From: Mytilus trossulus
Taxonomy: Eukaryota
Assembly: GCF_036588685.1 (NCBI RefSeq)
Contig: NC_086380.1
Coordinates: 33,594,313-33,658,312, forward strand
DNA length: 64,000 nucleotides
Direction of reading: 5' to 3'
Shown here: piece after piece, positions 1-64,000 of the stretch
How positions within the stretch are numbered: position 1 is the first letter of the stretch
Layout of the letters: each line of letters opens with the position of its first letter
Program-made: the position numbers and the translations under genes
The notes under the pieces: model-generated
What the model was told of the DNA's origin: nothing
What the model saw: the letters and a program-made list of their open reading frames with translations, nothing else
The model's database searches: none

Positions 1-98
1 TTCATTGGAGAAGCTTATTTTTGTAATGAAATCTCTATTATCATAAACATTCTTTCTAAAATATTATTTTTAAGTCAACAGTTCTTTTATTTTATTAG

Positions 99-294
99 TG
101 AAGATCTAGCAAATTTGAGATACTTGACCTGTTTCTTAAAGGAAGTCATGAGATTACATTCGCCTGTATCCATTGTCAACAGAATGCTAGACCAACCTGT
201 TGTTACTGATGGTGTAGAGATACCTGCTGGGATATTAATAGATCTGGGTATTTACCATGCTCAAAATCATCCTGATGTCTGGCAAAATCCTACG
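99..294 (+). CDS. Cytochrome P450 (CYP4-like) penultimate-region exon. K-helix ...KEVMRLHSPV..., ends ...VWQNPT with donor gtaggt.
   Basis: Acceptor ttttattag at 90-98, donor gt at 295-296. Translation contains the ExxR-like K-helix and the W.NP motif preceding PERF. Phase is consistent with downstream exons. Confidence 0.7.
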
Positions 295-339
295 GTAGGT
301 CATATACATCATTGAGTTTTTTAAACTATTTTTTTTTCT

Positions 340-790
340 CTTTCAACCACCATATTGTCAACGACAATATGCTGCATCAAACAATAGACCACTTTCGAGT
401 TCATCCGTCACTGGAAAAAACTCGTCAATTATAAGCGCCTTTATGACGTCATTTACCAGATAGAGGGGGTCGCCTGTATCCCTGCACTATTTAGGTTCGT
501 CAAGCGTCTTAGTGATCGTCATTGTGCAGGATAAACTAGAAATAATGGTTTTTCTGTAGGTACTTAATGACAATTCCCTTTTGACAGCAATGATGGTTGT
601 CAATTTTGAGAATTCAATTTGCCAAATAATTCGTACAATATAGAATTATAGTTTTCCAACCACTCGCTCAACATTGGAATGGAAGTGACGATGCCCCTAA
701 ACGCACAAATGATGTTCACTAAAACCAGAGTTTTTGACGGAAATGCATCGAACTCGAAAGTTGTCTATTGTATCCTTGAATTTAATGAGA
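340..790. mobile_element. Interspersed SINE/MITE-like repeat (body part of the family also seen at 12350-12920) inside the P450 intron
   Basis: Long collinear similarity to 12440-12920 (…agaccactttcgagtt…caattatgcgc…tttaccagatagag…ctgcactat…caacattggaatggaagtgac…cagagtttttgacggaaat…cgaacttgaaagttgtctat). Confidence 0.6.
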
Positions 791-1028
791 CATCATAACT
801 TATTTGCAAATAGTAGCTGCAATTCATGTAGATAAAACATCTTATTTTCAACCTTTGCATGTAGTAATTATATTTATAGTACTAATCTCGTCCACATTTA
901 ATTCAAAGTATCAGATATCAAACTTGGTTTGATTTTAACCTTTGTGATAATTTTTTATGTGACAGTGATAGATCAGATATTGAAAAGAACAAAAGTCTTT
1001 ATTATGATCACTGCTTTTTCTTTTCCAG

Positions 1029-1111
1029 GAATTTAAACCAGAGAGATTTGAGGGAGACAAACATCATGAAATGGATCCATATAGCTTTACTCCATTTTCA
1101 GCTGGACCAAG
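1029..1111 (+). CDS. Cytochrome P450 exon encoding EFKPERFEGDKHHEMDPYSFTPFSAGP(R)
   Basis: Acceptor ttccag at 1023-1028, donor gtaatt at 1112. Carries the PERF motif and the start of the heme-binding loop FSAGPR. Confidence 0.75.
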
Positions 1112-2520
1112 GTAATTATTTCTCCATCCTTGATATGGGAGATAACGAGTTATTGTTAATAACTTTGTACCTTATCTAAAAACATTTTTGTATGGTAACA
1201 AGGAAAATATTTTTTTTATATATAAATTAATGAGATTTGAGGGAAACAAACAACATGAGATGGATCTGTATTCTAGTAGTTTGACCATATTTAATGAATC
1301 AGAACCAAGTAATTAATGATGTCACTCCCTTATCATTGAAAAACATCTCTTTTATAAATATCATGACAGGACACTTGAGCTATTACTCTATTTTTAGCTG
1401 ACTCAAGTTAATTAATTATTATCTCCCATATAAACAAAAATGGCTGAGATAAAGTTAATTTCACCTTGCTCTTTCGCCAATATTAATGATAGAAAAGAGA
1501 GGTAAACACTGGACATATTTGCCCTGAAATACTCAGGAAATTAAAAAAAGTTTATAATACCATTTTTTATCTTCAAAAACCATCATGAAAGTTTTCTCAC
1601 ACTTCAGTTGAAGTAAGTGAAATTTGAGTTATCTCCAATGTAAAGCAGAGATATTTGTGCAAGATAATCCTTATGAGACATCTCCTTATAGTTATGTTCC
1701 TATTTCTGTAGTTAAAAAGGTAAATATGAGTTAATTATCTAATAAACCAAAGAGATATTACGGGGCAACTTATGAGAAATATCCAATTATTTGATCAAAT
1801 ATTTTTAGAATTTTTTTTTTTTATTTATTTATCTCCCATATCAAGAATGGATATATTTATAGATTATCGTTGATTATCTCAACGAGATTGATTTTGTCGC
1901 TTGAGCTGGTACAGCGAAAGTGAGAAAAGCAATCGAGTTGAGATGACCAATGATAATCTGTTTATCGCTATTTTACCTGTGACGACGTTGTTAATTTCAA
2001 TGTCAATTTCGTTAACAACGCCACGTGGCTCCTTAGTTTCTAGCAATAATTTTTCCATATCAAGCGAGAAGCATGATATGAAAATTATCACAAAAAAAGA
2101 TCAAAGGAAAAATGCACAAAATAGCGATAATGAGTTTTACACCAGTTTTTTAATGGACCAAATTTGAAATTCAATTCATCATGCTATAATTTGCAGTGAA
2201 GACAAATTTGTAGGCAATACAATGATATTTTTTTTTAAATTTAGTCACACCATATAAAGTCACTAATGAAAATATCAACATAAAATGTACAACTGCAAAA
2301 CAAAAAAATACACACAATTTACCAGAGTGATATGTTCATCTTTTTTTTACTGTGATGTTATTTTTCACAAAACTGATAAATATTATATTGTGCACACATT
2401 CATCAGTACTCATCATGCATAGAATGTATGAGATATTTGCCACTGATAATTAAGCAAACAATAAATAAAACAATTCTTTTCTCATCAGCACTTCTTGATT
2501 AATTTGTATCGATATAGTTG

Positions 2521-2721
2521 TATTGTATGAGGGGGATAGGACCTTTATCTGGACTCCGGGATCAGGTGTTTATAAGCTCTGGATTTCAGGATTGACCCTT
2601 TCAGGATCCGGGAAGTCTTGTTTTTGGAATTTATTTTTAATAGATTACTTTATTTAAATTCGGGACTTCAGGATTTCGTGTTTCTAAGCCCGGGATTTCG
2701 GGATCAGGACCCCTCCTATAC
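2521..2721. mobile_element. Small MITE with ~15-bp TIRs GAGGGGGATAGGACC / GGACCCCTCCTATACCCCCTC and internal GGGAT(T/C)TCAGGAT subrepeats
   Basis: Terminal inverted repeats can be read directly. The element is ~200 bp and non-coding. Confidence 0.5.
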
Positions 2722-2767
2722 CCCCTCTTGTATATGACGATTTAATTAATGTAATTTTACATTGCAG

Positions 2768-2833
2768 AAACTGTATTGGAATGAACTTTGCACAGAATGA
2801 AGAAAAAGTGATGATTGCAAGAATAATCAAAAG
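2768..2833 (+). CDS. Cytochrome P450 exon encoding (R)NCIGMNFAQNEEKVMIARIIK(R)
   Basis: Acceptor attgcag, donor gtacga. Completes the heme-binding signature FSAGPRNCIG, which is typical of the CYP4 clan. Confidence 0.75.
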
Positions 2834-3625
2834 GTACGAGAACAGTATTTTAAAAGACAAATACAAACCTACCTCTTTCAAAAATCAAATAAAGTCAAAA
2901 GTTATTGAAGATATCCCAAAATATTGCAAAAGTAAAGAAGTTATTCAAACAGAATTGCTTTTAAATTTGAAATCATATTTTATTTTAGTGAGAAAACTGT
3001 ATTTCGGTATTTTAATGATTTTTGTTACTTTGTTTATGATAGAGATAAGAGCTTAGTTATGCTTTGAGTCAAAATAATTCATCATAGATACAAGGATTAA
3101 AGTTGTGTATGCCAATTAAAGTTCGAAGTTGAAATAATTGATAGGTTGCTTTAAGAATGTAAGGGGCAAATATGACATGTTAATTAAAAATAAGAATATT
3201 TGATGGATTATTATAAAAAAAAAATACAAAAATGTTACCCTTATAATAATGAAGCAGTTTTTTTTTTGCTGTTTTTTTCTTTAAAGTTGAATCAGGGTCT
3301 TCAGAGTAAGTAAGAGAATGTTTATAATAATCAGCTTCATTGACATTAAATTGTACCTTTTTTACATTATATAAAGTTTAATTGCCAAGAATAAAAGAGG
3401 GAAGAAAGATACCAAAGGGACAGTCACAACTCATAAATCTAAAACAAACTGACAACGCCATGACTAAAAATGAAAAAGACAAACAGAAAAACAATAGTAC
3501 ACATAACACAACATAGAAAACTAAAGAATAAAAAACACAAACCCCACCAAATAACAGCTGGAGATAAATTCTGTAAATTGTAATTTAAGATCATGAATTA
3601 TACATATGATTTTTGTTTTTAACAG

Positions 3626-3731
3626 ATTTGAAGTATCACTAGATCCAGATCATGTTGTTGAACCTTTCATGGAGGTTGTCTTGAGAGCAAAAACTGGTAT
3701 AATGGTGAACTTCAAAGAAAGAGACTTGTGA
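3626..3731 (+). CDS. Cytochrome P450 terminal exon (R)FEVSLDPDHVVEPFMEVVLRAKTGIMVNFKERDL*
   Basis: Acceptor ttttaacag, in-frame stop TGA at 3729-3731, AATAAA-like signals 3780-3800. The four exons together give 150 codons in a single consistent frame. Confidence 0.7.
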
Positions 3732-6048
3732 AAGACTTTTCTGGATTTTTATGAGTGCTATTTTGCTAAAACTGAATTTAAAAATAAAATAAAATTACCA
3801 CCCATTAAATATATTAAAACAAGAATCACAGTATCAAGGAGTGAAGAGAGATTATTGCCTAAAATTATTTCAATTTTTTTTTTTTTTAAATCCATCAACA
3901 AGGGAGATAACTCATGGAAAATAGTGTTTTTTATAAATTGATATAGCTTTTAGAACAGAAGATACCTTAAAAGGAGAGTATTTGTACATTTTTAAAGATA
4001 TTTATAATTTTTATTTTTGTTGTGTATATTCCCATCAAATTGTTGAGAAAGTTTTGAAATTATTTTTATGATAGTTTGATGCTTACCTGATACATGTATT
4101 ATACTGGTTATATGTTTATACTCCTTATGCTACAATTATCTCTATAAAATGTGTTATGTTGGAAGGGATTTGCTTTGTGAGTGGAATTAGTTGGGTATCA
4201 GTTGAGGAGTGTTTTCTCCTGTTCAACAAACCCTAAAAAAATTGTAAGATTTAACATAAATGAAAGTATCAAATCCATTTTTTGGAAAAATCAACATATT
4301 TCATAAATATCTCATTTTATTGATGTGTAAAGCAGAATATTACATGTTTTACAGCAATAATAATTAATGTTTTTACTTTTCAATGCAAGGTTCCTTATGA
4401 TTTTTTTGTCAATTTTTTTAATTTATATTCTTATGAATGGACTTTTTTTTTATGTCACAGTCAATGCAAGTAATATTTTTATCTTATCAATTTTATTTCA
4501 ATATTTAAAATGTTTATTGTTTTTATACATGTATATTTGTTTTTGAATGTTTTATTCTGAGATTTAATTGTTACTGAGACTACTAGTTGTTGTTGCCTCT
4601 GTTTGATGTAGTGTTTTATAAATTATATATTGTAAGTATGAATGTCAGATTCTTTGTTAGTTTATACATTCTGGTTAAGGTGGTACCTAACACTACAGGG
4701 AGATAACTCTGTAAAATCAGCTAAACGTTTTAATGACGTTGTGTTGTTAAGGGAATATTAAGCTTCTCAATGATCAAAATTAGTGCTTGTCAAACTGCTA
4801 TATAACCAGTGTAATTTTTCTGATAAAATGGTTGGTTCAAAATTTTTAAAATTTTTATATTTTTGTTAAAGGGTCAAAGTAAATACGTAGTCAAAATTTT
4901 ATGAAAATTAAACGAGCCAAATTAATTTTAGTGAAAGTGTTGGGTACCACCTTAATGTTGTTGTGATACAGTCATGTCGACCTAATTTAAAGTTGATTTA
5001 TATTTTTTTTTAGGACATTTTTTTGTGAAGTAACAGTATATTATACAATATACGAAATATATGATTTGATTTCAATATCATAGTTAAATAATAAAAGATC
5101 TGAGAAACATAAATGTGAAGTTCTTTTCATATGAAAATTCAACATCATTAAAAAGGATACTTTTTTTTACATATTTATTTTATTTTTTTAGTTTATAGTT
5201 TAGAGAAAACTGCTATTGTCAAAATTACTAAAATAATAAAATGCATGAAAATAATAAAAGAGTAAAATTCTTATGCAGTTGTTATTGTTTAAAGGATTTT
5301 TAATTTTGTTGAATATTGTAACATTATGTAAGTTTGAGAGAAAATGATAAAATTTGTAAAAGTTATCATTGTCATTTCAAAGCTTATTCTGATATCCTTA
5401 GATATCTACTTTCTTGTATCCATGATCATGCAGGATTTGATGTTTAGAGTCAGATTCATGGTTCTCGCTGCAGAATTTATGTGCAACTTTTTCAGAGCTG
5501 CATGAATATAATATATAGATACAAGAAGATGTGGTATGAGTGTCAATGAGATCTAGACAACTCTCTATCCAAGTCCCAATTTATGAAAGTAAACCATTAT
5601 AGGTCAAAGTATGGTCTTCAACATAAAGCTTAGCTAGCACTGAAAAGCAAGCTATAAAGGGCACCAAAATAACTACATTGTGTATTGTAAATCATTCAAA
5701 CTGGAAAACCATCTGTCCAATCTTTAAAAAAAAAATTAAGAAAAACTTATAAATAAAACAAATGACAACTACTAAACATCTGATTCCTGATTGTTTACAA
5801 ACTTTTGCCATTAAGTTTGTTCTAGTTTTTAAAAGGTATGGTTTGTAATTCTGTGTTTAATGCTTCTTCTTGTGTTATTCCTCTTCTAATACAGTGTAAT
5901 GGAAATAATAGTATTGTTGATCTTCGAAGATTTGTCTGATACCAACATTGCAATGTCAATAAGAAATATTAAGAATAAAATAACGAAGAAGCAAAAGCCC
6001 AGAAAATTTAGACCTAAGAGAAAGACTATCACTTATTCTCAGTCATCA

Positions 6049-6213
6049 GTGGTGGATCCAGGGGGGTGGGTTCCGGAAGTTGGAATCCCCCCTTTTTTTT
6101 GGACGATCAATGCATTTAAATGGGAGCATATAGTTGGAACCCCCCTTTACTCTGGGTTGGGACACCCCCACCCCCCTTCCCCTTTTTTAAATGGCTGGAT
6201 CCGCCACTGGTCA
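6049..6213. mobile_element. MITE family with TIR CAGTGG(T/C)GGATCC, G/C-homopolymer rich, copy 1
   Basis: cagtggtggatccagggg at 6049 and ggatccgccactgg at 6200. Related copies occur at ~13775-13925 and ~57455-57625, sharing the internal atgcatt(g/t)a core. Confidence 0.55.
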
Positions 6214-6707
6214 TTGATAATGTTTTGTTGTGTCTGAGGTGATATTATCTTTAAACCATGGTGTCTGAAATTTTCATATTTTGCATTTTTTCCCCTGTGA
6301 TTCTTTCTTTGTACCTGTTAATAGATCTAATGGATAAAAATCAGTAAAAAAAGTCAAGAAAAAAGTTGTTTTTATGCTGTCTGTGCCAGGATTAGCTTTG
6401 TAGCAAATAAGTTTTCCCTCTGTCATCCCTTTATTCAGAAAGACCAAAGGAAAACAAGGTTCCAACAGAGCTTCAATAAGTTATAATTTACACCAAAAAT
6501 CAAAACTAGAAAATCGAAACCAGCAGCTGTATTGTGTTTGATATTTAAAAGTTAAAGAATGGCATTTTATTATTTTATATGAAAACATAAACATCAACTC
6601 AAAATATCACAAAAGATCACTCAGTCTAAATCACATTGCAATTTTCAACATTAACAATAAATTTCATTGCATTTGCAACATATAAATTAAGTCATGAAGA
6701 AAATCTT

Positions 6708-7514
6708 TTAAAATCTTCTTTTTTTGCTTGACGTAAAGGTCATTCTGTTTCCACTAGGTGGGGCAGTTACTCTTTCTTCAAGTTCTGATACTTGCTCTCT
6801 CAATAGACGAACCTCTCTTTCATACTCATTTTTCATGTGTTGTAATTTCATTCGAAATATTTCCTGATTTGTTGATGAACCATGTGCTGTTGTACTTGGT
6901 ATTTTTTGCCGTAGTTTTGCCAATTTACTTTCATATTCCATCGATACTCTAACAATCTCAGCTTCAGATTCCCTATTAGATGCTTGTAATTTTTCTTTCA
7001 GTTCTTCTACTTCTAAACTCTTTTTTCTTAAGAAAATTTCGTAACTCTCTTTCTCATTTTCTAATAAAATTTTCATTGAATTTCTAACATCTTCTTTCTG
7101 TTTTTCATTGTCAATCTCTATTTCTTCTAAAATTCTTTTATGTTGTCTTTCTTTCTCATTCATCTTTAAATTTGAATCTTCAATATCTGCTTTTAGCCTC
7201 TCTAAATTAACTTTAATTTCCCTGTTTTCTTCCTCAACGTCACAAATTCTATGTAAACTTTTATGTGTAGAATCGAGGACAGTTTGTAAATGGTCAATTT
7301 GATTCTCGAGCTCTTCATTTTTTGACGCAAGTTTTTGTTTATCATGAGAAAGTGCATTGACATCCTCCACTAGTTTTGACTTTTCCTTCATTAAACTTTC
7401 AGTAAAATTTTGCCAGTGATCAAAAGATTTCTGAAATTCATCTAAATCATTACTACTGGCAATTTTTCTTTTCACTGGCCCTGTCCAAGGTTCAGCTGGT
7501 TGTATTTTTTCCAT
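6708..7514 (-). CDS. Coiled-coil protein of unknown function (268 aa from MEKIQPAEPWTGPVKRK… to …SSKKRRF*). Single coding exon, with a probable upstream 5'UTR intron.
   Basis: Long uninterrupted ORF (293 codons in the ORF track) with heptad-like E/K/L-rich sequence throughout. On the coding strand a ttttttttttctcag acceptor lies immediately 5' of the ATAAAATGG start context. Stop is at 6708. Confidence 0.45.
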   Translation of the reverse strand: MEKIQPAEPWTGPVKRKIASSNDLDEFQKSFDHWQNFTESLMKEKSKLVEDVNALSHDKQKLASKNEELENQIDHLQTVLDSTHKSLHRICDVEEENREIKVNLERLKADIEDSNLKMNEKERQHKRILEEIEIDNEKQKEDVRNSMKILLENEKESYEIFLRKKSLEVEELKEKLQASNRESEAEIVRVSMEYESKLAKLRQKIPSTTAHGSSTNQEIFRMKLQHMKNEYEREVRLLREQVSELEERVTAPPSGNRMTFTSSKKRRF

Positions 7515-8104
7515 TTTATCTGAGAAAAAAAAATGAAATTCTAATTGCCAGCTCATAAAAATGAAAGAATGAAGATATAATAGAGACATTCTAACTCATC
7601 AGTCATGAATATAAATAATTTACTGACAACATCATGGCAAAAAAGACCAAAAGACATTTCACAAAACACAACATAGAAATGTTAGGACAGCAACCCAACC
7701 CCACCAAACGATATAAACATGATTATGTTCATGTAAAACTGTTGTCCTCTAATTCTTAAACAAATTTTCATTTTCCTGACATGTTAATTATTTTTATTCA
7801 ATCAACGATTGATTTGTTAGATCTCAGAACCTGGTCAAAATTTGATTATGACTTCAAATTTGCTTACTTTTCTCTCAACTTACTATTGAAAGTGAGACGT
7901 CATGAAAAAAGGCGACCATGTCTAATGACCTCACATACAAAATGTAGAAAGAACACATATTTTTGCAGATCAATCAAATCAAAGGACTGAGTTTGTTTAA
8001 TGTCTGCATATTGTTTAAAATTCATCAGAGAAACAGATTCCACCATCACAACATTTGCAATACAATACTAATCAACTCTCAACAGATAAATCTAAATATT
8101 TAAA

Positions 8105-8900
8105 AATAAGTCTAAAGAACCTGTGTTGCTCACATTAATCTTCAACTATGACCACTTAATAGTAAAAGTCATCATTAAATGACAATAATTCTATCAAGAA
8201 TTGACTAGCAATTACAGTCATGTTGACAAATATTTGATGATCTTATTCGCAAAATATTGGTAAAAAAAATCTTCAATAAAGGGCAATAACTCTAAATGAG
8301 GAGTCAACAGAAGATTTCAATTACTTTTTTTATAACTTTTTTGTAGATCTTGTTTTGTTTATCAATTTTGCTATTAAAATTTCTGTCATTAATTGCATGA
8401 GTTAGTCCCCTTTCATGACAATGTTAACTATTTATTTTCCAAGTTGCCCATTATTTGATAAATAGCAAAAACTATCAAGGAAATATCTGCAAGTAGTTCA
8501 GCAAAGAGCCTGTGTAGGTCACCTGTATAGATCTTCAACAATGACCACATTATAGTAAAAGTCATCAATAAAGGGGAATTACTATATTAAGAACTATTAA
8601 AAGTTCTAACAATTTCAGTCATGTTGACATATATACTTGTATTTTAAGATCTCATCTGCAACATATTGGTAAAAAATACATTTTAGGGCAATAACTCTAA
8701 TGAGGAGTCAATAAATAGGCAATTTCAGAAGATTTATTGACCACTTGACTTCTTTGCAGAACTTGTCTTACTAAATACCATTTTTGCTATTTAAATTTTC
8801 TGCCTTTTAAATGTTTTGTATGAGTAAGTCCCCGTACATGACAAATCAATGCAAAAATGGTCAAGAAAATATCTGCAAATAGGTCAGCTTATATTTTTTA
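8105..8900. repeat. ~410-bp tandem repeat, ~2 copies (…tcttcaac(t/a)atgaccac(t/a)t(a)atagtaaaagtcatca…gggcaataactctaa(a)tgaggagtcaa…)
   Basis: Units 8110-8330 and 8510-8740 align visually at ~80% identity. Confidence 0.5.
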
Positions 8901-9179
8901 TAGGTAAATTTGTCCTAAAAAAGTGGTTCTTTCAATTGATTGTAAATACGTACTGTAAATTCAGATACTATTGTGATGCTTTTATCATTGGGAAAATGAT
9001 ACAGGGTTATAATCGCAATAATTTATACTCACATTTTGAAATGTTTTATTTAAATCAGACCAGATTTTTCTCAATACCACAAATATCAAATTTGTATTAT
9101 AATTCTAAAATGTCAGCGTCATCAGAAGACAGATGGTTAAACCATCATGGTTTCCTGATAATAACTTTAGTATAAGTAA

Positions 9180-10245
9180 ATAGAAATCAATAAAACTTTA
9201 ACACAATGTTTATACTTTATAACCACTAAGAGGAAGGTTGGAATTGATTTTGGGGGTTATGGTCCTAAAGGTTCAGGAATTATAGGCCCAAAGGGACCCA
9301 AAACAAGCATGTATCTAGTTTCTGGACAATGAGTTGTGTATAAGTATTTCAATTGCTCTGAAATTGTACCACAATGTTAAATACCATAAGTACATGTAGA
9401 AGGTTTGGATTTATTTTAAGGTTTATGGGGCAAACAGTCTAGGCAAAAACTTACAAAGGGGCAAACAACAACCATTTTTCTAATTTCAGGACAATAACTT
9501 TTGTGAAACTGTATGGATGATATCTCTATTATAAAGGGAAGGCTGAGATTGATTTTTGGGTTAATTTCCCCAAACATGTAGGAATAAGGGGTCAAAAAGG
9601 TCCAAAAAGAAGCATTTTTTTTAGTTTACAGACAATAAATTTTATGTTTAGGTTTACAAATGTCTCTGAAATTATACCACATGTAATTAAGTTTCCATAC
9701 TACAAAGGGATTGGTATAGGGGTTATGGCTCAAATTATTTAGCAAATAGGGGCAAAAAAGGGGGGAAAATAATTTAAACAATTTAAAAGCAGTGTATTAA
9801 GGGAGGTAATCCAATTCCATTTAAAGAATATATATGTTTGATTACCTCCCTTACACTGATTGAAAATTATGTATGAAGAATTGATGATTGTCTTGAGATT
9901 ATTATATTACTGTAGAAGTTACTATTAATTAACATTAATGTTAACCATGACTTATCTTTATATTCTAATAGTTGATTATGTATTTAAATAAGTAGTTATT
10001 GTTGCAAACTCCATTAGAAATTTGAATTGAGATTATTTTTAGAATATGGAAAAGGGGGAGGTGAAAAAAGAGGGGGGATTGGGTACAATTTTTAGGGGAT
10101 TTTAATATTCAGAAGCATATATAGTGAATTGCTTATTGGCAAAAACAAATCTTTTTAGTTCATTAGACCACATTCATTCTGTGTCAGAAACCTCGATCTG
10201 TGGTCCTTTAGTATAAAGCTGCGTCTTGCGGAGCATCAGGTTTCC
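9180..10245. repeat. Degenerate fragment of the composite satellite-bearing element (see 26371-28250), ending in a copy of the element terminus …tataaagctgcgtcttgcggagcatc
   Basis: Subrepeats agtataagtaaatagaaatcaataaaacttt…ggaaggttgg(a/t)attgattttggg… resemble units at 26500-26950. The terminus motif at 10211-10240 matches 39001-39030 and 28210-28250. Confidence 0.45.
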
Positions 10246-10467
10246 TATTTTATAAAAATATACATGATACAACAAATGGAAGTTTTTAACGACCTTGACT
10301 GGCTATACAGCCCTTGCACTGCCAGTAATACTCACAGTGGGTTGTTTAGTGGATCAGACTAGGTTTTAATGTCAATGGCAGTACCAACCCCATTTAAAAG
10401 ACCAACTAAACAAGCCCCTGTGCTTTGCACCTTTAGTCTTTTAGTTTTACTTTTCAGTTTTAGCCTT

Positions 10468-10829
10468 CACAGGTATTTGGGGAATGGACCCCCCTTTTTT
10501 TTTGGACCTCACTAAAATAAAATTTTGGCGTTTTTTTATTCATTTACAATTTTCTACAATGTATAAACATATATCAAGTCTCAACAATCCATTGCTAGTC
10601 GATTACAATATTTTTTTTACTATCCATACGAGCCCCAAGTGAAAAAAGTCTTTTTTCACTTGGGGCTCGTATGGATAGTAAAAAAAATATTGTAATCGAC
10701 TAGCAATGGATTGTTGAGACTTGATATATGTTTATACATTGTAGAAAATTGTAAACGAATAAAAAAACGCCAAAATTTTATTTTAGTGAGGTCCAAAAAA
10801 AAGGGGGGTCCATTCCCCAAATACCTGTG
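10468..10829. repeat. Near-perfect 362-bp palindrome (foldback element). Arms of ~180 bp, centred at ~10648.
   Basis: The left arm cacaggtatttggggaatggacccccc…ccccaagtgaaaaaag is the reverse complement of the right arm, with about 2 differences (T9 vs T8, attcatttac vs attcgtttac). Confidence 0.85.
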
Positions 10830-11669
10830 TTAGCCTTGACACAAAATTGTGTTTTTCCAGGAATATAAATTTAGATATTGGAATATTTTTGTATAACCTG
10901 TAGCTTGAAAAACGCCTGGTTACCCATGTTTAAAGCCATGATATAAAATCCATTTTTGCAAATAATTATAAACTAGAACTGTGAATTTAAAAATTAAAAT
11001 CTTGCCCCTCCCCCTTATAATTGTTTTTTTTGTGTTTTTTTATCTAAAATTCTTGCATGATCGTTAGAAACATGGGAAATGGATTTACCGATCATTAATT
11101 ATGGCAACACTTGATAATCTTGGTTCTTTTAGTTCATTGACAGTGATGTCTTCTTCTCAGTTGTGTAAGACATGAATGCAGACGATTTTTCTGAGCAGAC
11201 ATAAAATACAATCTTCAACTTCAAGTGCTATTTTTATATTATTTAAAGCTCTTGGATAACCATGAATCGGGATTTCCCCTGTGTTGTAATTTCTAAAAAT
11301 AACTTCTTGATGCATTGATTGGTCAAGTTCAACCACGCCTACATTGCGGTAAAACCGGAAACTTGTGAAAATAGTGTTAACCGGACTTGACTGGTCAGAA
11401 CAAAGTCAAGAAAGTTCAACCTCGACAAGGTAAACAGTTAAGTAAACGTTTGAAGAAGTTATTACCAATGTCTTGAATGTCTGACATAATGTCATAGCAT
11501 ATGATTCCAGCAAAATGAAACCGAAAGTAACAGGGCACTTGCTAAAGTTGTAGGTTTTCCTAAAACTTTGTGTCGCAGTATCATTTTTCATGCAATTTTA
11601 CTATATATACATGTACATGGTATGTCAGATAAAATGCTTTCGTACTATATGCATATTTTTTTTTAATAT

Positions 11670-11860
11670 AGGAAGATGTGATACATGTGAGTGTCAATGA
11701 GAGATCATGAGACAACTCTCCATCCAAATAACAATTTAAAAAAGTAAACCAGTAAAGGTCAATGCAAGGCCTTTAACACAGAGCCTTGGCTTACATTGAA
11801 AAAAACAGACCACTATCGACTGTATCCCTGCACTATCAACACAGAGCCTTGGCTCACATG
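11670..11860. mobile_element. SINE-like family head copy (…gtgtcaatgagagatcatgagacaactctccatccaaat…)
   Basis: Shares a ~150-bp head with 12355-12500, 5521-5660, 25841-25990, 33361-33500, 46181-46320 and 49981-50060. Confidence 0.55.
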
Positions 11861-12349
11861 AAAATTAATAGATATAGGAAGATGTGATGTGGTTACAATT
11901 GCGCAATTATTTACAATGCATTTTCCATAGGGTACCCTGTCTCTTTGAATCCTAATAAAAAAAAAGTACATAAATTGCAGAGAAACCAAAGCCAGAATCT
12001 GAAAGGAGACATACTAAGAATTTATTTCAGTAAAAAAAAACAACATGCTTATGCGGCGGAAATTGCCTTAAATAGCTGTTGTTATGGACGCTTCCAAAAT
12101 CCGCACTAAATGACATAGCAAAATTTTCAGTCAACCTATTACCACAAAAAAAATATTTCCACAGAGAATACTAAATCAATCATTCCAAATTGTTACTATT
12201 TTTGCACAAAAATGGTTTATCTTTCATAAAATCAATAAATTGAAGGTATACCATCCAATCAGAAGCCTCATAGATTTTTTTCCTTACTACCATCTTGGGT
12301 TCAAAAACTTCCTGGTGAAATGTAAACAAATAATTGCGCAATTGTAACC

Positions 12350-12920
12350 ATGTGATCAGTGCCAATGAGAGATCATGAGACAACTCTCCATCCAAATAAC
12401 AATTTAAAAAAGTAAACCATTATAGGTCAATGCAATGCCTTCAACACAGAGCCTTGGCTTACATCGTAACAGACCACTTTCGAGTTTGTCCTTCACAGGA
12501 AAAAACTTGTCAATTATGCGCTCCGGTGTGACTTCATTTACCAGATAGACTGGATCGACTGTATTCCTGCACTATAAATGGTCAACAAATTGGTAAAATT
12601 ATCAATGTGCAAGAACTTTTTAATTGTTCATTCATTGTGAAATGGCAAATTTATTTTACGTTTTTCCATGAATATATAATAATACATCCCCCTTTTACGA
12701 CCCTCTTTGTTCTGTATGTAATTAATCACAAGGACAGCTGTGCTGAAAGACAATTTATATGAGAATTCAATTTGCTGAACAATTTGTATAATATGGCTTT
12801 ATAGTTTTTCAACCACACACTCAACATTGGAAAGGAAGTGACAACGCTTATAAATGCAAGAATTATGTTTAAAATCAGAGTTTTTGACAGAAATATATCG
12901 AACTTGAAAGTTGTCTATGT
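12350..12920. mobile_element. SINE/MITE-like family, near full-length copy (head plus body)
   Basis: The head matches 11690-11860 and the body matches 361-790. Confidence 0.6.
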
Positions 12921-13774
12921 GACTTCACAATGCATTCTTAATAGTTTGAAAAATGAGAGGAGGATATGTATGTGAAATCCAAATAAAAGTTATTGTCGAT
13001 TATTTTTAAAACTGTAATCATTTCTAATTAGAACTCTGACATGACTGAAGCATTATATTTTATATTTCTTTTTGTTTATATTCTGTCCCTATACTATCAT
13101 GACTATTGTGATTTGGAGATGAATGACGATTTAATGTGTGATAAAGTCAAGAGAGTAGCAAAGGCCTTAGCGATAACAAAAGTTGGTGAATGTTGGAATA
13201 CAAAAGAGAGTTGAAGATAGTTAGTGTCATAGAGAATGGATGTGTCTCTTTATTTAATATGTTTATATATATGTAAATTAGTTTTTAAAGCCAGTGTCTA
13301 TGAATAGCCCTATGACAACTATTGATCTGTTTTAAATGTGTGTTCCCATTTCTTTCTTCAACAGTGTCTGGGTGCTGACACAATGATCATAGCTAAACAA
13401 TGTACAGGTGTATGAAACAAATGATTTGAAGATAGATTTTCTGTCAAAGTTTCATTTTAGGATTCAATTTCAATTTTATCCCCAGTCAAGGGTTGTAACC
13501 TGTTGCCTCTCACTTTACTATAACTGTCAGTGTAACATGAAAGTGGCACTTAAAGTGGTCATCTTTTTGTCTTCTATCTATATAGCTCACTTTGCCTTCG
13601 ACAATGACCCTTATGATCATCATGAATACATGTAGCCCATGTTAGTACTGAAGATAATTTGTCATGAGATGATATCACGGAAAAGGTCTCTAATCTGTAG
13701 TGCTCAAGGCTCTGAAGTTTGTCATTTCAATTAATAAAGAAATGTGATTAGCCTTATCATTTATTTGTTATCTG

Positions 13775-13925
13775 GTACAGGGGTGGATCCAGCTTTTTTA
13801 AAAAGGGGGGTTTCCAACTAAGGACAAAGGGGGGAGTCAAACTATATGTCCCCTTTCAAATGCATTGATTGTCCAAAAAAGGGGGGTTCCATCCCTAGGA
13901 ACACACTGGATCTGCCACTGTGGTA
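13775..13925. mobile_element. CAGTGGCGGATCC-TIR MITE, copy 2
   Basis: ggtggatccagc…atgcattgattg…ctggatctgccactgtgg. Confidence 0.45.
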
Positions 13926-16838
13926 CTTCAGAAAGATGGTAAAAAGTAAAATCACGAAAATACTGGGACAGCAAGAAGGTAAATTAATAGATTTTTTTCA
14001 CCACCAATCAGACAACTATAAACTGATGTAATTTCTGTCATCTAGCTTCAGATTTTATAAATGAGGTACCAAAAGAAAGAAGAAAGATTGATCTTTCAAA
14101 TGGTGAATGATAATTTCATTACAACATAATTATTATGTAATTAGTTGCTATATTGTGATGTCCACACTTGAATGAAATTAGCTTCTTTGTTATTCATAGC
14201 ATCCCAAAATATTTTATAGATTCTTTTACAACAGACATGACAGAGTGACCTCCAAAACTGTGTCTCAGATTTTCCCTATTTTATTCATTCTCTCATTAAT
14301 AAAACCTTCAATGCAGTATGAAAACTCAATTCATAAGAGATCACTAAATTGGTTAATAAATTTGTTCTATTGATGTTTTGAGAAATCTAAGATAGGGTTT
14401 GAAGAAAGTATAAAAAATATTTATTTTATTATAGTGTCACATATTGATTGACAATATTTACAAATCACAGTATTCAATATATATATAGCCCTCACCTGGA
14501 GAACTGTTTTAATTAGTTTTATCATACTTATATTCCTTCTCAAAGAAACAAAAAAGATTTCGTAAAATAAATGTTGTTTATCTTTTATGTCAACTAAATA
14601 GTACAAAATGTTTACATTATAAAAATATTTTTGATATGGATAAAATTTTGTTGTAAACACTATATTAAAGTTTTGAGTTTTATGTCAGTACTTGTAAACC
14701 AAAAAAAACAATCATATATATCAATTGAATTATATAAACAGTAACTTGTTATAACCAGCAACAAATGAAAAATCCAATTGACGTAAATAGGTAAGCTGGT
14801 TGTGAAATCCCCATTTCTATTTTTAGACTTTACTGTATATTCTGGAAGTATTGCACCACTCATTGCTGACTAAGGTCAGTTATTTGTTTGAGCCAGCATT
14901 TTTATTACGCATAAATTGGAGAGCTTTTATGTGAGTAAATTATTTAGCAAAATGTTTAGATGGTAGCTATACACATTTTGTCAACTGTTTGAAGTTATAA
15001 TGTAACCAAGCATGTAGCATTTGACCTACATTGATTATTTATCTGCACTCTGGAACAAGTCACCAACTGAAAGTTAATTTTGTAAGTTTAGTTACTTTTT
15101 TTACAAATTATAGAAGGATTATATTGAAGAAAATTTTTTGAATTTATGAACTTGAAATATTTATATTCCGACATGATAATGCTGCAAAGTTAAATTTCTA
15201 ATTTTTTATAGTAGCTACTGTACATGTAGCTAGATTTCTCATAAAAAAAAATTACTGTGATTTTATTTTAGTCAAAATATAACTGTGTAAATACATTTTT
15301 TTCTCAAGCTGATTACTTGCTGAAAGTTTACCACTCATCATCAAAGGTACAAAACAATTAAGCCGGTAGACGGAAAATGTTTTTTTTATACATTAATAAC
15401 ACAAGGCCATGACATATAGCTGATTTTACCCAATGAAATAATGATAGCACAAGGAATCAATTTAATATAAAAGGAAATAAAAACCTTGACTATTTCCTAT
15501 TTTTCTATTCCAATACAATCATTTAGCATGTTTTAACAGATATGCAAAGGTACACAGTGATTTAAACATGATTGCTTATAATACAAGTGTGTGTCAAATT
15601 ATAATCACTAAAATCAATATTTATATATATCCTAGTAAATAACTTGAATGCTTGGTTGGGTACATATTGATTAGCTCAGGAAGGTTAAAGTGTACTTATT
15701 GTGAATAGTATGTTTGGCTCGTATCCAACCAACCTGTAAATCCTTTCATTAGTGTCAGCATTTTATCAGGTAAGCTCTTGACATAATAAAAATATATATA
15801 TGTCTGCATAATTTTCACACATTTTTCTCAAATTATACAAAAGATATATATAATATGCAACTAAATTTTTAACCGTATTCTTTAAACAGTGAAAATTAAA
15901 GGTTCAAAATGTAGGACAAAAATTAATGCTGATCAATTAAGTAAAATCAAATGTAAGGTATATATTTCATAATTTTTCTTTTGCTTTTAAAATGTATGAC
16001 TTCTTAAAGATGTTATAGGTTTGATAAAGTATAATACATGTATATACTTAATCTTGATAAGAGCATATCTAGATCATATGATTGCCAATGAAAAAACTCC
16101 CACCCTTCATCTGTCATCTTCGTTTTATGTTAATGTAATGTTATAAGTCAGCTCAGGGCCTGAGGATCTTAAGGTCATTTGGTCCAAATATATTGTATTG
16201 GATAGACGGACCGAGACCACAATTGTCGTCCCTTGATTTTCGTTGTTCACGAATATAGTACCTAGTGTTGACAGTGGGTTACTTGCCATTAATTTTTATA
16301 CCCCTTCCAAATTTATTTCTCCATGTTTAAAGCCTCAAATTGCAAGAAGGGGGGAGGGGGGGTGGGAAATTACATTGCCTTTCCTAAATACTACCTGCAT
16401 CAACTTTCATTAAACTAATACCTTTTTGTAATAAGACATCTATAATTTTTAGGTGGTGCAAATTGTTTTTTGCTTTGTGAGTCCATTTGTCTGTTTGTCA
16501 GTCTGTTTAAGTAAGAGCATCTGTGTACTACATGTAAGGACACATTCTTGTTTTATTTATTTGATGGTGATCTGACAGTTTGCAGAGAATCTCACTATAA
16601 ATGCAGATAAAAAATGTGTAAAATTAATAAAATCTGCTTCAGTCTGACAAGTGTTCTCTATAAATTCATGTACACAGCAGTCCATCAGTGTTGTCCTATC
16701 AAAGATTATACTAGCATTTTTTTATTAATGTCACAAATGACATAATGTTAAAAAATGGTTTAGTCGGTGAGGTATTAAACCACTAAATGATTAATTATTT
16801 TTAATTATAGATAATATTGTAATACATCCACCATCATC

Positions 16839-16978
16839 ATGTCTGCACCAAGGAGATCAGCCGATGAGCCTATCTACAGAATACCACCATATTATTATTT
16901 ACATGTATTGGACCAAAATCTAAACATCACAAGACTAGAGATTGGTCCACAGACCTTCATTAGACAAGACAATGAAAG
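16839..16978 (+). CDS. MVP: MVP-A exon 1 ([46 protein letters not shown], phase-2 end)
   Basis: ATG at 16839, donor gtaagg at 16979. Confidence 0.8.
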
Positions 16979-17363
16979 GTAAGGACTTTTTCTATAGAGT
17001 GCTTCCACTTAACAAAAGGACCACCTACATATCTTGGACATATGTTTGATCAGAACCTTGAAAAAACAGAACTAGAAAAATTCCATAGACCTTTCTTTTT
17101 AATGTAAGGCCATGAAAGACAATTTTGTGTAATCACTACTAACTACTTCATTATATACAATGAACAATTATTCTTGATATTATTCTGCAATTTTTATTCA
17201 CAAAAAGAAGGAATTGTTTTTAATTAATGAAAATTATATTAATTTTTAAGTTTTTTTTCTTTTTACCTGTTTAAATTATTATTCTTACATTTCTCTAAGC
17301 TATTACTGTAATCCAAAGGGAAAAGCTAATGTATCATATACATGTGCATTTTTTTACTTACAG

Positions 17364-17559
17364 AGTTGTATATGGACCTGAGCGTATGATCACTGTCCCC
17401 CCAAGGCATTATTGTATTATTGAAAACCCAGTACTGAAAGACAAAGAATGTAAAGTTGTTTTTGACGAAAGTGGACAGGCCAAACTTGTACATGCTGACC
17501 AGGAGATTAGATTGGCACAGGATCCTTTCCCACTGTACCCCGGGGAAATACTGAAACAG
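17364..17559 (+). CDS. MVP: MVP-A exon 2 ((R)[65 protein letters not shown])
   Basis: Acceptor tttttacttacag, donor gtatga. ORF-track frame 17329-17565. Confidence 0.9.
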
Positions 17560-18462
17560 GTATGATGTACCATTATGCTACACTTTGTTTTCATGTACAA
17601 TGTATTACTGTATGGCAATTATGTTGGCAGGGTGTGAATTTTTGCTTATTTTAGTGGATAGAACAAAATTGCCAAAATAAATTCCTCCTATATAAAAGTT
17701 ATCATGCAAAGGTATTGATAAAATGGTTGAATCCACCATAACAATAACCACCAAAGTATTTCGTATACCTTATTCAATGAAAATCGCAAAATTTACTTCG
17801 CTATACAGTATATTGTAACTTTACTGGTATAATTATTGTCAACTTCATGGAGAGGAAGTTTCATATTGAGGACAAAAGGATCTGTTTTGCTATCTAGCGA
17901 ATCAGTTGCTACTTTCATCGCTGGCATAATTGCTCAATTGCAAGGGATTTTGTAAGCATTTATCTGCTAGTCAGATGATAACATCTGCTTTTGAAATATT
18001 AACAGATACAATTTGAATAAGATCTGAGGAAATTGACTTTTTGAATTTAAGAGTCATGCTTTTGTTATTAATGCATTATAAAATATGTCAGGATGTTGAA
18101 AGCAACTTTTGTAAAATTAAAATTGAAAAGGAAGTAATCATGTTTACAAGGTAAAATGAAGGTCTTGTTTCTATATAGTACAGGTAACATTTAAAATTTG
18201 TTATTAAATCAACATTGATCAGTAGAGTGACAAGGAAGTAAGATGTCTTAGATGTTTAAGTTGATAGCACACACCTTTAAATGTCGTTCACCAAATTAAA
18301 ATGACATGATGTTCAATAGTTAAACTACTATTTTCAAGGTTAACAATATTATGTATGATTTAAATCTTCTTTCATTTTTTGATATTCATAATATTAGGGC
18401 TAGGTTATTATGATGCGAAAAGTGTTAGCAGCAAATTTTATTATCTCCCTTATTGTTTATAG

Positions 18463-18813
18463 GTTGTAACTCCCTTGAAAGTGGTAGCTGCCAACTCAGC
18501 TCTTCGGCTCAGAGCTATTTTAGACTTTGAAGATGACGATGAGGAAAAGAGAACAGCTGGGGATGAGTGGCTATTTGAAGGACCAGGAACATATATCCCC
18601 AGGAAAGAGGTTGTTATTGAGGAGACTGTCAGGGCCACAGTCATTAGACCTAATCAGGCCATTAGACTGAGGGCCAGGAAGGAGACTATTGACAGACAAG
18701 GTGTTGCTAGGGTAACTGGTGAGGAATGGCTGGTGAAGAAGACCGGAGCTTACCTCCCAGGAGCTTATGAAGAAGTTGTGGATGTTGTCAACGCCTATGT
18801 TCTAACAGATAAG
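18463..18813 (+). CDS. MVP: MVP-A exon 3 ([49 protein letters not shown]…NAYVLTDK)
   Basis: Acceptor tttatag, donor gtaaag. ORF-track 18475-18828. Confidence 0.9.
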
Positions 18814-19163
18814 GTAAAGAGGCTGTAGAGGGTACATAAAATGTCTTTTTGTGGAAACATGAAAGTAAAAAATTCAAATTTACAGTGAAATTATATAAGC
18901 ACATTATTGTACCAGCACAAAATTTAGGTAGATTTTAATTTAGAAAAAAATAGATGGCATTTGATGTTTGTTTAGGCAAGACCCTACAATACCTTATAAA
19001 AGGTTACTATCTATAATACATGTTATTGAGAGGAGAAAAACCTATAGAATAAAGAGTAAATCATACCAAAAATATACAGTACTCCTTTAATTGATGATTC
19101 TAAATATGTTTGGAGGAAATATGTATATTAAAGTTATTAAATATTTTCTTTCACATCTTGCAG

Positions 19164-19289
19164 AAAGCCCTTCATATGAGGTCATTGAGAACATTTAAAG
19201 ATGACTTTGGTGTAACAAGAAAGAACGGAGAGGAATGGTTGATCAAAATGACAGACACAGAAACACACATACCTAATGTGTATGAAGAG
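19164..19289 (+). CDS. MVP: MVP-A exon 4 (KALHMRSLRTFKDDFGVTRKNGEEWLIKMTDTETHIPNVYEE)
   Basis: Acceptor tcttgcag, donor gtatgt. Confidence 0.9.
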
Positions 19290-19749
19290 GTATGTATCAT
19301 GTGTATTGCACTGGTGTAAAATAACACATAATAAGGTAGTCATATGTTCTTTGTATCAATTCAATATTAACTTACTGTACATGTCCATACAAGTAAATGT
19401 AATGTTTTCAATATCTTTAAACCAGCTGGTTAACTGGAACCATTTATACTTTTGCGTAACAAAATGATGGGGAAAAGTGTCAAACTTACGCAAAGCTTTA
19501 TAGAAAATGTAATTATAAATTGTACAAAATTGTCTGAAAAGGACTAATCCTTAAAAACTATCTCTGAAAAAAATTAATTGGTTTCCTTGTTTTAATCTCC
19601 AGAACCTCAGTTGATTGCACAGGGATCATTTTCTATAACCATAATTGATAAATGATTTACCTTAATTTTACATAAGGAACATTTATTTATGGAATGATAT
19701 CAATGTCTAGCTTCTGACTTTAATGGACATGACTTTATTTTTTCATCAG

Positions 19750-19860
19750 GTTGTTGGAGTAGTGAATATTACCACATTAACCAGCAGACAATACTGTATC
19801 ATCCTTGACCCTTCAGATGAGCATGGCAGACCACAACTTGGTAGAAAGAAGTTAGTTAAG
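19750..19860 (+). CDS. MVP: MVP-A exon 5 ([37 protein letters not shown])
   Basis: Acceptor ttttcatcag, donor gtatgg. Confidence 0.85.
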
Positions 19861-20171
19861 GTATGGTGAAAATTTGTTTCATGAGAAATAACCCCTTCAT
19901 TCTATTATCATGATTATAAAACAATATCAATTACTACTTTTACTTTACTTTAGGAACTGTGAAAATAATACAAACTTAGTGTGTACTGCAAAATACAATG
20001 CATTTAAAATTCTTCTTTTGGTTGGAATTTGATGTTTCTTATAATTTATTGATATAAAAAAGTTTTAATAACAGAAAATTCATTATTTTTTATCAAGGGT
20101 CACAGCTTCTCTTTATGGTGCAGAGAGAAACATTTGATTACAGTACTCATAATTTCAATTTTTTTTTATAG

Positions 20172-20297
20172 GGTGAGTGTTCATTCTTTTTGTTACCTGG
20201 AGAACGATTTGAGAGAGGAATCCAGAATGTCTACGTTCTGGGAGAAGATGAAGGTGTTATACTGAGAGCTACAGAATCATTTAAAGATACTGATGCT
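20172..20297 (+). CDS. MVP: MVP-A exon 6 ([42 protein letters not shown])
   Basis: Acceptor tttttttatag, donor gtaagt. Confidence 0.85.
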
Positions 20298-22899
20298 GTA
20301 AGTTTCACACATATTTAATAAAACCAAATATCTGGAAAGTCATAAATTGATATTGGTGTGTTGGGAGTGTAGGCCTCCTAGGTAGCTGGCACATATCTGA
20401 CATAGATTACAGCTGTTTCTGCTTAACTAACAGGGTATAAGTCATCTGTATATGATACAGTTTCACTCATAGATGAACGAGTGGTGGTATTAGGTCATTG
20501 AACTAACGTCATTAAAATGGAAATTTCTTAAATAGCATCCCCATGATGACTATGAAAAATCATAAGAACAACTAAAAAAATCAGAAAAGAGACTGAATTT
20601 CTTGGATACTTCCCCTTTACGAACATGTATCATGATGTTGACCATTTCTATATTTCTTGCATGCCTTCTTTGCATATTGTTGAACAAAAGTTGATGAATT
20701 TGACACAACTTTGAAATAATGAACCTTCTGTCATGATACAAATGTGGTAGGAGTGAATCTTTTGAAGAAATCTTATTTTATATATCAATGAAGTGAATCT
20801 GGTTATTTTGCAACCAAAAAATAGCATTGCTTTGAAAAGAAGACAATTAGATAAACTAACCTTTGTATAAAGGATAAACTTTGCCTTGAATAAGTGGTAC
20901 ATGTACTTTGAATACTGTACACTATAGAGTGACCACATATATTTCAAAGTTATGTCAAATGATTAGTTTGTTTTGTTGTAAAACATTTATTTACTCCGCA
21001 TGTTAATATTTTGTTGTATAACATTCATTTACTCTACTTGATAATGCTGTCTCCCTCTCTGTGCTCAATTCGCCATTTCAGAATCTAAGGGACTCTGGGT
21101 AATTTAATTGTTCATACATCTGAATAAAGTTTACATTACACAATTAGGTTGGATATTTTGGTGATTACCAAATAGGATGTTTTGTCATAAATTTGAAAAA
21201 AGAACATTACCCAGAATACATGACTGGTAGATTCTGAAATGGTAAATTGTAAAACAAGTTTGATCCTGAAAATTGTTACTAGAGTAGGTGAATTTAACTT
21301 TTTTGTTTATTTCAGACTGATGAAAAAGTAAGTCAACAAGTGCTTTTAGTGCTTTCAGTGCTTTGATCTAACTGTTATTCTTGTTATAAACATTTGCTAT
21401 AAGTAATGACCTGCTTCAGAATAGGAAGGGCCGCCTACAATTGTCTTGTGTTTTCAATGTGTGTGTGTCCTTTCTACCTGTTTTGCTAATGCGTTTTGTC
21501 CAGTGTTTTTTCTTATCAATATTATAGGAAGTCTTGAAATTGAATCATTCATTTTATTCAAAACAAGATTAATTGAATTACACAATATTGTGATAAGTTA
21601 ATTTCATAGATTTCCTGAAATAAAGTGTAATTCACCTGTTATTTTATTATTGCATTGGAAAGTGCTAGAATTATTTTGCATGTAATAAATATTAACTAAA
21701 GATTTCTTATAATTTGTGCTTCAATAACATAAGTATGTTTTATATTAGGTGCATATTTCAACCTCAATTCCATTGGGAGACTCCTATACTGTTTATACAA
21801 AAGTAAGTCACAGTGACTTAGCTTCGTAAATAGATATTTAAAAATTCAATGTTGTTTGAATATATTTGTTATATAATCTTTTGTTCAAGTTTTCAAAAGA
21901 AATTTTTAAAATCAAAGCATTTGAATAAGTTATTTTCAAAAACAATTCTTGAAACATAATAAATATTAATAAGCTTTATTCTCAAGAACCCATTCTTGGT
22001 ACAAAACAAATCAGCTATTTTCATGCTGTCATCTAATATTCATATCTGTTTAGCCTTTTATTGTCCCCAATATCAATGTAATACTTGCCACTGGACATAA
22101 AAAATTGATTCATTATTATTTGTTGGATTCCAATTTTCATGGGTTTTGTGAGTACAGGTGAACTATGATTCAAATGTTCAACACATTACAAATTTTCTAA
22201 TGGCTTCAAAAGCACAGATTGGCAATACCAAGAAATAAAATATCCACTTAAATGCAAATTATCCTGCATCAACCAAAATGCCTCAGATTGATTTAATTTG
22301 AGATGCACATTCTTGATATTTTCAAAGCTTTTTATTACTATTAAATCAGTTTGCTTGGTATTTATGCCATATCTGCTTGAACATAATAGTATATTCATTT
22401 TTTTTACATTTTCAAGACTTACATGACTAACACTGTTTGAGATTTCTATTCATTCAAATTTCAAAACACATTTCATCAAACTCCTTTACTTATAGAGACC
22501 TGTTTTCTGTGTTCATACTAAATCTGGCTTTAAAGTTCAATTTAATATAGCCTTCATGTAGCTTCACAGGGGTTCTATCTCTGAGCAATAAAATATTTTT
22601 CATGAAGTACAAGTTCAGTCCTTTGACAAAGTTTTTCTTAGTGCATTTAGCATGCTTATTGACTTAAGTTTTCACCTACAAGTTTTTCATTTCAACTTTA
22701 TACTTATATGGCTGCTTTTTAATGTAGAACTGTTGGTATTTTTATAAATACTATCAGTTTAAGTCTTCAGAAGTCATTTCTTTTCATACTAGCACATGAA
22801 AGGATCTATAGTCAAAACAAGATTTACAAAATCAAGATTCTGTTGGGAAAGATTTTTTATGACAACAAAGTTATTTATTATCAAACTTTTTTATTTAAG

Positions 22900-23049
22900 G
22901 ATGTTGAAAGGAAACCAGGAGATAAATGGATGATCAGGGGACCAGCAGAATATGTACCACCTGTAGAGGTCGAGGTCATCATGAAGAGAACTGCAATCCC
23001 ATTGGACGAAAATGAGGGTATCTATGTCAGAGATATTAAAACTGGAAAG
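22900..23049 (+). CDS. MVP: MVP-A exon 7 ([50 protein letters not shown])
   Basis: Acceptor ttatttaag, donor gttggt. The phase-0 junction is the same as in paralog B. Confidence 0.8.
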
Positions 23050-23494
23050 GTTGGTGTTACACATATATATATATACTAACATTAAAACTAGATATCACAA
23101 TAACAATTTTTTTTTTTTTTTAAATTCAAAAGTAAGATAACAATCTTTTTTAAATGGAATATTTGGCAAAATGAAGTTATTTTTTGAAGTGAGGATTTTT
23201 TCATGAATTTTGTTAAACAAAAAACAATCTATTTTGTATATAACCGAACAATTCTGAGAATTTTGTGTATGTTAGGAAACACCGGGGATCTCTATTTTGA
23301 CCAAAAAAAATAAATTATAAATGACGATTTGATGTATTGTTATGTTTTCAAAATACACTGGGTACTGTATATCATTATTGAGAGAACACACTTATAACCA
23401 TTTACATAGTAACATCTCCCGTCATCCATCAACGTTTGATATTGTCTTTTCACTAGTGAAGTTTTGACTAAGATTAACATTATACATATTATAG

Positions 23495-23733
23495 GTCAGA
23501 GCTGTAACTGGAGAAACCTATATGTTAAACCAAGATGAGGAATTATGGGCCAAGGAACTTCCTCCTGCAGTCGAGACCCTTCTTGCCCAAGGAAAGGACC
23601 CTATGGCTGACAGGAGTGACCGGTCCAAATCAAGCGATTCATCAAAACCAAGGGACAAGACTCGTGTTGTCACATTCAGAGTGCCACACAATGCTGCAGT
23701 ACAGATTTATGATTATAAAGAAAAGAAAGCCAG
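23495..23733 (+). CDS. MVP: MVP-A exon 8 ([24 protein letters not shown]…[29 protein letters not shown](R))
   Basis: Acceptor attatag, donor gtaaat, phase 2. Confidence 0.9.
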
Positions 23734-24376
23734 GTAAATAGTGCTTCATACTCAGTGTATACATTCCCTTATCCAACAGGCCATGAGCAGAATTAGGCCA
23801 GTCATTTAATTCATTACAATACATGAATATTGATTGAGTAGAAGGTACACATTGTATACCAACTTCTTTCAGGGCTTCAGTGGCTTAGTTGTCTAAGAGG
23901 TTCATATACAATCATCACAATCTTTCAATTTGAGGTTGCAATTTCATACTCAACGTGTTCTAACAAGTATGTTAGACGTCAATCTTAATCGACAAAAAAT
24001 GCCAGTTTTCCTGCTGAATATCAATGGTTTCTTTCATGATACTCTGGTTTCTTCCATCAACAAAAATTCTTTACTTAAGTCATTGTTAAGTGTTGATTAA
24101 CTTGGACATTTGAATCAGTATGATAAAAATAAATAGTTACTTAGTTGTGGAAATTCTCTTTATTTAGAGTTTTACATCTGTTATTTAAAGAATGAATAAT
24201 GTATGTTCATTGAAGATTATCAAAAGGAAGAACTCGTGTATGTCTATTGAAACTGTGTGAACAAATGATTATCATTGTTGAAACAGATTGTTATGCCCCT
24301 CTAGTGATTTTATTAAAAATTATCAAAACCCTTGGAATAAACAAATAATAGCCATGTAATTTTCTTTCTATTCTAG

Positions 24377-24719
24377 AGTTGTGTTTGGTCCAGAATTAGT
24401 TATGTTGGGTCCAGATGAACAATTCACACAGCTTAGTCTCTCTGGAGGTAAACCAAAGAAACAAAACGTTATCAAATCATTGTGTTTACTTCTGGGACCT
24501 GATTTCTGTACTGACATTATCACCGTAGAAACAGCCGATCACGCCAGGTTGTCACTTCAGTTATCATACAACTGGCACTTTGATATTAAAAATAAAGAAG
24601 ATAAGGCTGAGGCATCTAAGATTTTCAGTGTACCAGATTTTGTTGGGGATGCCTGCAAGGCCATTGCCTCCAGGATCAGAGGGGCCGTGGCACAAGTACA
24701 GTTTGATGATTTCCATAAG
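24377..24719 (+). CDS. MVP: MVP-A exon 9 ((R)[68 protein letters not shown]…QFDDFHK)
   Basis: Acceptor ttctag, donor gtatgc. Confidence 0.9.
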
Positions 24720-25500
24720 GTATGCTTAATGAACAAGTAGACCTGCATAGACACAGACATTACCACTGAAATATTTTTATAGGTCAAATTCATAAAATAA
24801 TTGTTTTACCTGTTGATTCAATATTCATAAATATTACGCATATAAAAATGAGTGTGGTATGATTGGCAATTAGAGTTCTCTTCACAACAGAGACAAAGTG
24901 GCATAGAATTTAACCTTGCATTTTAGTTTTATGAACAAATAGACATGAGCTAAAAATTGTCTTTCAAAATTATACTAAAGAATTATTTCCAAACTTTTCT
25001 CAAAATCCAGGGGTGGTGCTATAAACTCAAGACAATAAGAGAACCTCTCTTGAATATCCTTTGGTGTTCCCTGAGGCATATTGATATATACGGAAACTTT
25101 ATGTTTTTATTACTGCATAATATAACTTTTTCTCCTCAGGGCAAGGAGGGGCGTAAATAGGGGGAATCTGCACGGAAGAACACAAAATAAAATTGCCATT
25201 TCATGATGAACGAAAACTTAAAAGTTTCCTGCACGTTGATCTTTTTTACCGATTTCATGAAACACAGTGAATAACGAACTTTTTTCACGGCTGCACATGA
25301 AATAAAAATGGTAAAACACTTGGCATAAAAATAACCCTTTACCACCCTCGCAAAGGAGTGAATCAATCCTATCAAATAAAAAAAAATATATTATGCCATA
25401 CAAAAAAAATATACGATCACAAATAATCAGTACAGACTGAAAATTATCTACTGTGTACAGAAAAATTCAGAATTAAGAAATTTGCACATTTATGTTACAG

Positions 25501-25712
25501 AATTCTGCTAGAATCATCAGATCTTCTGTGTTTGGATTTGATGACAAAGACAAAGTGCGTGAAGTTTTCAAATTCCCCCAAAACAATTTGGTTTTCACCA
25601 GTATTGATATCCAGTCTGTAGAACCTGTAGATCAGAGAACAAGAGATGCTTTACAGAAATCTGTACAACTGGCCATTGAAATCACAACAAACTCACAGGA
25701 AGCTGCTGCAAG
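25501..25712 (+). CDS. MVP: MVP-A exon 10 ([70 protein letters not shown](R))
   Basis: Acceptor tatgttacag, donor gtagat, phase 2. Confidence 0.85.
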
Positions 25713-26370
25713 GTAGATAACTCTTCAGAAACTTATACTGGTATATTAAAAACACCAAATTATTGTACAGGAGACTACTGCAAAGTAGTCATTAAAACAC
25801 AGTTCAATTCAAGATGACTGTAGAATATTTATAAAATTGGAGATGTGGTATGATTGCCAATGAGACAACTCTCCACCAGAGACCAAACTACATAATAGTT
25901 AACAAATTAAGGTCACTGTATGGCCTTCAACAATGAGCAAAACCCATACTGCATAGTAAGCTATAAAGTGAATTCTAAGTCTGAGTACGTAAATCATACT
26001 CTAAATTTTTATAACCGCCTGGCCTGACAGTTGACTATAAGCTAGTGAGCTTATACAGATATTAGCTTACCATGTTCTAGAAAAATGCAATATATATTTT
26101 ATATCACAGCAATGTATATTTCCCCAAATTATGTTTGAAAATTTTCTGCTAAATGTTTAAATTTTCTTTATTCAAAACATGATACATGAATAGTGGCAAA
26201 AAGTTGGTTGCTTAATTTGTTTTGACTTACATATCATAATAAATAGAATGGGTCCTCATATGCAACTATTCCAGTCATAATTAGGTTCGATAACTCTGTA
26301 TGTGACTGGTTTAATTAGGATTATGTAAAATGTACTGGTTACCCGTGTAATGATTTCAAAAAAATATATA

Positions 26371-26431
26371 TATAATTTTTATACGACCGCAAATTTTGAA
26401 AAAATTTTCGTCGTATATTGCTATCACGTTG

Positions 26432-26484
<53 letters not shown>

Positions 26485-28250
26485 CGAATACTTTTAGTTT
26501 TCGCACTCTAACTTTAGTAAAAGTGAATAGAAATCTATGAAATTTTAACACAAGGTTTATGACCACAAAAGGAAGGCTGGTATTGATTTTGGGAGTTTTG
26601 GTCCCAACATTTTAGGAATTAAGGGCCAAAAAGGGCCCAAATAAGCATTTTCTTTGTTTTCGCACTATAACATTAGTTTAAGTAAATAGAAATCTATGAA
26701 ATTTTGACACAAGGTTTATGACCACAAAAGAAAGGTTGGTATTGATTTTGGGAGTTTTGATTCCAACAGTTTAGGAATTAGGGGCCAAAAAAGGGCCCAA
26801 ATAAGCATTATTCTTGGTTTTCGCACAATTACTTTAGTGTAAGTAAATAGAAATCAATGAAATTTAAACACAATGTTTATGACCACAAAAGGAAGGTTGG
26901 TATTGATTTTGGGAGTTTTGGTCCCAACAGTTTAGGAATAAGGGGCCCAAAGGGTCCAAAATTAAACTTTGTTTGATTTTATCCAAAATTGAATAATTGA
27001 AATTCCTTGATATGCCGAATCTAACTGTGTATGTAGATTCTTAATTTTTGGTCCCGTTTTCAAATTGGTCTACATTAAGGTTCAAAGGGTCCAAAATAAA
27101 ACTTAGTTTGATTTTGACAAAAATTGAATCAGTTGGGTTCTTTGATATGCTGAATTTAAAAATGTACTTAGATTTTTTAATGTTGGCCCAGTTTTCAAGT
27201 TGGTCCAAATCGGGGTCCAAAATTAAACTTTGTTTGATTTCATCAAAAATTGAATAAATGGGGTTCTTTGATATGCCAAATCTAACTGTGTATGTTGATT
27301 CTTCATTTTTGGTCCTGTTTTCAAATTGGTCTACATTAAAGTCCAAAGGGTCCAAAATTAAACTTAGTTTGATTTTAACAAAAATTAAATTCTTGGGCTT
27401 CTTTGATATGCTTTATCTAAACATGTACTTTGATTTTTGATTATGGGCCCAGTTTTCAAGTTGGTCCAAATCAGGATTCAAAATTATTACATTAAGTATT
27501 CTGGAATAGCAAGAAATTTTCAATTGCACAGTATTGCACAATAGCAAGAAATATCAAATTGCAGAGTATTGTGCAATAGCAATTATTTTTTTCAATTGGA
27601 GTTATCTTTCTTTGTATAGAATAGTAGTTGAATCAACTTTAATCATTGTTTTATACAATATACAATGTATTTTCATTTTTACTACCAACTGATAAATTAA
27701 AACAATCTTTACCATTCAGTGATAACAAGCACTTTTTATAACATTTTAATATTGTATGATGTATTTAAATGAGCAGTTATTGTTGCAAACTTCATTAGAA
27801 ATTTGAATTGAAATCAGTACATTATAACTTTAGTATAAGTGAATAGAAATCTATGAAATTTAAACACAAGGTTTATGACCATAAAAGGAAGGTTGGTATT
27901 GATTTTGGGAGTTTTGGTCCCAACAGTTTAGGAATTTTGGGCCCAAAGGGTCCAAAATTAAACTTTGTTTGATTTTGACAAAAATTGAATCCTTGGGGTT
28001 CTTTGATATGCTGAATCTAAAAATGTACTTATATTTTTAATTATTGGTCCAGTTTTCAAGTTGGTCTACACTAAGGTCCAAAGGGTCCAAAATCATAATG
28101 TGACATAAACCTATGTTGTGTCAACTATTTAATCACAATCCACATTTAAAGCTGTATCAAACTTAAAAGTTGTGTCCATACTTGTCCCATCTGTTCAGGG
28201 TTCTACATCTGCGGTCGTATAATGCTGCGCCCTGCGAAGCAACTGGTTCA
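26371..28250 (+). mobile_element. Composite TIR-bounded non-autonomous element inside MVP-A intron 10. Termini are TTTATACGACCGCA … TGCGGTCGTATAA. Interior contains a (GTC)n microsatellite (26433-26484), a ~160-bp satellite x3, a ~117-bp satellite x5-6, ~35-bp cagtattgcacaatagcaagaaat repeats and a unique tail.
   Basis: The two ends carry the same 13-nt motif in inverted orientation. The whole structure recurs on the - strand at 38996-41335 and 43921-45905. Confidence 0.65.
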
Positions 28251-29562
28251 TCTTTGTTACCATCCATCCGTGGTTTCCTTTTGTTAATATAAAATATTAT
28301 AATAAAATGATTCCATAAACAATCGTATAATACTAATATATGTATTAGGTCTTGTCAAAACTTCATCGTGATTAGGCCACGTTGCCATGTTTGTTTTCTT
28401 TGATCACGTTGATGACTTAATTAATATCTCCACAATCTAGCTTTATCCTTGATTATCATACGAGTTACAATAACGTGTCATATTTAATTGCAATACAAAC
28501 AGTTAAATCTTATTGAATTATTTGCATGTGCAAAATAAGTGTCGAACATCGTCTACGTTTGAAAATTATTTGGTCGCCATTTTGTTATATGTAACTTCGA
28601 AATTTTATCAAAACAAATAGCATGTATCCACTTTAACAGAGGGAAATAATGTTTAATTCTATGCTGCATTAAGGTAAGACAATTATTGAAAAGACATGAA
28701 TCTAACAATTTTTCGATTTTCATCGTACAAATCTTTAAAAATATATATTCCCATGTCGCCCCAAGCTAACAATGTACATGCAAACTGCATGGTCGGTGCA
28801 TGTAAATCTTTATTTTTAGTGTGAGAGACTGTTTCTAATAAATATATTGAAGAACATGTGAAAATAGAAATTTCTTAAGTACAAAAAGACACACTTTGAT
28901 AAATGTCTTAAATATTACTTTTTACATTTATAACTAAATTAATACCGGCATGTCATGTCGTTCTGAACCTTCAACAGTGGCCGCCATTTTGAAAATATTG
29001 CTGAAGACTGCCAAAATATGAACTTTTCAACCAAATTTCGAAGCAAAAAGTTTAATACCTGAACTGATATGGTTTGCGATTTCATTTAAAGGAATATGTT
29101 GTCGATCTTTTTAGGGGTTGGAAGGATATAAGTTACAATAAATTAGTTGAGAAAATTGATTTTACAAAAAGGTCCCATTGCAATTTTATCGAGTTTTAAC
29201 GAAGATGTCAACGAAGGCTGTGTGGCTATGTCACCTCAATTTTCAAACTTATTTCGAAGCACGAAATCATATTTCTGAACTAAAACTTAAAACATATTTA
29301 ATTGTAAAAACTTATTAACTGTAAAACGCGGGGTTGGGAGGGAAAATATACATTATAACAAAAAAGTTATGACCGTTTTATCTATGTACCCCGTTCACTT
29401 TCATTGATAATCAATCGGCCATTAATGATATACAACTTAAGTGTAAAAGTCACGTGATGAGGGAGATAGTTGGATATGTGAACCCTATTGTTGGGAACCT
29501 GTACATGATTTGGTTGTTCAGAAACAAAAGAATTATATTCTTTTCATGCTTAGGCCTTTTTT

Positions 29563-30440
29563 TTTTAATTAGTTGGTTTACGGATCCGCCGACCCGATTT
29601 TGTTTAAAAGTGAAATAAAATTAAAATTTTGATTTCGTGTTGTTTTTTATTCCGCCGACCCGATTTTTCGAGTGCTGTGAATAAAAAAATCCGAGGCGTT
29701 CCAAAACGTTTTGTCTGTGTCAATAAAGCGTTTGTAGTGAACGGCGTATTTTGAAAAGCTTCGAAATGACGCAGACGAATTCAAAAACCCAACGAGGGAG
29801 GACCATGGAGTCTGACGGCTTCATCTACTTTCAGTTGAATATTAACTTTGATGGTCAACGTACTGAGAGCACTTTTATCAAATGCAAACCTAAGCAAACA
29901 ATCGGCGATGCCATATTCGACAATATGGCTGATGAAAATGTTGCCATTGTCAAGGTACAAACAGTTTCGCCACCAAACAAAACTAGGGCAGACACCCCTA
30001 CCAGTACACCCGTAGAAGTGCTTGCGTCCTTTGGGGCAAAAATTATATTTGTTGATGTAAATGAAGGAGCACCTCCAGAAAAAAGTGCAAAGCTGAACAT
30101 GGATGATAAAGTTAATGCTTTTTCAATCCTACTCATTATCATATTCTCATCCTAATTATGCATCTGATTAGCCACTAGACATTAAACAACAATTGACCAT
30201 CCATCCATCAAATGCAAAGCATATCAAGATAAGAGCTAAACTATTTCTCCTCCTCAACCCCTGTAATGTCATGAATGAACAGCTTTTTTTTTTTTTCCTC
30301 CGACTCAAATTTTTCAGAACAGTTATACGTGAACAAAAAAAAAATCTAAGATTGCTATTTTATTTTTATTTTTTTTACCTCCTCCGACCCTAACCTTTGA
30401 CACTAGTTGTCCGTAAACCAACTAATTAAAAAAAAAAGGC
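29563..30440. mobile_element. Harbinger/Tourist-like non-autonomous element with a 33-bp perfect TIR GGCCTTTTTTTTTTTAATTAGTTGGTTTACGGA and flanking TTA. Carries an internal 134-aa ORF (29751-30155).
   Basis: The 5' end reads gcTTA|GGCC… and the 3' end reads …GGCC|TTAgaag. The reverse complement of the 3' terminus matches the 5' terminus base for base over 33 nt. Subterminal CCGACCC repeats are present. Confidence 0.65.
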
Positions 30441-30513
30441 CTTAGAAGCAATATGCAGAACATAAATTAATGAATATAAATGGAGAATTTTATCAATCTA
30501 TATTTTTTTTCAG

Positions 30514-30757
30514 GCATGAGGCAGAAAGATTAGAACAGGAAGCTAAAGGAAGATTAGAGAGACAAAAGATTTCAGATGAAGCAGAAGCTGAGAAATCCAG
30601 GAAACAATTGTTAGAATTACAGGCAAACAGTGCTGCAGTAGAGAGTACTGGTCAGGCTAAAGCAGAGGCACAGTCCCGAGCTGAAGCTGCCAGGATTGAG
30701 GGTGAGGCAGCTGTAGACCAAGCCAAACTGAAATCACAGGCCATGAAGATTGAAGCA
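30514..30757 (+). CDS. MVP: MVP-A exon 11 ((R)[81 protein letters not shown])
   Basis: Follows a 4.8-kb intron. Acceptor ttttttttcag, donor gtaagt. Confidence 0.85.
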
Positions 30758-31650
30758 GTAAGTAGAATAATGTGTTGCCCTGTCAGAATATCACAGGGTA
30801 TGCATCCAGTGATTCAAGGATGTTCGTTACTCTATTTCAAAATAACAAGCTTTTTAAAAGACTATTATAAATTGATAGTATATAAACAATGAAACTAAAA
30901 AAGCAGAAAAAAATGAAGGGTCCGTGTGCTTGTTTTCTAGATATAAGCCATTGAAAATTTGGCGGGAATTAATTCTTTCTAAATTTTTCATACACTTAAC
31001 ATTGGCACCTTTTTTCTTTCAAAAACGAATAAAAAATAACTAGGAATTTATAAGATTTTCATATATGACATTTTAAACTATTTGTAATCAAATTATGAAA
31101 AGAAAGGTAGGGGTTAGTGGGCAAAATTTTTAATGGCCTTACATGGATAAAACCAGAGGATTCTGAATGCCTAGCAAAAAATCAAAAACAAGAAGAGCGA
31201 ACATCCTAAACCACAAATTTAAATATTCAACAAACTACAAATCTCCTATTGCTTGTCTGGACTTTCTCAATCCATGGATATTTGTATCCATGAAAAGAAA
31301 GTAATCCAGAGTATATGTTATATAATAAAAAATAAAGAGACATCGTAAGACTGCCAATGACTCAAATTTCAACCTGAGACCAAAGATTAAAGATGTAAAC
31401 AACAACATGTACATGGAAAGGTATGCCCTTCAACAATGAACAAAACACATACCTGGTAGAAAATTTTTAAAGTATTTCAATAAATAACAACTATAAATAA
31501 AGTTATTAGGCAACACTTGAAAGTAATTAACGGAAATTGTCTTACAAAATGAATACTTGATTTTTCTAATCCAAATGTCAAGGTACATATTTACTCTTGA
31601 TAATGCAAATGTTTGAGAGTGTATTTTCAATTTCTTTGTTGACTTTGTAG

Positions 31651-31989
31651 GAGTCTGAATTAGAGAGATTAACACAAGCCAGAGAGGCAGAACTTAAATA
31701 TGTGAGAGAGCAGAACGATATGGAACTTTCAAAATCAAAAGAAATGTCAACCATCGAAACAACAAGGTTCAAGAACATGGTGGATGCTATTGGAGCAAAT
31801 ACATTGGCAACCATGGCTTCAGCTGGACCAGACCAACAGGTCCGTATGTTGCAGTCCCTGGGCCTGAAATCCACCCTTATCACAGACGGTAGCACACCAA
31901 TTAATCTGTTCAATACAGCTAATGGTTTGATTGGAGGTATGATGCCAGCAAAGAGGAGCAGGAGGACTGATGACGAAGACGATGATTAA
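31651..31989 (+). CDS. MVP: MVP-A exon 12 ([112 protein letters not shown])
   Basis: Acceptor tttgtag, stop TAA at 31987-31989. Confidence 0.9.
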
Positions 31990-32790
31990 AACTTGGTGAT
32001 AAACTGTGAAGTAACACAAAAATGAAGGTTGAACTTTGAACTTTAGTAACTATACTGACTGATAAAATCCTTGGCGAAACTCTAATGTTTATTTTTGGTT
32101 GTACACATTTCGTTATCTTCTTCTGTATTTTGTTGAATATAATTTTGTTTCTTTTTGTTATTTTTTGTTATTTGAATGGACAAAATGTTTGAGGGATAAG
32201 TAAAGATGTGAGAGTGATACTTGGGGATTTTAGTGAAAGAGGTGTGAAAATAATATTCTGATAAAAGCAATGGACCAAGTATGTGATAAAAATTTATAGT
32301 GCTCTCCTATTTTCATTGTATAGTTTTATATCATTTTCATATCCAAACTATAAGTAGAAAGTTATCTTGATTCATTTATTTTGATTATTTAATAACTTTT
32401 ATATACTGTTAAACATAAAAAGGACACAAAATTTTTGTGCAATAATTATTGTCTTACTCCAAAGTTTGGCGAATAAGTCATATATGTCTGTTATTTATAT
32501 TATTTCCTGTTTACATACAGCCACTTTTATATTGACTATTGTAAGCACCTAATACAATCATAACTGTAAATACCGTGATTATATATTGTTATAAATCATG
32601 TAATGTATGGTTAGTTGTAGTGGATTTAAAAAAAGGTATAAAAATACTTATAACAGAAAAGTTAATAAAAAAATTAAATATAATCACCTTCTTATTTCAC
32701 ATGTTTCAGTACTATTTGTGTTCTATTAGTGAGCAAGAAAAACTACAAGATTTAGAAATACCAAGATATTGAACTCAACAAAAATTCACT

Positions 32791-32991
32791 TAGGGCTATT
32801 CCAGAAAAAATGTATGGGGGAGTTGGAAGGCACATTGTATTAATGATACATGGGTGATGGGTATCAGAGCAACTTTTCACACTATAATGCACTATAATTC
32901 TCAATTACAATTGTCTGGGTGACGGGTGCTGACAAAAACTGCCTTCCAACCCCTCCTACATTTTTTTCTGGAATAGCCCTTACCACATACT
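32791..32991. mobile_element. Harbinger/Tourist-like MITE with a ~40-bp TIR (TAGGGCTATTCCAGAAAAAATGTA.GGGGAGTTGGAAGGCA) and flanking TTA
   Basis: The inverted terminal repeat is directly readable. ~200 bp, non-coding. Confidence 0.65.
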
Positions 32992-35734
32992 TTAATGAAA
33001 AGTAATAAAATCTTTTGATCTTTTGAACAAAGACTGAACACAACAGAACATCAAACAGGCTATTTATTTAGACTTCACACTTGCAAAATACCAAATATTA
33101 AGATAGTTTTTCTGGGTACCAAAACCCTAGACATGACATACCTCATAAAAGAAAAGAAACAACACACACAATACATGCTACACACTTATTTGGATGACTG
33201 CAAAGTATCATGTGAAGCCTGACAGTTTGCTGGTAGTCAAATTATACTCCAAGTTAATGTATGGACACTGCACATGCTAAAAGAAGCTGGCTGACTTCAA
33301 CCAGTACAAATCACTGACCTCTGTAATAACAGTATACTATGTGGATTTATTGTATAGATAAAAAAGAAAGATGTGGTATGATTGCCAATGAGACAACTCT
33401 TCACAAGAGACCAAATGACACAGAAATTACCAATGAGCAAAGCCCATACCGCATAGTCAGCTATAAAAGGCCTCGAAATGACTACTGTAAAACAATTCAA
33501 ACGAGAAAACTAACGGCCTAATTTATGTACAAAATAATGAACTAACAAGCATCCTGAGAGTATTGCATGGCAATACATAGTCCCCTACTGGTTAAAAATT
33601 AATTGTACTGGAACAAAATGCTAACTTGATCTATAATTGTCATGGTGTTATTTATACATAACAAATATCAAATCAATATCTTCAAGCATGACAAAAAAAA
33701 GTGTGGAAAACTGATTATTTAAGTCCAAGGACCAAAACTCTGTACAAAATCATTAGACTGAAACAAAATTCGAACTTGGTCTGTAACTTATATGATAAAA
33801 ATTTAAAAAAAAACAGACACTTTAAATCACAAAATTGATCAGCAAGTCAAGATCTACTAACAAGTCAAACTTTGCTGATATATTTAGAAGACTGTCACTA
33901 TCTATAGGAGTGATTGCCCTTAAACAAAGAATTTTTTTTACCCACTTTTGTGTTTTGAGCAAGAACTAAAGAAGATAAAATGAATATTTTAATATTCAAG
34001 TGCAACCTGAATTATAACAAACAATTATATTCAAATATACATAAAGGCAATAGCAGTATATCGCTGTTGAATAGTCATAAATCGATTTAACTGAAACAAA
34101 TCCGGGTCACAAATCAAACTGAGGGAACACATCAAATATAAGAGGAAACAAAACGGAACAAAAGAAACATTAAACTGCTAAAAAAACCAAAACAACATAC
34201 ATAGAAACGGACTATGTGATAACAACTGCCACATTCCTGAATTGATACAGGACATTTAAAGAAAAAAATAGTGGGTTGAAACTGGTTTTATGGCTAGTCA
34301 AACCTGCAGCTTATATGGCAATGTAAAAAAATACCATTTAGATGACAACATTACGTGACAGGAATACAGTACAAATAAAAGCAAGAACATTCAGGACAGA
34401 GAAATACATCAATAAATAATATAATAATTAGGGATGTCAACTCGGTGAAGATTTACTAATCGAGTAATCGTTGGATTTACCGAGCAATACTCGGAGTACT
34501 CCCTCAGTAAAACATTTACAAAATGGAAACACAAAAGTATACCCGACGATCATCTGGTAGCAATATATATATGCTTTCCAAGTACAATGTACACTGCAAA
34601 TATACCAAAGACAATGCCGATTTTTTATGCAAATAAAACAATTACAAAGATCTTGAAGATAAATTTAATTGGTGTCAACTGGTTCAAAAGTTAAACATAT
34701 ATTATTCTGGTCCTAATTAAAGTTTGTAGGACGATTTGAGCATCGATGAAGAGACATTAATTGTCGAAGTATGCATCTCGTTCAGTAAAACTTGTACCAT
34801 TAATGTTATTATTTCCATTGAGTAAATACTTCTGCTGGTGCGCAGTTTGTCCCCGAAGGTTATACCAGCCCAGTATTCAGTTCCTGATCGGTAATAGCAT
34901 GCAAATACAAATAATGTTTTTGATTGAAATTTCCTATCGACTCGTGAAATTTAAAGATGAGAAATATATCTCACTAAAAAAGCAAAGCTCGGATTCCTTG
35001 TCCGGATTTGGCTTTACTTGGGGTCCATTTTGGTTTGATCAGCTCTTCAATAGTTGTAGAAGAATTTGAATTTTTAGAGCATCTTTGAAGAGACATTAAT
35101 TGTCAAAATACGCACCTTTTGTATTAAAATGGGTAACGTTAATGTTATTGGCCATTGCGTTAAAATTGCAGACAAGTTTTGTTTATAGGAACAGCATTGG
35201 CACAAATGTGTTCAATAGCCTCGTTTTAAAAGTGATTTTCCTCTTTTTACTGCATAATGTGTGGTATTTATATACAGGTATAATGTATTAAAACCCGAAA
35301 GTTAATTAGCAGTTAAAGTCTTCGATGAATGAAATATTTTTATACGTTTGACTTAATATGAATGTTAATCTGCACAAAGGACTACGTTAAGTGTATATGC
35401 ATGCATTGGTGATCAATGGTTTAATTATTTAATAAAATAATTATCACCAGAAACTCGTTTTATATTACTATATGAATATAAATCTCAAAATATAAACATA
35501 TTTATATCCAAGTCTTTTATGATATACGCATGTTGCACGCCTCGTGATTATTGGAATAGTGCTGAAGTATTGTAAAAGTCACTGTTCAGTGTTTGGTTTA
35601 AGTAACCATTAAAGAGAAGTGCAAAACTGTCCTTATAGAAAATCATGTTTGTCTTCCTTTGAAGAAAAAATGTATGCTGTTTCCGACGGCGGCTACGGCG
35701 TCAACAATGCATAAGTTTGTGATAAGGTCAGTGT

Positions 35735-36070
35735 ATTAAAACCCGAAAGTCATGGTCTATTGACCTGAAACTTGTTTACTTTACATGTATATTAGTGTGT
35801 AATTTGGTCAGTTATGGGGATGGCAGGTAAATGATATTTTGTATGCAGTTGTATTAACATTGGTACATCTCATGTCCATGGGATTTATTTAACACCGCCC
35901 CTTCCGTCATGGTCTATTGACTGAAACGTTTTCTTACTAAACATGTATTAGTTTGTAATTAGGTTAGGTTATGGGGAACCACTAGTGGTAGGTCAATACT
36001 ATTTGGTATGCAGTTGTGTTAGCATTGGCACATTTCATTGCCATGGAGTTTTTTGGCGCATCCAATCAGT
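35735..36070. repeat. ~165-bp tandem repeat x2 (gtcatggtctattgac(c)tgaaac…gcagttgt(a/g)tta(a/g)cattgg(t/c)aca…)
   Basis: Two adjacent units at ~80% identity. Confidence 0.5.
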
Positions 36071-36134
36071 CAGCGCTTATTGGCTTTGAAACTTGAAACG
36101 TATTAGGTTGTGATTAAGACGATATATATATATA

Positions 36135-37527
36135 TTTGGCAATCGCCAATGGCAGTCAGCAGGGTTAAAGAACATCAGTTGTTCGACCTGTTAGTCAAAT
36201 GCGTTTTGTTTAAATATACTTTTTCACTCTTTTGGTCTTTTGGAAAATGTTGTTTGTGCTGTTTTTAGACCCTTCTACAACGAAATTTGTTTGACATGCA
36301 CACGTATAAAAATTGCGGTTTTTATCCAACGCAGTCATAGGTTTGAACGTAGTTTTCAATTTAGACTCGTTTATATTTTTTGTTTGGGCATGTATCATAT
36401 TTTCCCTCCGGTTTATATGATCCGTTCATCCTATATATTGACTCTTAAAATTCAAGAGTTAATCTAAAAATGAGGGTACTTTCTCTAAAAATGAGGGTGC
36501 TTTTTATATGGCCTTCCAAATACCGTTTCGATCCCTAACATCACTGAAGAGACATTTATTGTCGAAATCCGGATATGGTGTACTAAAGAAATATTGACAC
36601 CGAATGTTTGTGGCACAACATCCTGTCCACAAGTTAACAAATTTTTTTTTTTCTGTGACGTATTAAATTTATAATCAGATCCATTTTGTTACAACCTGTG
36701 ATCAATTTTATTTGGCAATCGCCAATGGCAGTCAGCAGGGTTAAAGAACATCAGTTGTTCGACCTGTTAGTCAAATGCGTTTTGTTTAAATATACTTTTT
36801 CACTCTTTTGGTCTTTTGGAAAATGTTGTTTGTGCTGTTTTTAGACCCTTCTACAACGAAATTTGTTTGACATGCACACGTATAAAAATTGCGGTTTTTA
36901 TCCAACGCAGTCATAGGTTTGAACGTAGTTTTCAATTTAGACTCGTTTATATTTTTTGTTTGGGCATGTATCATATTTTCCCTCCGGTTTATATGATCCG
37001 TTCATCCTATATATTGACTCTTAAAATTCAAGAGTTAATCTAAAAATGAGGGTACTTTCTCTAAAAATGAGGGTGCTTTTTATATGGCCTTCCAAATACC
37101 GTTTCGATCCCTAACATCACTGAAGAGACATTTATTGTCGAAATCCGGATATGGTGTACTAAAGAAATATTGACACCGAATGTTTGTGGCACAACATCCT
37201 GTCCACAAGTTAACAAATTTTTTTTTTTTCTGTGACGTATTAAATTTATAATCAGATCCATTTTGTTACAACCTGTGATCAATTTTATTTGGCAATCGCC
37301 AATGGCAGTCAGCAGGGTTAAAGAACATCAGTTGTTCGACCTGTTAGTCAAATGCGTTTTGTTTAAATATACTTTTTCACTCTTTTGGTCTTTTGGAAAA
37401 TGTTGTTTGTGCTGTTTTTAGACCCTTCTACAACGAAATTTGTTTGACATGCACACGTATAAAAATTGCGGTTTTTATCCAACGCAGTCATAGGTTTGAA
37501 CGTAGTTTTCAATTTAGACTCGTTTAT
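36135..37527. repeat. 576-bp tandem repeat, 2.4 copies, copies identical to the base. Bounded by (TA)n on both sides.
   Basis: Period 576 (unit starts at 36135, 36711 and 37287). The ORF-track pairs 36210/36786 and 36240/36816 are 100% identical. The third copy is truncated where (TA)n begins at ~37527. Confidence 0.85.
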
Positions 37528-37700
37528 ATATATATATATATATATATAACATTGTTGGGTTGATGTCTAGACGAGTTGTATATATATACATTGTTGGGTT
37601 GATGTTTAGACGAGTTGTATATATATACATTGTTGGGTTGATATTTAGACGAGCTGTATATATATATATATATATACAATTCGTCTAAACATCAACCCAA
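37527..37700. repeat. (TA)n plus 3 x ~40-bp tandem motif acattgttgggttgat(g/a)t(c/t)tagacgag(t/c)tgtatatatata, followed by its inverted copy. Forms a local palindrome.
   Basis: Direct reading. The inverted copy caattcgtctaaacatcaacccaacaatgtta lies at 37678-37709. Confidence 0.7.
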
Positions 37701-37737
37701 CAATGTTAGATCTGTAAATTTGCTTTCGCAAATTTTT

Positions 37738-37841
37738 GGTTCTTCCCTCGCCGGGATTCGAACCCATGCTACTGTGATATCGTGACACCAAATCGCCTGC
37801 ACTGCAGCCGTCCCGCTAGACCACACGACCACCTGGGCTCT
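37738..37841 (-). mobile_element. tRNA-derived SINE-like unit, copy 1 (reverse complement reads gagcccaggtggtcgtgtggtctagcgggacggctgcagtgcaggcgatttggtgtcacgatatcacagtagcatgggttcgaatcccggcgagggaagaacc)
   Basis: Contains D-loop-like GGTCTAGCGG and T-loop-like GGTTCGAATCC boxes (pol III A/B-box-like), but is ~100 nt long and does not fold as a canonical tRNA. Confidence 0.5.
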
Positions 37842-38172
37842 CGAAAAAAGAGCTTTCGCTGGCCGTGTGTTACCTTTCCACGTCAGTTTTAATCTAGCGG
37901 CGTACTACAGAACATGATATATAAGGCATGAAGATGTTATTGTTACAGATCAGCTAAATTATCTATAGTAAAGGATCCTACAAATTAATGTAAGACACAG
38001 TCATAGAAAATAATTATATTTATAAGTACGTCTGAGTCAGTGACAACTCCACAACAGATGTATCCATCGGATCGCCATCAATGATACATGGCTGTGTACA
38101 TAATGTATATACAACTCGTCTAAACATCAAACCAACAATGTTAGATCTGTAAATTTGCTTTCGCAAATTTTT

Positions 38173-38275
38173 GGTTCTTCCCTCGCCGGGATTCGAACCC
38201 ATGCTACTGTGATATCGTAACACCAAATCGCCTGCACTGTAGCCGTCCCGCTAGACCACACGACCACCTGGGCTT
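38173..38275 (-). mobile_element. tRNA-derived SINE-like unit, copy 2
   Basis: ~95% identical to copy 1, with the same flanking agatctaacattgttgg… tail. Confidence 0.5.
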
Positions 38276-38548
38276 CATAAAAATGAAGCTCTCGGTGGCC
38301 GAGTGTTACCTTTCCACGTCAGTTTTAATCAAGCGTCGTACTACAGTACATGATATATATATAAGGCATGGAGATGTTATTTTTTTTTACAGATCAGCTA
38401 AATTATCTATAGTAAAGGATCCTACAAATTCATTTAAGATACAGTCACAGAAAGTAATTATATTTATAAGTACGTCTGAGCCAGTGACAACTCTACAACA
38501 GATTTATCCATCGGATCACCAGCAGTGATGGTGATACATGGCTGTGTC

Positions 38549-38650
38549 GTGACATGATTTGGTGTCACGATATCTCAGTAACATGGGTTCGAATCCCGGC
38601 GAGGGAAGAACAAAAAATTTGCGAAAGCAAATTTACAGATCTAACATTGT
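38549..38650 (+). mobile_element. tRNA-derived SINE-like unit, copy 3. It is 5'-truncated and in the opposite orientation to copies 1 and 2.
   Basis: …ggtgtcacgatatctcagtaacatgggttcgaatcccggcgagggaagaacaaaaaatttgcgaaagcaaatttacagatctaacattgttgggttgatgtttagacgagttgta. Confidence 0.5.
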
Positions 38651-38995
38651 TGGGTTGATGTTTAGACGAGTTGTAAACATAACAATAACTGTCTGTAGCA
38701 TATATGTGTGTGTTACTAGTCTGCTCTTTATTTCTCCTGTTTTCGCATTAGTTTGGTTGTTTCTTGTACACTGCCAGATATTATGCGGCATAAATGATGG
38801 GTTTTTCCTGTATTTGAAGGTACATGTATGCCAATGTCTTTTTATTTGACTGGTCTTCTAGGCATATTTCATGCCGGTATTTATTTTGATGATATCTAAC
38901 TATCCTTTTCCATTTTCCTTCGATTTTGGGTGTTGCATAAGATACAAAAGAATGAGTTTCTTATTGAACGGTGTGCAAGCAACAAACAAGTTAAA

Positions 38996-41335
38996 ACCAG
39001 ATGCTCCGCAGGGCGCAGCTTTATACGACCGTAGAGGTTGAACCCTGAACGGTTGGGGCAAGTATGGACACAACATGCAAGCTGGATTCAGCTCTAAATT
39101 TGGATTGTGATTAAATAGTTGACACAGCATAGGATTCTGACACAGAATGAATGTGGTCTAATGAACTTAAAAAAAATGTTTTGCCTTTGAGCAATTCACT
39201 ATGCTGTTGAATATTAATCCTCTCAAAAAAATGTTTGAAGAAATTTTCTTTTTATTTATGAAATCTGAAATGAAAAAAATTGACCCCCCCAATTTTTTTT
39301 CACATCCCCCTTCCCTTATTTCAAAACTGATCTCAATTCAAATTTCTAATGAAGTTTGCAACAATAACTACTCATTTAAATACATCATAAAATATTAAAA
39401 TGTAAAAAAAAGTGCTTGTTATTACTGAATGGTAAAGATTGTTTTAATCTATCAGTTGGTAGTAAAAGTGAATATACATTGTATATTGTATAAAACAATG
39501 ATTTAAGTTGATTCAACTACTATTCTGGACAAAGAAAGATAACTCCAATTGAAATCCAATTGGAATTTCTTGCTATTGCACAATATTGTGCAATTAGATA
39601 TTTCTTGCTATTGTGCAATACTGTGCAATTGAAAATATTTGCTATTGCACAATACTGTGCAATTGAAGATTTCTTGCTATTGCACAATACTATGCAATTG
39701 AAGATTTCTTGCTATTGCAGAATACTGTGCAATTGAAAATTTCTTGCTATTGCACAATACTTAATATAATAATTTTGGATCCTGATTTGGACCAACTTGA
39801 AAACTGGGCCCATAATCAAAAATCTAAGTACATGTTTAGATTCAGCAAATCAAAGAGGCCCAAGGATTCAATTTTTGTTAAAATCAAACTTAGTTTAATT
39901 TTGGACCCTTTGGACTTTTATGTAGACCAATTTTAAAACCGGACCAAAAATTAAGAATCTACATACACAGTTAGATTTGGCATATCAAAGAACCCCAATT
40001 ATTCAATTTTTGATGAAATCAAACAAAGTTTAATTTTGGACCCCGATTTGGACCAACTTGAAAACTGGGCCAATAATAAAAAATCTAATTACATTTTTAG
40101 ATTCAGCATATCAAAGAACCCCAAGGATTCAATTTTTGTTAAAATCAAACTAAGTTTAATTTTGGACCCTTTGGACTTTAATGTAGACCAATTTTAAAAC
40201 CGGACCAAAAATTAAGAATCTACATACACAGTTAGATTTGGCATATCAAAGAACCCCAATTATTCAATTTTTGATGAAATCAAACAAAGTTTAATTTTGG
40301 ACCCCGATTTGGACCAACTTGAAAACTGGGCCAATAATCAAAAATCTAAGTACATTTTTAGATTCAGCATATCAAAGAACCCCAAGGATTCAATTTTTGT
40401 TAAAATCAAACTAAGTTTAATTTTGGACCCTTTGGACCTTAATGTAGACCAATTTGAAAACGGGACCAAAAATTAAGAATCTACATACACAGTTAGATTT
40501 GGCATATCAAAGAACCCCAATTATTCAATTTTTGATGAAATCAAACAAAGTTTAATTTTGAACCCTTTGGGCCCTTTATTTCTAAACTGTTGGGACCAAA
40601 ACTCCCAAAATCAATACCAACCTTCCTTTTATGGTCATAAACCTTGTGTTTAAATTTCATAGATTTTTATTTACTTATACTAAAGTTATGGTGCGAAAAC
40701 CAAGAAAAATGCTTATTTGGGTCCCTTTTTGGCCCCTAATTCCTAAACTGTTGGGACATAAACTCCCAAAATCAATACCAACCTTCCTTTTGTGATCATA
40801 AACATTGTGTGTTAATTTCATTGATTTCTATTTACTTAAACTAAAGTTATTGTGCGAAAACCAAGAATAATGCTTATTTGGGCCCTTTTTTGGCCCCTAA
40901 TTCCTAAACTGTTGGAACCAAAACTCCCAAAATCAATCCCAACCTTTCTTTTGTGGTCATAAACCTTGTGTCAAAATTTATATAGATTTCTATTAACTTA
41001 AACTAAGGTTATAGTGCGAAAACCAAGAAAATGCTTATTTGGGCCCTTTTTGGCCCCTAATTCCTAAAATATTGGGACCAAAACTCCCAAAATCAATCCC
41101 AACCTTCCTTTTGTGGTCATAAACCTTGTGTTAAAATTTCATAGATTTCTATTCACTTTTACTAAAGTTAGAGTGCGAAAACTAAAAGTATTCGGAAGAC
41201 GACGACGACGCCGCCGACGCCGACGAATACGCCGACGCCGACGACGACGCCGACGCCGACATGGACGCCAACGTGATAGCAATATACGACGAAATTTTTT
41301 TCAAATTTTGCGGTTGTATAAAAATCAATCAAGCG
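38996..41335 (-). mobile_element. Composite TIR-bounded satellite-bearing element, copy 2. Intergenic, ~1.2 kb downstream of the MVP-B stop.
   Basis: Collinear reverse complement of 26371-28250. Terminus …gcagggcgcagctttatacgaccgtagagg is at 38996 and …caaattttgcggttgtataaaaatc is at 41300-41335. An imperfect (GAC/GCC)n tract lies at 41198-41265. Confidence 0.65.
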
Positions 41336-42527
41336 AACATGACCGACAAAAAAGCCAATAATGCATAAAATTTTGCGTTAAACTTTATATACCACTTTTG
41401 GTGAACTGTCATTCCCAGAGGGTATCAACAGTACCTACCTACCGTTCCTTCGTCATTGTTTATTCAGTACATTTTATAAGGATAGCAACTCTTAGATTGT
41501 AGATTATTATGTTATTCTTTCATGTTTGTTTCTGGTTATACTATGCTCTGATTCCTTTTTCGGGTTTGGCTTTACTAATGGTCCTTTTTTGTTTTATCGG
41601 CTCTTCAATGTTTGTATTAGGTTTTTGACTTTCAAATATGTTGGCCTCGAGCATCACTAATGAGATATTAAAATTGTCTAAATACGCATCTGGTGCAATA
41701 CATCAGATATTGTACTACATATTGGTGACATTCCTTTCTATTGTCACTTGAGTGGAATGACCTTTTTATTGTACATAAGAGATAGATTTCAATAATAATT
41801 TCATAAACTACTCACTTTCGTACGTTCTGATTCACGATATTTGTTTTCATTATTAATATGTTATGATAAAGTTTTCTTGTGAATTTTTGCGTCAATACGA
41901 CCCTTTGTGGAGAATGTGCCGAATACTTAGAGTTCTATTTGGAGGGGAGATATTTTGTTTTTCCACAATGCCAGTTATACACAAGTCAAGATTATTTATC
42001 AATAAACGTTTAATTGTTGAATAACATAAACAAACATGACTCATGGAAATTGATCTCTGAAATCTCTGAAAAATGAGTAACAAACAATGTTGTGATAAAG
42101 AAAACTATTAAAATACAAAACAAATGAATGTATTGCACACATACTAAATATTGATAAATTAGTGTATAAAAGTGACCATAGACCTAATATGTTAAGACCA
42201 TGTAACAAACAATCCCATCAAATATACAAAACATACATATCTATCACTTTTTGAAGTATACAAAACATTTTACACTCTGACACTATCCCCTTCTCATCTA
42301 AACAATACACAAATCAGCCCGCCTCTATTACACATCGTTTCAAAGTTTATAAATTATACAACGTCATCAGATATTAATAAATATAACAAAGATATACCAT
42401 GGCATGTTCAAATTGTTTATAATGTTAGTATCAATAACATGTAATATTCTCAACTGATAAATTTTACAAAACAAAATACTTTCTTCACAAAATTACTAAT
42501 GTTAATAAGAAAAGCACATTCCAATAT

Positions 42528-42869
42528 TTATTCATAGCAATCATCGTCGTCATTCCGTTTTCCCCTCTTTGCTGGCATCATACCTCCAATCAATCCATTA
42601 GCTGTATTAAACAGATTAATTGGTGTGCTACCGTCCGTGATTAAGGTGGATTTCAGGCCCAGGGACTGCAACATACGGACCTGTTGGTCTGGTCCAGCTG
42701 ACGCCATGGTTGCCAATGTATTTGCTCCAATTGCGTCCACCATGTTCTTGAATTTGGTGGTTTCAATGCTTGACATTTCCCTAGATTTGCTTAGTTCAAT
42801 TTCATCTTGTTCTCGAACATATTTAAGTTCTGCATCTCTTGCTTGTGTAAGTCTTTGCAATTCAGATTC
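42528..42869 (-). CDS. MVP: MVP-B exon 12 ([113 protein letters not shown])
   Basis: ORF-track 42528-42860. Acceptor ttattttag, stop TAA (tta on the + strand at 42528-42530). Confidence 0.9.
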
Positions 42870-43920
42870 CTAAAATAAGATTTTATATTGTACTAACTTT
42901 ATCATCAATAATAAAACTTGTCAGCTTTGTTGAGTTCTATGAATAGATAGCATGTAGTTTTGGTGTAACATAAATCGAAGGTTCTATCACCGAAAAAAGA
43001 ATTTCAGATAATAAAAGGATTGTGCCAAAACAGAACATGGGACATATACAAACTTGGAAACAGCACCATTATATACTCATATGCGGCTTAGCTTAGCGAA
43101 AGGTAGTGCGACGTAATCAGTCAAACAAACTTTATTAGATTAACTCTCTAAGGAACGATCGTTTCCATTGGTCAATTCAAACCTTCGACCTCACACCTGC
43201 GAAAATAGAACACACGTACTATAACGTTGAATGGACTGATCAATATTCACGTAGCTGGTCAAGGTCGTTTAAAGCTTCCATCGTCGTATTCGCGTACATG
43301 ATTGTGGTCTTGATTATCCAATCACAATTCTAGCTTTTATAAATGTGCATGTGAAATTCATTGGTTTTATAATTTTCTGCAATTGATAACAAAAATTTAA
43401 ACTTAAAAATCTAAACAGTTTTCACATTGAAATATTTCATTCAAATGTCTCCTCTAGATCAAGGGACGACATTAAAAGTTCAATGCAGGATAAAAAAAAA
43501 TCTTAATTCACATATTTTTTTCATTGACTACACCCTCCCCCACCCCAAGTTACTCGTCCTGACTACCTTTTCTTTCACTGAATGGACTCGATGAAAAATC
43601 AAACCGTACTTTACTACAAACACTTTTCATATTATTTGCCGAGTTTTAGGTATTCGACGTAGAATAGTGATTTTTTTCTGATTCCGTTTAATTGAGAGAA
43701 AAAATCCCGAAATTGTTAGTAAATTCATCACATGTTACCAACCATGATCAACCATGCTTTGTTAAGAAAAAACGGAGATGGCAAACCATGGCACAGGGGA
43801 ATTAAAAGTAGTTTATAACTCCAACGAAATACTGTGTGATGTTTTGCTATTATCGGTTGAAAAACGAACGTAAATTGTATATTCATAAATGTAAATATGT
43901 ATATGTTAATAGAAACAATC

Positions 43921-45826
43921 AGTTTTAAAAACCAGATGCTCCGCAGGGCGTAGCTTTATACGACCGCAGAGGTTGAACCCTGAACGGTTGGGGCAAGTAT
44001 GGACACAACATTCAAGCTGGATTCAGCTCTAAATTTGGATTGTGATTAAATAGTTGACACAGCATAGGTTTCTGACACAGAATGAATGTGTTCTAATGAA
44101 CTTAAAATTTTTGTTTTCTCTTAGAGCAATTCACTATGCTGTTGAATATTTATCCTCTCAAAAAAATGTTTGAAGAAATTTTCTTTTTATTTATGAAATT
44201 TCAAATGAGAAAAATTTAACCCAATTTTTTTAATCACATCCCCCTTTCCCTTATTCCAAAACTATTCTCAATTAAATTTCTAATGGAGTTTGCAACAATA
44301 ACTACTCATTTAAATACATCATAAAATATTAAGATGTAAAAAAACTGCTTGTTATCACTGAATGGTAAAGATTATTTTAATTTATCAGTTGGTAGTAAAA
44401 AGTGAATATACATTGTATGTAACAAAGATTTGAGTTGATTCTTGACAAAGAAAGATAACTCTAATTAAAAAAAAATATTGCTATTTCACAATATTGTGCA
44501 ATTAGATATTTCTTGCTTACTATTCTGGACAAAGAAAGATAACTCTAATTAAAAAAAAATATTGCTATTTCACAATATTTCACAATATTGTGCAATTAGT
44601 TATTTCTTGCCATTGTGCAATACTGTGCAATTGAAAAGACTTGCTATTGCACAATACTTAATATAATATTTTAGATCCTGATTTGGACCAACTTGAAAAC
44701 TGGGCCTTTAATCAAAAATCTAAGTACATGTTTGGATTCAGCATATCAAAGAACCCCAAGATTTCAATTTTTGTTAAAATCAAACTTAGTTTAATTTTGG
44801 ACCCTTTGGACTTTAATGTAGACCAATTTTAAAACTGGACCAAAAATGAAGAATCTACATACACATTTAGATTTGGCATATCAAGAACCCCATTTATTCA
44901 ATTTTTGATGAAATCAATCAAAGTTTAGTTTTGGACCCCGATTTGGACCAACTTGAAAACTGGGCCAATAATCAAGAATCTAAGTACATTTTTAGATTCA
45001 GCATATCAAAGAACCCCAAGGTTTCAATTTTTGTTAAAATCAAACTAAGTTTAATTTTGGACCCTTTGGACCTTAATGTAGACCAATTTGAAAACGGGAC
45101 CAAAAATTAAGAATCTACATACACAGTTAGATTCGGCATATTAAAGAACCCCAATTATTCAATTTTGATGAAATCAAACAAAGTTTAATTTTGGACCCTT
45201 TGGGCCCCTTTTTCCTTAACTGTTGGGACCAAAACTCCCAAAATCAATACCAACCTTCCTTTTATAGTCATAAACCTTGTGTTTAAATTTCATAGATTTC
45301 TATTTACTTATACTAACGCTATGGTGCTAAAACCAAGAAAAATGCTTATTTGGGTCCCTTTTTGGCCCCCAATTCCTAAACTGTTGGGACCGAAACTCCC
45401 AAAATCAATACCAACCTTCCTTTTGTGGTCATAAACATTATGTTTAAATTTCATTGATTTCTATTTACTTTAACTAAAGTTATTGTGCGAAAACCAAGAA
45501 TAATGCTTATTTGGGCCCTTTTTTGGCCCCTTATTCCTAAACTGTTGAAACCAAAACTCCCAAAATCAATCCCAACCTTTCTTTTGTGGTCATACACCTT
45601 GTGTCAAAATTTCATAGATTTCTATTAACTTAAACTAAAGTTATAGTGCGAAAACCAAGAAAATGCTTATTTGGGCCCTTTTTGGCCCCTAATTCCTAAA
45701 ATGTTGGGACCAAAACTCCCAAAATCAATACCAGCCTTCCTTTTATGGTCATAAACCTTGTGTTAAAATTTCATAGATTTCTATTCACTTTTACTAAAGT
45801 TAGAGTGCGAAAACTAAAAGTATTCG

Positions 45827-45858
<32 letters not shown>

Positions 45859-45905
45859 CAACGTGATAGCAATATACGACGAAATTTTTTTCAAAATTTG
45901 CGGTC
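43921..45905 (-). mobile_element. Composite TIR-bounded satellite-bearing element, copy 3, inside the last intron (intron 11) of MVP-B
   Basis: The same termini are present (43921 …ccgcagggcgtagctttatacgaccgcagagg; 45880-45905 …caaaatttgcggtcgtataaaaag). (GAC)n at 45828-45858. Confidence 0.65.
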
Positions 45906-47363
45906 GTATAAAAAGTGTTTATTCATTAAATGTATTGATACAAAGGTGAGCTTCTTCTTACACATGCATTTAGTCATCCTTAATTTCTTGATATTTTGTT
46001 TATCAGTTTATCATACACGTTTAGTTTTGTATTTCATTTTAAATACGAATACATATACCACATATACTTTAGCGGATAGTTCAACAATGTTATGCAGCTC
46101 TATTCTTACAGTATAAAAATGAAAGATAAATGTTCATCCATTTAAAATCGAAAACAGTACATTAATATTTAAAAAAAGAAGATGTGGTATGATTGCCAAT
46201 AATACAACTCTCCATGAGAGACCAAAATGACACAGAAATTAACAACTATATGTCACCGTACGGCTTTCAATAATTTGCAAATCCCATACCGCATAGTCAG
46301 CTATAAAAGGCCCCGAATTCGAACAAGAATTGTTCCTTATAAACTACGCTTTCTAACAAGTATTAATTTATTATTTAGTTCCACACATGCAAAAGAAATA
46401 ATCTTCGCCGATGTAATATTTCAATTTATTATGACAACCTGCCTTCACTGAATTCATTCAGGTGCACCAATGATACGATTACAGTTATTTTGTTTCTATC
46501 TTTGAGGGACAATTTCCTCCGTCTATGATACGCTTATAGCTACATTTTTGTACTGTGTGTATGTTTTATAGCATGAAAATAATAAAAGAGGAATGTCAGT
46601 GCAACCCCTCAGTAACTATTGTAATGGATCAGTATTATGAGATACTTATTATAAGTGACTATGACATTGTTACTAGTGATTCATATATTCATCTAACCCG
46701 AATAATTCAGTCGTTATATTCCGCTGATCTACGAAGTGTGGGAGAAAATCGGACACGGAAAGGGCTTGAATTATTCGAGTTAATATTCATCCGTATAAAA
46801 GCGGCACATTGTATTTTATTTATCCTTATAATTCTCATCATGCCGGGTTCAAGATAATCGAGTTGCTGCATTCATAAAGAACTTAGAATTTTACTTAAAA
46901 CAAAATATCAGTATAATATTTCGACCCCACTATTTGAAGTTAACAAAACATCTATTTAATTCTTTTGACCAAAGGTTTGTAAACTATACAAATCATTGTT
47001 TTTACGTTCGTAGTAACATAGTAAATTCCATTGTCGGTCACCTGTGTCAATTCACGTGCACACTGACTACATTGTTGTTGTATTTAAATCTTTCGGCCAA
47101 TGAAATGAGACGTAACAAGTTGTTTGTTTATGATACGCCAGAATGTTATCAATGAACTATCAAATGCTAAACTTGACTGCATTTTAGTATAAACTCGACT
47201 GTAAACTGAAATGATTCCAGTTTAAGTTTTTTGTGTATGCTATTCTTCACAACTTCATCAAACACAAACAATGAAGCTGTCAAATCTGACTGATTTAGCA
47301 TGTGACCTATTAACCACTTGCCATCAAATTCCAGTTAAAATATACATAAACCATGCTACTTAC

Positions 47364-47607
47364 TGATTCAATTTTCATTGCCTGTGATTTCAGTTTGGCC
47401 TGGTCTACAGCTGCCTCACCCTCAATCCTAGAAGCTTCAGCTCGGGACTGTGCCTCTGCTTTAGCCTGACCAGTACTTTCTACTGCAGCACTGTTTGCCT
47501 GTAATTCCAACAACTGTCTCCTGGATTTTTCGGCTTCTGCTTCATCTGAAATCTTCTGTCTCTCTAATCTTCCTTTAGCTTCCTGTTCTAATCTCTCTGC
47601 TTCATGT
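47364..47607 (-). CDS. MVP: MVP-B exon 11 ((R)[81 protein letters not shown])
   Basis: ORF-track 47310-47513. Acceptor aaatcttag, donor gtaagt. Confidence 0.85.
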
Positions 47608-48455
47608 CTAAGATTTAAAAAGCAAACTTAGAGTAATAGTTATTAATTAAATCTTCATCAAATAACATAATGCAAAAGTATGAATTAAAAGTGTATCCAT
47701 CAGTCTTAACAGACAGAGGTCATGATAAAAAAATGCTCTTTCTGTCTAAGAGTTTCCACATAAAACTATTCTCGTATAAGTTCATTTGGTTATGTAATAT
47801 ACATATAACGTTTCGCATCAAATTTGACATAATCATTTGAAGGCATTCAGACACATAATAGTTCATGCTTCAACTATACTTGATCAGTATAAACACGAAT
47901 GGGTATAATATTCATTCTTTTGGTATAAACTTAACATTAATTAAAATCAGATCTTCAACATTAAACGTTTACAGATAAGTTTACTCAGAAAATATTGTTT
48001 CTATGGATATTGTTTTTCCAAATTTGCACGCTCTGTAAACAGTTTATTCCGACTTCTGACAATTATGATCTGGACCATATATTGTTGGTTCAGAGCCATT
48101 TATACCCAATATGTCTATGTGTCACTAACCATGTTGGTACGAGTATACATTTTGTAGTACAGTCCACAACGGTTAAACAATATTACTTCTGAAGATCAAT
48201 TAGATTTAGCAGGCATGCAACATCAGAGAAATACATTCATTAACACATGCATGATGTACTTCTAATCAATTTCGAGGCAACAGTAGTTTACTAGACCTAG
48301 AAAATGTCTAGGATTGTATCGATCGAATATGGTTCAGCTTCAGTTTGTCGTGACTAATTACCAAAGTTGACAAACTAACCTACATTTCAGCGGCTTCCCG
48401 TGAGTAAAATGTGCATTCAAAGGCTAGCTTTACATATTTCTATTGAGTTACTCAC

Positions 48456-48667
48456 CTTGCAGTAGCTTCCTGTGAGTTTGTTGTGATTTCAATGGCCAGT
48501 TGTACAGATTTCTGTAAGGAATCTCTTGTTCTCTGATCTACAGGTTCAACAGATTGGATATCAATACTGGTGAATACCAAGTTGTTCTGTGGGAATCTAA
48601 AAGCTCCTCGAACTTTTCCTTTCTCATCAAAACCAAATACTGAAGATCTAATGATTCTTGCAGAATT
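48456..48667 (-). CDS. MVP: MVP-B exon 10 ([70 protein letters not shown](R))
   Basis: Acceptor tgttttag, donor gtgagt. Confidence 0.85.
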
Positions 48668-48985
48668 CTAAAACAAAAGAATGTATTTCTTTTTAGATAA
48701 CATTTGATTTTAAAGGCTCTTACGTTTTTTATGATGAAGGTTAATCAAGATAAATGGGGAATGTGTCCATAGGGACACATATGATGCCCCCGCTACCATG
48801 TAACGTTATAAAGGGACATTACTCAAAAAGGCGGGGCATAAAAAGCGCTTCGGACACACCAAATTTGATAAAGTCTTACACTCATCGTGCATTTAGGAAA
48901 ATGTTTCAGGTTTAGTATGCCCTCACTCGAATCTAATACCGTATTCCTAAAACCAGACCATTTGCTGTATAAAGATAATGCTTAC

Positions 48986-49328
48986 CTTATGGAAGTCATC
49001 AAACTGTACTTGTGCTACGGCCCCTCTGACTCTGGAAGCTATAGCCTTGCAGGCATCTCCAATGAAATCTGGTACACTGAAAATCTTAGCAGCCTCTACT
49101 TTATCCTCTTTACTTTCAATTTCAAAGTGCCAGTTGTACGACAGCTGTAATGACAGTCTTGCATGGTCAGATGTTTCTACAGTAATGATGTCAGTACTGA
49201 AGTCCGGTCCCAGAAACAGACATAAAGATTTAATGACATTGTTTTTCTTTGGTTTGCCACCAGAAAGGCTAAGCTTCGTGAATTGTTCATCAGGACCTAA
49301 TAAAACCAACTCGGGACCAAAAACAACC
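48986..49328 (-). CDS. MVP: MVP-B exon 9 ((R)[68 protein letters not shown]…QFDDFHK)
   Basis: ORF-track 48947-49309. Acceptor cttaacag, donor gtaagc. Confidence 0.9.
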
Positions 49329-49566
49329 CTGTTAAGAAAAGCAAAAATAAAGATAAACTTAAAATTTTATCACATGATTTACATATCAGGATCTTGTTAA
49401 GACATTGAATTGCTCAAATAAACAGACTTCTACTAATCAAATCCCTTTCACGAATTGAAGTTAGGTACAAGAACAGTATTATGATGACATTATCAATTCT
49501 AAACATAAAATTTAATGCTTACATTGAATCTTACTAAAAGTATCAATAACAATTTTATAAATATAC

Positions 49567-49808
49567 CTTGCTTTCTTTTCTTTATAATCGTAAATCTGTA
49601 CAGCAGCATTGTGTGGAACTCGGAAAGTGATCACACGTGTTTTATCACGTGGTTTAGGAGCCTCACTTCCTTGTTTTGGTCCTCTCTCACCAAAGGCCTG
49701 TGGGTTTTTAGCCTCAGCCAGGAGAGTCTCGACTGAGGGAGAAAGTTCTTTAGCCCATAGTTCCTCATCCTGATTCAACATGTAGGTCTCTCCAGTAACA
49801 GCTCTGAC
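49567..49808 (-). CDS. MVP: MVP-B exon 8 ([80 protein letters not shown](R))
   Basis: ORF-track 49512-49781. Acceptor cattttag. Confidence 0.9.
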
Positions 49809-50060
49809 CTAAAATGTGTATTAATATTTGATATCACAAGGTAACAAATATATATGCTCGATTCACAATTCTATTCAGTTATATTCTTATAGACCACCGA
49901 AAATTACATTCGATGTCTTAAATGATTTTGCTTTTACCCATAGATGTTTGATAGAACTTCATTACATAATATGATATAAAAAAGAAGATGTGGTATGATT
50001 GCCAATGAGACAACTATCCACAAAAGACCAAAATGACACAAACATTAACAACTATGAGGG

Positions 50061-50260
50061 GGCTGATGGGTTAATTTCGTTCTTCGTGATCGAGGATGTT
50101 TTCATTTCGTGATCCGTGAAAGATGCCAATTTTTATCGTGATCTGTGATTTTGAGGAAATTAATTTGTGATTTGGTAATGTTAATTTTTTGTGAATCGTG
50201 ATTGATATTTTTTGTTTTCCGTGATCCGTGATGAGGACCCCCCATTAGGCCCCTCAACTA
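50061..50260. mobile_element. MITE with TIR GAGGGGGCTGATGGG / CCCATTAGGCCCCTC and internal CGTGATC repeats, in MVP-B intron 7
   Basis: Terminal inverted repeat readable. ~200 bp. Same GAGGGGG…CCCCCTC end style as the element at 2521-2721. Confidence 0.5.
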
Positions 50261-50346
50261 TAGGTCACCTATCAACTGACTGACATCTTTCAGAAAAATA
50301 CACATGTATATGATTATTTGTGGAACATAGAAACTGTATGACATAC

Positions 50347-50496
50347 CTTTCCAGTTTTAATACATCTGACATAGATACCCTCATTCTCGTCAAGTGGCAG
50401 TGCAGTTCTTTTCATGGTCACCTCAACCTCCACTGGTGGAACGTATTCTGCTGGTCCCCGAATCATCCATTTATCTCCTGGTTTTCGTTCTACCTT
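50347..50496 (-). CDS. MVP: MVP-B exon 7 ([50 protein letters not shown])
   Basis: ORF-track 50314-50565. Acceptor tatttccag, donor gtatgt. Confidence 0.85.
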
Positions 50497-50940
50497 CTGG
50501 AAATAAAAGAAAATGTCAATAGAAATATTATCGTGTAATACAAAGTAAACGTCGAAAGATATCAATTATAATTTGGATTTTATACCAAAGACACCTACAA
50601 CAAGAAATAATTGTCAAACTATTCGAGCTAATGTTGCATTTACACATTCCTCATCAATAAAAGTATTCACAGAATAACTACTGGCATGGGAATAAAAGAA
50701 GCGAAGCCACATAAGCAATGGCTTTTGAAATGTTTGGACAGATACACTAGCATCTAGGCATACTTCACATGATTGCATTTTGGCGAGAAATTCTTTCTCA
50801 CAAGCTTGGGTCCTTTTTTCTGTTAACTTGTACTTATTTTGTTTAAATGTTTTGGTATAATAACAGACAGCCAATCATAAAACGAAATTACGAACAAATG
50901 ATCGCAATACTTAAAAGTGTTCAGATTTGAACATACGTAC

Positions 50941-51066
50941 AGCATCTTTATCAATGAATGATTCTGTAGCTCTCAGGATAACACCTTCATCTTCTCCAAG
51001 TACGTATACATTCTGGATTCCACTCTCAAATCGTTCTCCAGGCAGCAAAAAGAAGGAACACTCACC
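50941..51066 (-). CDS. MVP: MVP-B exon 6 ([42 protein letters not shown])
   Basis: Acceptor tgttttag, donor gtacgt. Confidence 0.85.
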
Positions 51067-51659
51067 CTAAAACATACAATATAAATATGAGAAAAACTAT
51101 ATACTCGGGAAATTAAGAAAGACGCGCCTGATGGAAACTTTAAAGTTAAATTAAAGATCAACTTTCAGCTGTCAATGAGTTCTCTTCACATTGAGAAAAA
51201 AAGAACGTTTTCCGTAAAATACACAATGTAAAGATGCTGATACGAATGCAAACTTGTTTATTGGCCGTTTCAGAATCTAAAGAACTATGGGTAATTTCAT
51301 TGTTCGTACCCTGAAATGAAAATACTGTCACGTCATTGGTTGAATTTCCATTGTTTATGAAATTTTTAATCAATCACGACGTTTTGGTGTAAATTTTTGA
51401 AAATATTATCCAGGATGCATTAGATTCTGAAACGGCGAATTGACAATTACTCTTCCGGAGTTTGTGAAATAGGAAATACATCTAACACAAGATGTTTTCG
51501 CCACGGTTAAAACTACCTTTGCTTACACAAACCCGTTTCAAATTGTCAACTTAGCAATATAATTATACTATATATCATGCAACAGCTTAACGACATGCAT
51601 TGATGAACCTTAGTTATACAGTAAATTAGCTCTGCTAAGTCTACTAACATTTTATTTAC

Positions 51660-51770
51660 CTTAACTAACTTCTTTCTACCAAGCTGTAGTCTGCCATGTT
51701 CATCGGAAGGGTCAAGGATGATACAATATTGTCTCGTGGTAAGTGTGGTGATATTGACGACTCCAACAAC
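51660..51770 (-). CDS. MVP: MVP-B exon 5 ([37 protein letters not shown])
   Basis: Acceptor gatttcag, donor gtaaat. Confidence 0.85.
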
Positions 51771-52409
51771 CTGAAATCAATATTAAAGTATATAACAAAC
51801 AAGGTATTGATGGTTTATTAGAATACTATGAAACTATTCTTCAGGCGTCACATCATTTCTTTTCAGTAGGCGTTTAGTTTCAGTTTTCCAAATACATTGG
51901 CATTACTTAAGCATTGGTGCACTACTTAGTATGAAGACTCAGGGTTTACCTGTTTTGGGCATAACTTTCTTGATGTATTACACGGGAAACCCAATATGGA
52001 AAAAGACTTGCTCGATTTTTCTGTCTAATACACTGTATTGAGTTGTACTCAAAGCATTCAAATTTTCAAATAATCTGAACTGTATTTGACTCAATCGGTA
52101 CTATTCCTGAACAGTACTTAAACGAGTCTGAGCTGTACTCAGACTGAATATATCATATTCGTAAAATGAAACTCAGAAGAGTGCCTGAGTCTGAACTGCA
52201 TCGAGTCGGAATCAAATTTTGACAAGCGTTTTGTTGTATGAAAGTGGATAAGAAAAGAAGGAAGGGATGGATCTCCCAAAAGAAAAAAACAACCAAAGAG
52301 AAGATGTGTTCCCCAGAAACGTTTTTCTTTTAATCATAAAGGGAAAATTATAAGTGTTCATTCCATATTCCATTCCCTGTTAAACCACTTATGTAACATC
52401 AGTACATAC

Positions 52410-52535
52410 CTCTTCATACACATTAGGTATGTGTGTTTCTGTGTCTGTCATTTTGATCAACCATTCCTCTCCGTTCTTTCTGGTTACACCAAAATCATCT
52501 TTAAATGTTCTCAATGATATCATATGAAGGGCTTT
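52410..52535 (-). CDS. MVP: MVP-B exon 4 (KALHMISLRTFKDDFGVTRKNGEEWLIKMTDTETHIPNVYEE)
   Basis: Acceptor tcttgcag, donor gtatgt. Confidence 0.85.
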
Positions 52536-52900
52536 CTGCAAGATAACAACATACATGTTCATGCTGTCTAATACGTTGTACGTTATTTAAAATGTGATTT
52601 ATTATGGAAAAAATCACTTTAAGGACTAGTAAACTGTTTAATTCAATAAATCTGCATGTTCGTTTTTACAATTATAGTATTTATGCATGTGTATTTAACG
52701 TCTTTATGATACTGTAGTAGCTGATTTGTTTTTTCTTTCACAAATTACCATGCAAAGTATGTTTTAAAAATTCAAGAGTTCAAACTATCACATCCACAAT
52801 CAAAACCCTGAAACATGTACTGACAGATCAAAGATCTATTTTGAACCCGTATTTCACCCTATTAAATCATATCATATCAACTGAATGAAATTATATTTAC

Positions 52901-53251
52901 CTTATCTGTTAGAACATAGGCGTTGACAACATCTACAACTTCTTCATAGGCTCCTGGGAGGTAAGCTCCGGTCTTCTTCACCAGCCATTCCTCGCCAGTT
53001 ACCCTAGCAACACCTTGTCTGTCAATGGTCTCCTTCCTGGCCCTCAATCTTATGGCCTGGTTAGGTCTAATGACTGTGGCCCTGACAGTCTCCTCAACAA
53101 CAACCTCCTTCCTTGGGATATATGTTCCTGGTCCTTCAAAAAGCCACTCATCCCCAGCTGTTCTCTTTTCCTCATCATCATCTTCAAAGTCTAGAATAGA
53201 TCTCAGACGAAGAGCTGAGTTAGCTGCAACCACTTTCAGGGCGGTTACAAC
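52901..53251 (-). CDS. MVP: MVP-B exon 3 ([49 protein letters not shown]…NAYVLTDK)
   Basis: ORF-track 52877-53233. Acceptor gtttatag, donor gtaaat. Confidence 0.9.
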
Positions 53252-53269
53252 CTATAAACAAAGGAGAAA

Positions 53270-55610
53270 ATCTAGTCTGCTGCTACCAATTTCAAAGATT
53301 GCAACCTTTAAACCAAAAGGGTGAAAATCAATTAAAATCTACCATTTTCAACGGTGGTACACCTTTAATCAACAAGCGAGAGAATTAAATCAGCTGCTAC
53401 CACTTTCATGGGGAGGGGGGTTACAACTAATAAATAACAAGGGAGATAGCCAAATCAGCTGCTACTACCTTTATAGGGTAAAACTAATTAACAACAAGGG
53501 AGGAAATCAAATCAGCTGCTACCACTGTGAGAGGAGGGTTACAACCAATACAGAACACTTGAAATGAGAAAATCAATTCAGCAGCTGCCACTTTTAGGGG
53601 AGCTACAACCAACAAACAACAAGGGAGATAACCAAATCAGCTGCTACCATAGGCAGGGGTGGGTTACAACCAATACACAACGCTAGAAAGGAGATAACTA
53701 ACCAGCTGCTACTACAGTCAGGGGAGGGTTACAACCAACAAACAAGGGAGATAACCAAATCAGCTGCTACTACAGTCGGGGTAGGGTTACAACCAACAAA
53801 CAAGGGAGATAACCAAATCAGCTGCTACTACAGTCAGGGGAGGGTTACAACCAACAAACAAGGGAGATAACCAAATCAGCTGTTACTACAGTCGGGGGAG
53901 GGTTACAACCAACAAACAAGGGAGATAACCAAATCAGCTGTTACTACAGTCAGGAGAGAGTTACACCCAACAAACAAGGGAGATAACCAAACCAGCTGCT
54001 ACTACTGTCAGGGGAGAGTTACAACCAACAAACAAGGGAGATAACCAAATCAGCTGCTACTACAGTCAGGGGTGAGTTACAACCACCAAACAAGGTAGAT
54101 AACCAAACCAGCTGCTACTTCAGTCGGGGGAGAGTTACAACCAACAAACAAGGGAGATAACCAAACCAGCTGCTACTACTGTCGGGGGAGAGTTACAACC
54201 AACAAACAAGGGAGATAACCAAATCAGCTGCTACTACAGTCGGGGGAGGGTTACAACCAACAAACAAGGAAGATAACCAAACCAGCTGCTACTACAGTCA
54301 GGGGTGAGTTACAACCACCAAACAAGGTAGATAACCAAACCAGCTGCTACTTCAGTCGGGGGAGAGTTACAACCAACAAACAAGGGAGATAACCAAACCA
54401 GCTGCTACTACTGTCGGGGGAGAGTTACAACCAACAAACAAGGGAGATAACCAAATCAGCTGCTACTACAGTCGGGGGAGGGTTACAACCAACAAACAAG
54501 GAAGATAACCAAACCAGCTGCTACTACAGTCAGGGGTGAGTTACAACCAACAAACAAGGGAGATAACCAAAGCAGCTGCTACTACTGTCGGGGGGAGAGT
54601 TACAACCAACAAACAAGGGAGATAACCAAATCAGCTGTTACTACAGTCAGGGGAGAGTTACAACCAACAAACAAGGGAGATAACCAAATCAGCTGCTACT
54701 ACAGTCAGGGGAGGGTTACAACCAACAAACAAGGGAGATAACTAAACCAGCTGCTACTACAGTCAGGGGTGAGTTACAACCAACAAACAAGGAAGATAAC
54801 CAAACCAGCTGCTACTACTGTCAGGGGAGAGTTACAACCAACAAACAAGGGAGATAACCAAAACAGCTGCTACTACAGTCGGGGTAGGGTTACAACCAAC
54901 AAACAAGGGAGATAACCAAATCAGCTGCTACTACTGTCAGGGGTGAGTTACAACCAACAAACAAGGGAGATAACCAAATCAGCTGCTACTACAGTCAGGG
55001 GTGAGTTACAACCAACAAACAAGGGAGATAACCAAACCAGCTGCTACTACAGTCGGGGGAGAGTTACAACCAACAAACAAGGGAAATAACCAAATCATCT
55101 GCTACTACTGTCGGGGGAGGGTTACAACCAACAAACAAGGGAGATAACCAAATCAGCTGCTACTACAGTCAGGGGAGAGTTACAACCAACAAACAAGTGA
55201 GACAACCAAATCAGCTGCTACTACTGTCAGGGGAGGGTTACAACCAACAAACAAGGCTGAAAACCAAATCAGCTGATACTACTGTCAGTGGAGGGTTACA
55301 ACCAACAAACAAGGCTGAAAACCAAATCAGCTGCTACTACTGTCAGGGGAGGGTTACAACCAACAAACAAGGCTGAAAACCAAATCAGCTGATACTACTG
55401 TCAGGGGAGGGTTACAACCAACAAACAAGGCTGAAAACCAAATCAGCTGATACTACTGTCAGGGGGTGGGGTGACAAACAAAAAAACAACACTTGAAACG
55501 AGATAATCAAATCAGCTGCTGCCACTTTTATGGGAGCTACAAACTTCAAACAACGATGGAGGAAATCAAATCAGCTTCTGCCACTTAAAACGAATATACC
55601 AGCCGTGGAG
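53270..55610. repeat. Satellite array of ~58-bp monomers (caaatcagctgctactacagtcaggggagggttacaaccaacaaacaagggagataac), ~38 copies filling MVP-B intron 2. Homogenised core at 53700-55450, degenerate edges.
   Basis: Direct reading of the tandem periodicity. Monomer variants GGGGAGGG, GGGGTGAG and GGGGAGAG alternate. Edge units become progressively divergent towards exon 3'. Confidence 0.9.
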
Positions 55611-55946
55611 GTGGTATCATTGAAAGTCAATCAGAGATCAATGTAACAAATGTTTTCCTTTACTTCATTATGTTTTATTGCAAATATTACTATTATAACA
55701 CGCAACCGATGAGCTGTAACACTTAAGGTAATAATGCATATAAACTTCTTAACCCTGATCACTTATATATTACTGGGTTTACTGGTTAGATGCTCACGAT
55801 TACTATTGGGGGAAACCGTGCCCAAAAGCTTAAATTAAAACAACTCATCTATTTTCGACAAGTAATAATACATTTTATTTATTGTAACCACTAAGTGCAG
55901 TTAATTGCTATATCAAAACTTGGACCTGTAACCACGAACATCATAC

Positions 55947-56142
55947 CTGTTTCAGTATTTCCCCGGGGTACAGTGGGAAAGGATCCTGTGCCAATCTAAT
56001 TTCATGGTCAGCATGTACAAGTTTGGCCTGTCCACTTTCGTCAAAGACAACTTTACATTCTTTGTCTTTCAGTACCGGGTTTTCTACGATACAATAATGC
56101 CTTGGGGGTACTGTGATCATACGCTCTGGTCCATATACAACT
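55947..56142 (-). CDS. MVP: MVP-B exon 2 ((K)[65 protein letters not shown])
   Basis: ORF-track 55941-56162. Acceptor ttaacatttacag. Confidence 0.9.
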
Positions 56143-56566
56143 CTGTAAATGTTAATACGCAAAATTTGTATCCAGCTAGCAAAATTTGTATCCAGCTAAT
56201 TACGGTATACATAGACTTTTAAAAAATTATAACCTGATTAATATTGAGTTGAACTTGGTCTGGCCTATCTGACAAATGAAATGCAAGAAAATCTTGTCAA
56301 TCCAAAACCTTGTTACTAGTATTAGATTAAGTTGTTAATTCTATGATACAAAATAAAAAAAAAATAGTTTCATATAACATTGGGTAATTTTTCCTTCAAG
56401 TGAACTTTCTCCTTTTGGTGCAAAAAAATATCCATGAAACTCTTTTTCTTTTAAAGGTCGTTCTTCCGATAGAATAAAAACACTAGTGTGAGGGGGGATA
56501 TCCACTATGACAATTAGCTGAGCAGACATTCTACTCACGAAATAAATATGCTATAGTTATACTTAC

Positions 56567-56703
56567 TTTTCATTGTCTTGTCTGACAAATGTCTGTGGAC
56601 CAATCTCAAGTCTTGTTACATTGAGGTTCTGGTCTAGAACATGGAGGTAAAAATAAGGAGGGATTCTGTATATTGATTCGTCTCCCCGTCTTGATGTCGA
56701 CAT
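56567..56703 (-). CDS. MVP: MVP-B exon 1 ([45 protein letters not shown], phase 2)
   Basis: ATG (cat on the + strand) at 56701-56703. Donor gtaagt is the reverse complement of acttac at 56561-56566. Confidence 0.8.
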
Positions 56704-57454
56704 GGTGGATGAGTATCTGTTTAGCTCTGCAATAATACAAGTTCATTTTAAATTGTTGATTTGAAACCCTCATTTCCTGGAACAAAGTCTTGTTAACTGC
56801 TAAGCAAAAAAGTACATGTCTGCTTAGTAGTATAGTGTGTCGCTTATTAAAAAAACCGTTTTTTATAAATATTTCCTCTATAACAGTCAATACATATAAA
56901 GTTCGTCTCATCGTTCTATTATAAAGTCATATTACCAACTTTGAATATCTAATAATATTATAGATATACATTTTACGGTCCTGGTACGATTTCAAGAATA
57001 CAGTGTGATTGCATGGATTCTTCTCCTCTTAATGATGTAAATTTCTCTGTTTTGTGGTGGTTTGTTTTCTTTCTGGTCTTTAGGGGAGGTAAAGAAGCTC
57101 TTAACTGTAAAATGCAGTTAGATTCCGTAACGTATGTTACCGAGTGTAACGGATTTATCAATTTCAAAAATGCATAACGAGCAAAATGTTCTGGTCTGAC
57201 ATAGTACATTTATTTCGTGGGTGTGTCCTTTAAAGTTGGGACCAATTTGTAATGAGTTATAATAACACGTTTAGGATATAATAGCCCAAATGGATTATAA
57301 ATCTATAGTGCAAACAATCTTATTTATTTTTAGTTTCAGGAAAATATTCTTAAGGTCAATTGTTCAAACAATTTATGACAAACTTTGGTAAACAGGTTTT
57401 TCGAACACAAAATAAAGTACTAGTTTGATCCCCCCTAAAACCATCCTTATACCA

Positions 57455-57625
57455 ATGAATCCAGGGGCAGATGCAGGAATTTTCGAAAGGGGGGTGCTAA
57501 CCCAGGGCAAAAGGGGGGGGGGGGGGGTGCAAAACATATGTCCCGATACAAATGCATTGATCGGCAAAAATAAAGGGGGGGTGCGCACCCCCGAAACCCC
57601 CCCTCTGGATCCGCCACTGGAATCA
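57455..57625. mobile_element. CAGTGGCGGATCC-TIR MITE, copy 3 (contains G16 and C/G homopolymers)
   Basis: …atgcattgatcgg…tctggatccgccactgg, related to 6049-6213. Confidence 0.45.
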
Positions 57626-60600
57626 ATCTCGATTACAATCCGGAATCCAAAAAAGTTTTTAACCTGTTAAGCCTCAATTGCAATTTATAGTGGCAGTTTC
57701 CTTTAAATTCCACTATTAAGATGTTTGCACAGTAAATTCACATGCCATTTAGATTGATTGATTGTTGATTGCATATCGTCCAGTGAAAGATAGTTCATGC
57801 ACGTTCTGTCCATGAAGCCGGTTTAAAATAGATATTTGATTTGTGAAATTGAAGGTTTATTGGGAGTTTTCATTGTTAAATGTGCATTGATAGGTTGTCG
57901 GATATAAGGAAATAAACTATTTAATTGAATGAAGGAAGGAAGACGTGTCTTTAGAACCCATTTAGTTATAGTGCGGTGACAGAAGTGTAAAAAGTCGTCT
58001 AGATCGCGAGTTTAATCTCCCCAAATAACACACGGCTAAAAATGGTCTTAACTTAAAGACAAATATGTCTTCTTAAGTTTTTGCCCTGTCGTCAGAATTT
58101 CGTACGGTCACATTTTTCTAAAAAGTCGTTTTAATGACTAGTAGTATATTGGAGAGTTTCAACCCCCCTTTTTCAAAATGAAAAATTGTGTATGTTCACT
58201 TACATTTAACTGAATTAGTTTTTCCTGAAGCTATTTTCATATATCGAAATATTCTATTTAGTATTTCATTTTCTTATACTCTATAAAATTTGCAAAGTTT
58301 AGACTGTTAAAAATTGAGGTATTTTTAATTGCAAATTCAGACACAAACTTTAGTTTCTTCTTCATAGTAGCAATAAAAATTATTCCATAATATTTTTAGC
58401 ATATAGTATTTCATAAAACTAATCAGTGATAAAAATTTCGGAACCAAAATATGAAAAAAACCTTAAGAAATCAATGGAAAAAGAATGGAATAAAAAACTT
58501 CAATTTCAACACGGAACTTAATCACTTGCCTTCCGTCACATTTTGTATATTAGTCAATAATTTGCTCTCAACTGATATATGATATTACTACCTCTTCGCT
58601 AGTATATACACACATATTTGCACTGATATATGCTACATTCTTTGTTTGTATGTGTTTATATTCTCTGTTTTTTTGTTATAAAACATTAAATATACTTTGT
58701 CAGAAAAGTCTAATTGTTAAATCAAAATAATTGACGGATAGTTTCAGTAAATATTCCGTGATATGTCAAGTATGTTTCAACTTGCTCCATTAAGTCCAAA
58801 GAAAAGACAAAAGTTGTTAAATTGAAAAAATGGACTGAAATTTTGAGTCAATTTCCCAGTATAGGAAAGTCGATTTTTGTATCTGTATTGAATAAAAGAT
58901 TAGATGAGGTGAACATCAAACTGTTTCATGCGAAAGCTGTTAATTTACAGAACTCCGTGCAGGCTGTGTATCATTGTTCATGCTTCAAAAGTTACACAAG
59001 TAAACATATTTGTCCCCCCTTTTAGAGCGAGGAAGCTTCTAATCTGATATCTAATGACGACATACAATTATCGGACTGTTGTCCCTCAGTTTCGGGTATG
59101 TGTACGCGTTCTACAATGCAGTCGTTCAACTGGAGCGCTTGTATATTTTGTTGCAACAAAACATTTTAGAGAGATAAAAAACTACTCAAGTTTGAATCAG
59201 ATGAGCGTATTAAGAATGTTTTAACCGTGTCAGATAAAGTTAAAGTTGAAATAGTTTCCCGTCCATCTTTTAAACTTCTTGAGCACTCTGTCATTTTGGT
59301 TGCATTACAAATTATTTGCTAAAAACGAAAAAAAAGCAGATATATCAGATCACGATACTGCTTTTACTAATTTTATTTTGGCAATTGACAACGATGTAAT
59401 GGTCATTCCTCATGACACCGTTACCAGATAAATATACTACTTAGATCTTTTCTTCCAGCTGATTCTAATTTAAAATATTCTACTTAAAATGCAGTCTTAA
59501 CTCATTGATTTCTATAGAAATTCAGTTGTCAAACAACTTCAACAAGTTCAAGGCAAATATAACAATATTTTGTAGCAAAATAACTATTTGAGATGCCATA
59601 TCAGCTGTTAGTCGATTGAAAACTGAACTCAAAATTTTTATGTCAAATGTAATAGACACAAATAACGGACAGATATGTCATTCCACTGCAAGTATACAAT
59701 AGAAAAGACAGCTCTACAAACTCTACAGAAGTATTCCCAACTTCGGATAAATTGTCTCTTTCTTCTTCAATTCAGTCAATGCCTTCGTCTTTATTGCAAT
59801 TAATTTTATGGTAACTCGATGAAACTGCATAGCCAAGACTATTCTCAGGAAATGGCATCACAGAAATTGCGTAATTGCTTAAGCAATTGTTGGGTCAACC
59901 GTTTGTGTGACCATTTTTTTTTTTAATCCTTTTCACTTAGGATTGGCTTTACAAATGTACCATGATTTTGGTTGGAAACACCTTGTTGAAATATTGAATG
60001 CCAATGGATTTTATGCTTCTTAAAGTAGAGTGCGACGCTACATCTAATGTGTTGCCAACCATGAAATTGAGCGAAATCAAGATAGTGTGTATGTCTCATG
60101 CATAATGTTTCCCCATCATCTTTGCAGACAAGCGTATGGATGTCATCTTAACCCCATTTTAGATCTCTGTTAAATCTTCAAAGTTGGATGAATTGAAAGG
60201 GATGGTTTGAAGCTGGTATTTCTTTGGGAACAAATGTCTTCGGACTTCCTTCAATACCTTTTCTGTACTTGTAAAGAAAAACTCAAAATAACGTGTTTGC
60301 TTTGAGCAGAACCTTTCATGTGCATACCTGTGGCCATGAGTGAAATGTATAGAAATATTAAAAACATGTCTTGTGACGTTTGGTGAAAATGAAGATGATG
60401 GAGATAACGGTTGATTAGGTACAGAGCTTGTTGAACTTAAACACACGGTCCCAGCCCCCGGGTTTGGGGAGTGTTGGCGTGCCCTTAAAAAAGTAAAACC
60501 CCGCCACATTCTGTTTGTGTCTGTTTCAAGTCACGAGACGGTAATGCATTGTTTGTCGTATGTTTCTATATACTATATTTTTTTGTTTCCTATTCATTTT

Positions 60601-63600
60601 GTACATCAATCAGGTCGAGAGATTTTTCGTTTGTTTTACAATATTCATTTCGTGAATTGAAGACTATGCAGTATAAATTTTACTCATTGTTGAAGCCCGT
60701 ACTGGACGTATTGGTAATTTATGTCTCATTTGGAGGGTTGCCTCAATTGCAATCATATCACATCTTCTTTTTTTATATGGAATACTTTTGAAGTTTGTGG
60801 TACGTTGCAAGGAAAAAAAAGGGGGGATATAGGTACAAAACTTATAATGTAATAGATATTAACCAGAGTAAAATACGCAACAACAGATAAAACTATATGG
60901 AAGCAGTAATAATAGTGAAAAAAACAACCAAAAGCAACGAAAACCTGAAGTATCCGCAATTCAATTTGAGGTCATATTTGACTGTAGTGTTCTATTGCTT
61001 TGATTTGATACCTCACCCAATATGATAGTTTAAAAAATTATTTTAAAGTATTGTCCTGCATGACACTTGATTTTTACCTGAAATTGAAATTTTTCAAAAG
61101 GTTAAGGTGCTCTAAACATTTTATAGGTTGAAAACTAATTTTTGAAGTTTTGTTTATAAAACATCGTTTTAGGACTTTTTTGATAAAATAAATCTTAATG
61201 ATTTAAAGGTTTATGTATAATAACAAACATTAATAAAGCCAAAACAGTATCGTTTGTATTTACGTAGAGTTTAGAAATAGAAAAAAATGTCAAAATTGAA
61301 ACCCTCCCAAATTTTAACAGATTTTCACATATGACCTTTGACCTCAATTTAAAAAAATTGTGACCATACCAAGTCCTGACGACAGGCATATTACTATAGT
61401 AAACGATTTCCTCTTTCCAATGATATATTATATAGGTGTGTGTTCGGTGGGGAGATTAAATTCAAAAAAATCTACCTTCAGTCACCGCACTATTATAAGG
61501 ATGGCTTGTGAGTGGCGTGATTAAATGTATATTTACAAAATGTCAGAAAATTAATCAAAATAGAAGTTATTGCACAACACAAAATGACGTCTCACCGATA
61601 GTGTGTGTCAAAACAAGTTGATTGAATATTACTAAGCAAAAATTAAGTAAATATGAAGACTCGTCGCAATTCTACAATAATACAATTTTCTTAATATGTA
61701 TTTACATATTTACATTTACACCTTAGTAATTCTTCGCCTACATATACATGTATCATATTTATAATAATAAGATTGTACTTACCTTATTTATTTAATTTAC
61801 TGCTTGCAACTTAAAACAAGATCTAAATATAGGAATGACCGACAAATTTATATTCTTACCTGGATAAAAAAAAATTGCTGACGGTATTGGCTTTACCCTA
61901 ACTATGTTGGTTGGATACAAGCCAAACAATTAGATTAATATAAATGTATTAATATACGTGTTCATAATCACTCAGGTGTTTAATTGTTTACATTTAAAGT
62001 ACTTTCAAATTTTATATTTTTCACATTGTTTAAACGAGGAAGATGTGTTGGTTCTGCAGCGATTTAAAAGATACATCAAATGTACCTGTTTAACATAACT
62101 GGAAAGTAAAACGTAGATCTATAGAACTTATTTATAAAAGTCCAACAAAATATATTTTTCAACGTACCTTATTTAGACAAATGACTTGTGTACCCGGTCA
62201 TGTTCAGGCATGACTAAATAAATGTTCTAAATCTTATAAATTCCCTTACATTGTCTTGCATGCCCTTTTTCCCGATCAGCTTATACTCTACATTTTTAGC
62301 AAACCACCCTGGGACCTAATATATCATGCTACCCAGCACCACCCTTAACAAGAGGTTTACTGAAGAAAATGTCACAGTGAACGTGTACACAACATTTCAA
62401 AATACATACATTAATGATTTGTACAATATATCAATAATTTTAAATCAGATAGTCTGCTGATCTTCCGCACTGAATTATTTATCTAGTACAAAAATGTTTA
62501 TGTCGATAGGTTTATATATTTATCTTATTACATGTAGATAATGTACACATCTATAATCATTCAATAAGATGAGAAAGTAGCAAATGAAATATAATACAAT
62601 AATAAATTATTACTAGAACTAAACCTTACCTTTCCTATGAGCAGCTGCACGAAGAATAAAGTCTTAAAAAATCTCAATTAATTAAATGTTGACCGAGATT
62701 TGCTGACTCTTGGAGTGGTGCAATCGAAAGAAATAAAGTAAAGGCTAAAAATAGAAACTGGGGATTTCACAACCGGATACTATATATATGCGTCACAATG
62801 TTCTACATATATTATTATTTCAAATGTGAGTTGTGTGTAAACAGTCCTGGGACGAAATATTCAGTGTGAGATACAAGTGGAATTTACTATTTATTTCCTG
62901 CGGTGCCTTCACAGCCTTAACTATTTGTGAAGCATAACTTTTTTCAAATGTTATGCTAAAGTGTGGCCGGGATGTTTGCTTCAAAAGTTTACTATCCAAA
63001 TTGAATTTTTCTCATGTATAAGAAAATCAAAAACTTTATTTACAAAACAACAATGAAGCTTCAATTTCAAATCATTGAAAATATTTTTTCATTAATGCAA
63101 AACAGAGGTGGAAGTTAAATTTCATTTCATCATATTGTGTTCACAGCTCACTGTAAACTCTAGTTTAAAGAATGAAAAACTTTTAAAAAATGTCTTATAT
63201 ACTCTAGGTTTAATGCACTACCTAGTGTGACTGTCAAGCTATCAAGCAGTTCTCATCCCGCAATTTTCTTCCTAACAGATCCGGCAATTGCGTTTGGAAA
63301 ACTACTTGAACGACAATTCTATTTTATTTTCATAATCATAGTGTTTGACTATTTTTGTTGAAACATTGTGAAAAAACGACCTATATATAGAAAATTAATG
63401 ATTTGCATAACCCATACCAAATTTCTAACTTTAGTTTAGATATTTTATCTCATATTTTCGGTTTCGTAACTAAACGTTTGTTTATGTAGTTCATTAGTGT
63501 TTCTCGTTTCTCGTTTCTCGGTTTTTTTATATCGATTAGACCTTTGGTTTTCCCGTTAGAATGTTTTTTCTTTAAAAAAAAATCAAATTGTGACTTGGAT

Positions 63601-64000
63601 GGAGAGTTTTCTCATTGGCACTCATACCACATTTTCTTATATCTAATCATACAAATTGTCTGACTGTTCAGGAAATCTTGAATCCAAAATAAACCCTTTG
63701 ATAAACAAAGTGCATGTATAGCTCATATAATGATAATAATAAGGACGTTTCATTTATGTACATATCAAATCAAACACATTCAATATAAAGTGCAACAAAT
63801 CTTTTTTTCAAAATATCAAATACTTTTAGGTTCGTGTTCTTTCTTAATACTTCTGCAAAAGCCTTCTCTTACGCCTTCGTACCTCATATACATGTACCGC
63901 CGTACCTCGTCTTTCATTGTTCTGCGAATAGGAATTTCTGTATATATACAATAAACATAAATGTCAGTCTTTGGTTGTCCGTGCAAACGATGAACAAGTT

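Follow-up and report, generated by a model that had tools for sequence, protein, structure and literature searches.

The window analysed here, 64 kb of the Mytilus trossulus genome, carries a 362-bp palindrome at 10468-10829, within a 9.7-kb spacer that separates two divergently transcribed genes, a CCDC152-like gene and the gene for the major vault protein (MVP). From the palindrome it is 2.9 kb to the start of the CCDC152-like gene and ~6.5 kb to the first MVP exon that can be recognised. The CCDC152-like gene is a single-exon open reading frame of 293 codons (6711-7589, minus strand) encoding a coiled-coil protein, for which the closest database matches come from Mytilus. Over 270 residues the window protein is 100% identical to XP_063397557.1 (CCDC152-like), a RefSeq protein of M. 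trossulus; identity is 95-97% in M. edulis, 94-95% in M. galloprovincialis and 87-89% in M. coruscus and M. californianus. A weak Pfam match of this protein to MbeD_MobD (22.8 bits, threshold 21.6) most likely reflects coiled-coil compositional similarity and not homology. On the other side of the spacer, exons encoding the Vault repeats and the shoulder domain of MVP run on the plus strand from 17299 onward. The initial annotation had placed the palindrome ~6 kb upstream of MVP in a repeat-rich interval. The distance is right, given that the first Vault-domain exon is detected at 17299-17562 (+), and so is the description of the interval, as the segments 9145-9420 and 9929-10193 have matches at several non-orthologous positions of other Mytilus loci. 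The M. edulis MVP model (GCA_905397895) starts further upstream, at 6382-6384 of the M. edulis locus (window ~11073), ~240 bp from the orthologous insertion point. The model opens, at a great distance upstream of the first Vault exon, with an 'exon' that consists of a single ATG and runs straight into a GT donor; the donor after that ATG is missing in M. trossulus (ATGGGA). This lone-ATG exon is probably a gene-predictor artefact, and with a first 'exon' of that kind a promoter-proximal position of the palindrome was dropped.

Elsewhere the window holds repeats of several kinds. Three copies of a composite element lie at 26433-27582 (inverted), 39557-41260 and 44576-45857, the second and third in direct orientation ~4.9 kb apart. 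Its blocks are tandem repeats of 35 bp, 135/261 bp and 161/321 bp beside a (GAC/CGT)n or GACGCC microsatellite, and it resembles the bivalve mobile elements that carry satellites. A 58-bp minisatellite of ~30.6 copies (93% match, higher-order period 174 bp) occupies 53436-55485, where GC is at its highest for the window (0.43) and a strong A-over-T skew of +0.34 is seen, and yields a ladder of 57-codon open frames on the plus strand. Other candidate elements with terminal inverted repeats are located at 29549-30445, 32792-32980, 51254-51446, 1118-1856 and 37536-38681. Among them are an 897-bp unit with 36-nt inverted repeats that are 97% identical, whose open reading frames of 134 and 140 aa have no Pfam match, a 189-bp MITE-like unit with 41-nt inverted repeats, and a complex of 120-126-nt inverted repeats adjoining a 39-bp tandem array. 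Closer by, 45 bp to the left of the palindrome, lies a 90-bp mini-hairpin (10333-10422) with 23-nt arms that are 83% complementary. It starts with CACAGTG and ends with CCCCTGTG, and a flanking duplication is absent; it may be a decayed relative of the palindrome, or a coincidence.

The palindrome itself was described in the initial annotation as two arms of ~180 nt with two differences and outer ends reading CACAGGTATTTGGGGAATGGACC, and all of this is borne out. The arms measure 181 and 180 nt on either side of a 1-nt centre, and they are 98.9% identical over 181 aligned positions (Table 1). In a gapped alignment one difference is a substitution, A at 10542 versus C at 10756 on the plus strand (A/G), and the other is the length of a homopolymer, T9 at 10495-10503 versus A8 at 10795-10802. 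The outer 35 nt are 100% complementary. As single-stranded DNA the unit is predicted to fold into a single uninterrupted hairpin of -207 kcal/mol; shuffled controls have a mean of -32.6 kcal/mol (z = -42), and none of 100 folds as well. No tandem repeat was found in 1-20000 (TRF), and the arms are without tandem subrepeats, holding only three dispersed TACAAT hexamers. Open reading frames within the palindrome reach only 52-54 aa, and although each arm carries a 65-codon stop-free frame, no Pfam match was found for the arm frames, so coding capacity is absent. Terminal inverted repeats, a flanking target-site duplication and small size without coding capacity are hallmarks of a MITE, and the 362-bp unit shows all three. 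Searches of Rfam returned miRNA precursors (MIR447, MIR2606 and others), the best at 91.8 bits against a gathering threshold of 200. These matches are to plant long-hairpin models and occur on both strands; therefore they reflect structure only, and they were rejected.

Table 1. Coordinates of the palindrome, its parts and its flanks in the window
Feature	Position	Strand	Remarks
M. trossulus-specific block holding the palindrome, 628 bp, ~260 bp of which is other sequence	10270-10897	.	M. edulis locus L001 aligns to 10269 and again from 10898
Left copy of target-site duplication, TTAGCCTT	10460-10467	.	identical to 10830-10837
Left arm, transposon terminus starting CACAGGTATTTGGGG, 181 nt	10468-10648	+	reverse complement of right arm save 1 substitution and 1 indel; 81-83% identical to L007 3180-3334 and L008 44-204
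Outermost 27 nt, conserved, CACAGGTATTTGGGGAATGGACCCCCC, presumably the terminal inverted repeat itself	10468-10494	+	near-invariant in window arms, L007 and L008; homology starts at first base
Conserved 66-nt subterminal core, TACAATTTTCTACAATGTATAAACATATATCAAGTCTCAACAATCCATTGCTAGTCGATTACAATA, three TACAAT motifs	10545-10610	+	best-conserved block in alignment A2
Unpaired centre base T	10649	.	
Right arm, same terminus inverted, 180 nt	10650-10829	-	
Mirror of conserved subterminal core	10688-10753	-	sequence and alignment A2
Right copy of target-site duplication, TTAGCCTT	10830-10837	.	identical to 10460-10467

A feature not noticed in the initial annotation is a perfect 8-bp direct repeat, TTAGCCTT, that abuts both ends of the palindrome. 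The repeat begins exactly where the palindrome ends and cannot be extended by one base on either side. The chance of such an 8-mer match is 3.7e-5 by base composition, and the empirical rate for any 362-bp interval in the window is 2e-4. A short direct repeat found without mismatch on both sides of an inverted-repeat unit is the signature of transposase-mediated insertion. A palindrome could also form without any transposon, by local inverted duplication through hairpin-primed break repair or template switching, in which case the 8-bp repeat would be chance microhomology. Fold-back repair can yield palindromes, and there is a short inverted microhomology at the centre, GAAAAAAG-T-CTTTTTTC; the flanking repeat, however, is direct, 8 bp long and exact. 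Moreover, the relatives of the arm described below tell against a purely local event.

The initial annotation raised the question of further copies of the arm. None was found in the 64-kb window (blastn, word size 7; terminal 20-mer scan, 3 mismatches), where the terminal 20-mer occurs only at the two palindrome ends, with 0 expected, while two related metagenome loci share the terminus. They were found through their supposed proteins. A phmmer search of 1.84 billion representatives, with the stop-free frame of 65 codons from the arm as query, matched only two proteins, P0024 (E = 1.7e-11) and P0025 (E = 8e-4); word-indexed protein searches with the arm frame and with the three-copy alignment gave no match. 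P0024 comes from 2806-3411 of L007 (3749 bp) and P0025 from 96-596 of L008 (716 bp), both of them ENA metagenome contigs, L008 from the Baltic Sea water-column project PRJEB22997. The two proteins share motifs, e.g. TGIW.MD.PFFL and LQFSTMY..I.SLNNPLLVD, yet they are singleton gene calls in which no Pfam domain was found, P0025 reads TGA as Trp in L008, and neither stored protein is reproduced by translating its contig under the standard code. P0024 and P0025 are spurious database entries, the translation of a transposon end.

At the DNA level, L007 and L008 are 81-83% identical to arm positions 1-150/160. Alignment A2 sets the window arms beside L007 and L008. Every copy becomes similar to the others precisely from CACAGGTATTT (CACAGG) onward, and the flanks before CACAGG are unrelated among L007, L008 and the window. 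The similarity fades at around position 160, after which L007 and L008 enter different, non-palindromic and non-coding interiors with no open reading frame longer than 81 aa; both contigs end before the other terminus, 415-510 bp into these interiors. A sharp terminus shared at dispersed loci identifies the arm, therefore, as one terminus of a DNA-transposon family that is spread through mussel-like genomes. Judged from its conservation in the alignment, the subterminal core of Table 1 is a candidate transposase-binding region. The fold-back transposon proposed in the initial annotation is thus supported by the exact 8-bp duplication together with two independent loci that start at the same CACAGG terminus. 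The same annotation offered a hairpin-primed repair event; as a purely local process without transposition, this explains neither the duplication nor the exact family termini. The arm occurs at two unrelated loci with the same sharp boundary, the flanks of L007 and L008 are unrelated to those of the window, so that these are not one orthologous locus, and a single-copy 'parent' arm was not found beside the site in related species. We give an origin without a transposon almost no credence.

L007 has further, unrelated repeats in common with the window (33438-33534) and M. coruscus, and its GC content of 32.5% is like that of the window (~33%); for both reasons it is mussel-like DNA. Its interior contains a direct repeat, 3467-3520 and 3643-3696, ~176 bp apart (…atggatattttgaataa..gaatg.actgctgcgaccct…), which suggests an internal tandem-repeat domain like that of other bivalve MITEs. 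No further family member was found in ~168 kb of other Mytilus DNA with an nhmmer family profile. A single match of the terminal 20-mer in JGI metagenomes fell on a GC-rich bacterial contig with no palindrome and was set aside as chance. The terminal motif and conserved core had 0 matches in IMG/VR and GTDB, collections that, like JGI, are almost without animal DNA, and a text search of the literature with the terminal 13-mer retrieved unrelated primer sequences only.

Orthologous 20.8-kb loci were obtained via the neighbouring CCDC152-like protein from five assemblies, two of M. edulis (GCA_905397895, L001; GCA_963676685, L004), two of M. galloprovincialis (GCA_965363235, L003; GCA_900618805, L005) and one of M. 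coruscus (L002). The arm sequence was not found at the orthologous interval in any of the five (L001-L005). In M. edulis L001, 34-35 bp of unrelated sequence stand where M. trossulus has the 628-bp block that holds the palindrome, and the outer flanks are colinear and in one orientation; the block has no match in L002-L005. The palindrome is lineage-specific within the compared Mytilus. A clean empty site was not found among the five assemblies, because the relatives are also without ~260 bp of the element's flanks. The intergenic DNA around the palindrome differs by ~14-22% from that of M. edulis. A 56-nt match to the arm, 75% identical, near a P450 gene at three loci has no inverted-repeat context and was rejected as AT-rich chance similarity.

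Is the palindrome real, or was it created by sequencing and assembly, as the initial annotation cautioned? Fold-back chimeras are a known artefact of long reads, and a chimeric read arising from a missed adapter or a strand switch could have mirrored one real arm; the T9 versus T8 homopolymer difference, moreover, belongs to a typical class of sequencing error. Such a read, however, would mirror the flank too, whereas here the palindrome ends exactly at the family terminus, the 8-bp duplication recurs right after it, and the DNA beyond keeps the original orientation and aligns colinearly with M. edulis. The A/G difference, likewise, falls at a site where the outgroup copies mark one arm as ancestral: L007 and L008 both carry the left-arm base A, and since both match the left arm, it is the right arm that carries a derived transition, which fits a genuine duplicate that has aged a little. 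An artefact is accordingly very improbable.

The arms are 1 substitution in 180 nt apart, with an identity of ~99.4%, and the family members differ from the arm by 17-19%. Read from these distances, the arm pair appears to be a young duplicate, although conversion inside the palindrome is another way for its arms to stay alike. The recent origin claimed in the initial annotation is consistent with the near-identical arms and with absence from the five Mytilus assemblies, and on these grounds the insertion may well be recent.

We conclude, with a probability of roughly 0.85, that the same transposon end, present twice in inverted orientation, makes up the whole palindrome, a fold-back MITE that is fully palindromic and non-autonomous. 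Its formation can be pictured as follows. About 181 nt of one end, on a nascent or broken strand, would fold back at GAAAAAAG/CTTTTTTC and prime synthesis on itself; alternatively, a broken element, or one copied in part, could undergo a template switch with the same inverted duplication of a single end as its outcome. Either route would yield a 362-bp unit with two perfect ends usable by a transposase. A DDE-type transposase, presumably supplied in trans by an autonomous relative, would then excise the unit and paste it into TTAGCCTT, where staggered 8-bp target cuts and gap filling would produce the 8-bp duplication. An origin from a single end is most likely because the symmetry reaches one central base, and because ~20 nt of each arm are not clearly common to other family members.

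Alternatively, the palindrome may never have transposed as a unit. A longer family member would have inserted and made the 8-bp duplication, and its interior and one end would have been replaced later on site, through aborted excision with fold-back gap repair, conversion of long terminal inverted repeats, or deletion of the middle. Longer members do exist, as L007 and L008 are non-palindromic after ~160 nt, and a second palindromic copy was not seen in the ~168 kb of Mytilus DNA searched with nhmmer. The family could also have inverted repeats of ~160 nt and a variable middle, like many fold-back families, and because L007 and L008 stop before their other end, normal ~160-nt inverted repeats that lost their middle may apply here. 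However, the symmetry to a single base includes the ~20 nt of each arm (10628-10648) that are not clearly in L007 or L008, and only by coincidence would a deletion join two long inverted repeats at mirror-image positions. To rebuild an exact terminus on site beside the right-hand duplication, too, needs an extra precise step. Remodelling on site is therefore unlikely, and a fold-back MITE that was inserted as a finished unit remains the preferred reading.

To which superfamily does the element belong? From the 8-bp duplication hAT, some MULE, P and Merlin are possible. Two groups with similar termini were rejected. Transib and RAG-like elements have CAC heptamer-like termini and a 5-bp duplication; CACAGGT resembles the CACAGTG heptamer, but the duplication here is 8 bp, not 5 bp. 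CACTA/CMC elements (EnSpm, Chapaev, Mirage) have CAC termini and a duplication of 2-4 bp; the CAC termini are common to both, but again the duplication is 8 bp. DNA transposons and MITEs, including hAT and MULE, are abundant in bivalve genomes, where hAT is among the richest DNA-transposon superfamilies (PMC10294476). A typical hAT element has an 8-bp duplication, which fits the palindrome, and the terminal motif YARNG, which the terminus CACAG breaks, position 3 being C and not a purine (PMC3014272). Mar in Drosophila is an example of a MITE derived from hAT (PMC3517528). hAT inverted repeats are usually 10-25 bp, whereas here the whole element is inverted repeat. A hAT origin would imply mobilisation by a transposase with BED, RNase-H and hAT dimerisation domains, encoded by an element with the same ends. 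Non-autonomous MULEs, with long inverted repeats of 100-200+ bp, fit the palindrome better than hAT in this respect. Their typical duplication is 9-10 bp, in a range of 8-11 bp (8 only sometimes), so that the 8 bp of the palindrome, seen at one insertion, is at the edge. MULEs are present in all molluscs analysed (PMC10294476). In the P superfamily (P, 1360, Galileo) duplications are 7-9 bp (PMC3698922, PMC4168063), and the 8 bp of the palindrome is within this range; the partner of such elements would be a THAP transposase. The curated DDE families of bivalves do not include P elements (PMC10294476).

Functionally, the nearest analogues of the palindrome are palindromic MITEs such as human Made1 and fold-back elements that have no middle domain. 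FB-like elements (Drosophila FB, Galileo) consist mostly or wholly of long inverted repeats, and the middle can be absent, as found here; such elements can extrude cruciforms and promote rearrangement. Fold-back families also exist in sea urchin, Ciona and plants. Classic FB elements have arms of hundreds to thousands of bp with tandem subrepeats and 9-bp duplications, whereas the arms of the palindrome are short and without subrepeats. Galileo, of the P superfamily, makes 7-bp and rarely 8-bp duplications (PMC4168063). Human Made1 is a palindromic MITE derived from Hsmar1 and the source of mir-548 hairpins (PMC1784062). Like the palindrome, it is short and non-coding, with two inverted termini, a near-zero loop, a target-site duplication and a near-perfect hairpin. 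Yet Made1 is an 80-bp Tc1/mariner element with a TA duplication, whereas the palindrome has 362 bp, an 8-bp duplication and CACAGG termini; because of this duplication and these termini it belongs to a different superfamily. BuT5 is a MITE that shares only its ends with the master P element (PMC3698922). The window copy, L007 and L008 resemble it in sharing the terminal ~100-160 nt with unrelated interiors; unlike them, BuT5 is ~1 kb long, has 3-bp inverted repeats and is not palindromic.

The palindrome is thus an ordinary repeat for a bivalve genome, of a kind already known, and no host function is implied. A long hairpin repeat can be expected to form a cruciform or hairpin, possibly with local instability, and to give a hairpin RNA if transcribed. 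Genome annotation should mask this fold-back MITE and treat the locus neither as an assembly error nor as a gene, and spurious open reading frames of this transposon family are already in protein databases as P0024 and P0025. One could go further and see here a still-active, undescribed lineage of mytilid DNA transposons, with CACAGG termini, an 8-bp duplication and no textbook terminal motif, of which the palindrome would be a very recent and still mobilisable M. trossulus insertion, and whose 181-bp hairpin may be a source of small RNAs or make the site fragile and prone to rearrangement, in a region rich in interspecies structural variation; we hold this to be improbable. Should the family prove active, tools for transgenesis in bivalves could make some use of its ends. 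Regardless, the palindrome offers a clean case of a MITE that seems to have arisen from just one end of a transposon, and in the Mytilus edulis species complex it is a candidate marker for structural polymorphism as well as for recent activity of transposons.

Follow-up and report, generated by a model that had tools for sequence, protein, structure and literature searches.

[quoted passage not shown] The pair, copies A and B, is an ordinary lineage-specific gene duplication that has been well preserved. RefSeq already holds a model for each copy under the name "major vault protein-like": the translation of copy A is 100% identical to XP_063396183-6 of M. trossulus, and that of copy B exactly matches XP_063396189/91 of the same species.

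Both gene models were rebuilt from the window sequence (Table 1). They bear out, to the base, a preliminary description in which two full MVP genes of 858 and 859 amino acids converge tail to tail with a common 12-exon layout and common intron phases. GT-AG borders are present in 22 of 22 introns, and neither rebuilt coding sequence contains a stop or a frameshift, in line with the earlier reading that no lesion disables either copy. The size contrasts described for introns 2, 6 and 10 agree with the measured lengths, and a further one, at intron 11 (0.9 kb in A, 4.5 kb in B), can be added. Copy A matches the Pfam families Vault (four times), Vault_2, Vault_3, Vault_4 and MVP_shoulder; copy B has the same five families, with all MVP domains scoring equally well, and its residues 8-841 align to solved MVP chains with E = 0.

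Table 1. Features of the MVP locus (window positions) and the corresponding gene pairs in two other Mytilus assemblies.
Feature	Position	Strand	Details
MVP copy A	16839..31989	+	start to stop codon, 12 exons, 2577 nt, 858 aa
Copy A exons 1-6	16839-16978, 17364-17559, 18463-18813, 19164-19289, 19750-19860, 20172-20297	+	
Copy A exons 7-12	22900-23049, 23495-23733, 24377-24719, 25501-25712, 30514-30757, 31651-31989	+	
Copy A introns 1-11			lengths (nt) 385, 903, 350, 460, 311, 2602, 445, 643, 781, 4801, 893
MVP copy B	42528..56703	-	start to stop codon, 12 exons, 2580 nt, 859 aa
Copy B exons 1-6	56703-56567, 56142-55947, 53251-52901, 52535-52410, 51770-51660, 51066-50941	-	
Copy B exons 7-12	50496-50347, 49808-49567, 49328-48986, 48667-48456, 47607-47364, 42869-42528	-	
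Copy B introns 1-11			lengths (nt) 424, 2695, 365, 639, 593, 444, 538, 238, 318, 848, 4494
Spacer between stop codons	31990..42527		3' flanks of both genes
58-bp minisatellite, copy B intron 2	53436..55485	-	about 35 copies
Composite repeat-bearing mobile element, copy 1	26368..28248	+	copy A intron 10
Composite repeat-bearing mobile element, copy 2	38978..41325	-	spacer
Composite repeat-bearing mobile element, copy 3	43911..45922	-	copy B intron 11
Candidate 12-nt alternative microexon	21316..21327	+	ACTGATGAAAAA (TDEK), copy A intron 6
Copy A exons 2-4, homogenised (span with introns)	17364..19289	+	low pS, concerted sites
Copy B exons 2-4 (span with introns)	52410..56142	-	partner of copy A exons 2-4
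Exon 11, low divergence	copy A 30514..30757	+	copy B partner 47364-47607; pS 0.23, pN 0.016
Exon 12, near-identical 3' part	copy A 31771..31950	+	copy B partner 42570-42749
Ancestral vault repeat 8 loop, copy A codons 432-448	23588..23638	+	DPxADR motif, 17 residues
Rewritten loop, copy B codons 431-448	49662..49715	-	AFGERGPK motif, 18 residues; B-type marker
M. californianus convergent pair	A 40,055,885-40,071,599; B 40,090,184-40,098,396	A +; B -	independent assembly
M. galloprovincialis convergent pair	B 209,208-223,051; A 231,828-246,183	B +; A -	independent assembly

The repeat-dense DNA of about 10.5 kb said to separate the 3' ends measures 10,538 bp, and its repeats have been mapped: a 576-bp tandem (36133-37585), repeats of about 436 bp (37668-38529) and one copy of a composite repeat-bearing mobile element. 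At either end, this spacer is syntenic with its M. galloprovincialis counterpart (86-89% identity). Element copy 1, with (CGT)17, 161-bp, 135/261-bp and 35-bp arrays, is 88-92% identical to the other two copies in the window. Intron 11 of copy B is 375-385 nt long in M. californianus and M. galloprovincialis, and much of its extra size in M. trossulus is due to element copy 3. Intron 2 of copy B (626 nt long in M. californianus, 938 nt in M. galloprovincialis) owes its large size here to the 58-bp minisatellite, the unit of which comprises the 3' end of the intron together with the first ~29 nt of exon 3. Within intron 6 of copy A lies the candidate microexon ACTGATGAAAAA, with a polypyrimidine tract, a CAG acceptor and a GTAAGT donor; annotated A isoforms have a four-residue insert, which is PDEK in M. 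edulis and M. galloprovincialis and TDEK in M. coruscus. A search of copy B intron 6 for an AG-N12-GT candidate found none.

Alignment of the coding sequences gives 327 differences in 2571 nucleotides (12.7%; 3-25% exon by exon), and the divergence of 5-7% estimated earlier by eye was too low. The proteins are 90.9% identical, with a pairwise dS of 0.57 and dN/dS of 0.09. Overall A-B silent divergence (pS) is 0.40, and that between orthologues is 0.25 for M. trossulus vs M. californianus and 0.14 for M. trossulus vs M. galloprovincialis. Strong purifying selection acts on both coding sequences, that of B included despite its faster rate: pN/pS across orthologues is 0.006/0.25 for A and 0.014/0.24 for B, a ratio of about 0.06 for the latter. 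In a relative-rate test, unique amino-acid changes numbered 15 in A and 55 in B (p = 1.7e-6). The copy B protein evolves roughly 2.5 to 4 times faster than that of A, which is the conservative paralogue and has kept the ancestral sequence. On the domain map, fixed changes in B concentrate in the N-terminal repeat, the repeat-8 loop, the shoulder and the C-terminal tail. The DPxADR motif of the A loop, also present in three outgroup transcripts and in other bivalves, is missing from copy B; the AFGERGPK motif of the B loop occurs in all Mytilus B proteins and in a B-type fragment, genomic contig L012, from a more distant species.

At least five members of the genus, M. trossulus, M. edulis, M. 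galloprovincialis, M. californianus and M. coruscus, have annotated proteins of both types, and in the protein tree each type forms its own clade with 100% bootstrap. The same convergent layout is found in M. californianus and M. galloprovincialis, where all four genes share the 12-exon structure and the B genes have canonical splice sites and intact ORFs. The flanks of A differ from those of B, and each flank, like the spacer ends, is syntenic between species. The synteny comparison suggested for related species showed the same arrangement, and the inverted paralogous pair, with both copies intact, stands as real.

Mussel genomes have high heterozygosity and their assemblies readily retain uncollapsed haplotigs, and exon structure is exactly common to A and B, as would be the case if an assembler had joined allelic haplotypes of a single MVP gene as an inverted repeat. 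A mis-joined haplotig is excluded because the tail-to-tail layout recurs in the independent assemblies of two further species, and the allelic reading, which retains next to no probability, was rejected on the cross-species data. It is also at odds with the coding divergence and dS given above, with 11 of 11 intron pairs that cannot be aligned between A and B yet can be aligned between species, with the separate A and B groups of five species, and with A flanks that are unlike B flanks and syntenic across species. It is very unlikely, too, that copy B is a non-functional or decaying duplicate, unexpressed or dying and intact by chance. Its faster evolution and lost loop motif would fit decay, as would P0137, the B annotation of one M. 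edulis assembly, which loses the frame in exon 6 and is cut short at 367 aa; it may reflect a null allele and not a fault of assembly. However, M. trossulus, M. californianus and M. galloprovincialis all have a B gene with an intact ORF and canonical splice sites, the annotations of M. edulis and M. coruscus also include a full-length B protein, pN/pS among B orthologues is far below 1, the Pfam MVP domains of B score as well as those of A, and the B type has been kept by a species far more distant.

The A/B duplication is old and probably predates the Mytilus radiation and the split from at least one more distant relative: introns can be aligned between orthologues but not between paralogues, and a B-type fragment exists in a distant species. 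Orthologous introns align between species at 67-95% identity; alignment of A with B introns gave no similarity at any of the 11 pairs in each of three species. Exons 1, 7, 8 and 9 have an A-B pS of 0.59-0.65, close to the distance to outgroup transcript P0002 (0.59-0.69), with the silent sites of these oldest exons near saturation. Contig L012 carries B-type exons 8-11, shows 11 B-states vs 3 A-states at diagnostic sites and groups with Mytilus B at a bootstrap of 99%; silent sites are saturated between its source species and Mytilus.

Between A and B, pS ranges from 0.1 to 0.9 per exon and so forms a mosaic, whereas silent divergence is uniform between orthologues. Values are 0.10-0.22 in exons 2-4 vs 0.6-0.9 in exons 1, 8 and 9, and pN is 0.011-0.016 in exons 2-4 and 11, the most conserved protein segments. 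Among exons, silent differences are heterogeneous for the paralogues (chi-square 51-67, p <= 3.5e-7) but homogeneous for A orthologues (p = 0.98 and 0.79), and they run in clusters for the paralogues (p < 0.001), not for the A orthologues. Quartet sites, scored on A and B of M. trossulus and M. californianus, fall into 177 orthology, 23 concerted and 8 other sites; exons 2-3 hold 11 concerted vs 7 orthology sites, and the remaining gene 12 vs 170 (Fisher p = 7e-8). In exon 2, A and B of one species differ less at silent sites (pS 0.16-0.19) than orthologues do (0.23-0.35), and the A and B proteins have species-group states in common, for example LKDKEC in the edulis complex vs LRDKE[A/S] in M. 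californianus and M. coruscus. The clearest tract pairs A 17438-17533 with B 56068-55973 (93/96 nt identical), and A cannot be aligned with B at introns 2 and 3, which lie between homogenised exons. The near identity reported for the 3' end of exon 12, as against more divergent regions, was recovered within the exon itself (172/180 nt identical in the 3' part, 91/120 nt in the 5' part), and the 3' part holds both "concerted" and "other" quartet sites. What had been offered as a hint of gene conversion is supported, with a wider reach than claimed, since it takes in exons 2-4 and 11 as well as the 3' part of exon 12. The mosaic and the phylogenetic signal support conversion as the probable mechanism that kept some A and B exons alike. 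The tracts would seem to stop at exon borders, judging by the lack of intron similarity in the three species compared.

Two other accounts of the low-pS exons must be weighed. Were the duplication recent, the low values (0.1-0.25) would give its true age, with other exons and introns evolving fast and no conversion at all. The full-length protein tree places Mytilus A and B together with P0002 outside (96%), which at face value would favour a younger duplication, and a protein database search found no B-type cluster outside Mytilus. The 96% grouping is attributed to the converted exons. No exon has an unusual silent rate, because orthologue silent divergence is uniform across exons; orthologous introns align at a pS of 0.25, yet paralogous introns between exons with a pS of 0.1-0.2 do not; A and B were distinct before M. 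californianus split off; the B-type gene of L012 belongs to a silent-saturated species; and it is in exons 2-3 that the sites uniting A and B of one species are concentrated. A recent origin is accordingly extremely unlikely. The likeness of exons 2-4 and 11 might otherwise stem from selection on synonymous sites (splicing enhancers, mRNA structure or translation kinetics), and some extra constraint is plausible in the exons most conserved in protein. There is little probability in this, as A orthologues of M. trossulus and M. californianus differ in these exons as they do elsewhere (pS 0.23-0.35), exon 2 is more alike between paralogues than between orthologues, and A and B share the species-group changes noted above.

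The history favoured here, that of an old duplication with later conversion, may be outlined as follows. A single ancestral MVP gene would have been duplicated in inverted orientation before the Mytilus radiation; the introns and flanks of A and B have since drifted apart beyond recognition. Inverted orientation permits sequence exchange between copies without loss of either gene. Short, exon-confined tracts would have made the most conserved exons (2-4, 11 and the 3' part of 12) alike again on repeated occasions, the latest of them probably at about the time when M. californianus and the M. edulis complex separated, or later. Intron sizes have shifted through expansion of the 58-bp minisatellite and insertions of the repeat-carrying mobile element, and the large intron 6, with its candidate alternative microexon, has been retained in A only.

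Conversion limited to exons between old inverted or tandem paralogues has textbook cases in the globin and RH genes. The mussel genes resemble these in their silent mosaic, in homogenised exons amid unrelated introns and in sites that unite paralogues within species; they differ in that the events, and the tract ends, are deduced by sequence comparison from three species only. Relative to canonical metazoan MVP (rat and human; PDB 4V60, 4HL8, 7PKR), the mussel proteins are alike in length (~860 aa) and in the five Pfam families and their order, and copy A is 75-85% identical to MVPs of molluscs, echinoderms and cephalochordates. Unlike the canonical case, there are two genes, and copy B is changed in its repeat-8 loop, N-terminus and C-terminal tail. 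A and B alike would be expected to form the shell of vaults. Under the proposal that each vault is assembled on a single polyribosome, the two proteins would make up two distinct vault populations, predicted to differ at the waist, in the repeat-8 loop and at the cap.

The earlier statement that MVP is single-copy in most metazoans holds as a rule, since most eukaryotes have a single MVP (PMC11219742), but it has published exceptions. The salmon louse has three full-length paralogues, LsMVP1-3, spread over two chromosomes and each built of three exons; two are near-identical and arose recently by duplication, and extracellular cement is one of the uses (PMC11219742). In both animals several full-length MVP paralogues have been retained in a lineage-specific manner, whereas the mussel pair is adjacent, inverted, divided into 12 exons and old. 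More than one MVP gene is also kept per genome in Dictyostelium (MvpA/MvpB), kinetoplastids and Paramecium (PMC3762200; PMC11219742), although the protist paralogues are far more divergent (42% identity in Paramecium) than the mussel pair at 91%.

The window is AT-rich (~32% G+C, 0 Ns). Comparison of 16000-33000 with the reverse complement of 41500-57500 yields 12 collinear blocks of 76-97% identity, with unrelated sequence between them. When these blocks were read in three frames, and splice sites were placed, they resolved into two 12-exon major vault protein (MVP) genes, A and B, that lie tail to tail. Intron phase is the same in A and B after every exon, GT-AG boundaries are found in 22/22 introns, and neither model has an internal stop codon. 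The introns measure, in order, 385, 903, 350, 460, 311, 2602, 445, 643, 781, 4801 and 893 nt in A, and 424, 2695, 365, 639, 593, 444, 538, 238, 318, 848 and 4494 nt in B; from the stop codon of A to that of B is 10,538 bp. The rebuilt models reproduce all coordinates and lengths of the preliminary description, and their open frames and regular introns confirm its view that neither copy carries a disabling lesion. Copy A is 100% identical to XP_063396183-6 ("major vault protein-like", Mytilus trossulus), and copy B matches XP_063396189/91 of the same species exactly, so both genes are already RefSeq models; each protein has several RefSeq accessions, and both are recorded on an 80.7-Mb sequence.

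The Pfam Vault family is matched over 4 stretches in both copies (E = 7e-72 for A, 1e-70 for B), as are Vault_2, Vault_3 and Vault_4, with every match above the Pfam curated cut-offs. Residues 520-638 of each copy align to positions 1-118 of the 118-position MVP_shoulder profile (E = 1.5e-53 and 7.5e-53). Residues 8-841 of B align with residues 4-850 of solved MVP chains (E = 0); collinearity through the cap-helix and cap-ring region is shown for B, to which A is 91% identical there. Sequence identity to solved MVP settles the fold, and both proteins are expected to assemble into 78-subunit vault particles. Open reading frames and splice sites are intact and dN/dS lies far under 1 in either lineage, so that A and B appear to be a functional pair of paralogues.

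Features of the MVP locus in the M. trossulus window, followed by the positions of the two genes in related species
Feature	Position	Strand	Location or description
MVP copy A	16839-31989	+	12 exons, 2577 nt, 858 aa
MVP copy B	56703-42528	-	12 exons, 2580 nt, 859 aa
Candidate 12-nt alternative microexon ACTGATGAAAAA, TDEK	21316-21327	+	A intron 6; strong acceptor, GTAAGT donor
58-bp minisatellite, ~35 copies	53436-55485	-	B intron 2
Composite element, ~2 kb, copy 1	26368-28248	+	A intron 10
Composite element, 2.3 kb, copy 2	38978-41325	-	Spacer
Composite element, ~2 kb, copy 3	43911-45922	-	B intron 11
Composite element, partial copy	9145-10193		
576-bp tandem, 2.5 copies	36133-37585		Spacer
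~436-bp repeats	37668-38529		Spacer
M. californianus A	40,055,885-40,071,599	+	JAKFGE010000008.1
M. californianus B	40,090,184-40,098,396	-	JAKFGE010000008.1
M. galloprovincialis B	209,208-223,051	+	UYJE01001268.1
M. galloprovincialis A	231,828-246,183	-	UYJE01001268.1

An inverted pair of this kind could be produced in assembly, by a haplotig or mis-join that sets two allelic haplotypes end to end. This explanation is ruled out by a layout conserved across species and by A and B introns that cannot be aligned with each other. The two genes are convergent in both M. californianus (spacer 18.6 kb) and M. galloprovincialis (spacer 8.8 kb). Annotated proteins mapped onto both loci fall into the same 12 exons, with equal lengths except for slight differences in exons 1, 8 and 12, and the models of A and B are intact in all three species. 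With the window standing for M. trossulus, synteny with the other species holds in the 5' flanks of A and of B and at either end of the spacer. Orthologous introns align over most of their length, at 77-95% identity between M. trossulus and M. galloprovincialis and 67-81% between M. trossulus and M. californianus; introns of A and B, compared in the three species, gave no alignment except for ~45 nt at the end of intron 2 and some shared repeats. Self-comparison of the window for duplicate homology beyond the coding exons returned only dispersed repeats, and the 5' flanks of A and B have no similarity. The clusters of A and of B proteins each hold M. trossulus, M. edulis, M. galloprovincialis, M. 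californianus and M. coruscus, and features specific to B, among them an N-terminal stretch of 10 residues, a 21-residue stretch and the ...DDDDCYE C-terminus, recur in the B protein of every species. In one M. edulis assembly (GCA_905397895.1) B is annotated as a protein of only 367 aa that is out of frame in exon 6 (P0137, CAG2185676.1), which reflects either an error in that assembly or a null allele that segregates; the M. edulis B of RefSeq, unlike P0137, is full length.

The proteins of A and B are identical at 779/857 positions (90.9%), and their coding sequences differ at 327/2571 aligned sites. The resulting 12.7% is about double the 5-7% estimated by eye in the preliminary description. 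By the Nei-Gojobori method dS = 0.57, dN = 0.051 and dN/dS = 0.09. Silent divergence differs strongly by exon, with pS of 0.10-0.22 in exons 2-4, 0.23 in exon 11 and 0.62-0.88 in exons 1, 8 and 9. The near identity noted earlier for the 3' half of exon 12 is real, at 95.6% over nt 121-300 versus 76% over nt 1-120. With an outgroup transcript (P0002) for comparison, 15 amino-acid changes are unique to A and 55 to B (p = 1.7e-6), and pN/pS between orthologues is ~0.02 for A and ~0.06 for B; divergence is thus asymmetric, B being the faster. Differences between A and B that are fixed in all three species number 57. When assigned to domains by limits that we take to be those of rat MVP, and that agree with Pfam coordinates for repeat 9 and the shoulder, they include 9 in repeat 1, 14 in repeat 8, 12 in the shoulder, 5 in the cap helix, 5 in the C-terminal region including the tail, and 1 in repeats 3-5 together. 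Most of the repeat-8 differences fall in the loop 432-448, in which B has another sequence in place of the widely conserved DPxADRSDRS.

Across exons, silent differences between A orthologues are evenly distributed (p = 0.98 and 0.79), whereas those of A-B pairs are heterogeneous (chi-square 51-67, p <= 3.5e-7); a runs statistic finds them clustered in A-B pairs (p < 0.001) versus p = 0.6 for A orthologues. Since silent divergence is even in orthologues and uneven in paralogues, exons 2-4 and 11 have no unusual silent rate, and they share a later common ancestor than the rest of the gene. When the A and B genes of M. trossulus and M. californianus are set together as a quartet, 177 informative sites favor orthology, 23 join A with B within a species (concerted) and 8 fit the third arrangement. 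Concerted and orthology sites number 11 and 7 in exons 2-3, as against 12 and 170 elsewhere (Fisher p = 7e-8). Residues of exon 2 read LKDKEC in both A and B of the edulis complex, and LRDKE[A/S] in both genes of M. californianus and M. coruscus. Between M. trossulus and M. galloprovincialis there are almost no concerted sites (6 vs 226), and the last exchanges would thus be older than the radiation of the edulis complex but no older than about the M. californianus split. Because the intervening introns are unrelated, conversion tracts would be short and confined to exons, as might be expected if only exons retain identity enough to pair. The gene conversion hinted at in the preliminary description is thus borne out, with one sequence per species, by a silent mosaic seen only in paralogues and by concerted sites clustered in exons 2-3. 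A and B appear to represent exon-limited concerted evolution between inverted duplicates, a clean and unsurprising example.

Over the full CDS, A-B pS is 0.40 in each of the three species, while orthologue pS is 0.25 (M. trossulus vs M. californianus) or 0.14 (M. trossulus vs M. galloprovincialis). The P0002 transcript is 93% identical to A, with pS 0.60. For exons 1, 7, 8 and 9, pS is 0.59-0.65 between A and B, 0.59-0.61 between A and P0002, and 0.66-0.69 between B and P0002, so that in these exons the paralogues are roughly as far apart as either is from the outgroup. In a collection of 5.8 billion proteins no B-type cluster was found outside Mytilus, and all non-Mytilus matches are closer to A. 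Beyond the five Mytilus species the B type is seen only in L012 (1-2493, Logan SRR26215655), which surfaced via members of B's own cluster. This 2.5-kb genomic contig covers exons 8-11 of a B-type MVP, and its introns are short. Besides the AFGERGPK motif it has 11 B-states versus 3 A-states at diagnostic residues, and it groups with Mytilus B at 99% bootstrap. L012 is B-type, yet its silent sites are saturated when compared with Mytilus (pS 0.7-0.84), and the duplication would therefore predate both the Mytilus radiation and the split from the lineage of L012. Counting against an old duplication is the full-length protein tree, in which Mytilus A and B are joined at 96% to the exclusion of P0002. 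We read this grouping as a probable effect of the homogenized exons, and favor the older date.

Intron sizes have diverged for several reasons. Intron 2 of B is large because of ~35 copies of a 58-bp unit that duplicates the last part of intron 2 together with the first part of exon 3; in upstream copies the acceptor AG is mutated. From 1 to 3 such units occur at the intron 2/exon 3 junction in A and B of all three species; B intron 2 is 626-938 nt in M. californianus and M. galloprovincialis, and the big expansion is found in M. trossulus B alone. One copy of a composite element, whose three copies are 88-92% alike, was gained by intron 10 of A and another by intron 11 of B. Its layout is a (CGT)n microsatellite followed by 161-bp, 135/261-bp and 35-bp tandem arrays; copy 1 has (CGT)17 at 26433-26484 and then 161-bp repeats x3-4, an arrangement repeated in the other two. 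A left-flank microsatellite with a short array of ~160-bp tandem repeats has been described for Helentron-associated elements of bivalves, including MgE of M. galloprovincialis (PMC7492417), and in layout the composite elements resemble these non-autonomous HINE/Pearl/MgE elements.

Intron 6 of A is large in all three species (2.6-4.7 kb), and it holds the candidate TDEK microexon. This matches a 4-residue insert of annotated A isoforms in other Mytilus species; no isoform with the insert is among the listed M. trossulus cluster proteins, and no counterpart was found in B. The spacer is as dense in repeats as first described, with a 576-bp tandem, ~436-bp repeats and a 2.3-kb composite element. 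Copies 1 and 2 of the 576-bp tandem are 100% identical over at least 300 nt, either because they duplicated very recently or because of the assembly. The 5' flank of A contains a 362-nt near-perfect palindrome (10468-10829; 98.6% match to its own reverse complement). An uninterrupted ORF of 293 aa at 6708-7589 (-) is charged and coiled-coil-like with marginal, unconvincing Pfam matches; its block is 92.9% identical to M. edulis, in which the corresponding position carries a called gene of 268 aa. Pfam gave nothing convincing for six longer ORFs of the introns, spacer and flanks, and scanning the window for tRNAs and, at gathering thresholds, for Rfam families gave no match, so neither a vault RNA nor any other known RNA gene adjoins the pair.

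Taken together, these analyses support the original interpretation of a pair that is real, old, conserved and inverted. As both genes are already in RefSeq, the gain is one of interpretation and not of discovery. What vaults do is still unsettled, and in most animals there is only one MVP gene to study. An old adjacent pair in which A is ancestral and B is changed in a few surface elements maps the regions of MVP that would tolerate change (the N-terminus, the repeat-8 loop, parts of the shoulder and the C-terminal tail) and those that are nearly invariant (repeats 3-5 and the cap helix). A possible reading, which we consider rather unlikely, is that mytilids have long kept two distinct vault shells, a canonical A with an optional 4-residue microexon insert and a B with rewritten repeat-8 loop, N-terminus and C-terminal tail, specialized by cargo, partners or tissues. 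Exon-limited gene conversion would then work as a filter, under which partner-facing parts diverge but repeats 2-5 and the cap helix, the core that forms the shell, stay interchangeable, and the pair would be a natural dissection of the structural and functional parts of MVP. In mussel ecotoxicology and proteomics, MVP serves as a marker of stress and xenobiotic resistance. A and B differ in predicted pI and in several peptides, and one-gene primers, antibodies and peptide identifications in mussels may mix the two.

Four MVP spots of pI 5.48-5.61 in the gill proteome of M. edulis have been ascribed to phosphorylation (PMC5302490). The predicted pI values of A (5.46-5.50) and B (5.60-5.68) make the paralogues an alternative explanation for the spot train, albeit a speculative one. 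Most eukaryotes have one MVP, with Dictyostelium listed as an exception in 2024, and the salmon louse has three paralogues (PMC11219742); kinetoplastids and Paramecium are also recorded as having duplicates (PMC3762200). For mussels, Mytilus included, searches of the literature turned up no paper on a pair of MVP genes. In the freshwater snail Physella acuta, two separate entries bear the name "major vault protein-like", 78% (P0050) and 72% (P0145) identical to B, which suggests that other, independent MVP duplications may have occurred in molluscs. The Mytilus pair, both genes of which are already annotated, is an undescribed example of a known event, the lineage-specific duplication of MVP.

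Follow-up and report, generated by a model that had tools for sequence, protein, structure and literature searches.

The window, a 64,000-nucleotide stretch of Mytilus trossulus DNA (NC_086380.1, positions 33,594,313 to 33,658,312), contains two major-vault-protein (MVP) genes, A and B, that are arranged tail to tail. The best protein match of MVP was found in Pinctada (86%); a near-identical MVP protein was not on record, and an exact look-up of the 293-aa ORF returned no match. Three blocks of approximately 2 kb are located within 20 kb of each other in or next to the 3' parts of the two genes, and the question raised by this locus is whether these blocks are mobile and, if so, to which class of element they belong. 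The initial annotation described them as copies of a non-autonomous DNA transposon that is bounded by terminal inverted repeats (TIRs) and carries satellite arrays.

Copies of the element and their interior

The three regions aligned collinearly from TTTT+TATACGACCGCA to GAGCATCTGGTT, and similarity was absent outside these points. All three copies are full-length. Copy 1 (26376-28248, + strand, 1873 bp) is inserted in sense orientation in the MVP-A intron between the exons at 25501-25713 and 30503-30772. Copy 2 (38993-41324, - strand, 2332 bp) is located approximately 1.2 kb past the last MVP-B exon in the same orientation as MVP-B, and copy 3 (43927-45914, - strand, 1988 bp) lies in sense orientation in the MVP-B intron between the exons at 47618-47349 and 42869-42540. 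These positions confirm the placement first proposed, with one copy in an intron of each gene and the third downstream of MVP-B, and refine the boundaries given at that time (26371-28250, 38996-41335, and 43921-45905). All full copies are sense to, or co-oriented with, MVP, a number (n = 3) that is too small to infer a bias.

A degenerate fragment reported at 9180-10245 is also real, with boundaries refined to approximately 9131-10243 (+ strand). This old copy, the fourth in the window and 16 kb from the others, is truncated at the 5' side and has neither the 5' module nor the microsatellite; its 160-bp monomers are degenerate, its right module and hairpin are present, its 3' subterminal repeat has decayed, and its end is CAGGTTT. 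Its identity was approximately 68-78%, counted over still-alignable stretches only. Four further copies were found in public metagenome contigs (L005, L018, L023, and L015), with other flanks, the same junctions, and up to 97.5% identity. Copy 3 is the youngest-looking copy, with 97.3-97.5% identity to L005 and L018, and copy 1, a rearranged variant, showed approximately 88% identity to the other copies. The identities across copies, from approximately 70% to 97.5%, indicate a range of ages.

The three full copies share one architecture in a fixed order, as had been described, according to both the three-region alignment and TRF. In copy 1 (+ strand), a (GTC)n microsatellite (26433-26484) is followed by array 1 (26497-26947, three 159-161-bp monomers), array 2 (26948-27486, four alternating units of 133-135 and 128 bp), array 3 (27495-27582, 2.5 units of 35 bp), and a non-repetitive right module of approximately 600 bp (27583-28209). 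The alternating units of array 2 form a 261-bp higher-order repeat, and the second satellite, originally given a length of approximately 117 bp, has this 261-bp period in TRF. Every 35-bp unit of array 3 holds the palindrome ATTGCACA-GTAT-TGTGCAAT.

The copy numbers of the arrays varied between insertions in both TRF and the alignment, in agreement with the earlier description. The microsatellite has 17 perfect units in copy 1, 10 units in copy 3, and approximately 24 degenerate units in copy 2. Among the full copies, array 1 (period 159-161 bp) comprised 2.9-3.9 units and array 3 (35 bp) 2.4-5.9 units. The differences are whole units, that is, one 161-bp unit fewer in copy 1 and one 261-bp unit more in copy 2, in which four 160-bp monomers, six array-2 units, and 5.9 units of 35 bp are present. 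The third monomer of array 1 in copy 1 is an m3/m4 hybrid, which indicates the loss of a unit that the other copies retain. The monomers are position-specific, with 94-100% identity at the same position between copies vs 80-91% between different positions within a copy. In the right module of copy 1, a 270-bp patch (27824-28093), which copies the fourth array-1 monomer together with the initial array-2 unit, stands in place of 169 bp found in the other copies; the module contains a second, ectopic copy of the array 1/array 2 junction.

The absence of coding capacity noted at the outset was borne out, as the longest ORF in the element was 82 aa and was read through the microsatellite. Nothing in the element reached a gathering score in Rfam. 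An origin from a structured RNA or SINE was considered and rejected, since only sub-threshold miRNA-like matches were obtained, on the microsatellite and the palindromic 35-bp units.

Structure of the ends

At its 5' junction, copy 1 (+ strand) begins with the T-run TTTT (26376-26379), followed by the 5' subterminal inverted repeat (subTIR) TATACGACCGCA (26380-26391), which together with the preceding T pairs perfectly over 13 bp with 28210-28222. A nested inverted repeat, GTCGTATA (26410-26417), lies 18 nt after the 5' subTIR and can pair with the first 8 of its bases. At the other end, the 3' subTIR TGCGGTCGTATA (28210-28221) is followed by the stem-loop TGCT-G-CGC / CCT / GCG-A-AGCA (28223-28241) and the terminus ACTGGTT (28242-28248), to which 1-5 more T are added in other copies. 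The distance to the respective end is 4 nt for the 5' subTIR and 27 bp for the 3' subTIR.

The 13-mer TTATACGACCGCA gave 6 matches, one per end per full copy, vs 0.01 expected. In copies 1 and 3, TTATACGACCGCA and TGCGGTCGTATAA pair perfectly over 13 bp, and copy 2 has one mismatch per arm. The end signature of the element is TTTTTATACGACCGCA at the 5' side and TGCGGTCGTATAA-hairpin-CTGGTT at the 3' side; the 5' module matched 3 times and the 3' hairpin/end motif 4 times vs 0 expected for each.

Six of the seven 5' junctions consisted of a non-T base and TTTT followed by TATAC(G/A)ACCGCA, and the remaining one (L023) had TTGT. The flank base before the T-run was A in four of six cases and C in two. 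All six 3' junctions read C(T/A)GGTT plus 0-5 T, and the number of T there varied from 2 to 7. In each of the six 3' ends, including those of L005 and L018, 26-27 conserved bases (hairpin and CTGGTT) were found past the 3' subTIR. The last 60 bp showed 87-100% identity between copies, and the copies therefore belong to one subfamily according to the criterion of PMC4067079.

The 5' hairpin, with an AAATTTT/AAAATTT spacer, had a folding energy of -9.2 to -9.6 kcal/mol (z -2.3 to -2.4) in the copies with an intact repeat. In all copies, the 3' stem-loop, GCT-N-CGC/CCT/GCG-N-AGC, is separated from the subTIR by 2-3 nt and from the end by 7-8 nt. It is weak alone (-6.2 kcal/mol, z approximately -1), and this energy is not significant. 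Substitutions in this stem-loop between the full copies are confined to the unpaired internal mismatch positions, and in the old copy (10217-10242) a single C-to-T change results in a G-T wobble.

These results require changes to the initial annotation. The hairpin had been placed ahead of the terminus; in the orientation of the element, it follows the 3' inverted repeat and is part of the element, and the inverted repeats are therefore subterminal. The element is thus not bounded by TIRs, as it extends by TTTT beyond the 5' repeat and by 26-27 bases beyond the 3' repeat. Target-site duplications had been proposed as a check on the termini, and comparison of the junctions of five complete copies revealed neither a target-site duplication nor a flanking direct repeat; the ends are T-runs of varying length.

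Dispersal and class of the element

A metagenome scan with the subTIR and the nested inverted repeat yielded 23 loci, 4 of which are the genuine copies described above; the other 19 are chance matches, including a recurrent phage-like hairpin. This hairpin explained all 7 matches in viral contigs, and the 3' end pattern had no match in viral contigs. L023 was considered as an autonomous or alternative element and was rejected, since this copy is truncated within the first 160-bp monomer (<1 unit) and continues into non-coding sequence. Only non-autonomous copies were recovered by the scan. No autonomous partner was found within the window, where none of the four ORFs of at least 130 aa has Rep, helicase, or endonuclease domains.

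[quoted passage not shown] In HINEs, the 12-15-bp subTIRs are set back from the 5' end by 2-4 nt and a palindrome from the 3' end by 8-35 bp; the boundaries are T-runs of variable length, the target is TT and stays unmodified, and a microsatellite or tandem repeats are present (PMC4067079). The set of features given in PMC7492417 comprises a 5' subTIR, a complementary inverted repeat, a microsatellite that is often GTCY/GTCC/GTCK, central repeats of approximately 160 bp, and a 3' subTIR followed by a palindrome. Elements of such anatomy were moved to the Helentrons because autonomous partners have the same ends, and at least 11 identical subTIR bases define membership of the same family (PMC4067079).

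The element described here has subterminal inverted repeats of 12-13 bp, within the approximately 11-15 bp of HINEs, and asymmetric ends with the 5' subTIR 4 nt from the terminus. An inverted repeat complementary to this subTIR lies slightly downstream, the end modules enclose a microsatellite and central tandem repeats, and the 3' subTIR is followed by a stem-loop ahead of the 3' end. The five complete copies start with TTTT, end with TT plus 0-5 T, and have no flanking direct repeats, which corresponds to the HINE insertion pattern as far as junctions are concerned. We conclude that the copies very probably represent one family of HINE. Elements of this type are non-autonomous and derive from rolling-circle (Helitron-like) transposons that encode an endonuclease. 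The results support the view that the element is a non-coding, non-autonomous mobile element acting as a vehicle for satellite-like arrays, and this part of the initial proposal stands; the cut-and-paste TIR class does not, given the asymmetric ends and the lack of a target-site duplication. Elements with the 'satellite-in-transposon' organisation cited for bivalves do exist, but their class is HINE (pearl, DTC84, MgE, and Cg_HINE). It follows from the HINE anatomy that the expected partner is a Rep/helicase/endonuclease Helentron and not a DDE transposase element. Several points count against the assignment: no autonomous Helentron with these termini was found in the window, no empty site could be aligned at base resolution in the paralogous introns, the 3' hairpin is weak by itself, the distance of the 3' subTIR from the end (27 bp) is smaller than the 38-60 bp of mite HINEs (PMC4067079), and the 3' CTGG followed by T also fits the CTRR of canonical Helitrons. 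The boundary between Helentron-type and Helitron-type ends is not absolute in this element.

The presence of three copies within 20 kb in the 3' parts of two tail-to-tail paralogs might suggest a segmental duplication, or the spread by gene conversion of a local composite repeat tied to the MVP duplication. We consider this explanation extremely improbable. The copies occupy non-equivalent positions (the MVP-A intron after 25501-25713, the next intron of MVP-B, and a site downstream of MVP-B), and the equivalent introns of the other paralog are approximately 0.85 kb long without the element. No homology adjoining the junctions was detected between the flanks of different copies, which are T/A-rich and unrelated to each other. 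Moreover, identical boundaries occur in four unrelated metagenome contigs, and a much older fourth copy is present 16 kb away. The copies at other insertion sites with unrelated flanks indicate a dispersed mobile element rather than a segmental duplication, and the mobile unit initially proposed is thus upheld, with the copies as independent insertions. As a separate observation, the flanks share only an unrelated short dispersed repeat, 250-500 bp off and in inconsistent orientation.

Two other kinds of mobile element were weighed against a HINE. The perfect 13-bp inverted repeats near both ends, the non-coding interior, and the T-rich junctions on both sides, readable as a 'TT' duplication, recall a classical MITE, that is, a deletion derivative of a cut-and-paste DDE transposon with 13-bp TIRs and a short TT/AA or TA duplication. 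In the earlier literature, elements of this kind were indeed classed as MITE-like and credited with a putative duplication of AA (PMC3879986), and pearl and DTC84 were originally so described. A MITE is nevertheless unlikely, since every copy has asymmetric ends with 4 bases outside the 5' repeat vs 26-27 conserved bases outside the 3' repeat, and the 2-7 T at the 3' end are incompatible with a fixed-length duplication. No other flanking direct repeat was present, the TIR abutted by a fixed-length target-site duplication that marks a MITE was absent, and the whole group has been reassigned to Helentrons via autonomous partners with the same ends (PMC4067079). A non-autonomous canonical Helitron (Helitron1 type, 5'-TC...CTRR-3', inserted between A and T) appears slightly less probable still. 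The 3' CTGG and the following T fit CTRR before a T, with the hairpin directly upstream, the base before the T-run is A in four of six 5' flanks, and oyster counterparts are filed in Repbase merely as 'Helitron-N' (PMC7492417, Supplementary Table S4). However, two of the six 5' flanks end in C, and the 5' end is TTTTTATAC and not TC. The 12-13-bp subTIRs with a nested 5' inverted repeat are hallmarks of Helentrons and HINEs that canonical Helitrons, which lack inverted repeats, do not have (PMC4067079).

For the preferred HINE assignment, a mechanism can be proposed by analogy with the established behaviour of Helitron/Helentron elements. A Rep/helicase(/AP-endonuclease) from an autonomous Helentron elsewhere with the same termini would recognise the subterminal repeats and hairpins. 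The enzyme would nick one strand, and a single-stranded rolling-circle or 'peel-and-paste' intermediate would mobilise the element, with the 3' stem-loop as a stop signal. The element would then be joined into a T-rich site between T residues, and no duplication would be made because of this mode of joining. The insertion between T residues is inferred from the junctions only, since the paralogous introns are too diverged to align; alignments of the MVP-A and MVP-B introns in both directions matched only at the exon edges. The arrays travel as cargo, and their monomers had diverged according to position by the time the family dispersed. Once inserted, the arrays change by whole units via unequal exchange or slippage (one 161-bp unit lost in copy 1, one 261-bp unit gained in copy 2, 2.4-5.9 units of 35 bp, and 10-24 microsatellite units). 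Patch-like recombination changes them as well, and the 270-bp patch in the right module of copy 1 is an example.

Relation to known elements and significance

The oyster Cg_HINE (PMC7492417), which is filed in Repbase as Helitron-N*_CGi (PMC7492417), resembles the present element in its 5' subTIR, complementary inverted repeat, variable microsatellite of the GTC(N) type, 160-180-bp repeats, and 3' subTIR with a stem-loop. The single orientation of the array, the occurrence of more than one array in some elements, and the size (approximately 0.9-2.6 kb) are also similar. Cg_HINE has one array and exceptionally two, whereas the present element has three consecutive unrelated arrays (160, 128/135, and 35 bp). 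Unlike Cg_HINE, the present element has a trinucleotide microsatellite, (GTC)n, and a non-repetitive right module of approximately 600 bp between the arrays and the 3' end.

Pearl and DTC84 (PMC3879986) are likewise composite and non-coding. Their flanking modules contain short inverted repeats, a core repeat of approximately 160 bp is present 1-6 times next to a microsatellite, the ends have a T/A dinucleotide, and a palindrome occurs within the repeat units (here, the 35-bp units). In both DTC84 (PMC3879986) and the present element, the core-repeat variants are fixed in position whatever the copy number. Compared by description only, pearl and DTC84 differ in their tetranucleotide microsatellites (ACGG/ACGA, ACTG), single array, and much shorter length.

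In regards to Mytilus galloprovincialis, MgE (Kourtidis et al. 2006, as cited in PMC7492417 and PMC3879986) is, according to these citing papers, a bivalve element of the same architecture, with satellite sequences in introns of the conserved gene HSP70; it appears as DINE-1-like in Additional file 1 of PMC4067079. In the description given in PMC3879986, to which this comparison is limited, MgE has no microsatellite segment, whereas the present element has one.

The DINE-1/HINE elements of Drosophila, mosquito, and mite (Thomas et al. 2014, PMC4067079) have no detectable sequence relationship to the present element. They share with it 12-15-bp subTIRs 2-4 nt from the 5' end, an inverted repeat with its 5' half nested inside the 5' subTIR, central tandem repeats together with a microsatellite, a short stem-loop past the 3' subTIR, variable boundary T-runs, and no target-site modification. 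The 3' subTIR is 27 bp from the end in the present element vs 38-60 bp in the mite. An autonomous partner has been demonstrated for DINE-1/HINE families (PMC4067079), whereas the present element is known from non-autonomous copies alone.

None of the four subTIR 8-mers occurred in the supplement text of PMC7492417, which is a weak test given that the subTIR table of that supplement is not legible, or in the supplement text of PMC4067079, where the relevant tables and figures stand outside the text. A literature text search with the subTIR and the monomers gave only unrelated primer/template matches and no paper on these elements. The kind of element is already well described in bivalves, and the finding is real but ordinary; the unusual point is the three consecutive arrays within one element. 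A further reading, which is less likely than not, is that the copies belong to a previously uncatalogued, recently active HINE family in which a single element brings together three unrelated satellite-type arrays, always in the same order, and also shuffles them.

The element adds another well-resolved bivalve case that links Helentron derivatives to satellite-like DNA, with three arrays and position-specific monomers, and the differences between copies show whole-unit gain and loss together with patch recombination; neither point changes the current understanding. If the 160-, 128/135-, and 35-bp repeats also form long free-standing satellites, one Helentron derivative would have seeded several satellite DNAs in a datable manner and would have created new satellite junctions. 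In genome annotation, the appropriate mask or label for the 2-kb blocks is that of a Helentron-derived (rolling-circle) non-autonomous element, and the labels TIR transposon, satellite, and segmental duplication should be avoided. For the MVP genes, the insertions most probably amount to a neutral intron or intergenic load, and the copies explain a large part of the difference in length between equivalent introns of the two paralogs.

Copies and boundaries of the element

We read and aligned the three regions carrying full copies, and these form one collinear element: copy 1 at 26376–28248 (+, 1873 bp), copy 2 at 38993–41324 (−, 2332 bp), and copy 3 at 43927–45914 (−, 1988 bp). In the alignment, the homology started with TTTT followed by TATAC(G/A)ACCGCA and ended with GCG(G/A)AGCA(T/A)CTGGTT, and the sequences beyond both boundaries were unrelated among the three copies. 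The 13-mer TTATACGACCGCA gave 6 matches in the window (0.01 expected), one per end of each copy and in inverted orientation. The 5′ module gave 3 matches and the 26-base 3′ end motif gave 4, with none expected for either; the fourth match of the latter (10217–10242) belongs to a 5′-truncated old copy at about 9131–10243 (+), which showed 68–78% identity where alignment was still possible. Tandem Repeats Finder gave the internal order (GTC)n, a 159–161-bp array, a second array, and a 35-bp array. These results bear out the architecture shared by the three copies and the degenerate copy near 9–10 kb, both proposed in the initial annotation. In regards to the second satellite, the proposed ~117-bp unit was replaced by alternating units of 133–135 and 128 bp with a higher-order period of 261 bp. 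An inverted repeat just 3′ of the old copy (~10468–10640 and ~10657–10829; arms of ~170 bp, 98.9% identity) is possibly an element of the foldback or hairpin type.

Public metagenome contigs were scanned for the subterminal repeat with its nested complement, and the matches were examined using BLAST and inspection. Four of the 23 loci were genuine copies: L005 and L018 were full-length and 97.3–97.5% identical to copy 3, L023 was truncated, and L015, at the edge of a contig, comprised only the 5′ end. The remaining 19 were chance matches, among them a recurrent phage-like hairpin that accounted for all 7 viral-contig matches. Thirteen metagenome/viral contigs (L008, L012, L016, L017, L021, L022, and L024–L030) share a conserved sequence, TTTTCAAA-TATACGACCGCA-ATCACARCGAAA-GTCGTATA, which appears to be a phage hairpin; it contains a 12-mer and an 8-mer of the element's 5′ end and is otherwise unrelated, and this sharing looks coincidental.

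With the metagenome copies, seven 5′ and six 3′ junctions were compared. A non-T base, exactly TTTT, and then TATAC were found at six of the seven 5′ junctions (TTGT in L023), and all six 3′ junctions read C(T/A)GGTT followed by 0–5 further T. The flanks were unrelated among copies. Identical junctions with unrelated flanks, in the window and metagenome copies alike, rule out a segmental duplication, and the element is established as a dispersed element with fixed ends. The 5′ flank of L005 (1–96 of contig Ga0209652_1033528) itself belongs to the element and corresponds to the stretch where the 35-bp array meets the right module, which indicates that a 3′-truncated copy lies directly upstream of the complete one. 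Such an arrangement has been reported for rolling-circle elements and was seen here in a single case of ~90 bp.

End structure and classification

The inverted repeats are subterminal, with 4 bases outside the 5′ repeat and 26–27 conserved bases outside the 3′ repeat. GTCGTATA, the complement of the first eight bases of the 5′ repeat, lies 18 bases downstream of that repeat; the two, with the AAATTTT/AAAATTT spacer, fold into a hairpin whose energy is −9.2 to −9.6 kcal/mol (z about −2.3 to −2.4) where the repeat is intact. In the element's own orientation, the hairpin-like motif initially placed before the terminus comes after the 3′ inverted repeat, and it belongs to the element. This small stem-loop (GCT-N-CGC / CCT / GCG-N-AGC) is unremarkable in energy by itself (−6.2 kcal/mol, z about −1); the differences among full copies are confined to two unpaired mismatch positions, and a C-to-T change in the old copy gives a G-T wobble. 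A microsatellite and tandem repeats lie between the end modules. The longest ORF in the element encodes 82 aa and is read through the microsatellite, in agreement with the suggested lack of coding capacity, and an Rfam search of the element gave no family at threshold.

The element had been regarded as a TIR-bounded DNA transposon, a reading not supported in view of inverted repeats that are not terminal, asymmetric ends, and the missing target-site duplication: comparison of the junctions, as had been suggested, revealed that none of the five complete copies is flanked by a direct repeat and that the T-runs are variable. The asymmetry of the ends and the variation of the T-runs do not fit a classical MITE either. 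A canonical Helitron would account for the 3′ end, where CTGG followed by T (28243–28248, with equivalents in the other copies) fits the CTRR|T terminus and a hairpin lies immediately upstream; however, neither the 5′ end nor the inverted repeats fit this class. Judged from the sequence, the anatomy matches item by item the defining structure of a Helentron-associated interspersed element (HINE), a non-autonomous Helentron derivative. Thomas et al. described subterminal inverted repeats of 12–15 bp located 2–4 nt from the 5′ end, a palindrome 8–35 bp from the 3′ end, a microsatellite and central repeats, boundaries with T strings of variable number, insertion at a TT target that is left unmodified, and, in DINE-1, an inverted repeat nested in the 5′ repeat (PMC4067079).

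The HINE kind is already well known and in bivalves is the standard carrier of satellite-like repeats. Vojvoda Zeljko et al. reported the same substructures in eleven oyster Cg_HINE elements, with satellite-like central repeats of about 160–180 bp and GTCY, GTCC, or GTCK microsatellites, and the same architecture in pearl, DTC84, and MgE of other bivalves (PMC7492417). The present element contains three consecutive unrelated arrays, whereas the oyster elements contain one, exceptionally two; its trinucleotide microsatellite and long unique right module are also somewhat unusual. Sequence strings of the element gave no relevant match in the literature text and supplements, in which the key table of subterminal repeats was illegible.

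By analogy with established Helitrons and Helentrons, an element with such ends and modules, no coding capacity, no target duplication, and a dispersed distribution would be mobilised in trans by a Rep/helicase(/endonuclease) protein, presumably encoded by an autonomous Helentron that shares the element's termini. The route would be a single-stranded rolling-circle intermediate, for which the 3′ stem-loop may serve as terminator, with putative integration between T residues. No autonomous partner was found within the 64-kb window. The longest ORF of the window (293 aa, 6708–7589, −) gave only marginal Pfam matches (MbeD/MobD-like, 22.8 bits; AdoHcyase, below cut-off), and an exact-match look-up found none on record.

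Tandem arrays and relationships among copies

The 160-bp monomers at the same position in different copies were 94–100% identical, and those at different positions within one copy were 80–91% identical. These values indicate that the array was already structured before the family spread; a comparable position-specific array structure has been reported for DTC84 (PMC3879986). The copy numbers of the internal arrays differ between copies, as had been noted, and the differences are whole units: copy 1 has one 161-bp monomer fewer, with an m3/m4 hybrid at the join, and copy 2 has one additional 261-bp unit. The 35-bp array, each unit of which contains an 8+8 palindrome, ranges from 2.4 to 5.9 units, and the microsatellite varies between 10 pure units and a degenerate stretch of about 24. 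In copy 1, a 270-bp patch (27824–28093), 90.7% identical to copy 2, duplicates monomer 4 together with unit 1 of the second array and takes the place of 169 bp of the right module. These 169 bp are still present in copies 2 and 3 as well as in the old copy, which indicates that the patch is a derived rearrangement.

Whole-element identity was 88% for copy 1 against the rest, 93% for copy 2, and 97–97.5% among copy 3, L005, and L018. Together with the ~70% copy near 9 kb, these identities indicate that the family has been active for a long time and into the recent past. The last 60 bp were 87–100% identical among copies, which places them in one subfamily by the published criterion.

Insertion context in the MVP genes

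Six-frame self-comparison, translations, and a protein search revealed two MVP paralogs in a tail-to-tail arrangement, gene A on the + strand, with exons spanning about 16818–31983, and gene B on the − strand, spanning about 56724–42540; the translations matched the Pfam vault and shoulder domains, and the best named match was Pinctada MVP (86%). Copy 1 lies in the gene A intron between exons 25501–25713 and 30503–30772, and the equivalent gene B intron (about 840 bp) has no element. Copy 3 lies one intron further along, in gene B (exons 47618–47349 and 42869–42540 on either side), and the equivalent gene A intron (about 880 bp) likewise has none. These results indicate that the element was not part of the MVP gene duplication. 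Copy 2 lies about 1.2 kb past the last exon of gene B, with no equivalent site in gene A. The exon map confirmed the placement and sense orientation initially assigned. The paralogous introns gave no base-level empty site, since they are too diverged and only exon edges align.

Other repeats were observed around these genes. A 58-bp minisatellite (53436–55485; ~30 units, 174-bp higher-order period) occupies most of the gene B intron between exons 56147–55944 and 53251–52895, and the gene A counterpart (17563–18462, ~0.9 kb) is without it. A local repeat block between the two genes (36107–38681) contains a ~577-bp tandem duplication (36107–37533; 98–100% identical in translation), a 39-bp minisatellite (37539–37666), and 120-bp repeats at 37669–37794, 38110–38229, and 38556–38681. 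A separate short dispersed repeat of ~90–150 bp has at least 6 copies in the window (25824–25967, 46164–46307, 33359–33477, 49960–50055, 60662–60778, and 5509–5659), 70–87% identical to one another. Two of these are located near the 5′ ends of copies 1 and 3, at a distance of 250–500 bp, and their inconsistent relative orientation indicates that this repeat does not belong to the element.

Follow-up and report, generated by a model that had tools for sequence, protein, structure and literature searches.

The 64,000-nucleotide stretch of Mytilus trossulus DNA analyzed here (the window) carries two paralogous genes, A and B, for the major vault protein (MVP), which was identified by exons encoding the Vault repeats PF01505 and PF17794 that could be mapped in both paralogs. 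The exons are open and conserved in A and B. MVP-B lies on the minus strand. Its exon 2 (55947..56142) encodes the Vault_2 region, as judged by tblastn and the sequence, and its exon 3 (52901..53251) consists of 117 codons with a PF01505 Vault repeat, which was established by translation, tblastn, and homologues with precomputed Pfam assignments. Intron 2 between them spans 53252-55946 (2695 bp), and its junction with exon 3 obeys the GT-AG rules: reading of the sequence places the donor (CAG/GTATGA) at 55946 and the acceptor AG, which appears as 'ct' on the forward strand, at 53252-53253, and the donor GT that follows exon 3 is at 52899-52900. The corresponding exon 3 of paralog A (18463..18813, plus strand) is 93.7% identical to that of B in nucleotide sequence, with about 22 of 351 positions differing and three amino-acid changes. 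The identity between A and B exons is mosaic, i.e., 92-97% in exons 2-4 vs 76-90% in later exons. An exact look-up of the MVP-B exon 3 reading frame for other haplotypes returned no record, and an Rfam scan of the 64-kb window gave no matches.

Intron 2 of MVP-B contains a tandem array of 40 in-register units (2.4 kb, 53276-55629) located directly upstream of exon 3, while the non-repetitive 5′ part of the intron covers 55630..55946. An anchor scan detected 40 in-register units from 53220 to 55571, the first of which is the start of exon 3 itself, and TRF reported a period of 58 bp with 30.6 copies and 93% matches at 53690-55465. The anchor scan, the unit alignment, and nhmmer all identified unit u00 (53220..53275) as the authentic intron 2/exon 3 junction; it is the terminal, in-register member of the array, and 56 bp separate u00 (53220) from u01. 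The following units, u01-u07 (53276..53701), are degenerate, vary from 56 to 66 bp, and keep ancestral states such as GAAAGTGGTAGCAGC. They are succeeded by a homogenized core of 30 units of 58 bp each (u08-u37, 53702..55442), which was delimited by TRF, the consensus, and a distance matrix, and then by three distal degenerate units recognized in the unit alignment (u38-u40, 55443..55629). On the gene strand, i.e., the minus strand of the window, the core consensus reads TTTGGTTATCTCCCTTGTTTGTTGGTTGTAACTCTCCCCTGACTGTAGTAGCAGCTGA. A per-unit comparison with this consensus gave 88-98% identity for the core units and 42-80% for the edge units. The preliminary description of this DNA was thus right about a homogenized core, but it had placed the most divergent units on the exon side alone, whereas degenerate units occur on both flanks. 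Exon 3 borders the array at one end and unique intron sequence at the other, and neither transposable element (TE) termini nor a flanking microsatellite are present.

The core has an internal structure of its own. A block of four units (232 bp) is duplicated at 54050-54281 and 54282-54513 with one difference between the copies, and the distal core units u34-u37 (55211..55442) form a sub-family marked by a GCTGAAAACC variant in which GCTGCT alternates with GCTGAT. TRF also reported a 174-bp higher-order repeat; this was rejected on the basis of a lag analysis that showed no regular higher-order structure, and the weak lag-4 minimum is explained by the single 232-bp block duplication. The units of one edge mirror those of the other, u38 resembling u05 (77%) and u39 resembling u06 (83%), which indicates that the core expanded within an older array. 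The same features bear on whether the array, or its length, is an artefact of repeat reads that were collapsed or expanded during assembly. Tandem repeats are prone to such errors, and one short-read contig of the related locus (L027) is visibly chimeric around the repeat, so that an inverted structural variant suggested by it was rejected. However, the units are non-identical and fall into structured sub-families, and the degenerate units at the two edges are ordered as mirror images, an arrangement that assembly error does not yield. L017, an independent contig from long reads (labelled 21x), also contains an array of this kind. We therefore regard an artefact as scarcely credible; the array length itself was taken from a single assembly and may be imprecise.

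We then compared the monomer with the splice junction. The 58-bp monomer is wholly accounted for by ~27 nt from the tail of intron 2 plus ~31 nt from the beginning of exon 3; in MVP-B, these ~31 nt of exon 3 are the exonic half of a repeat unit. All 41 units (u00-u40) align collinearly with junctions from seven loci, among them those of both paralogs and of the contigs L002, L014, and L007. The core consensus is 72% identical to the true junctions over the full monomer when gaps are counted as mismatches, and 74-78% identical in pairwise alignments, in agreement with the roughly 75% given in the preliminary description, whose quoted sequences were found at 53222-53264 (junction) and, for example, at 53704-53748 (monomer). 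When a profile of the core dimer was searched against the array-masked window using nhmmer, the best match was the paralog A junction (18422-18491, E 1.7e-7), followed by the B junction (53221-53272, E 3.3e-6); these two were the only significant matches in the masked window, all others having E > 0.4. Among 12,296 background windows of 80 nt, the ten highest scores all fell on the two MVP junctions, which scored 55 and 43 compared to a mean of 12.8 (sd 2.6) and 32 for the best unrelated window. Against shuffled sequences, the junction scores gave z = 18 and 11.8, so the resemblance lies far above chance. Edge units also still translate to peptides (VVAPLKVAAA, VVTPLPMKVVAA, and FVAPIKVAAA) that are close to the real exon 3 peptide.

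Further copies of the 58-mer were sought in the rest of the window (61 kb), in a metagenome scan, and in a translated-ORF search. No second locus for the 58-mer was found within the 64-kb window. The metagenome scan with the most conserved 20-mer, GTTACAACCAACAAACAAGG, gave four isolated single matches and no arrays, and these four were treated as chance matches. The only long open frame of the repeat (57 aa per three units) had no candidate among 5.8 billion predicted proteins. We thus class the array as a locus-specific minisatellite within the window searched, as distinct from a demonstrated genome-wide satellite.

Intron 2 of paralog A (903 bp) contains no array, as had been stated before, but it does contain one degenerate pseudo-copy that the earlier account had missed: a copy of the exon 3 start at 18403-18435, followed by an intron tail at 18436-18462, as seen in the alignment (plus strand). 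Paralog A is thus in a two-copy state, and its nhmmer alignment covers 69 model positions, exceeding one 58-bp unit. The same state was observed in related mussel contigs (L001-L006, L014, and L018-L025), in which the profile aligns at model positions 4-114 (or 4-111, 4-100), near two full units. The more distant contigs L007, L015, and L016 lack the intronic copy. The single pseudo-copy in paralog A and in the related contigs indicates that the two-copy state preceded the expansion, and, on the sequence comparison, the first duplication of the junction is placed before the expansion in paralog B. Given the mosaic identity of the A and B exons, gene conversion may have carried a two-copy junction from one paralog to the other, so that the timing of these events with respect to the A/B duplication is uncertain.

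The related long-read contig L017 contains a nearly perfect array of 59 bp x 9.2. Its units are 98% identical to the junction of L017 itself and 69.5% identical to the core of the window, and the L017 array is an independent expansion of its own junction. A second duplication across a boundary (66 bp x 2) occurs at a different MVP acceptor, and in L017 alone. The contig L018, which comes from a different assembly and whose flanks are 96-99% identical to those of L017, has two copies, as do eight short-read contigs at the L017-type junction. The ~9-10 units of L017 against the two of the near-identical L018 indicate that the copy number varies at this homologous junction. The L001/L017 clade represents either the orthologous gene or an old paralog.

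These data also bear on the possibility that a dispersed satellite, or a tandem repeat carried by a TE, existed beforehand and was inserted beside exon 3, and that its likeness to the junction is due to chance or to low-complexity A/C-rich sequence. TE-like composite tandem repeats do occur elsewhere in the window (26433-27582, 39557-41260, and 44576-45857), but they have flanking (CGT)n/(GAC)n tracts and are unrelated in sequence, and the core profile has no match in them. The monomer also matches the junction of paralog A, which is not adjacent to the array (E 1.7e-7, z = 18). Moreover, the exonic part of the monomer encodes residues conserved in distant MVPs, so the exon cannot be derived from the repeat. 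The two-copy intermediate, the independent L017 array built from a different junction sequence, the four isolated 20-mer matches in the metagenome scan, and the empty translated-ORF search likewise argue against an insertion, which we consider very improbable. Five independent lines of evidence uphold the proposal of the preliminary description that the intron 2 acceptor and the exon 3 start were the local seed of the monomer: the two junctions as the sole significant matches in the window; the full account of the monomer as intron tail plus exon start, with the exon-like edge peptides; the two-copy intermediate; the second array in a relative; and the lack of another copy in the window, in the metagenome scan, and in the translated-ORF search. 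Its description of the array as satellite birth holds with respect to the local seed; the class, however, is that of a locus-specific minisatellite of an already named kind ('mirages').

The splice signals have a different fate in the core and at the edges of the array. At the position homologous to the acceptor, all 30 core units have TG instead of AG, and AG is kept in only 3 of the 40 units (u01, u02, and u39). The ~38 pseudo-acceptors counted from the sequence at first sight are thus an overstatement, as the loss of the acceptor AG had already taken place in the variant that was amplified. The in-frame TGA ascribed to every unit is present at codon 6 in 18 of the 30 core units; another 11 have CGA at codon 6 and TAG stops two to three codons later, and the frame-shifted core unit u23 has no stop in its 11 translated codons. 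In L017, the acceptor TTTTAG/GTAGTAAC is intact in all eight extra units.

We also considered that the array might function in the processing of MVP-B pre-mRNA, either by offering many decoy 3′ splice signals or by serving as a C-/pyrimidine-rich platform for protein binding that would tune how efficiently paralog B is spliced, or how strongly it is expressed, compared to A. On the gene strand, a CTGAC resembling a branch point occurs in each core unit, together with a CCCTCCCC tract and three AGs (TAG, TAG, and CAG); the core is 62% pyrimidine and 46% GC, compared to 33% GC for the window, and the array is specific to paralog B. Yet paralog A does without an array, the copy number differs between the near-identical contigs L017 and L018 of a relative, and the units decay at the array edges, all of which make a functional role improbable. 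We infer instead that MVP-B is spliced correctly, for which the intact, conserved exons of both paralogs are indirect evidence, and that the array is neutral.

Taken together, these results point to the following history. A ~58-bp segment comprising ~27 nt of the intron 2 tail and 31 nt of the exon 3 start was first duplicated once, giving a two-copy state that is common to paralog A, the exon-proximal end of the B array, and a lineage of related mussels. The array of paralog B then grew to about 10 units and decayed, leaving the degenerate units that are now on both flanks. Inside this older array, one variant unit was amplified to 30 copies; it differed by the change of the acceptor AG to TG, the change of GAAAGTGG to GACTGTAG, and a gain of 2 nt, and through these changes it carried in-frame stops. 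The duplication of the four-unit 232-bp block was the latest step. Growth presumably occurred by replication slippage or by unequal sister-chromatid or allelic exchange, as in other minisatellites. The array probably has no function of its own, and it would be tolerated for two reasons: the authentic acceptor belongs to the terminal unit next to the exon, and the homologous AG is missing from the amplified units. That an AG-less variant was the one amplified may be due to selection against decoy acceptors.

The MVP-B array is very probably an intronic minisatellite of the 'mirage' type, a tandem array with a duplicated intron/exon boundary as its unit. Mirages have been described in the amphioxus globins BflGb6 and BflGb9 (Ebner et al. 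2010, PMC3087553), in the amphioxus TnC and PGBD5 genes (PMC3902484), and in amphioxus Adh3, with units of 10-72 bp (Canestro et al. 2002, NAR 30:2871, as cited in PMC3087553). [quoted passage not shown] The units are of minisatellite scale in Adh3 (10-72 bp), the globins (150-160 bp), and MVP-B (58 bp); copy number is 6 vs 3 in BflGb6 haplotypes and, at the homologous junction of a mussel relative, 10 vs 2 in the near-identical contigs L017 and L018. A homogenized core with boundary units excluded from homogenization is also common to both. AG/GT signals are kept in some but not all units, in the MVP-B array as AG in three of the 40. The 40-unit MVP array is a large new example of this known class, not a new phenomenon. 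Its host is a bivalve mollusc, Mytilus, whereas mirages are cephalochordate in the accessible literature, and its 40 units and 2.4 kb compare to three to six units in the amphioxus globin case. Unlike the amphioxus mirages, the amplified core of MVP-B is entirely without acceptor AG, and ordered states (1, 2, ~10 decayed, and 30 homogenized units) are found across MVP paralogs and relatives.

Three other systems share parts of this arrangement. The 37-bp VNTR in intron 7 (IVS7) of human F7 (Borensztajn et al. 2006, PMC1557585) is, like the MVP-B array, a minisatellite that begins with an element lying across an exon/intron boundary, and it places a row of sequence-identical, normally silent pseudo-sites beside the authentic splice site (PMC1557585). 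In F7, however, the duplication concerns the 5′ (donor) site, with the pseudo-sites downstream of the authentic one, whereas in MVP-B it concerns the 3′ (acceptor) site, with the pseudo-sites upstream, so that the 5′-to-3′ scanning rule of F7, naively applied to MVP-B, would favor the wrong (most upstream) site. Intron creation or sliding via tandem duplication of AG/GT segments (Rogers 1989; Zhuo et al. 2007; Gao and Lynch 2009, as cited in PMC3087553) resembles the MVP-B case in that a small internal tandem duplication with splice signals adds intronic sequence, but in MVP-B no new intron arose and the existing one grew from roughly 0.4-0.9 kb to 2.7 kb. An origin of intron 2 itself by a Rogers-type duplication was rejected, since the duplicated unit has its own copy of the intron tail and the intron must therefore have come first. 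Classical satellites and TE-derived tandem repeats of bivalves share the head-to-tail order, the homogenized center, and the divergent edges; the MVP-B array differs from them in being a single 2.4-kb euchromatic, intragenic array, with neither TE termini nor a flanking microsatellite, whose unit comes from a gene junction and not from a TE.

The MVP locus offers an unusually complete record of the birth of a tandem array from unique sequence, whose stages are all to be seen among paralogs and relatives: a single junction, the two-copy state, ~10 decayed units, and 30 homogenized units. It also adds a mollusc to amphioxus as a host of mirages. The L017-type allele, with eight perfect acceptor copies upstream, represents a natural experiment on 3′ splice-site choice and a counterpart of the human F7 intron 7 VNTR, which has been used for donor-site scanning. 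If the AG-less state reflects selection against decoys, the locus would provide a natural allelic series on the choice of the last among identical 3′ splice sites. For genome annotation, such arrays may mislead gene predictors through pseudo-exon starts, and they inflate the intron-length differences between paralogs. It is possible, although we consider it the less probable case, that boundary-spanning mirages are a recurrent mutational outcome in mussel genes too and that the MVP acceptor is a hotspot that expanded independently at least twice. This tentative reading would join the old AG-less array of the window (30 core units) to the very young L017 array (eight perfect decoy acceptors), and it might also take in the second boundary-spanning duplication, that within MVP of L017.

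The window carries two major vault protein genes in convergent orientation, MVP-A on the plus strand and MVP-B on the minus strand. Exons 2 and 3 of MVP-A lie at 17365-17559 and 18463-18813 (+) and are separated by an intron 2 of 903 bp; those of MVP-B lie at 55947-56142 and 52901-53251 (-), with an intron 2 of 2695 bp (53252-55946). Exon 3 encodes a Vault repeat that matched hundreds of PF01505 proteins, the nearest at 95% identity. The two copies of this exon differ at about 22 nucleotides (93.7% identity over 351 nt) but at only 3 amino acids, and because the exons are also open in both genes, both paralogs look functional.

Tandem Repeats Finder identified a 58-bp array in intron 2 of MVP-B (53690-55465, 30.6 copies, 93% matches), confirming the preliminary description, and an anchored scan found 40 in-register units between 53220 and 55571, the first of which is the start of exon 3 itself. 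Numbered from exon 3 outward on the minus strand, the array consists of the authentic intron 2/exon 3 junction (u00, 53220-53275), degenerate proximal units (u01-u07, 53276-53701), a core of 30 homogenised units (u08-u37, 53702-55442), and degenerate distal units (u38-u40, 55443-55629); the unique remainder of the intron is 317 bp. All units (41/41) aligned collinearly with the junctions of both paralogs and of related loci. The monomer is fully explained by approximately 27 nt of intron tail (TTTGGTTATCTCCCTTGTTTGTTG in the monomer, TTTTATTATCTCCCTTATTGTTTATAG in paralog A) and approximately 31 nt of exon start (GTTGTAAC...GTAGCAGCTGA in the monomer, GTTGTAACTCCCTTGAAAGTGGTAGCTGCCA in the exon), and in the multiple alignment the core consensus shares 72% identity with either junction, rising to 74-78% in pairwise alignment. 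The edge units retain ancestral states, with exon-like halves that translate as VVAPLKVAAA (u06), VVTPLPMKVVAA (u03), and FVAPIKVAAA (u39). Since the residues at the start of exon 3 are conserved among MVPs of distant taxa, the repeat derives from the exon and not the reverse.

To ask whether this resemblance exceeds chance, the monomer was scored against the rest of the window. With the array masked, an nhmmer profile made from consecutive core dimers had two significant matches, the A junction (18422-18491, 27.1 bits, E 1.7e-7) and the B junction (53221-53272, E 3.3e-6), and nothing else in the masked window was significant (E > 0.4). Against an empirical background of 12,296 80-nt windows on both strands, the junctions scored 55 and 43, above every unrelated window (background mean 12.8, sd 2.6; best unrelated window 32), and the top ten windows all fell on the A and B junctions; against shuffles, the junction scores reached z = 18 and 11.8. 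The likeness of monomer and junction thus exceeds chance, and the match in paralog A is not an array edge effect, because that junction lies 35 kb from the array. No other copies of the repeat were found in the window. In a metagenome collection, the most conserved 20-mer occurred as four isolated single matches and never as an array, and the only long reading frame of the repeat found nothing among 5.8 billion predicted proteins, both being weak negatives.

The preliminary description also counted about 38 pseudo-acceptors and gave each an in-frame TGA. The first part is overstated: the dinucleotide homologous to the acceptor is TG in 30/30 core units, and AG was present only in u01, u02, and u39. 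The second held for 18/30 core units. CGA replaces TGA in 11/30, which have TAG stops two or three codons later, and the remaining unit (u23, 1/30), which has a 1-nt insertion, runs through its 11 translated codons without a stop. Each core unit nevertheless contains three AGs, a branch-point-like CTGAC, and a pyrimidine-rich tract, and acceptors at shifted positions may be used cryptically.

Core units differ from one another at 0-10 positions and have no regular higher-order period. A four-unit, 232-bp block (54050-54281) has a second copy (54282-54513) carrying one difference, and two variants alternate in the distal sub-family u34-u37. The degenerate flanks mirror each other (u06/u39 83%, u05/u38 77%, and u05/u07 79% identity), so the homogeneous core expanded within an older array, about ten units long, whose members had already diverged.

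We then compared the related contigs that ORF look-ups returned as carrying close exon 3 relatives. Nucleotide identity of exon 3 to A and B is 86-87% for the clade of L001-L006, L013, and L014, 83-85% for L007, and about 70% for L015 and L016; the exons of L017 and L018 share about 84% identity with both paralogs. In L001-L006, L014, and L018-L025, intron 2 measures about 0.4 kb, and at its end exactly one junction pseudo-copy precedes the real junction. There the core-dimer profile spans model positions 4-114 (or 4-111, 4-100), approximately two full units, and the upstream copy in L014 and L002 includes its own intron-tail copy. Paralog A, reported earlier to lack an array, indeed has none, but it contains one decayed pseudo-copy and is thus in a more decayed two-copy state (18403-18462). 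No intronic junction copy was found in L007, L015, or L016. Taken with the window matches, which are confined to the A and B junctions, the two-copy state in relatives supports the proposed local seeding: the array comes from the junction, and the two-copy state preceded expansion. Growth was stepwise, and amplification of the core came late.

The same junction has expanded in a relative. L017, a 190-kb long-read contig, carries a 59-bp array of 9.2 copies (99% matches), in which eight extra copies, perfect or one base off, each combine the initial 29 nt of exon 3 with an intact TTTTAG|GTAGTAAC acceptor. L018, from a different assembly, has flanks 96-99% identical to those of L017, yet only the two-copy state; copy number at the MVP junction therefore varies between near-identical sequences. 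The L017 units are 98% identical to their own junction versus 69.5% to the core in the window, and the two expansions are accordingly independent. L017 also has a 66-bp duplication in two copies across the acceptor of a later MVP exon (12210-12340), with a unit of about 24 nt of intron tail and 42 nt of the exon beginning GECSFFMMPGERLE; acceptor use in its upstream copy would give an in-frame stop, and the duplication is absent at L018:~12212-12276.

Elsewhere in these contigs, a 63-64-bp unit is present in about 7 copies at L017:6043-6497 versus 3 at L018:6734-6922, and a block of 322-bp x 5 and 167-bp x 4 repeats (L017:1704-3984) occurs in L017 but not L018. In these mussel sequences, tandem repeats generally seem to turn over at a high rate. 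The short-read metagenome contig L027:1-1008, from the related locus, is chimeric, a jumble of pieces of exon 3 and reverse-complemented units of the junction, indicating that the repeat breaks short-read assemblies and gives spurious 'proteins' such as P0060.

Identity between A and B is a mosaic: exons 2-4 match at 92-97%, exon 1 and the later exons at 76-90% (16872-25731 versus 56673-48437). The only alignable intron sequence is the 44 nt of intron 2 next to exon 3, which is exactly as far as the homology block extends. This pattern suggests that an older inverted A/B duplication underwent gene conversion across exons 2-4, which may have carried the two-copy junction between paralogs; the first junction duplication may be older or younger than the A/B gene duplication. 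One later L017 exon shares 90% identity with A and 83% with B. In a more distant MVP (L008:9600-10060, 81% aa), the intron sits 21 nt, or 7 codons, further downstream than in Mytilus (...LKQAVAPLK|intron|VVVANAAL versus ...LKQ|intron|), and in several relatives (P0007, P0010, and others) ORFs run from exon 2 into exon 3 without an intron; both presence and position of intron 2 thus vary across taxa.

The array is not a new kind of element. Its structure is that of a mirage, a minisatellite whose unit spans an exon/intron boundary, as described for amphioxus Adh3 (Canestro et al. 2002, cited in PMC3087553). [quoted passage not shown] Mirages also occur in the TnC and PGBD5 genes (PMC3902484), and the first element of a 37-bp VNTR in human F7 lies across the exon 7 donor (PMC1557585). 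The size and distribution of the array are those of a minisatellite rather than of a demonstrated satellite family. Compared with these cases, the MVP-B array sits in a mollusc, is much larger (40 units versus 3-6 in the amphioxus globin), lacks the acceptor AG in all amplified units, and leaves the stages of its birth unusually legible. As in established minisatellites, growth would have proceeded by replication slippage or unequal exchange, and the array probably has no function of its own. It may be tolerated because the terminal unit, next to the exon, holds the authentic acceptor and the homologous AG is missing from the amplified variant; that this variant was the one amplified may reflect selection against decoy acceptors. 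The most interesting angle, in our view, is that of an allelic series of decoy 3' splice sites.

Other repeats were noted in the window. Intron 1 of MVP-B contains a perfect 20-bp x 2 tandem duplication (GCAAAATTTGTATCCAGCTA, 56159-56198) that stops 16 nt short of the exon 2 acceptor without spanning the boundary, and paralog A has no copy. Three composite TE-like repeats, one inverted (26433-27582, 39557-41260, and 44576-45857), are situated within the 3' halves of the paralogs and in the space separating them, each in the order (CGT)n or (GAC)n microsatellite, 159-161-bp tandem repeats, 135/261-bp tandem repeats, and 35-bp repeats. They are unrelated to the 58-bp array, the core profile having no significant match there, and they resemble tandem-repeat-bearing mobile elements reported in bivalves. 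Two occurrences of one 21-bp x 2 repeat (TCTAAAAATGAGGGTACTTTC), lying 576 bp apart (36463-36503 and 37039-37079), suggest a larger duplicated element, and a 39-bp x 3.3 array lies nearby (37539-37666). Finally, a single-exon coiled-coil ORF at 6708-7589 (-) identifies the window as Mytilus DNA: a 268-residue query from it shares 97% identity with an uncharacterised Mytilus edulis protein and 87% with an uncharacterised M. coruscus one.
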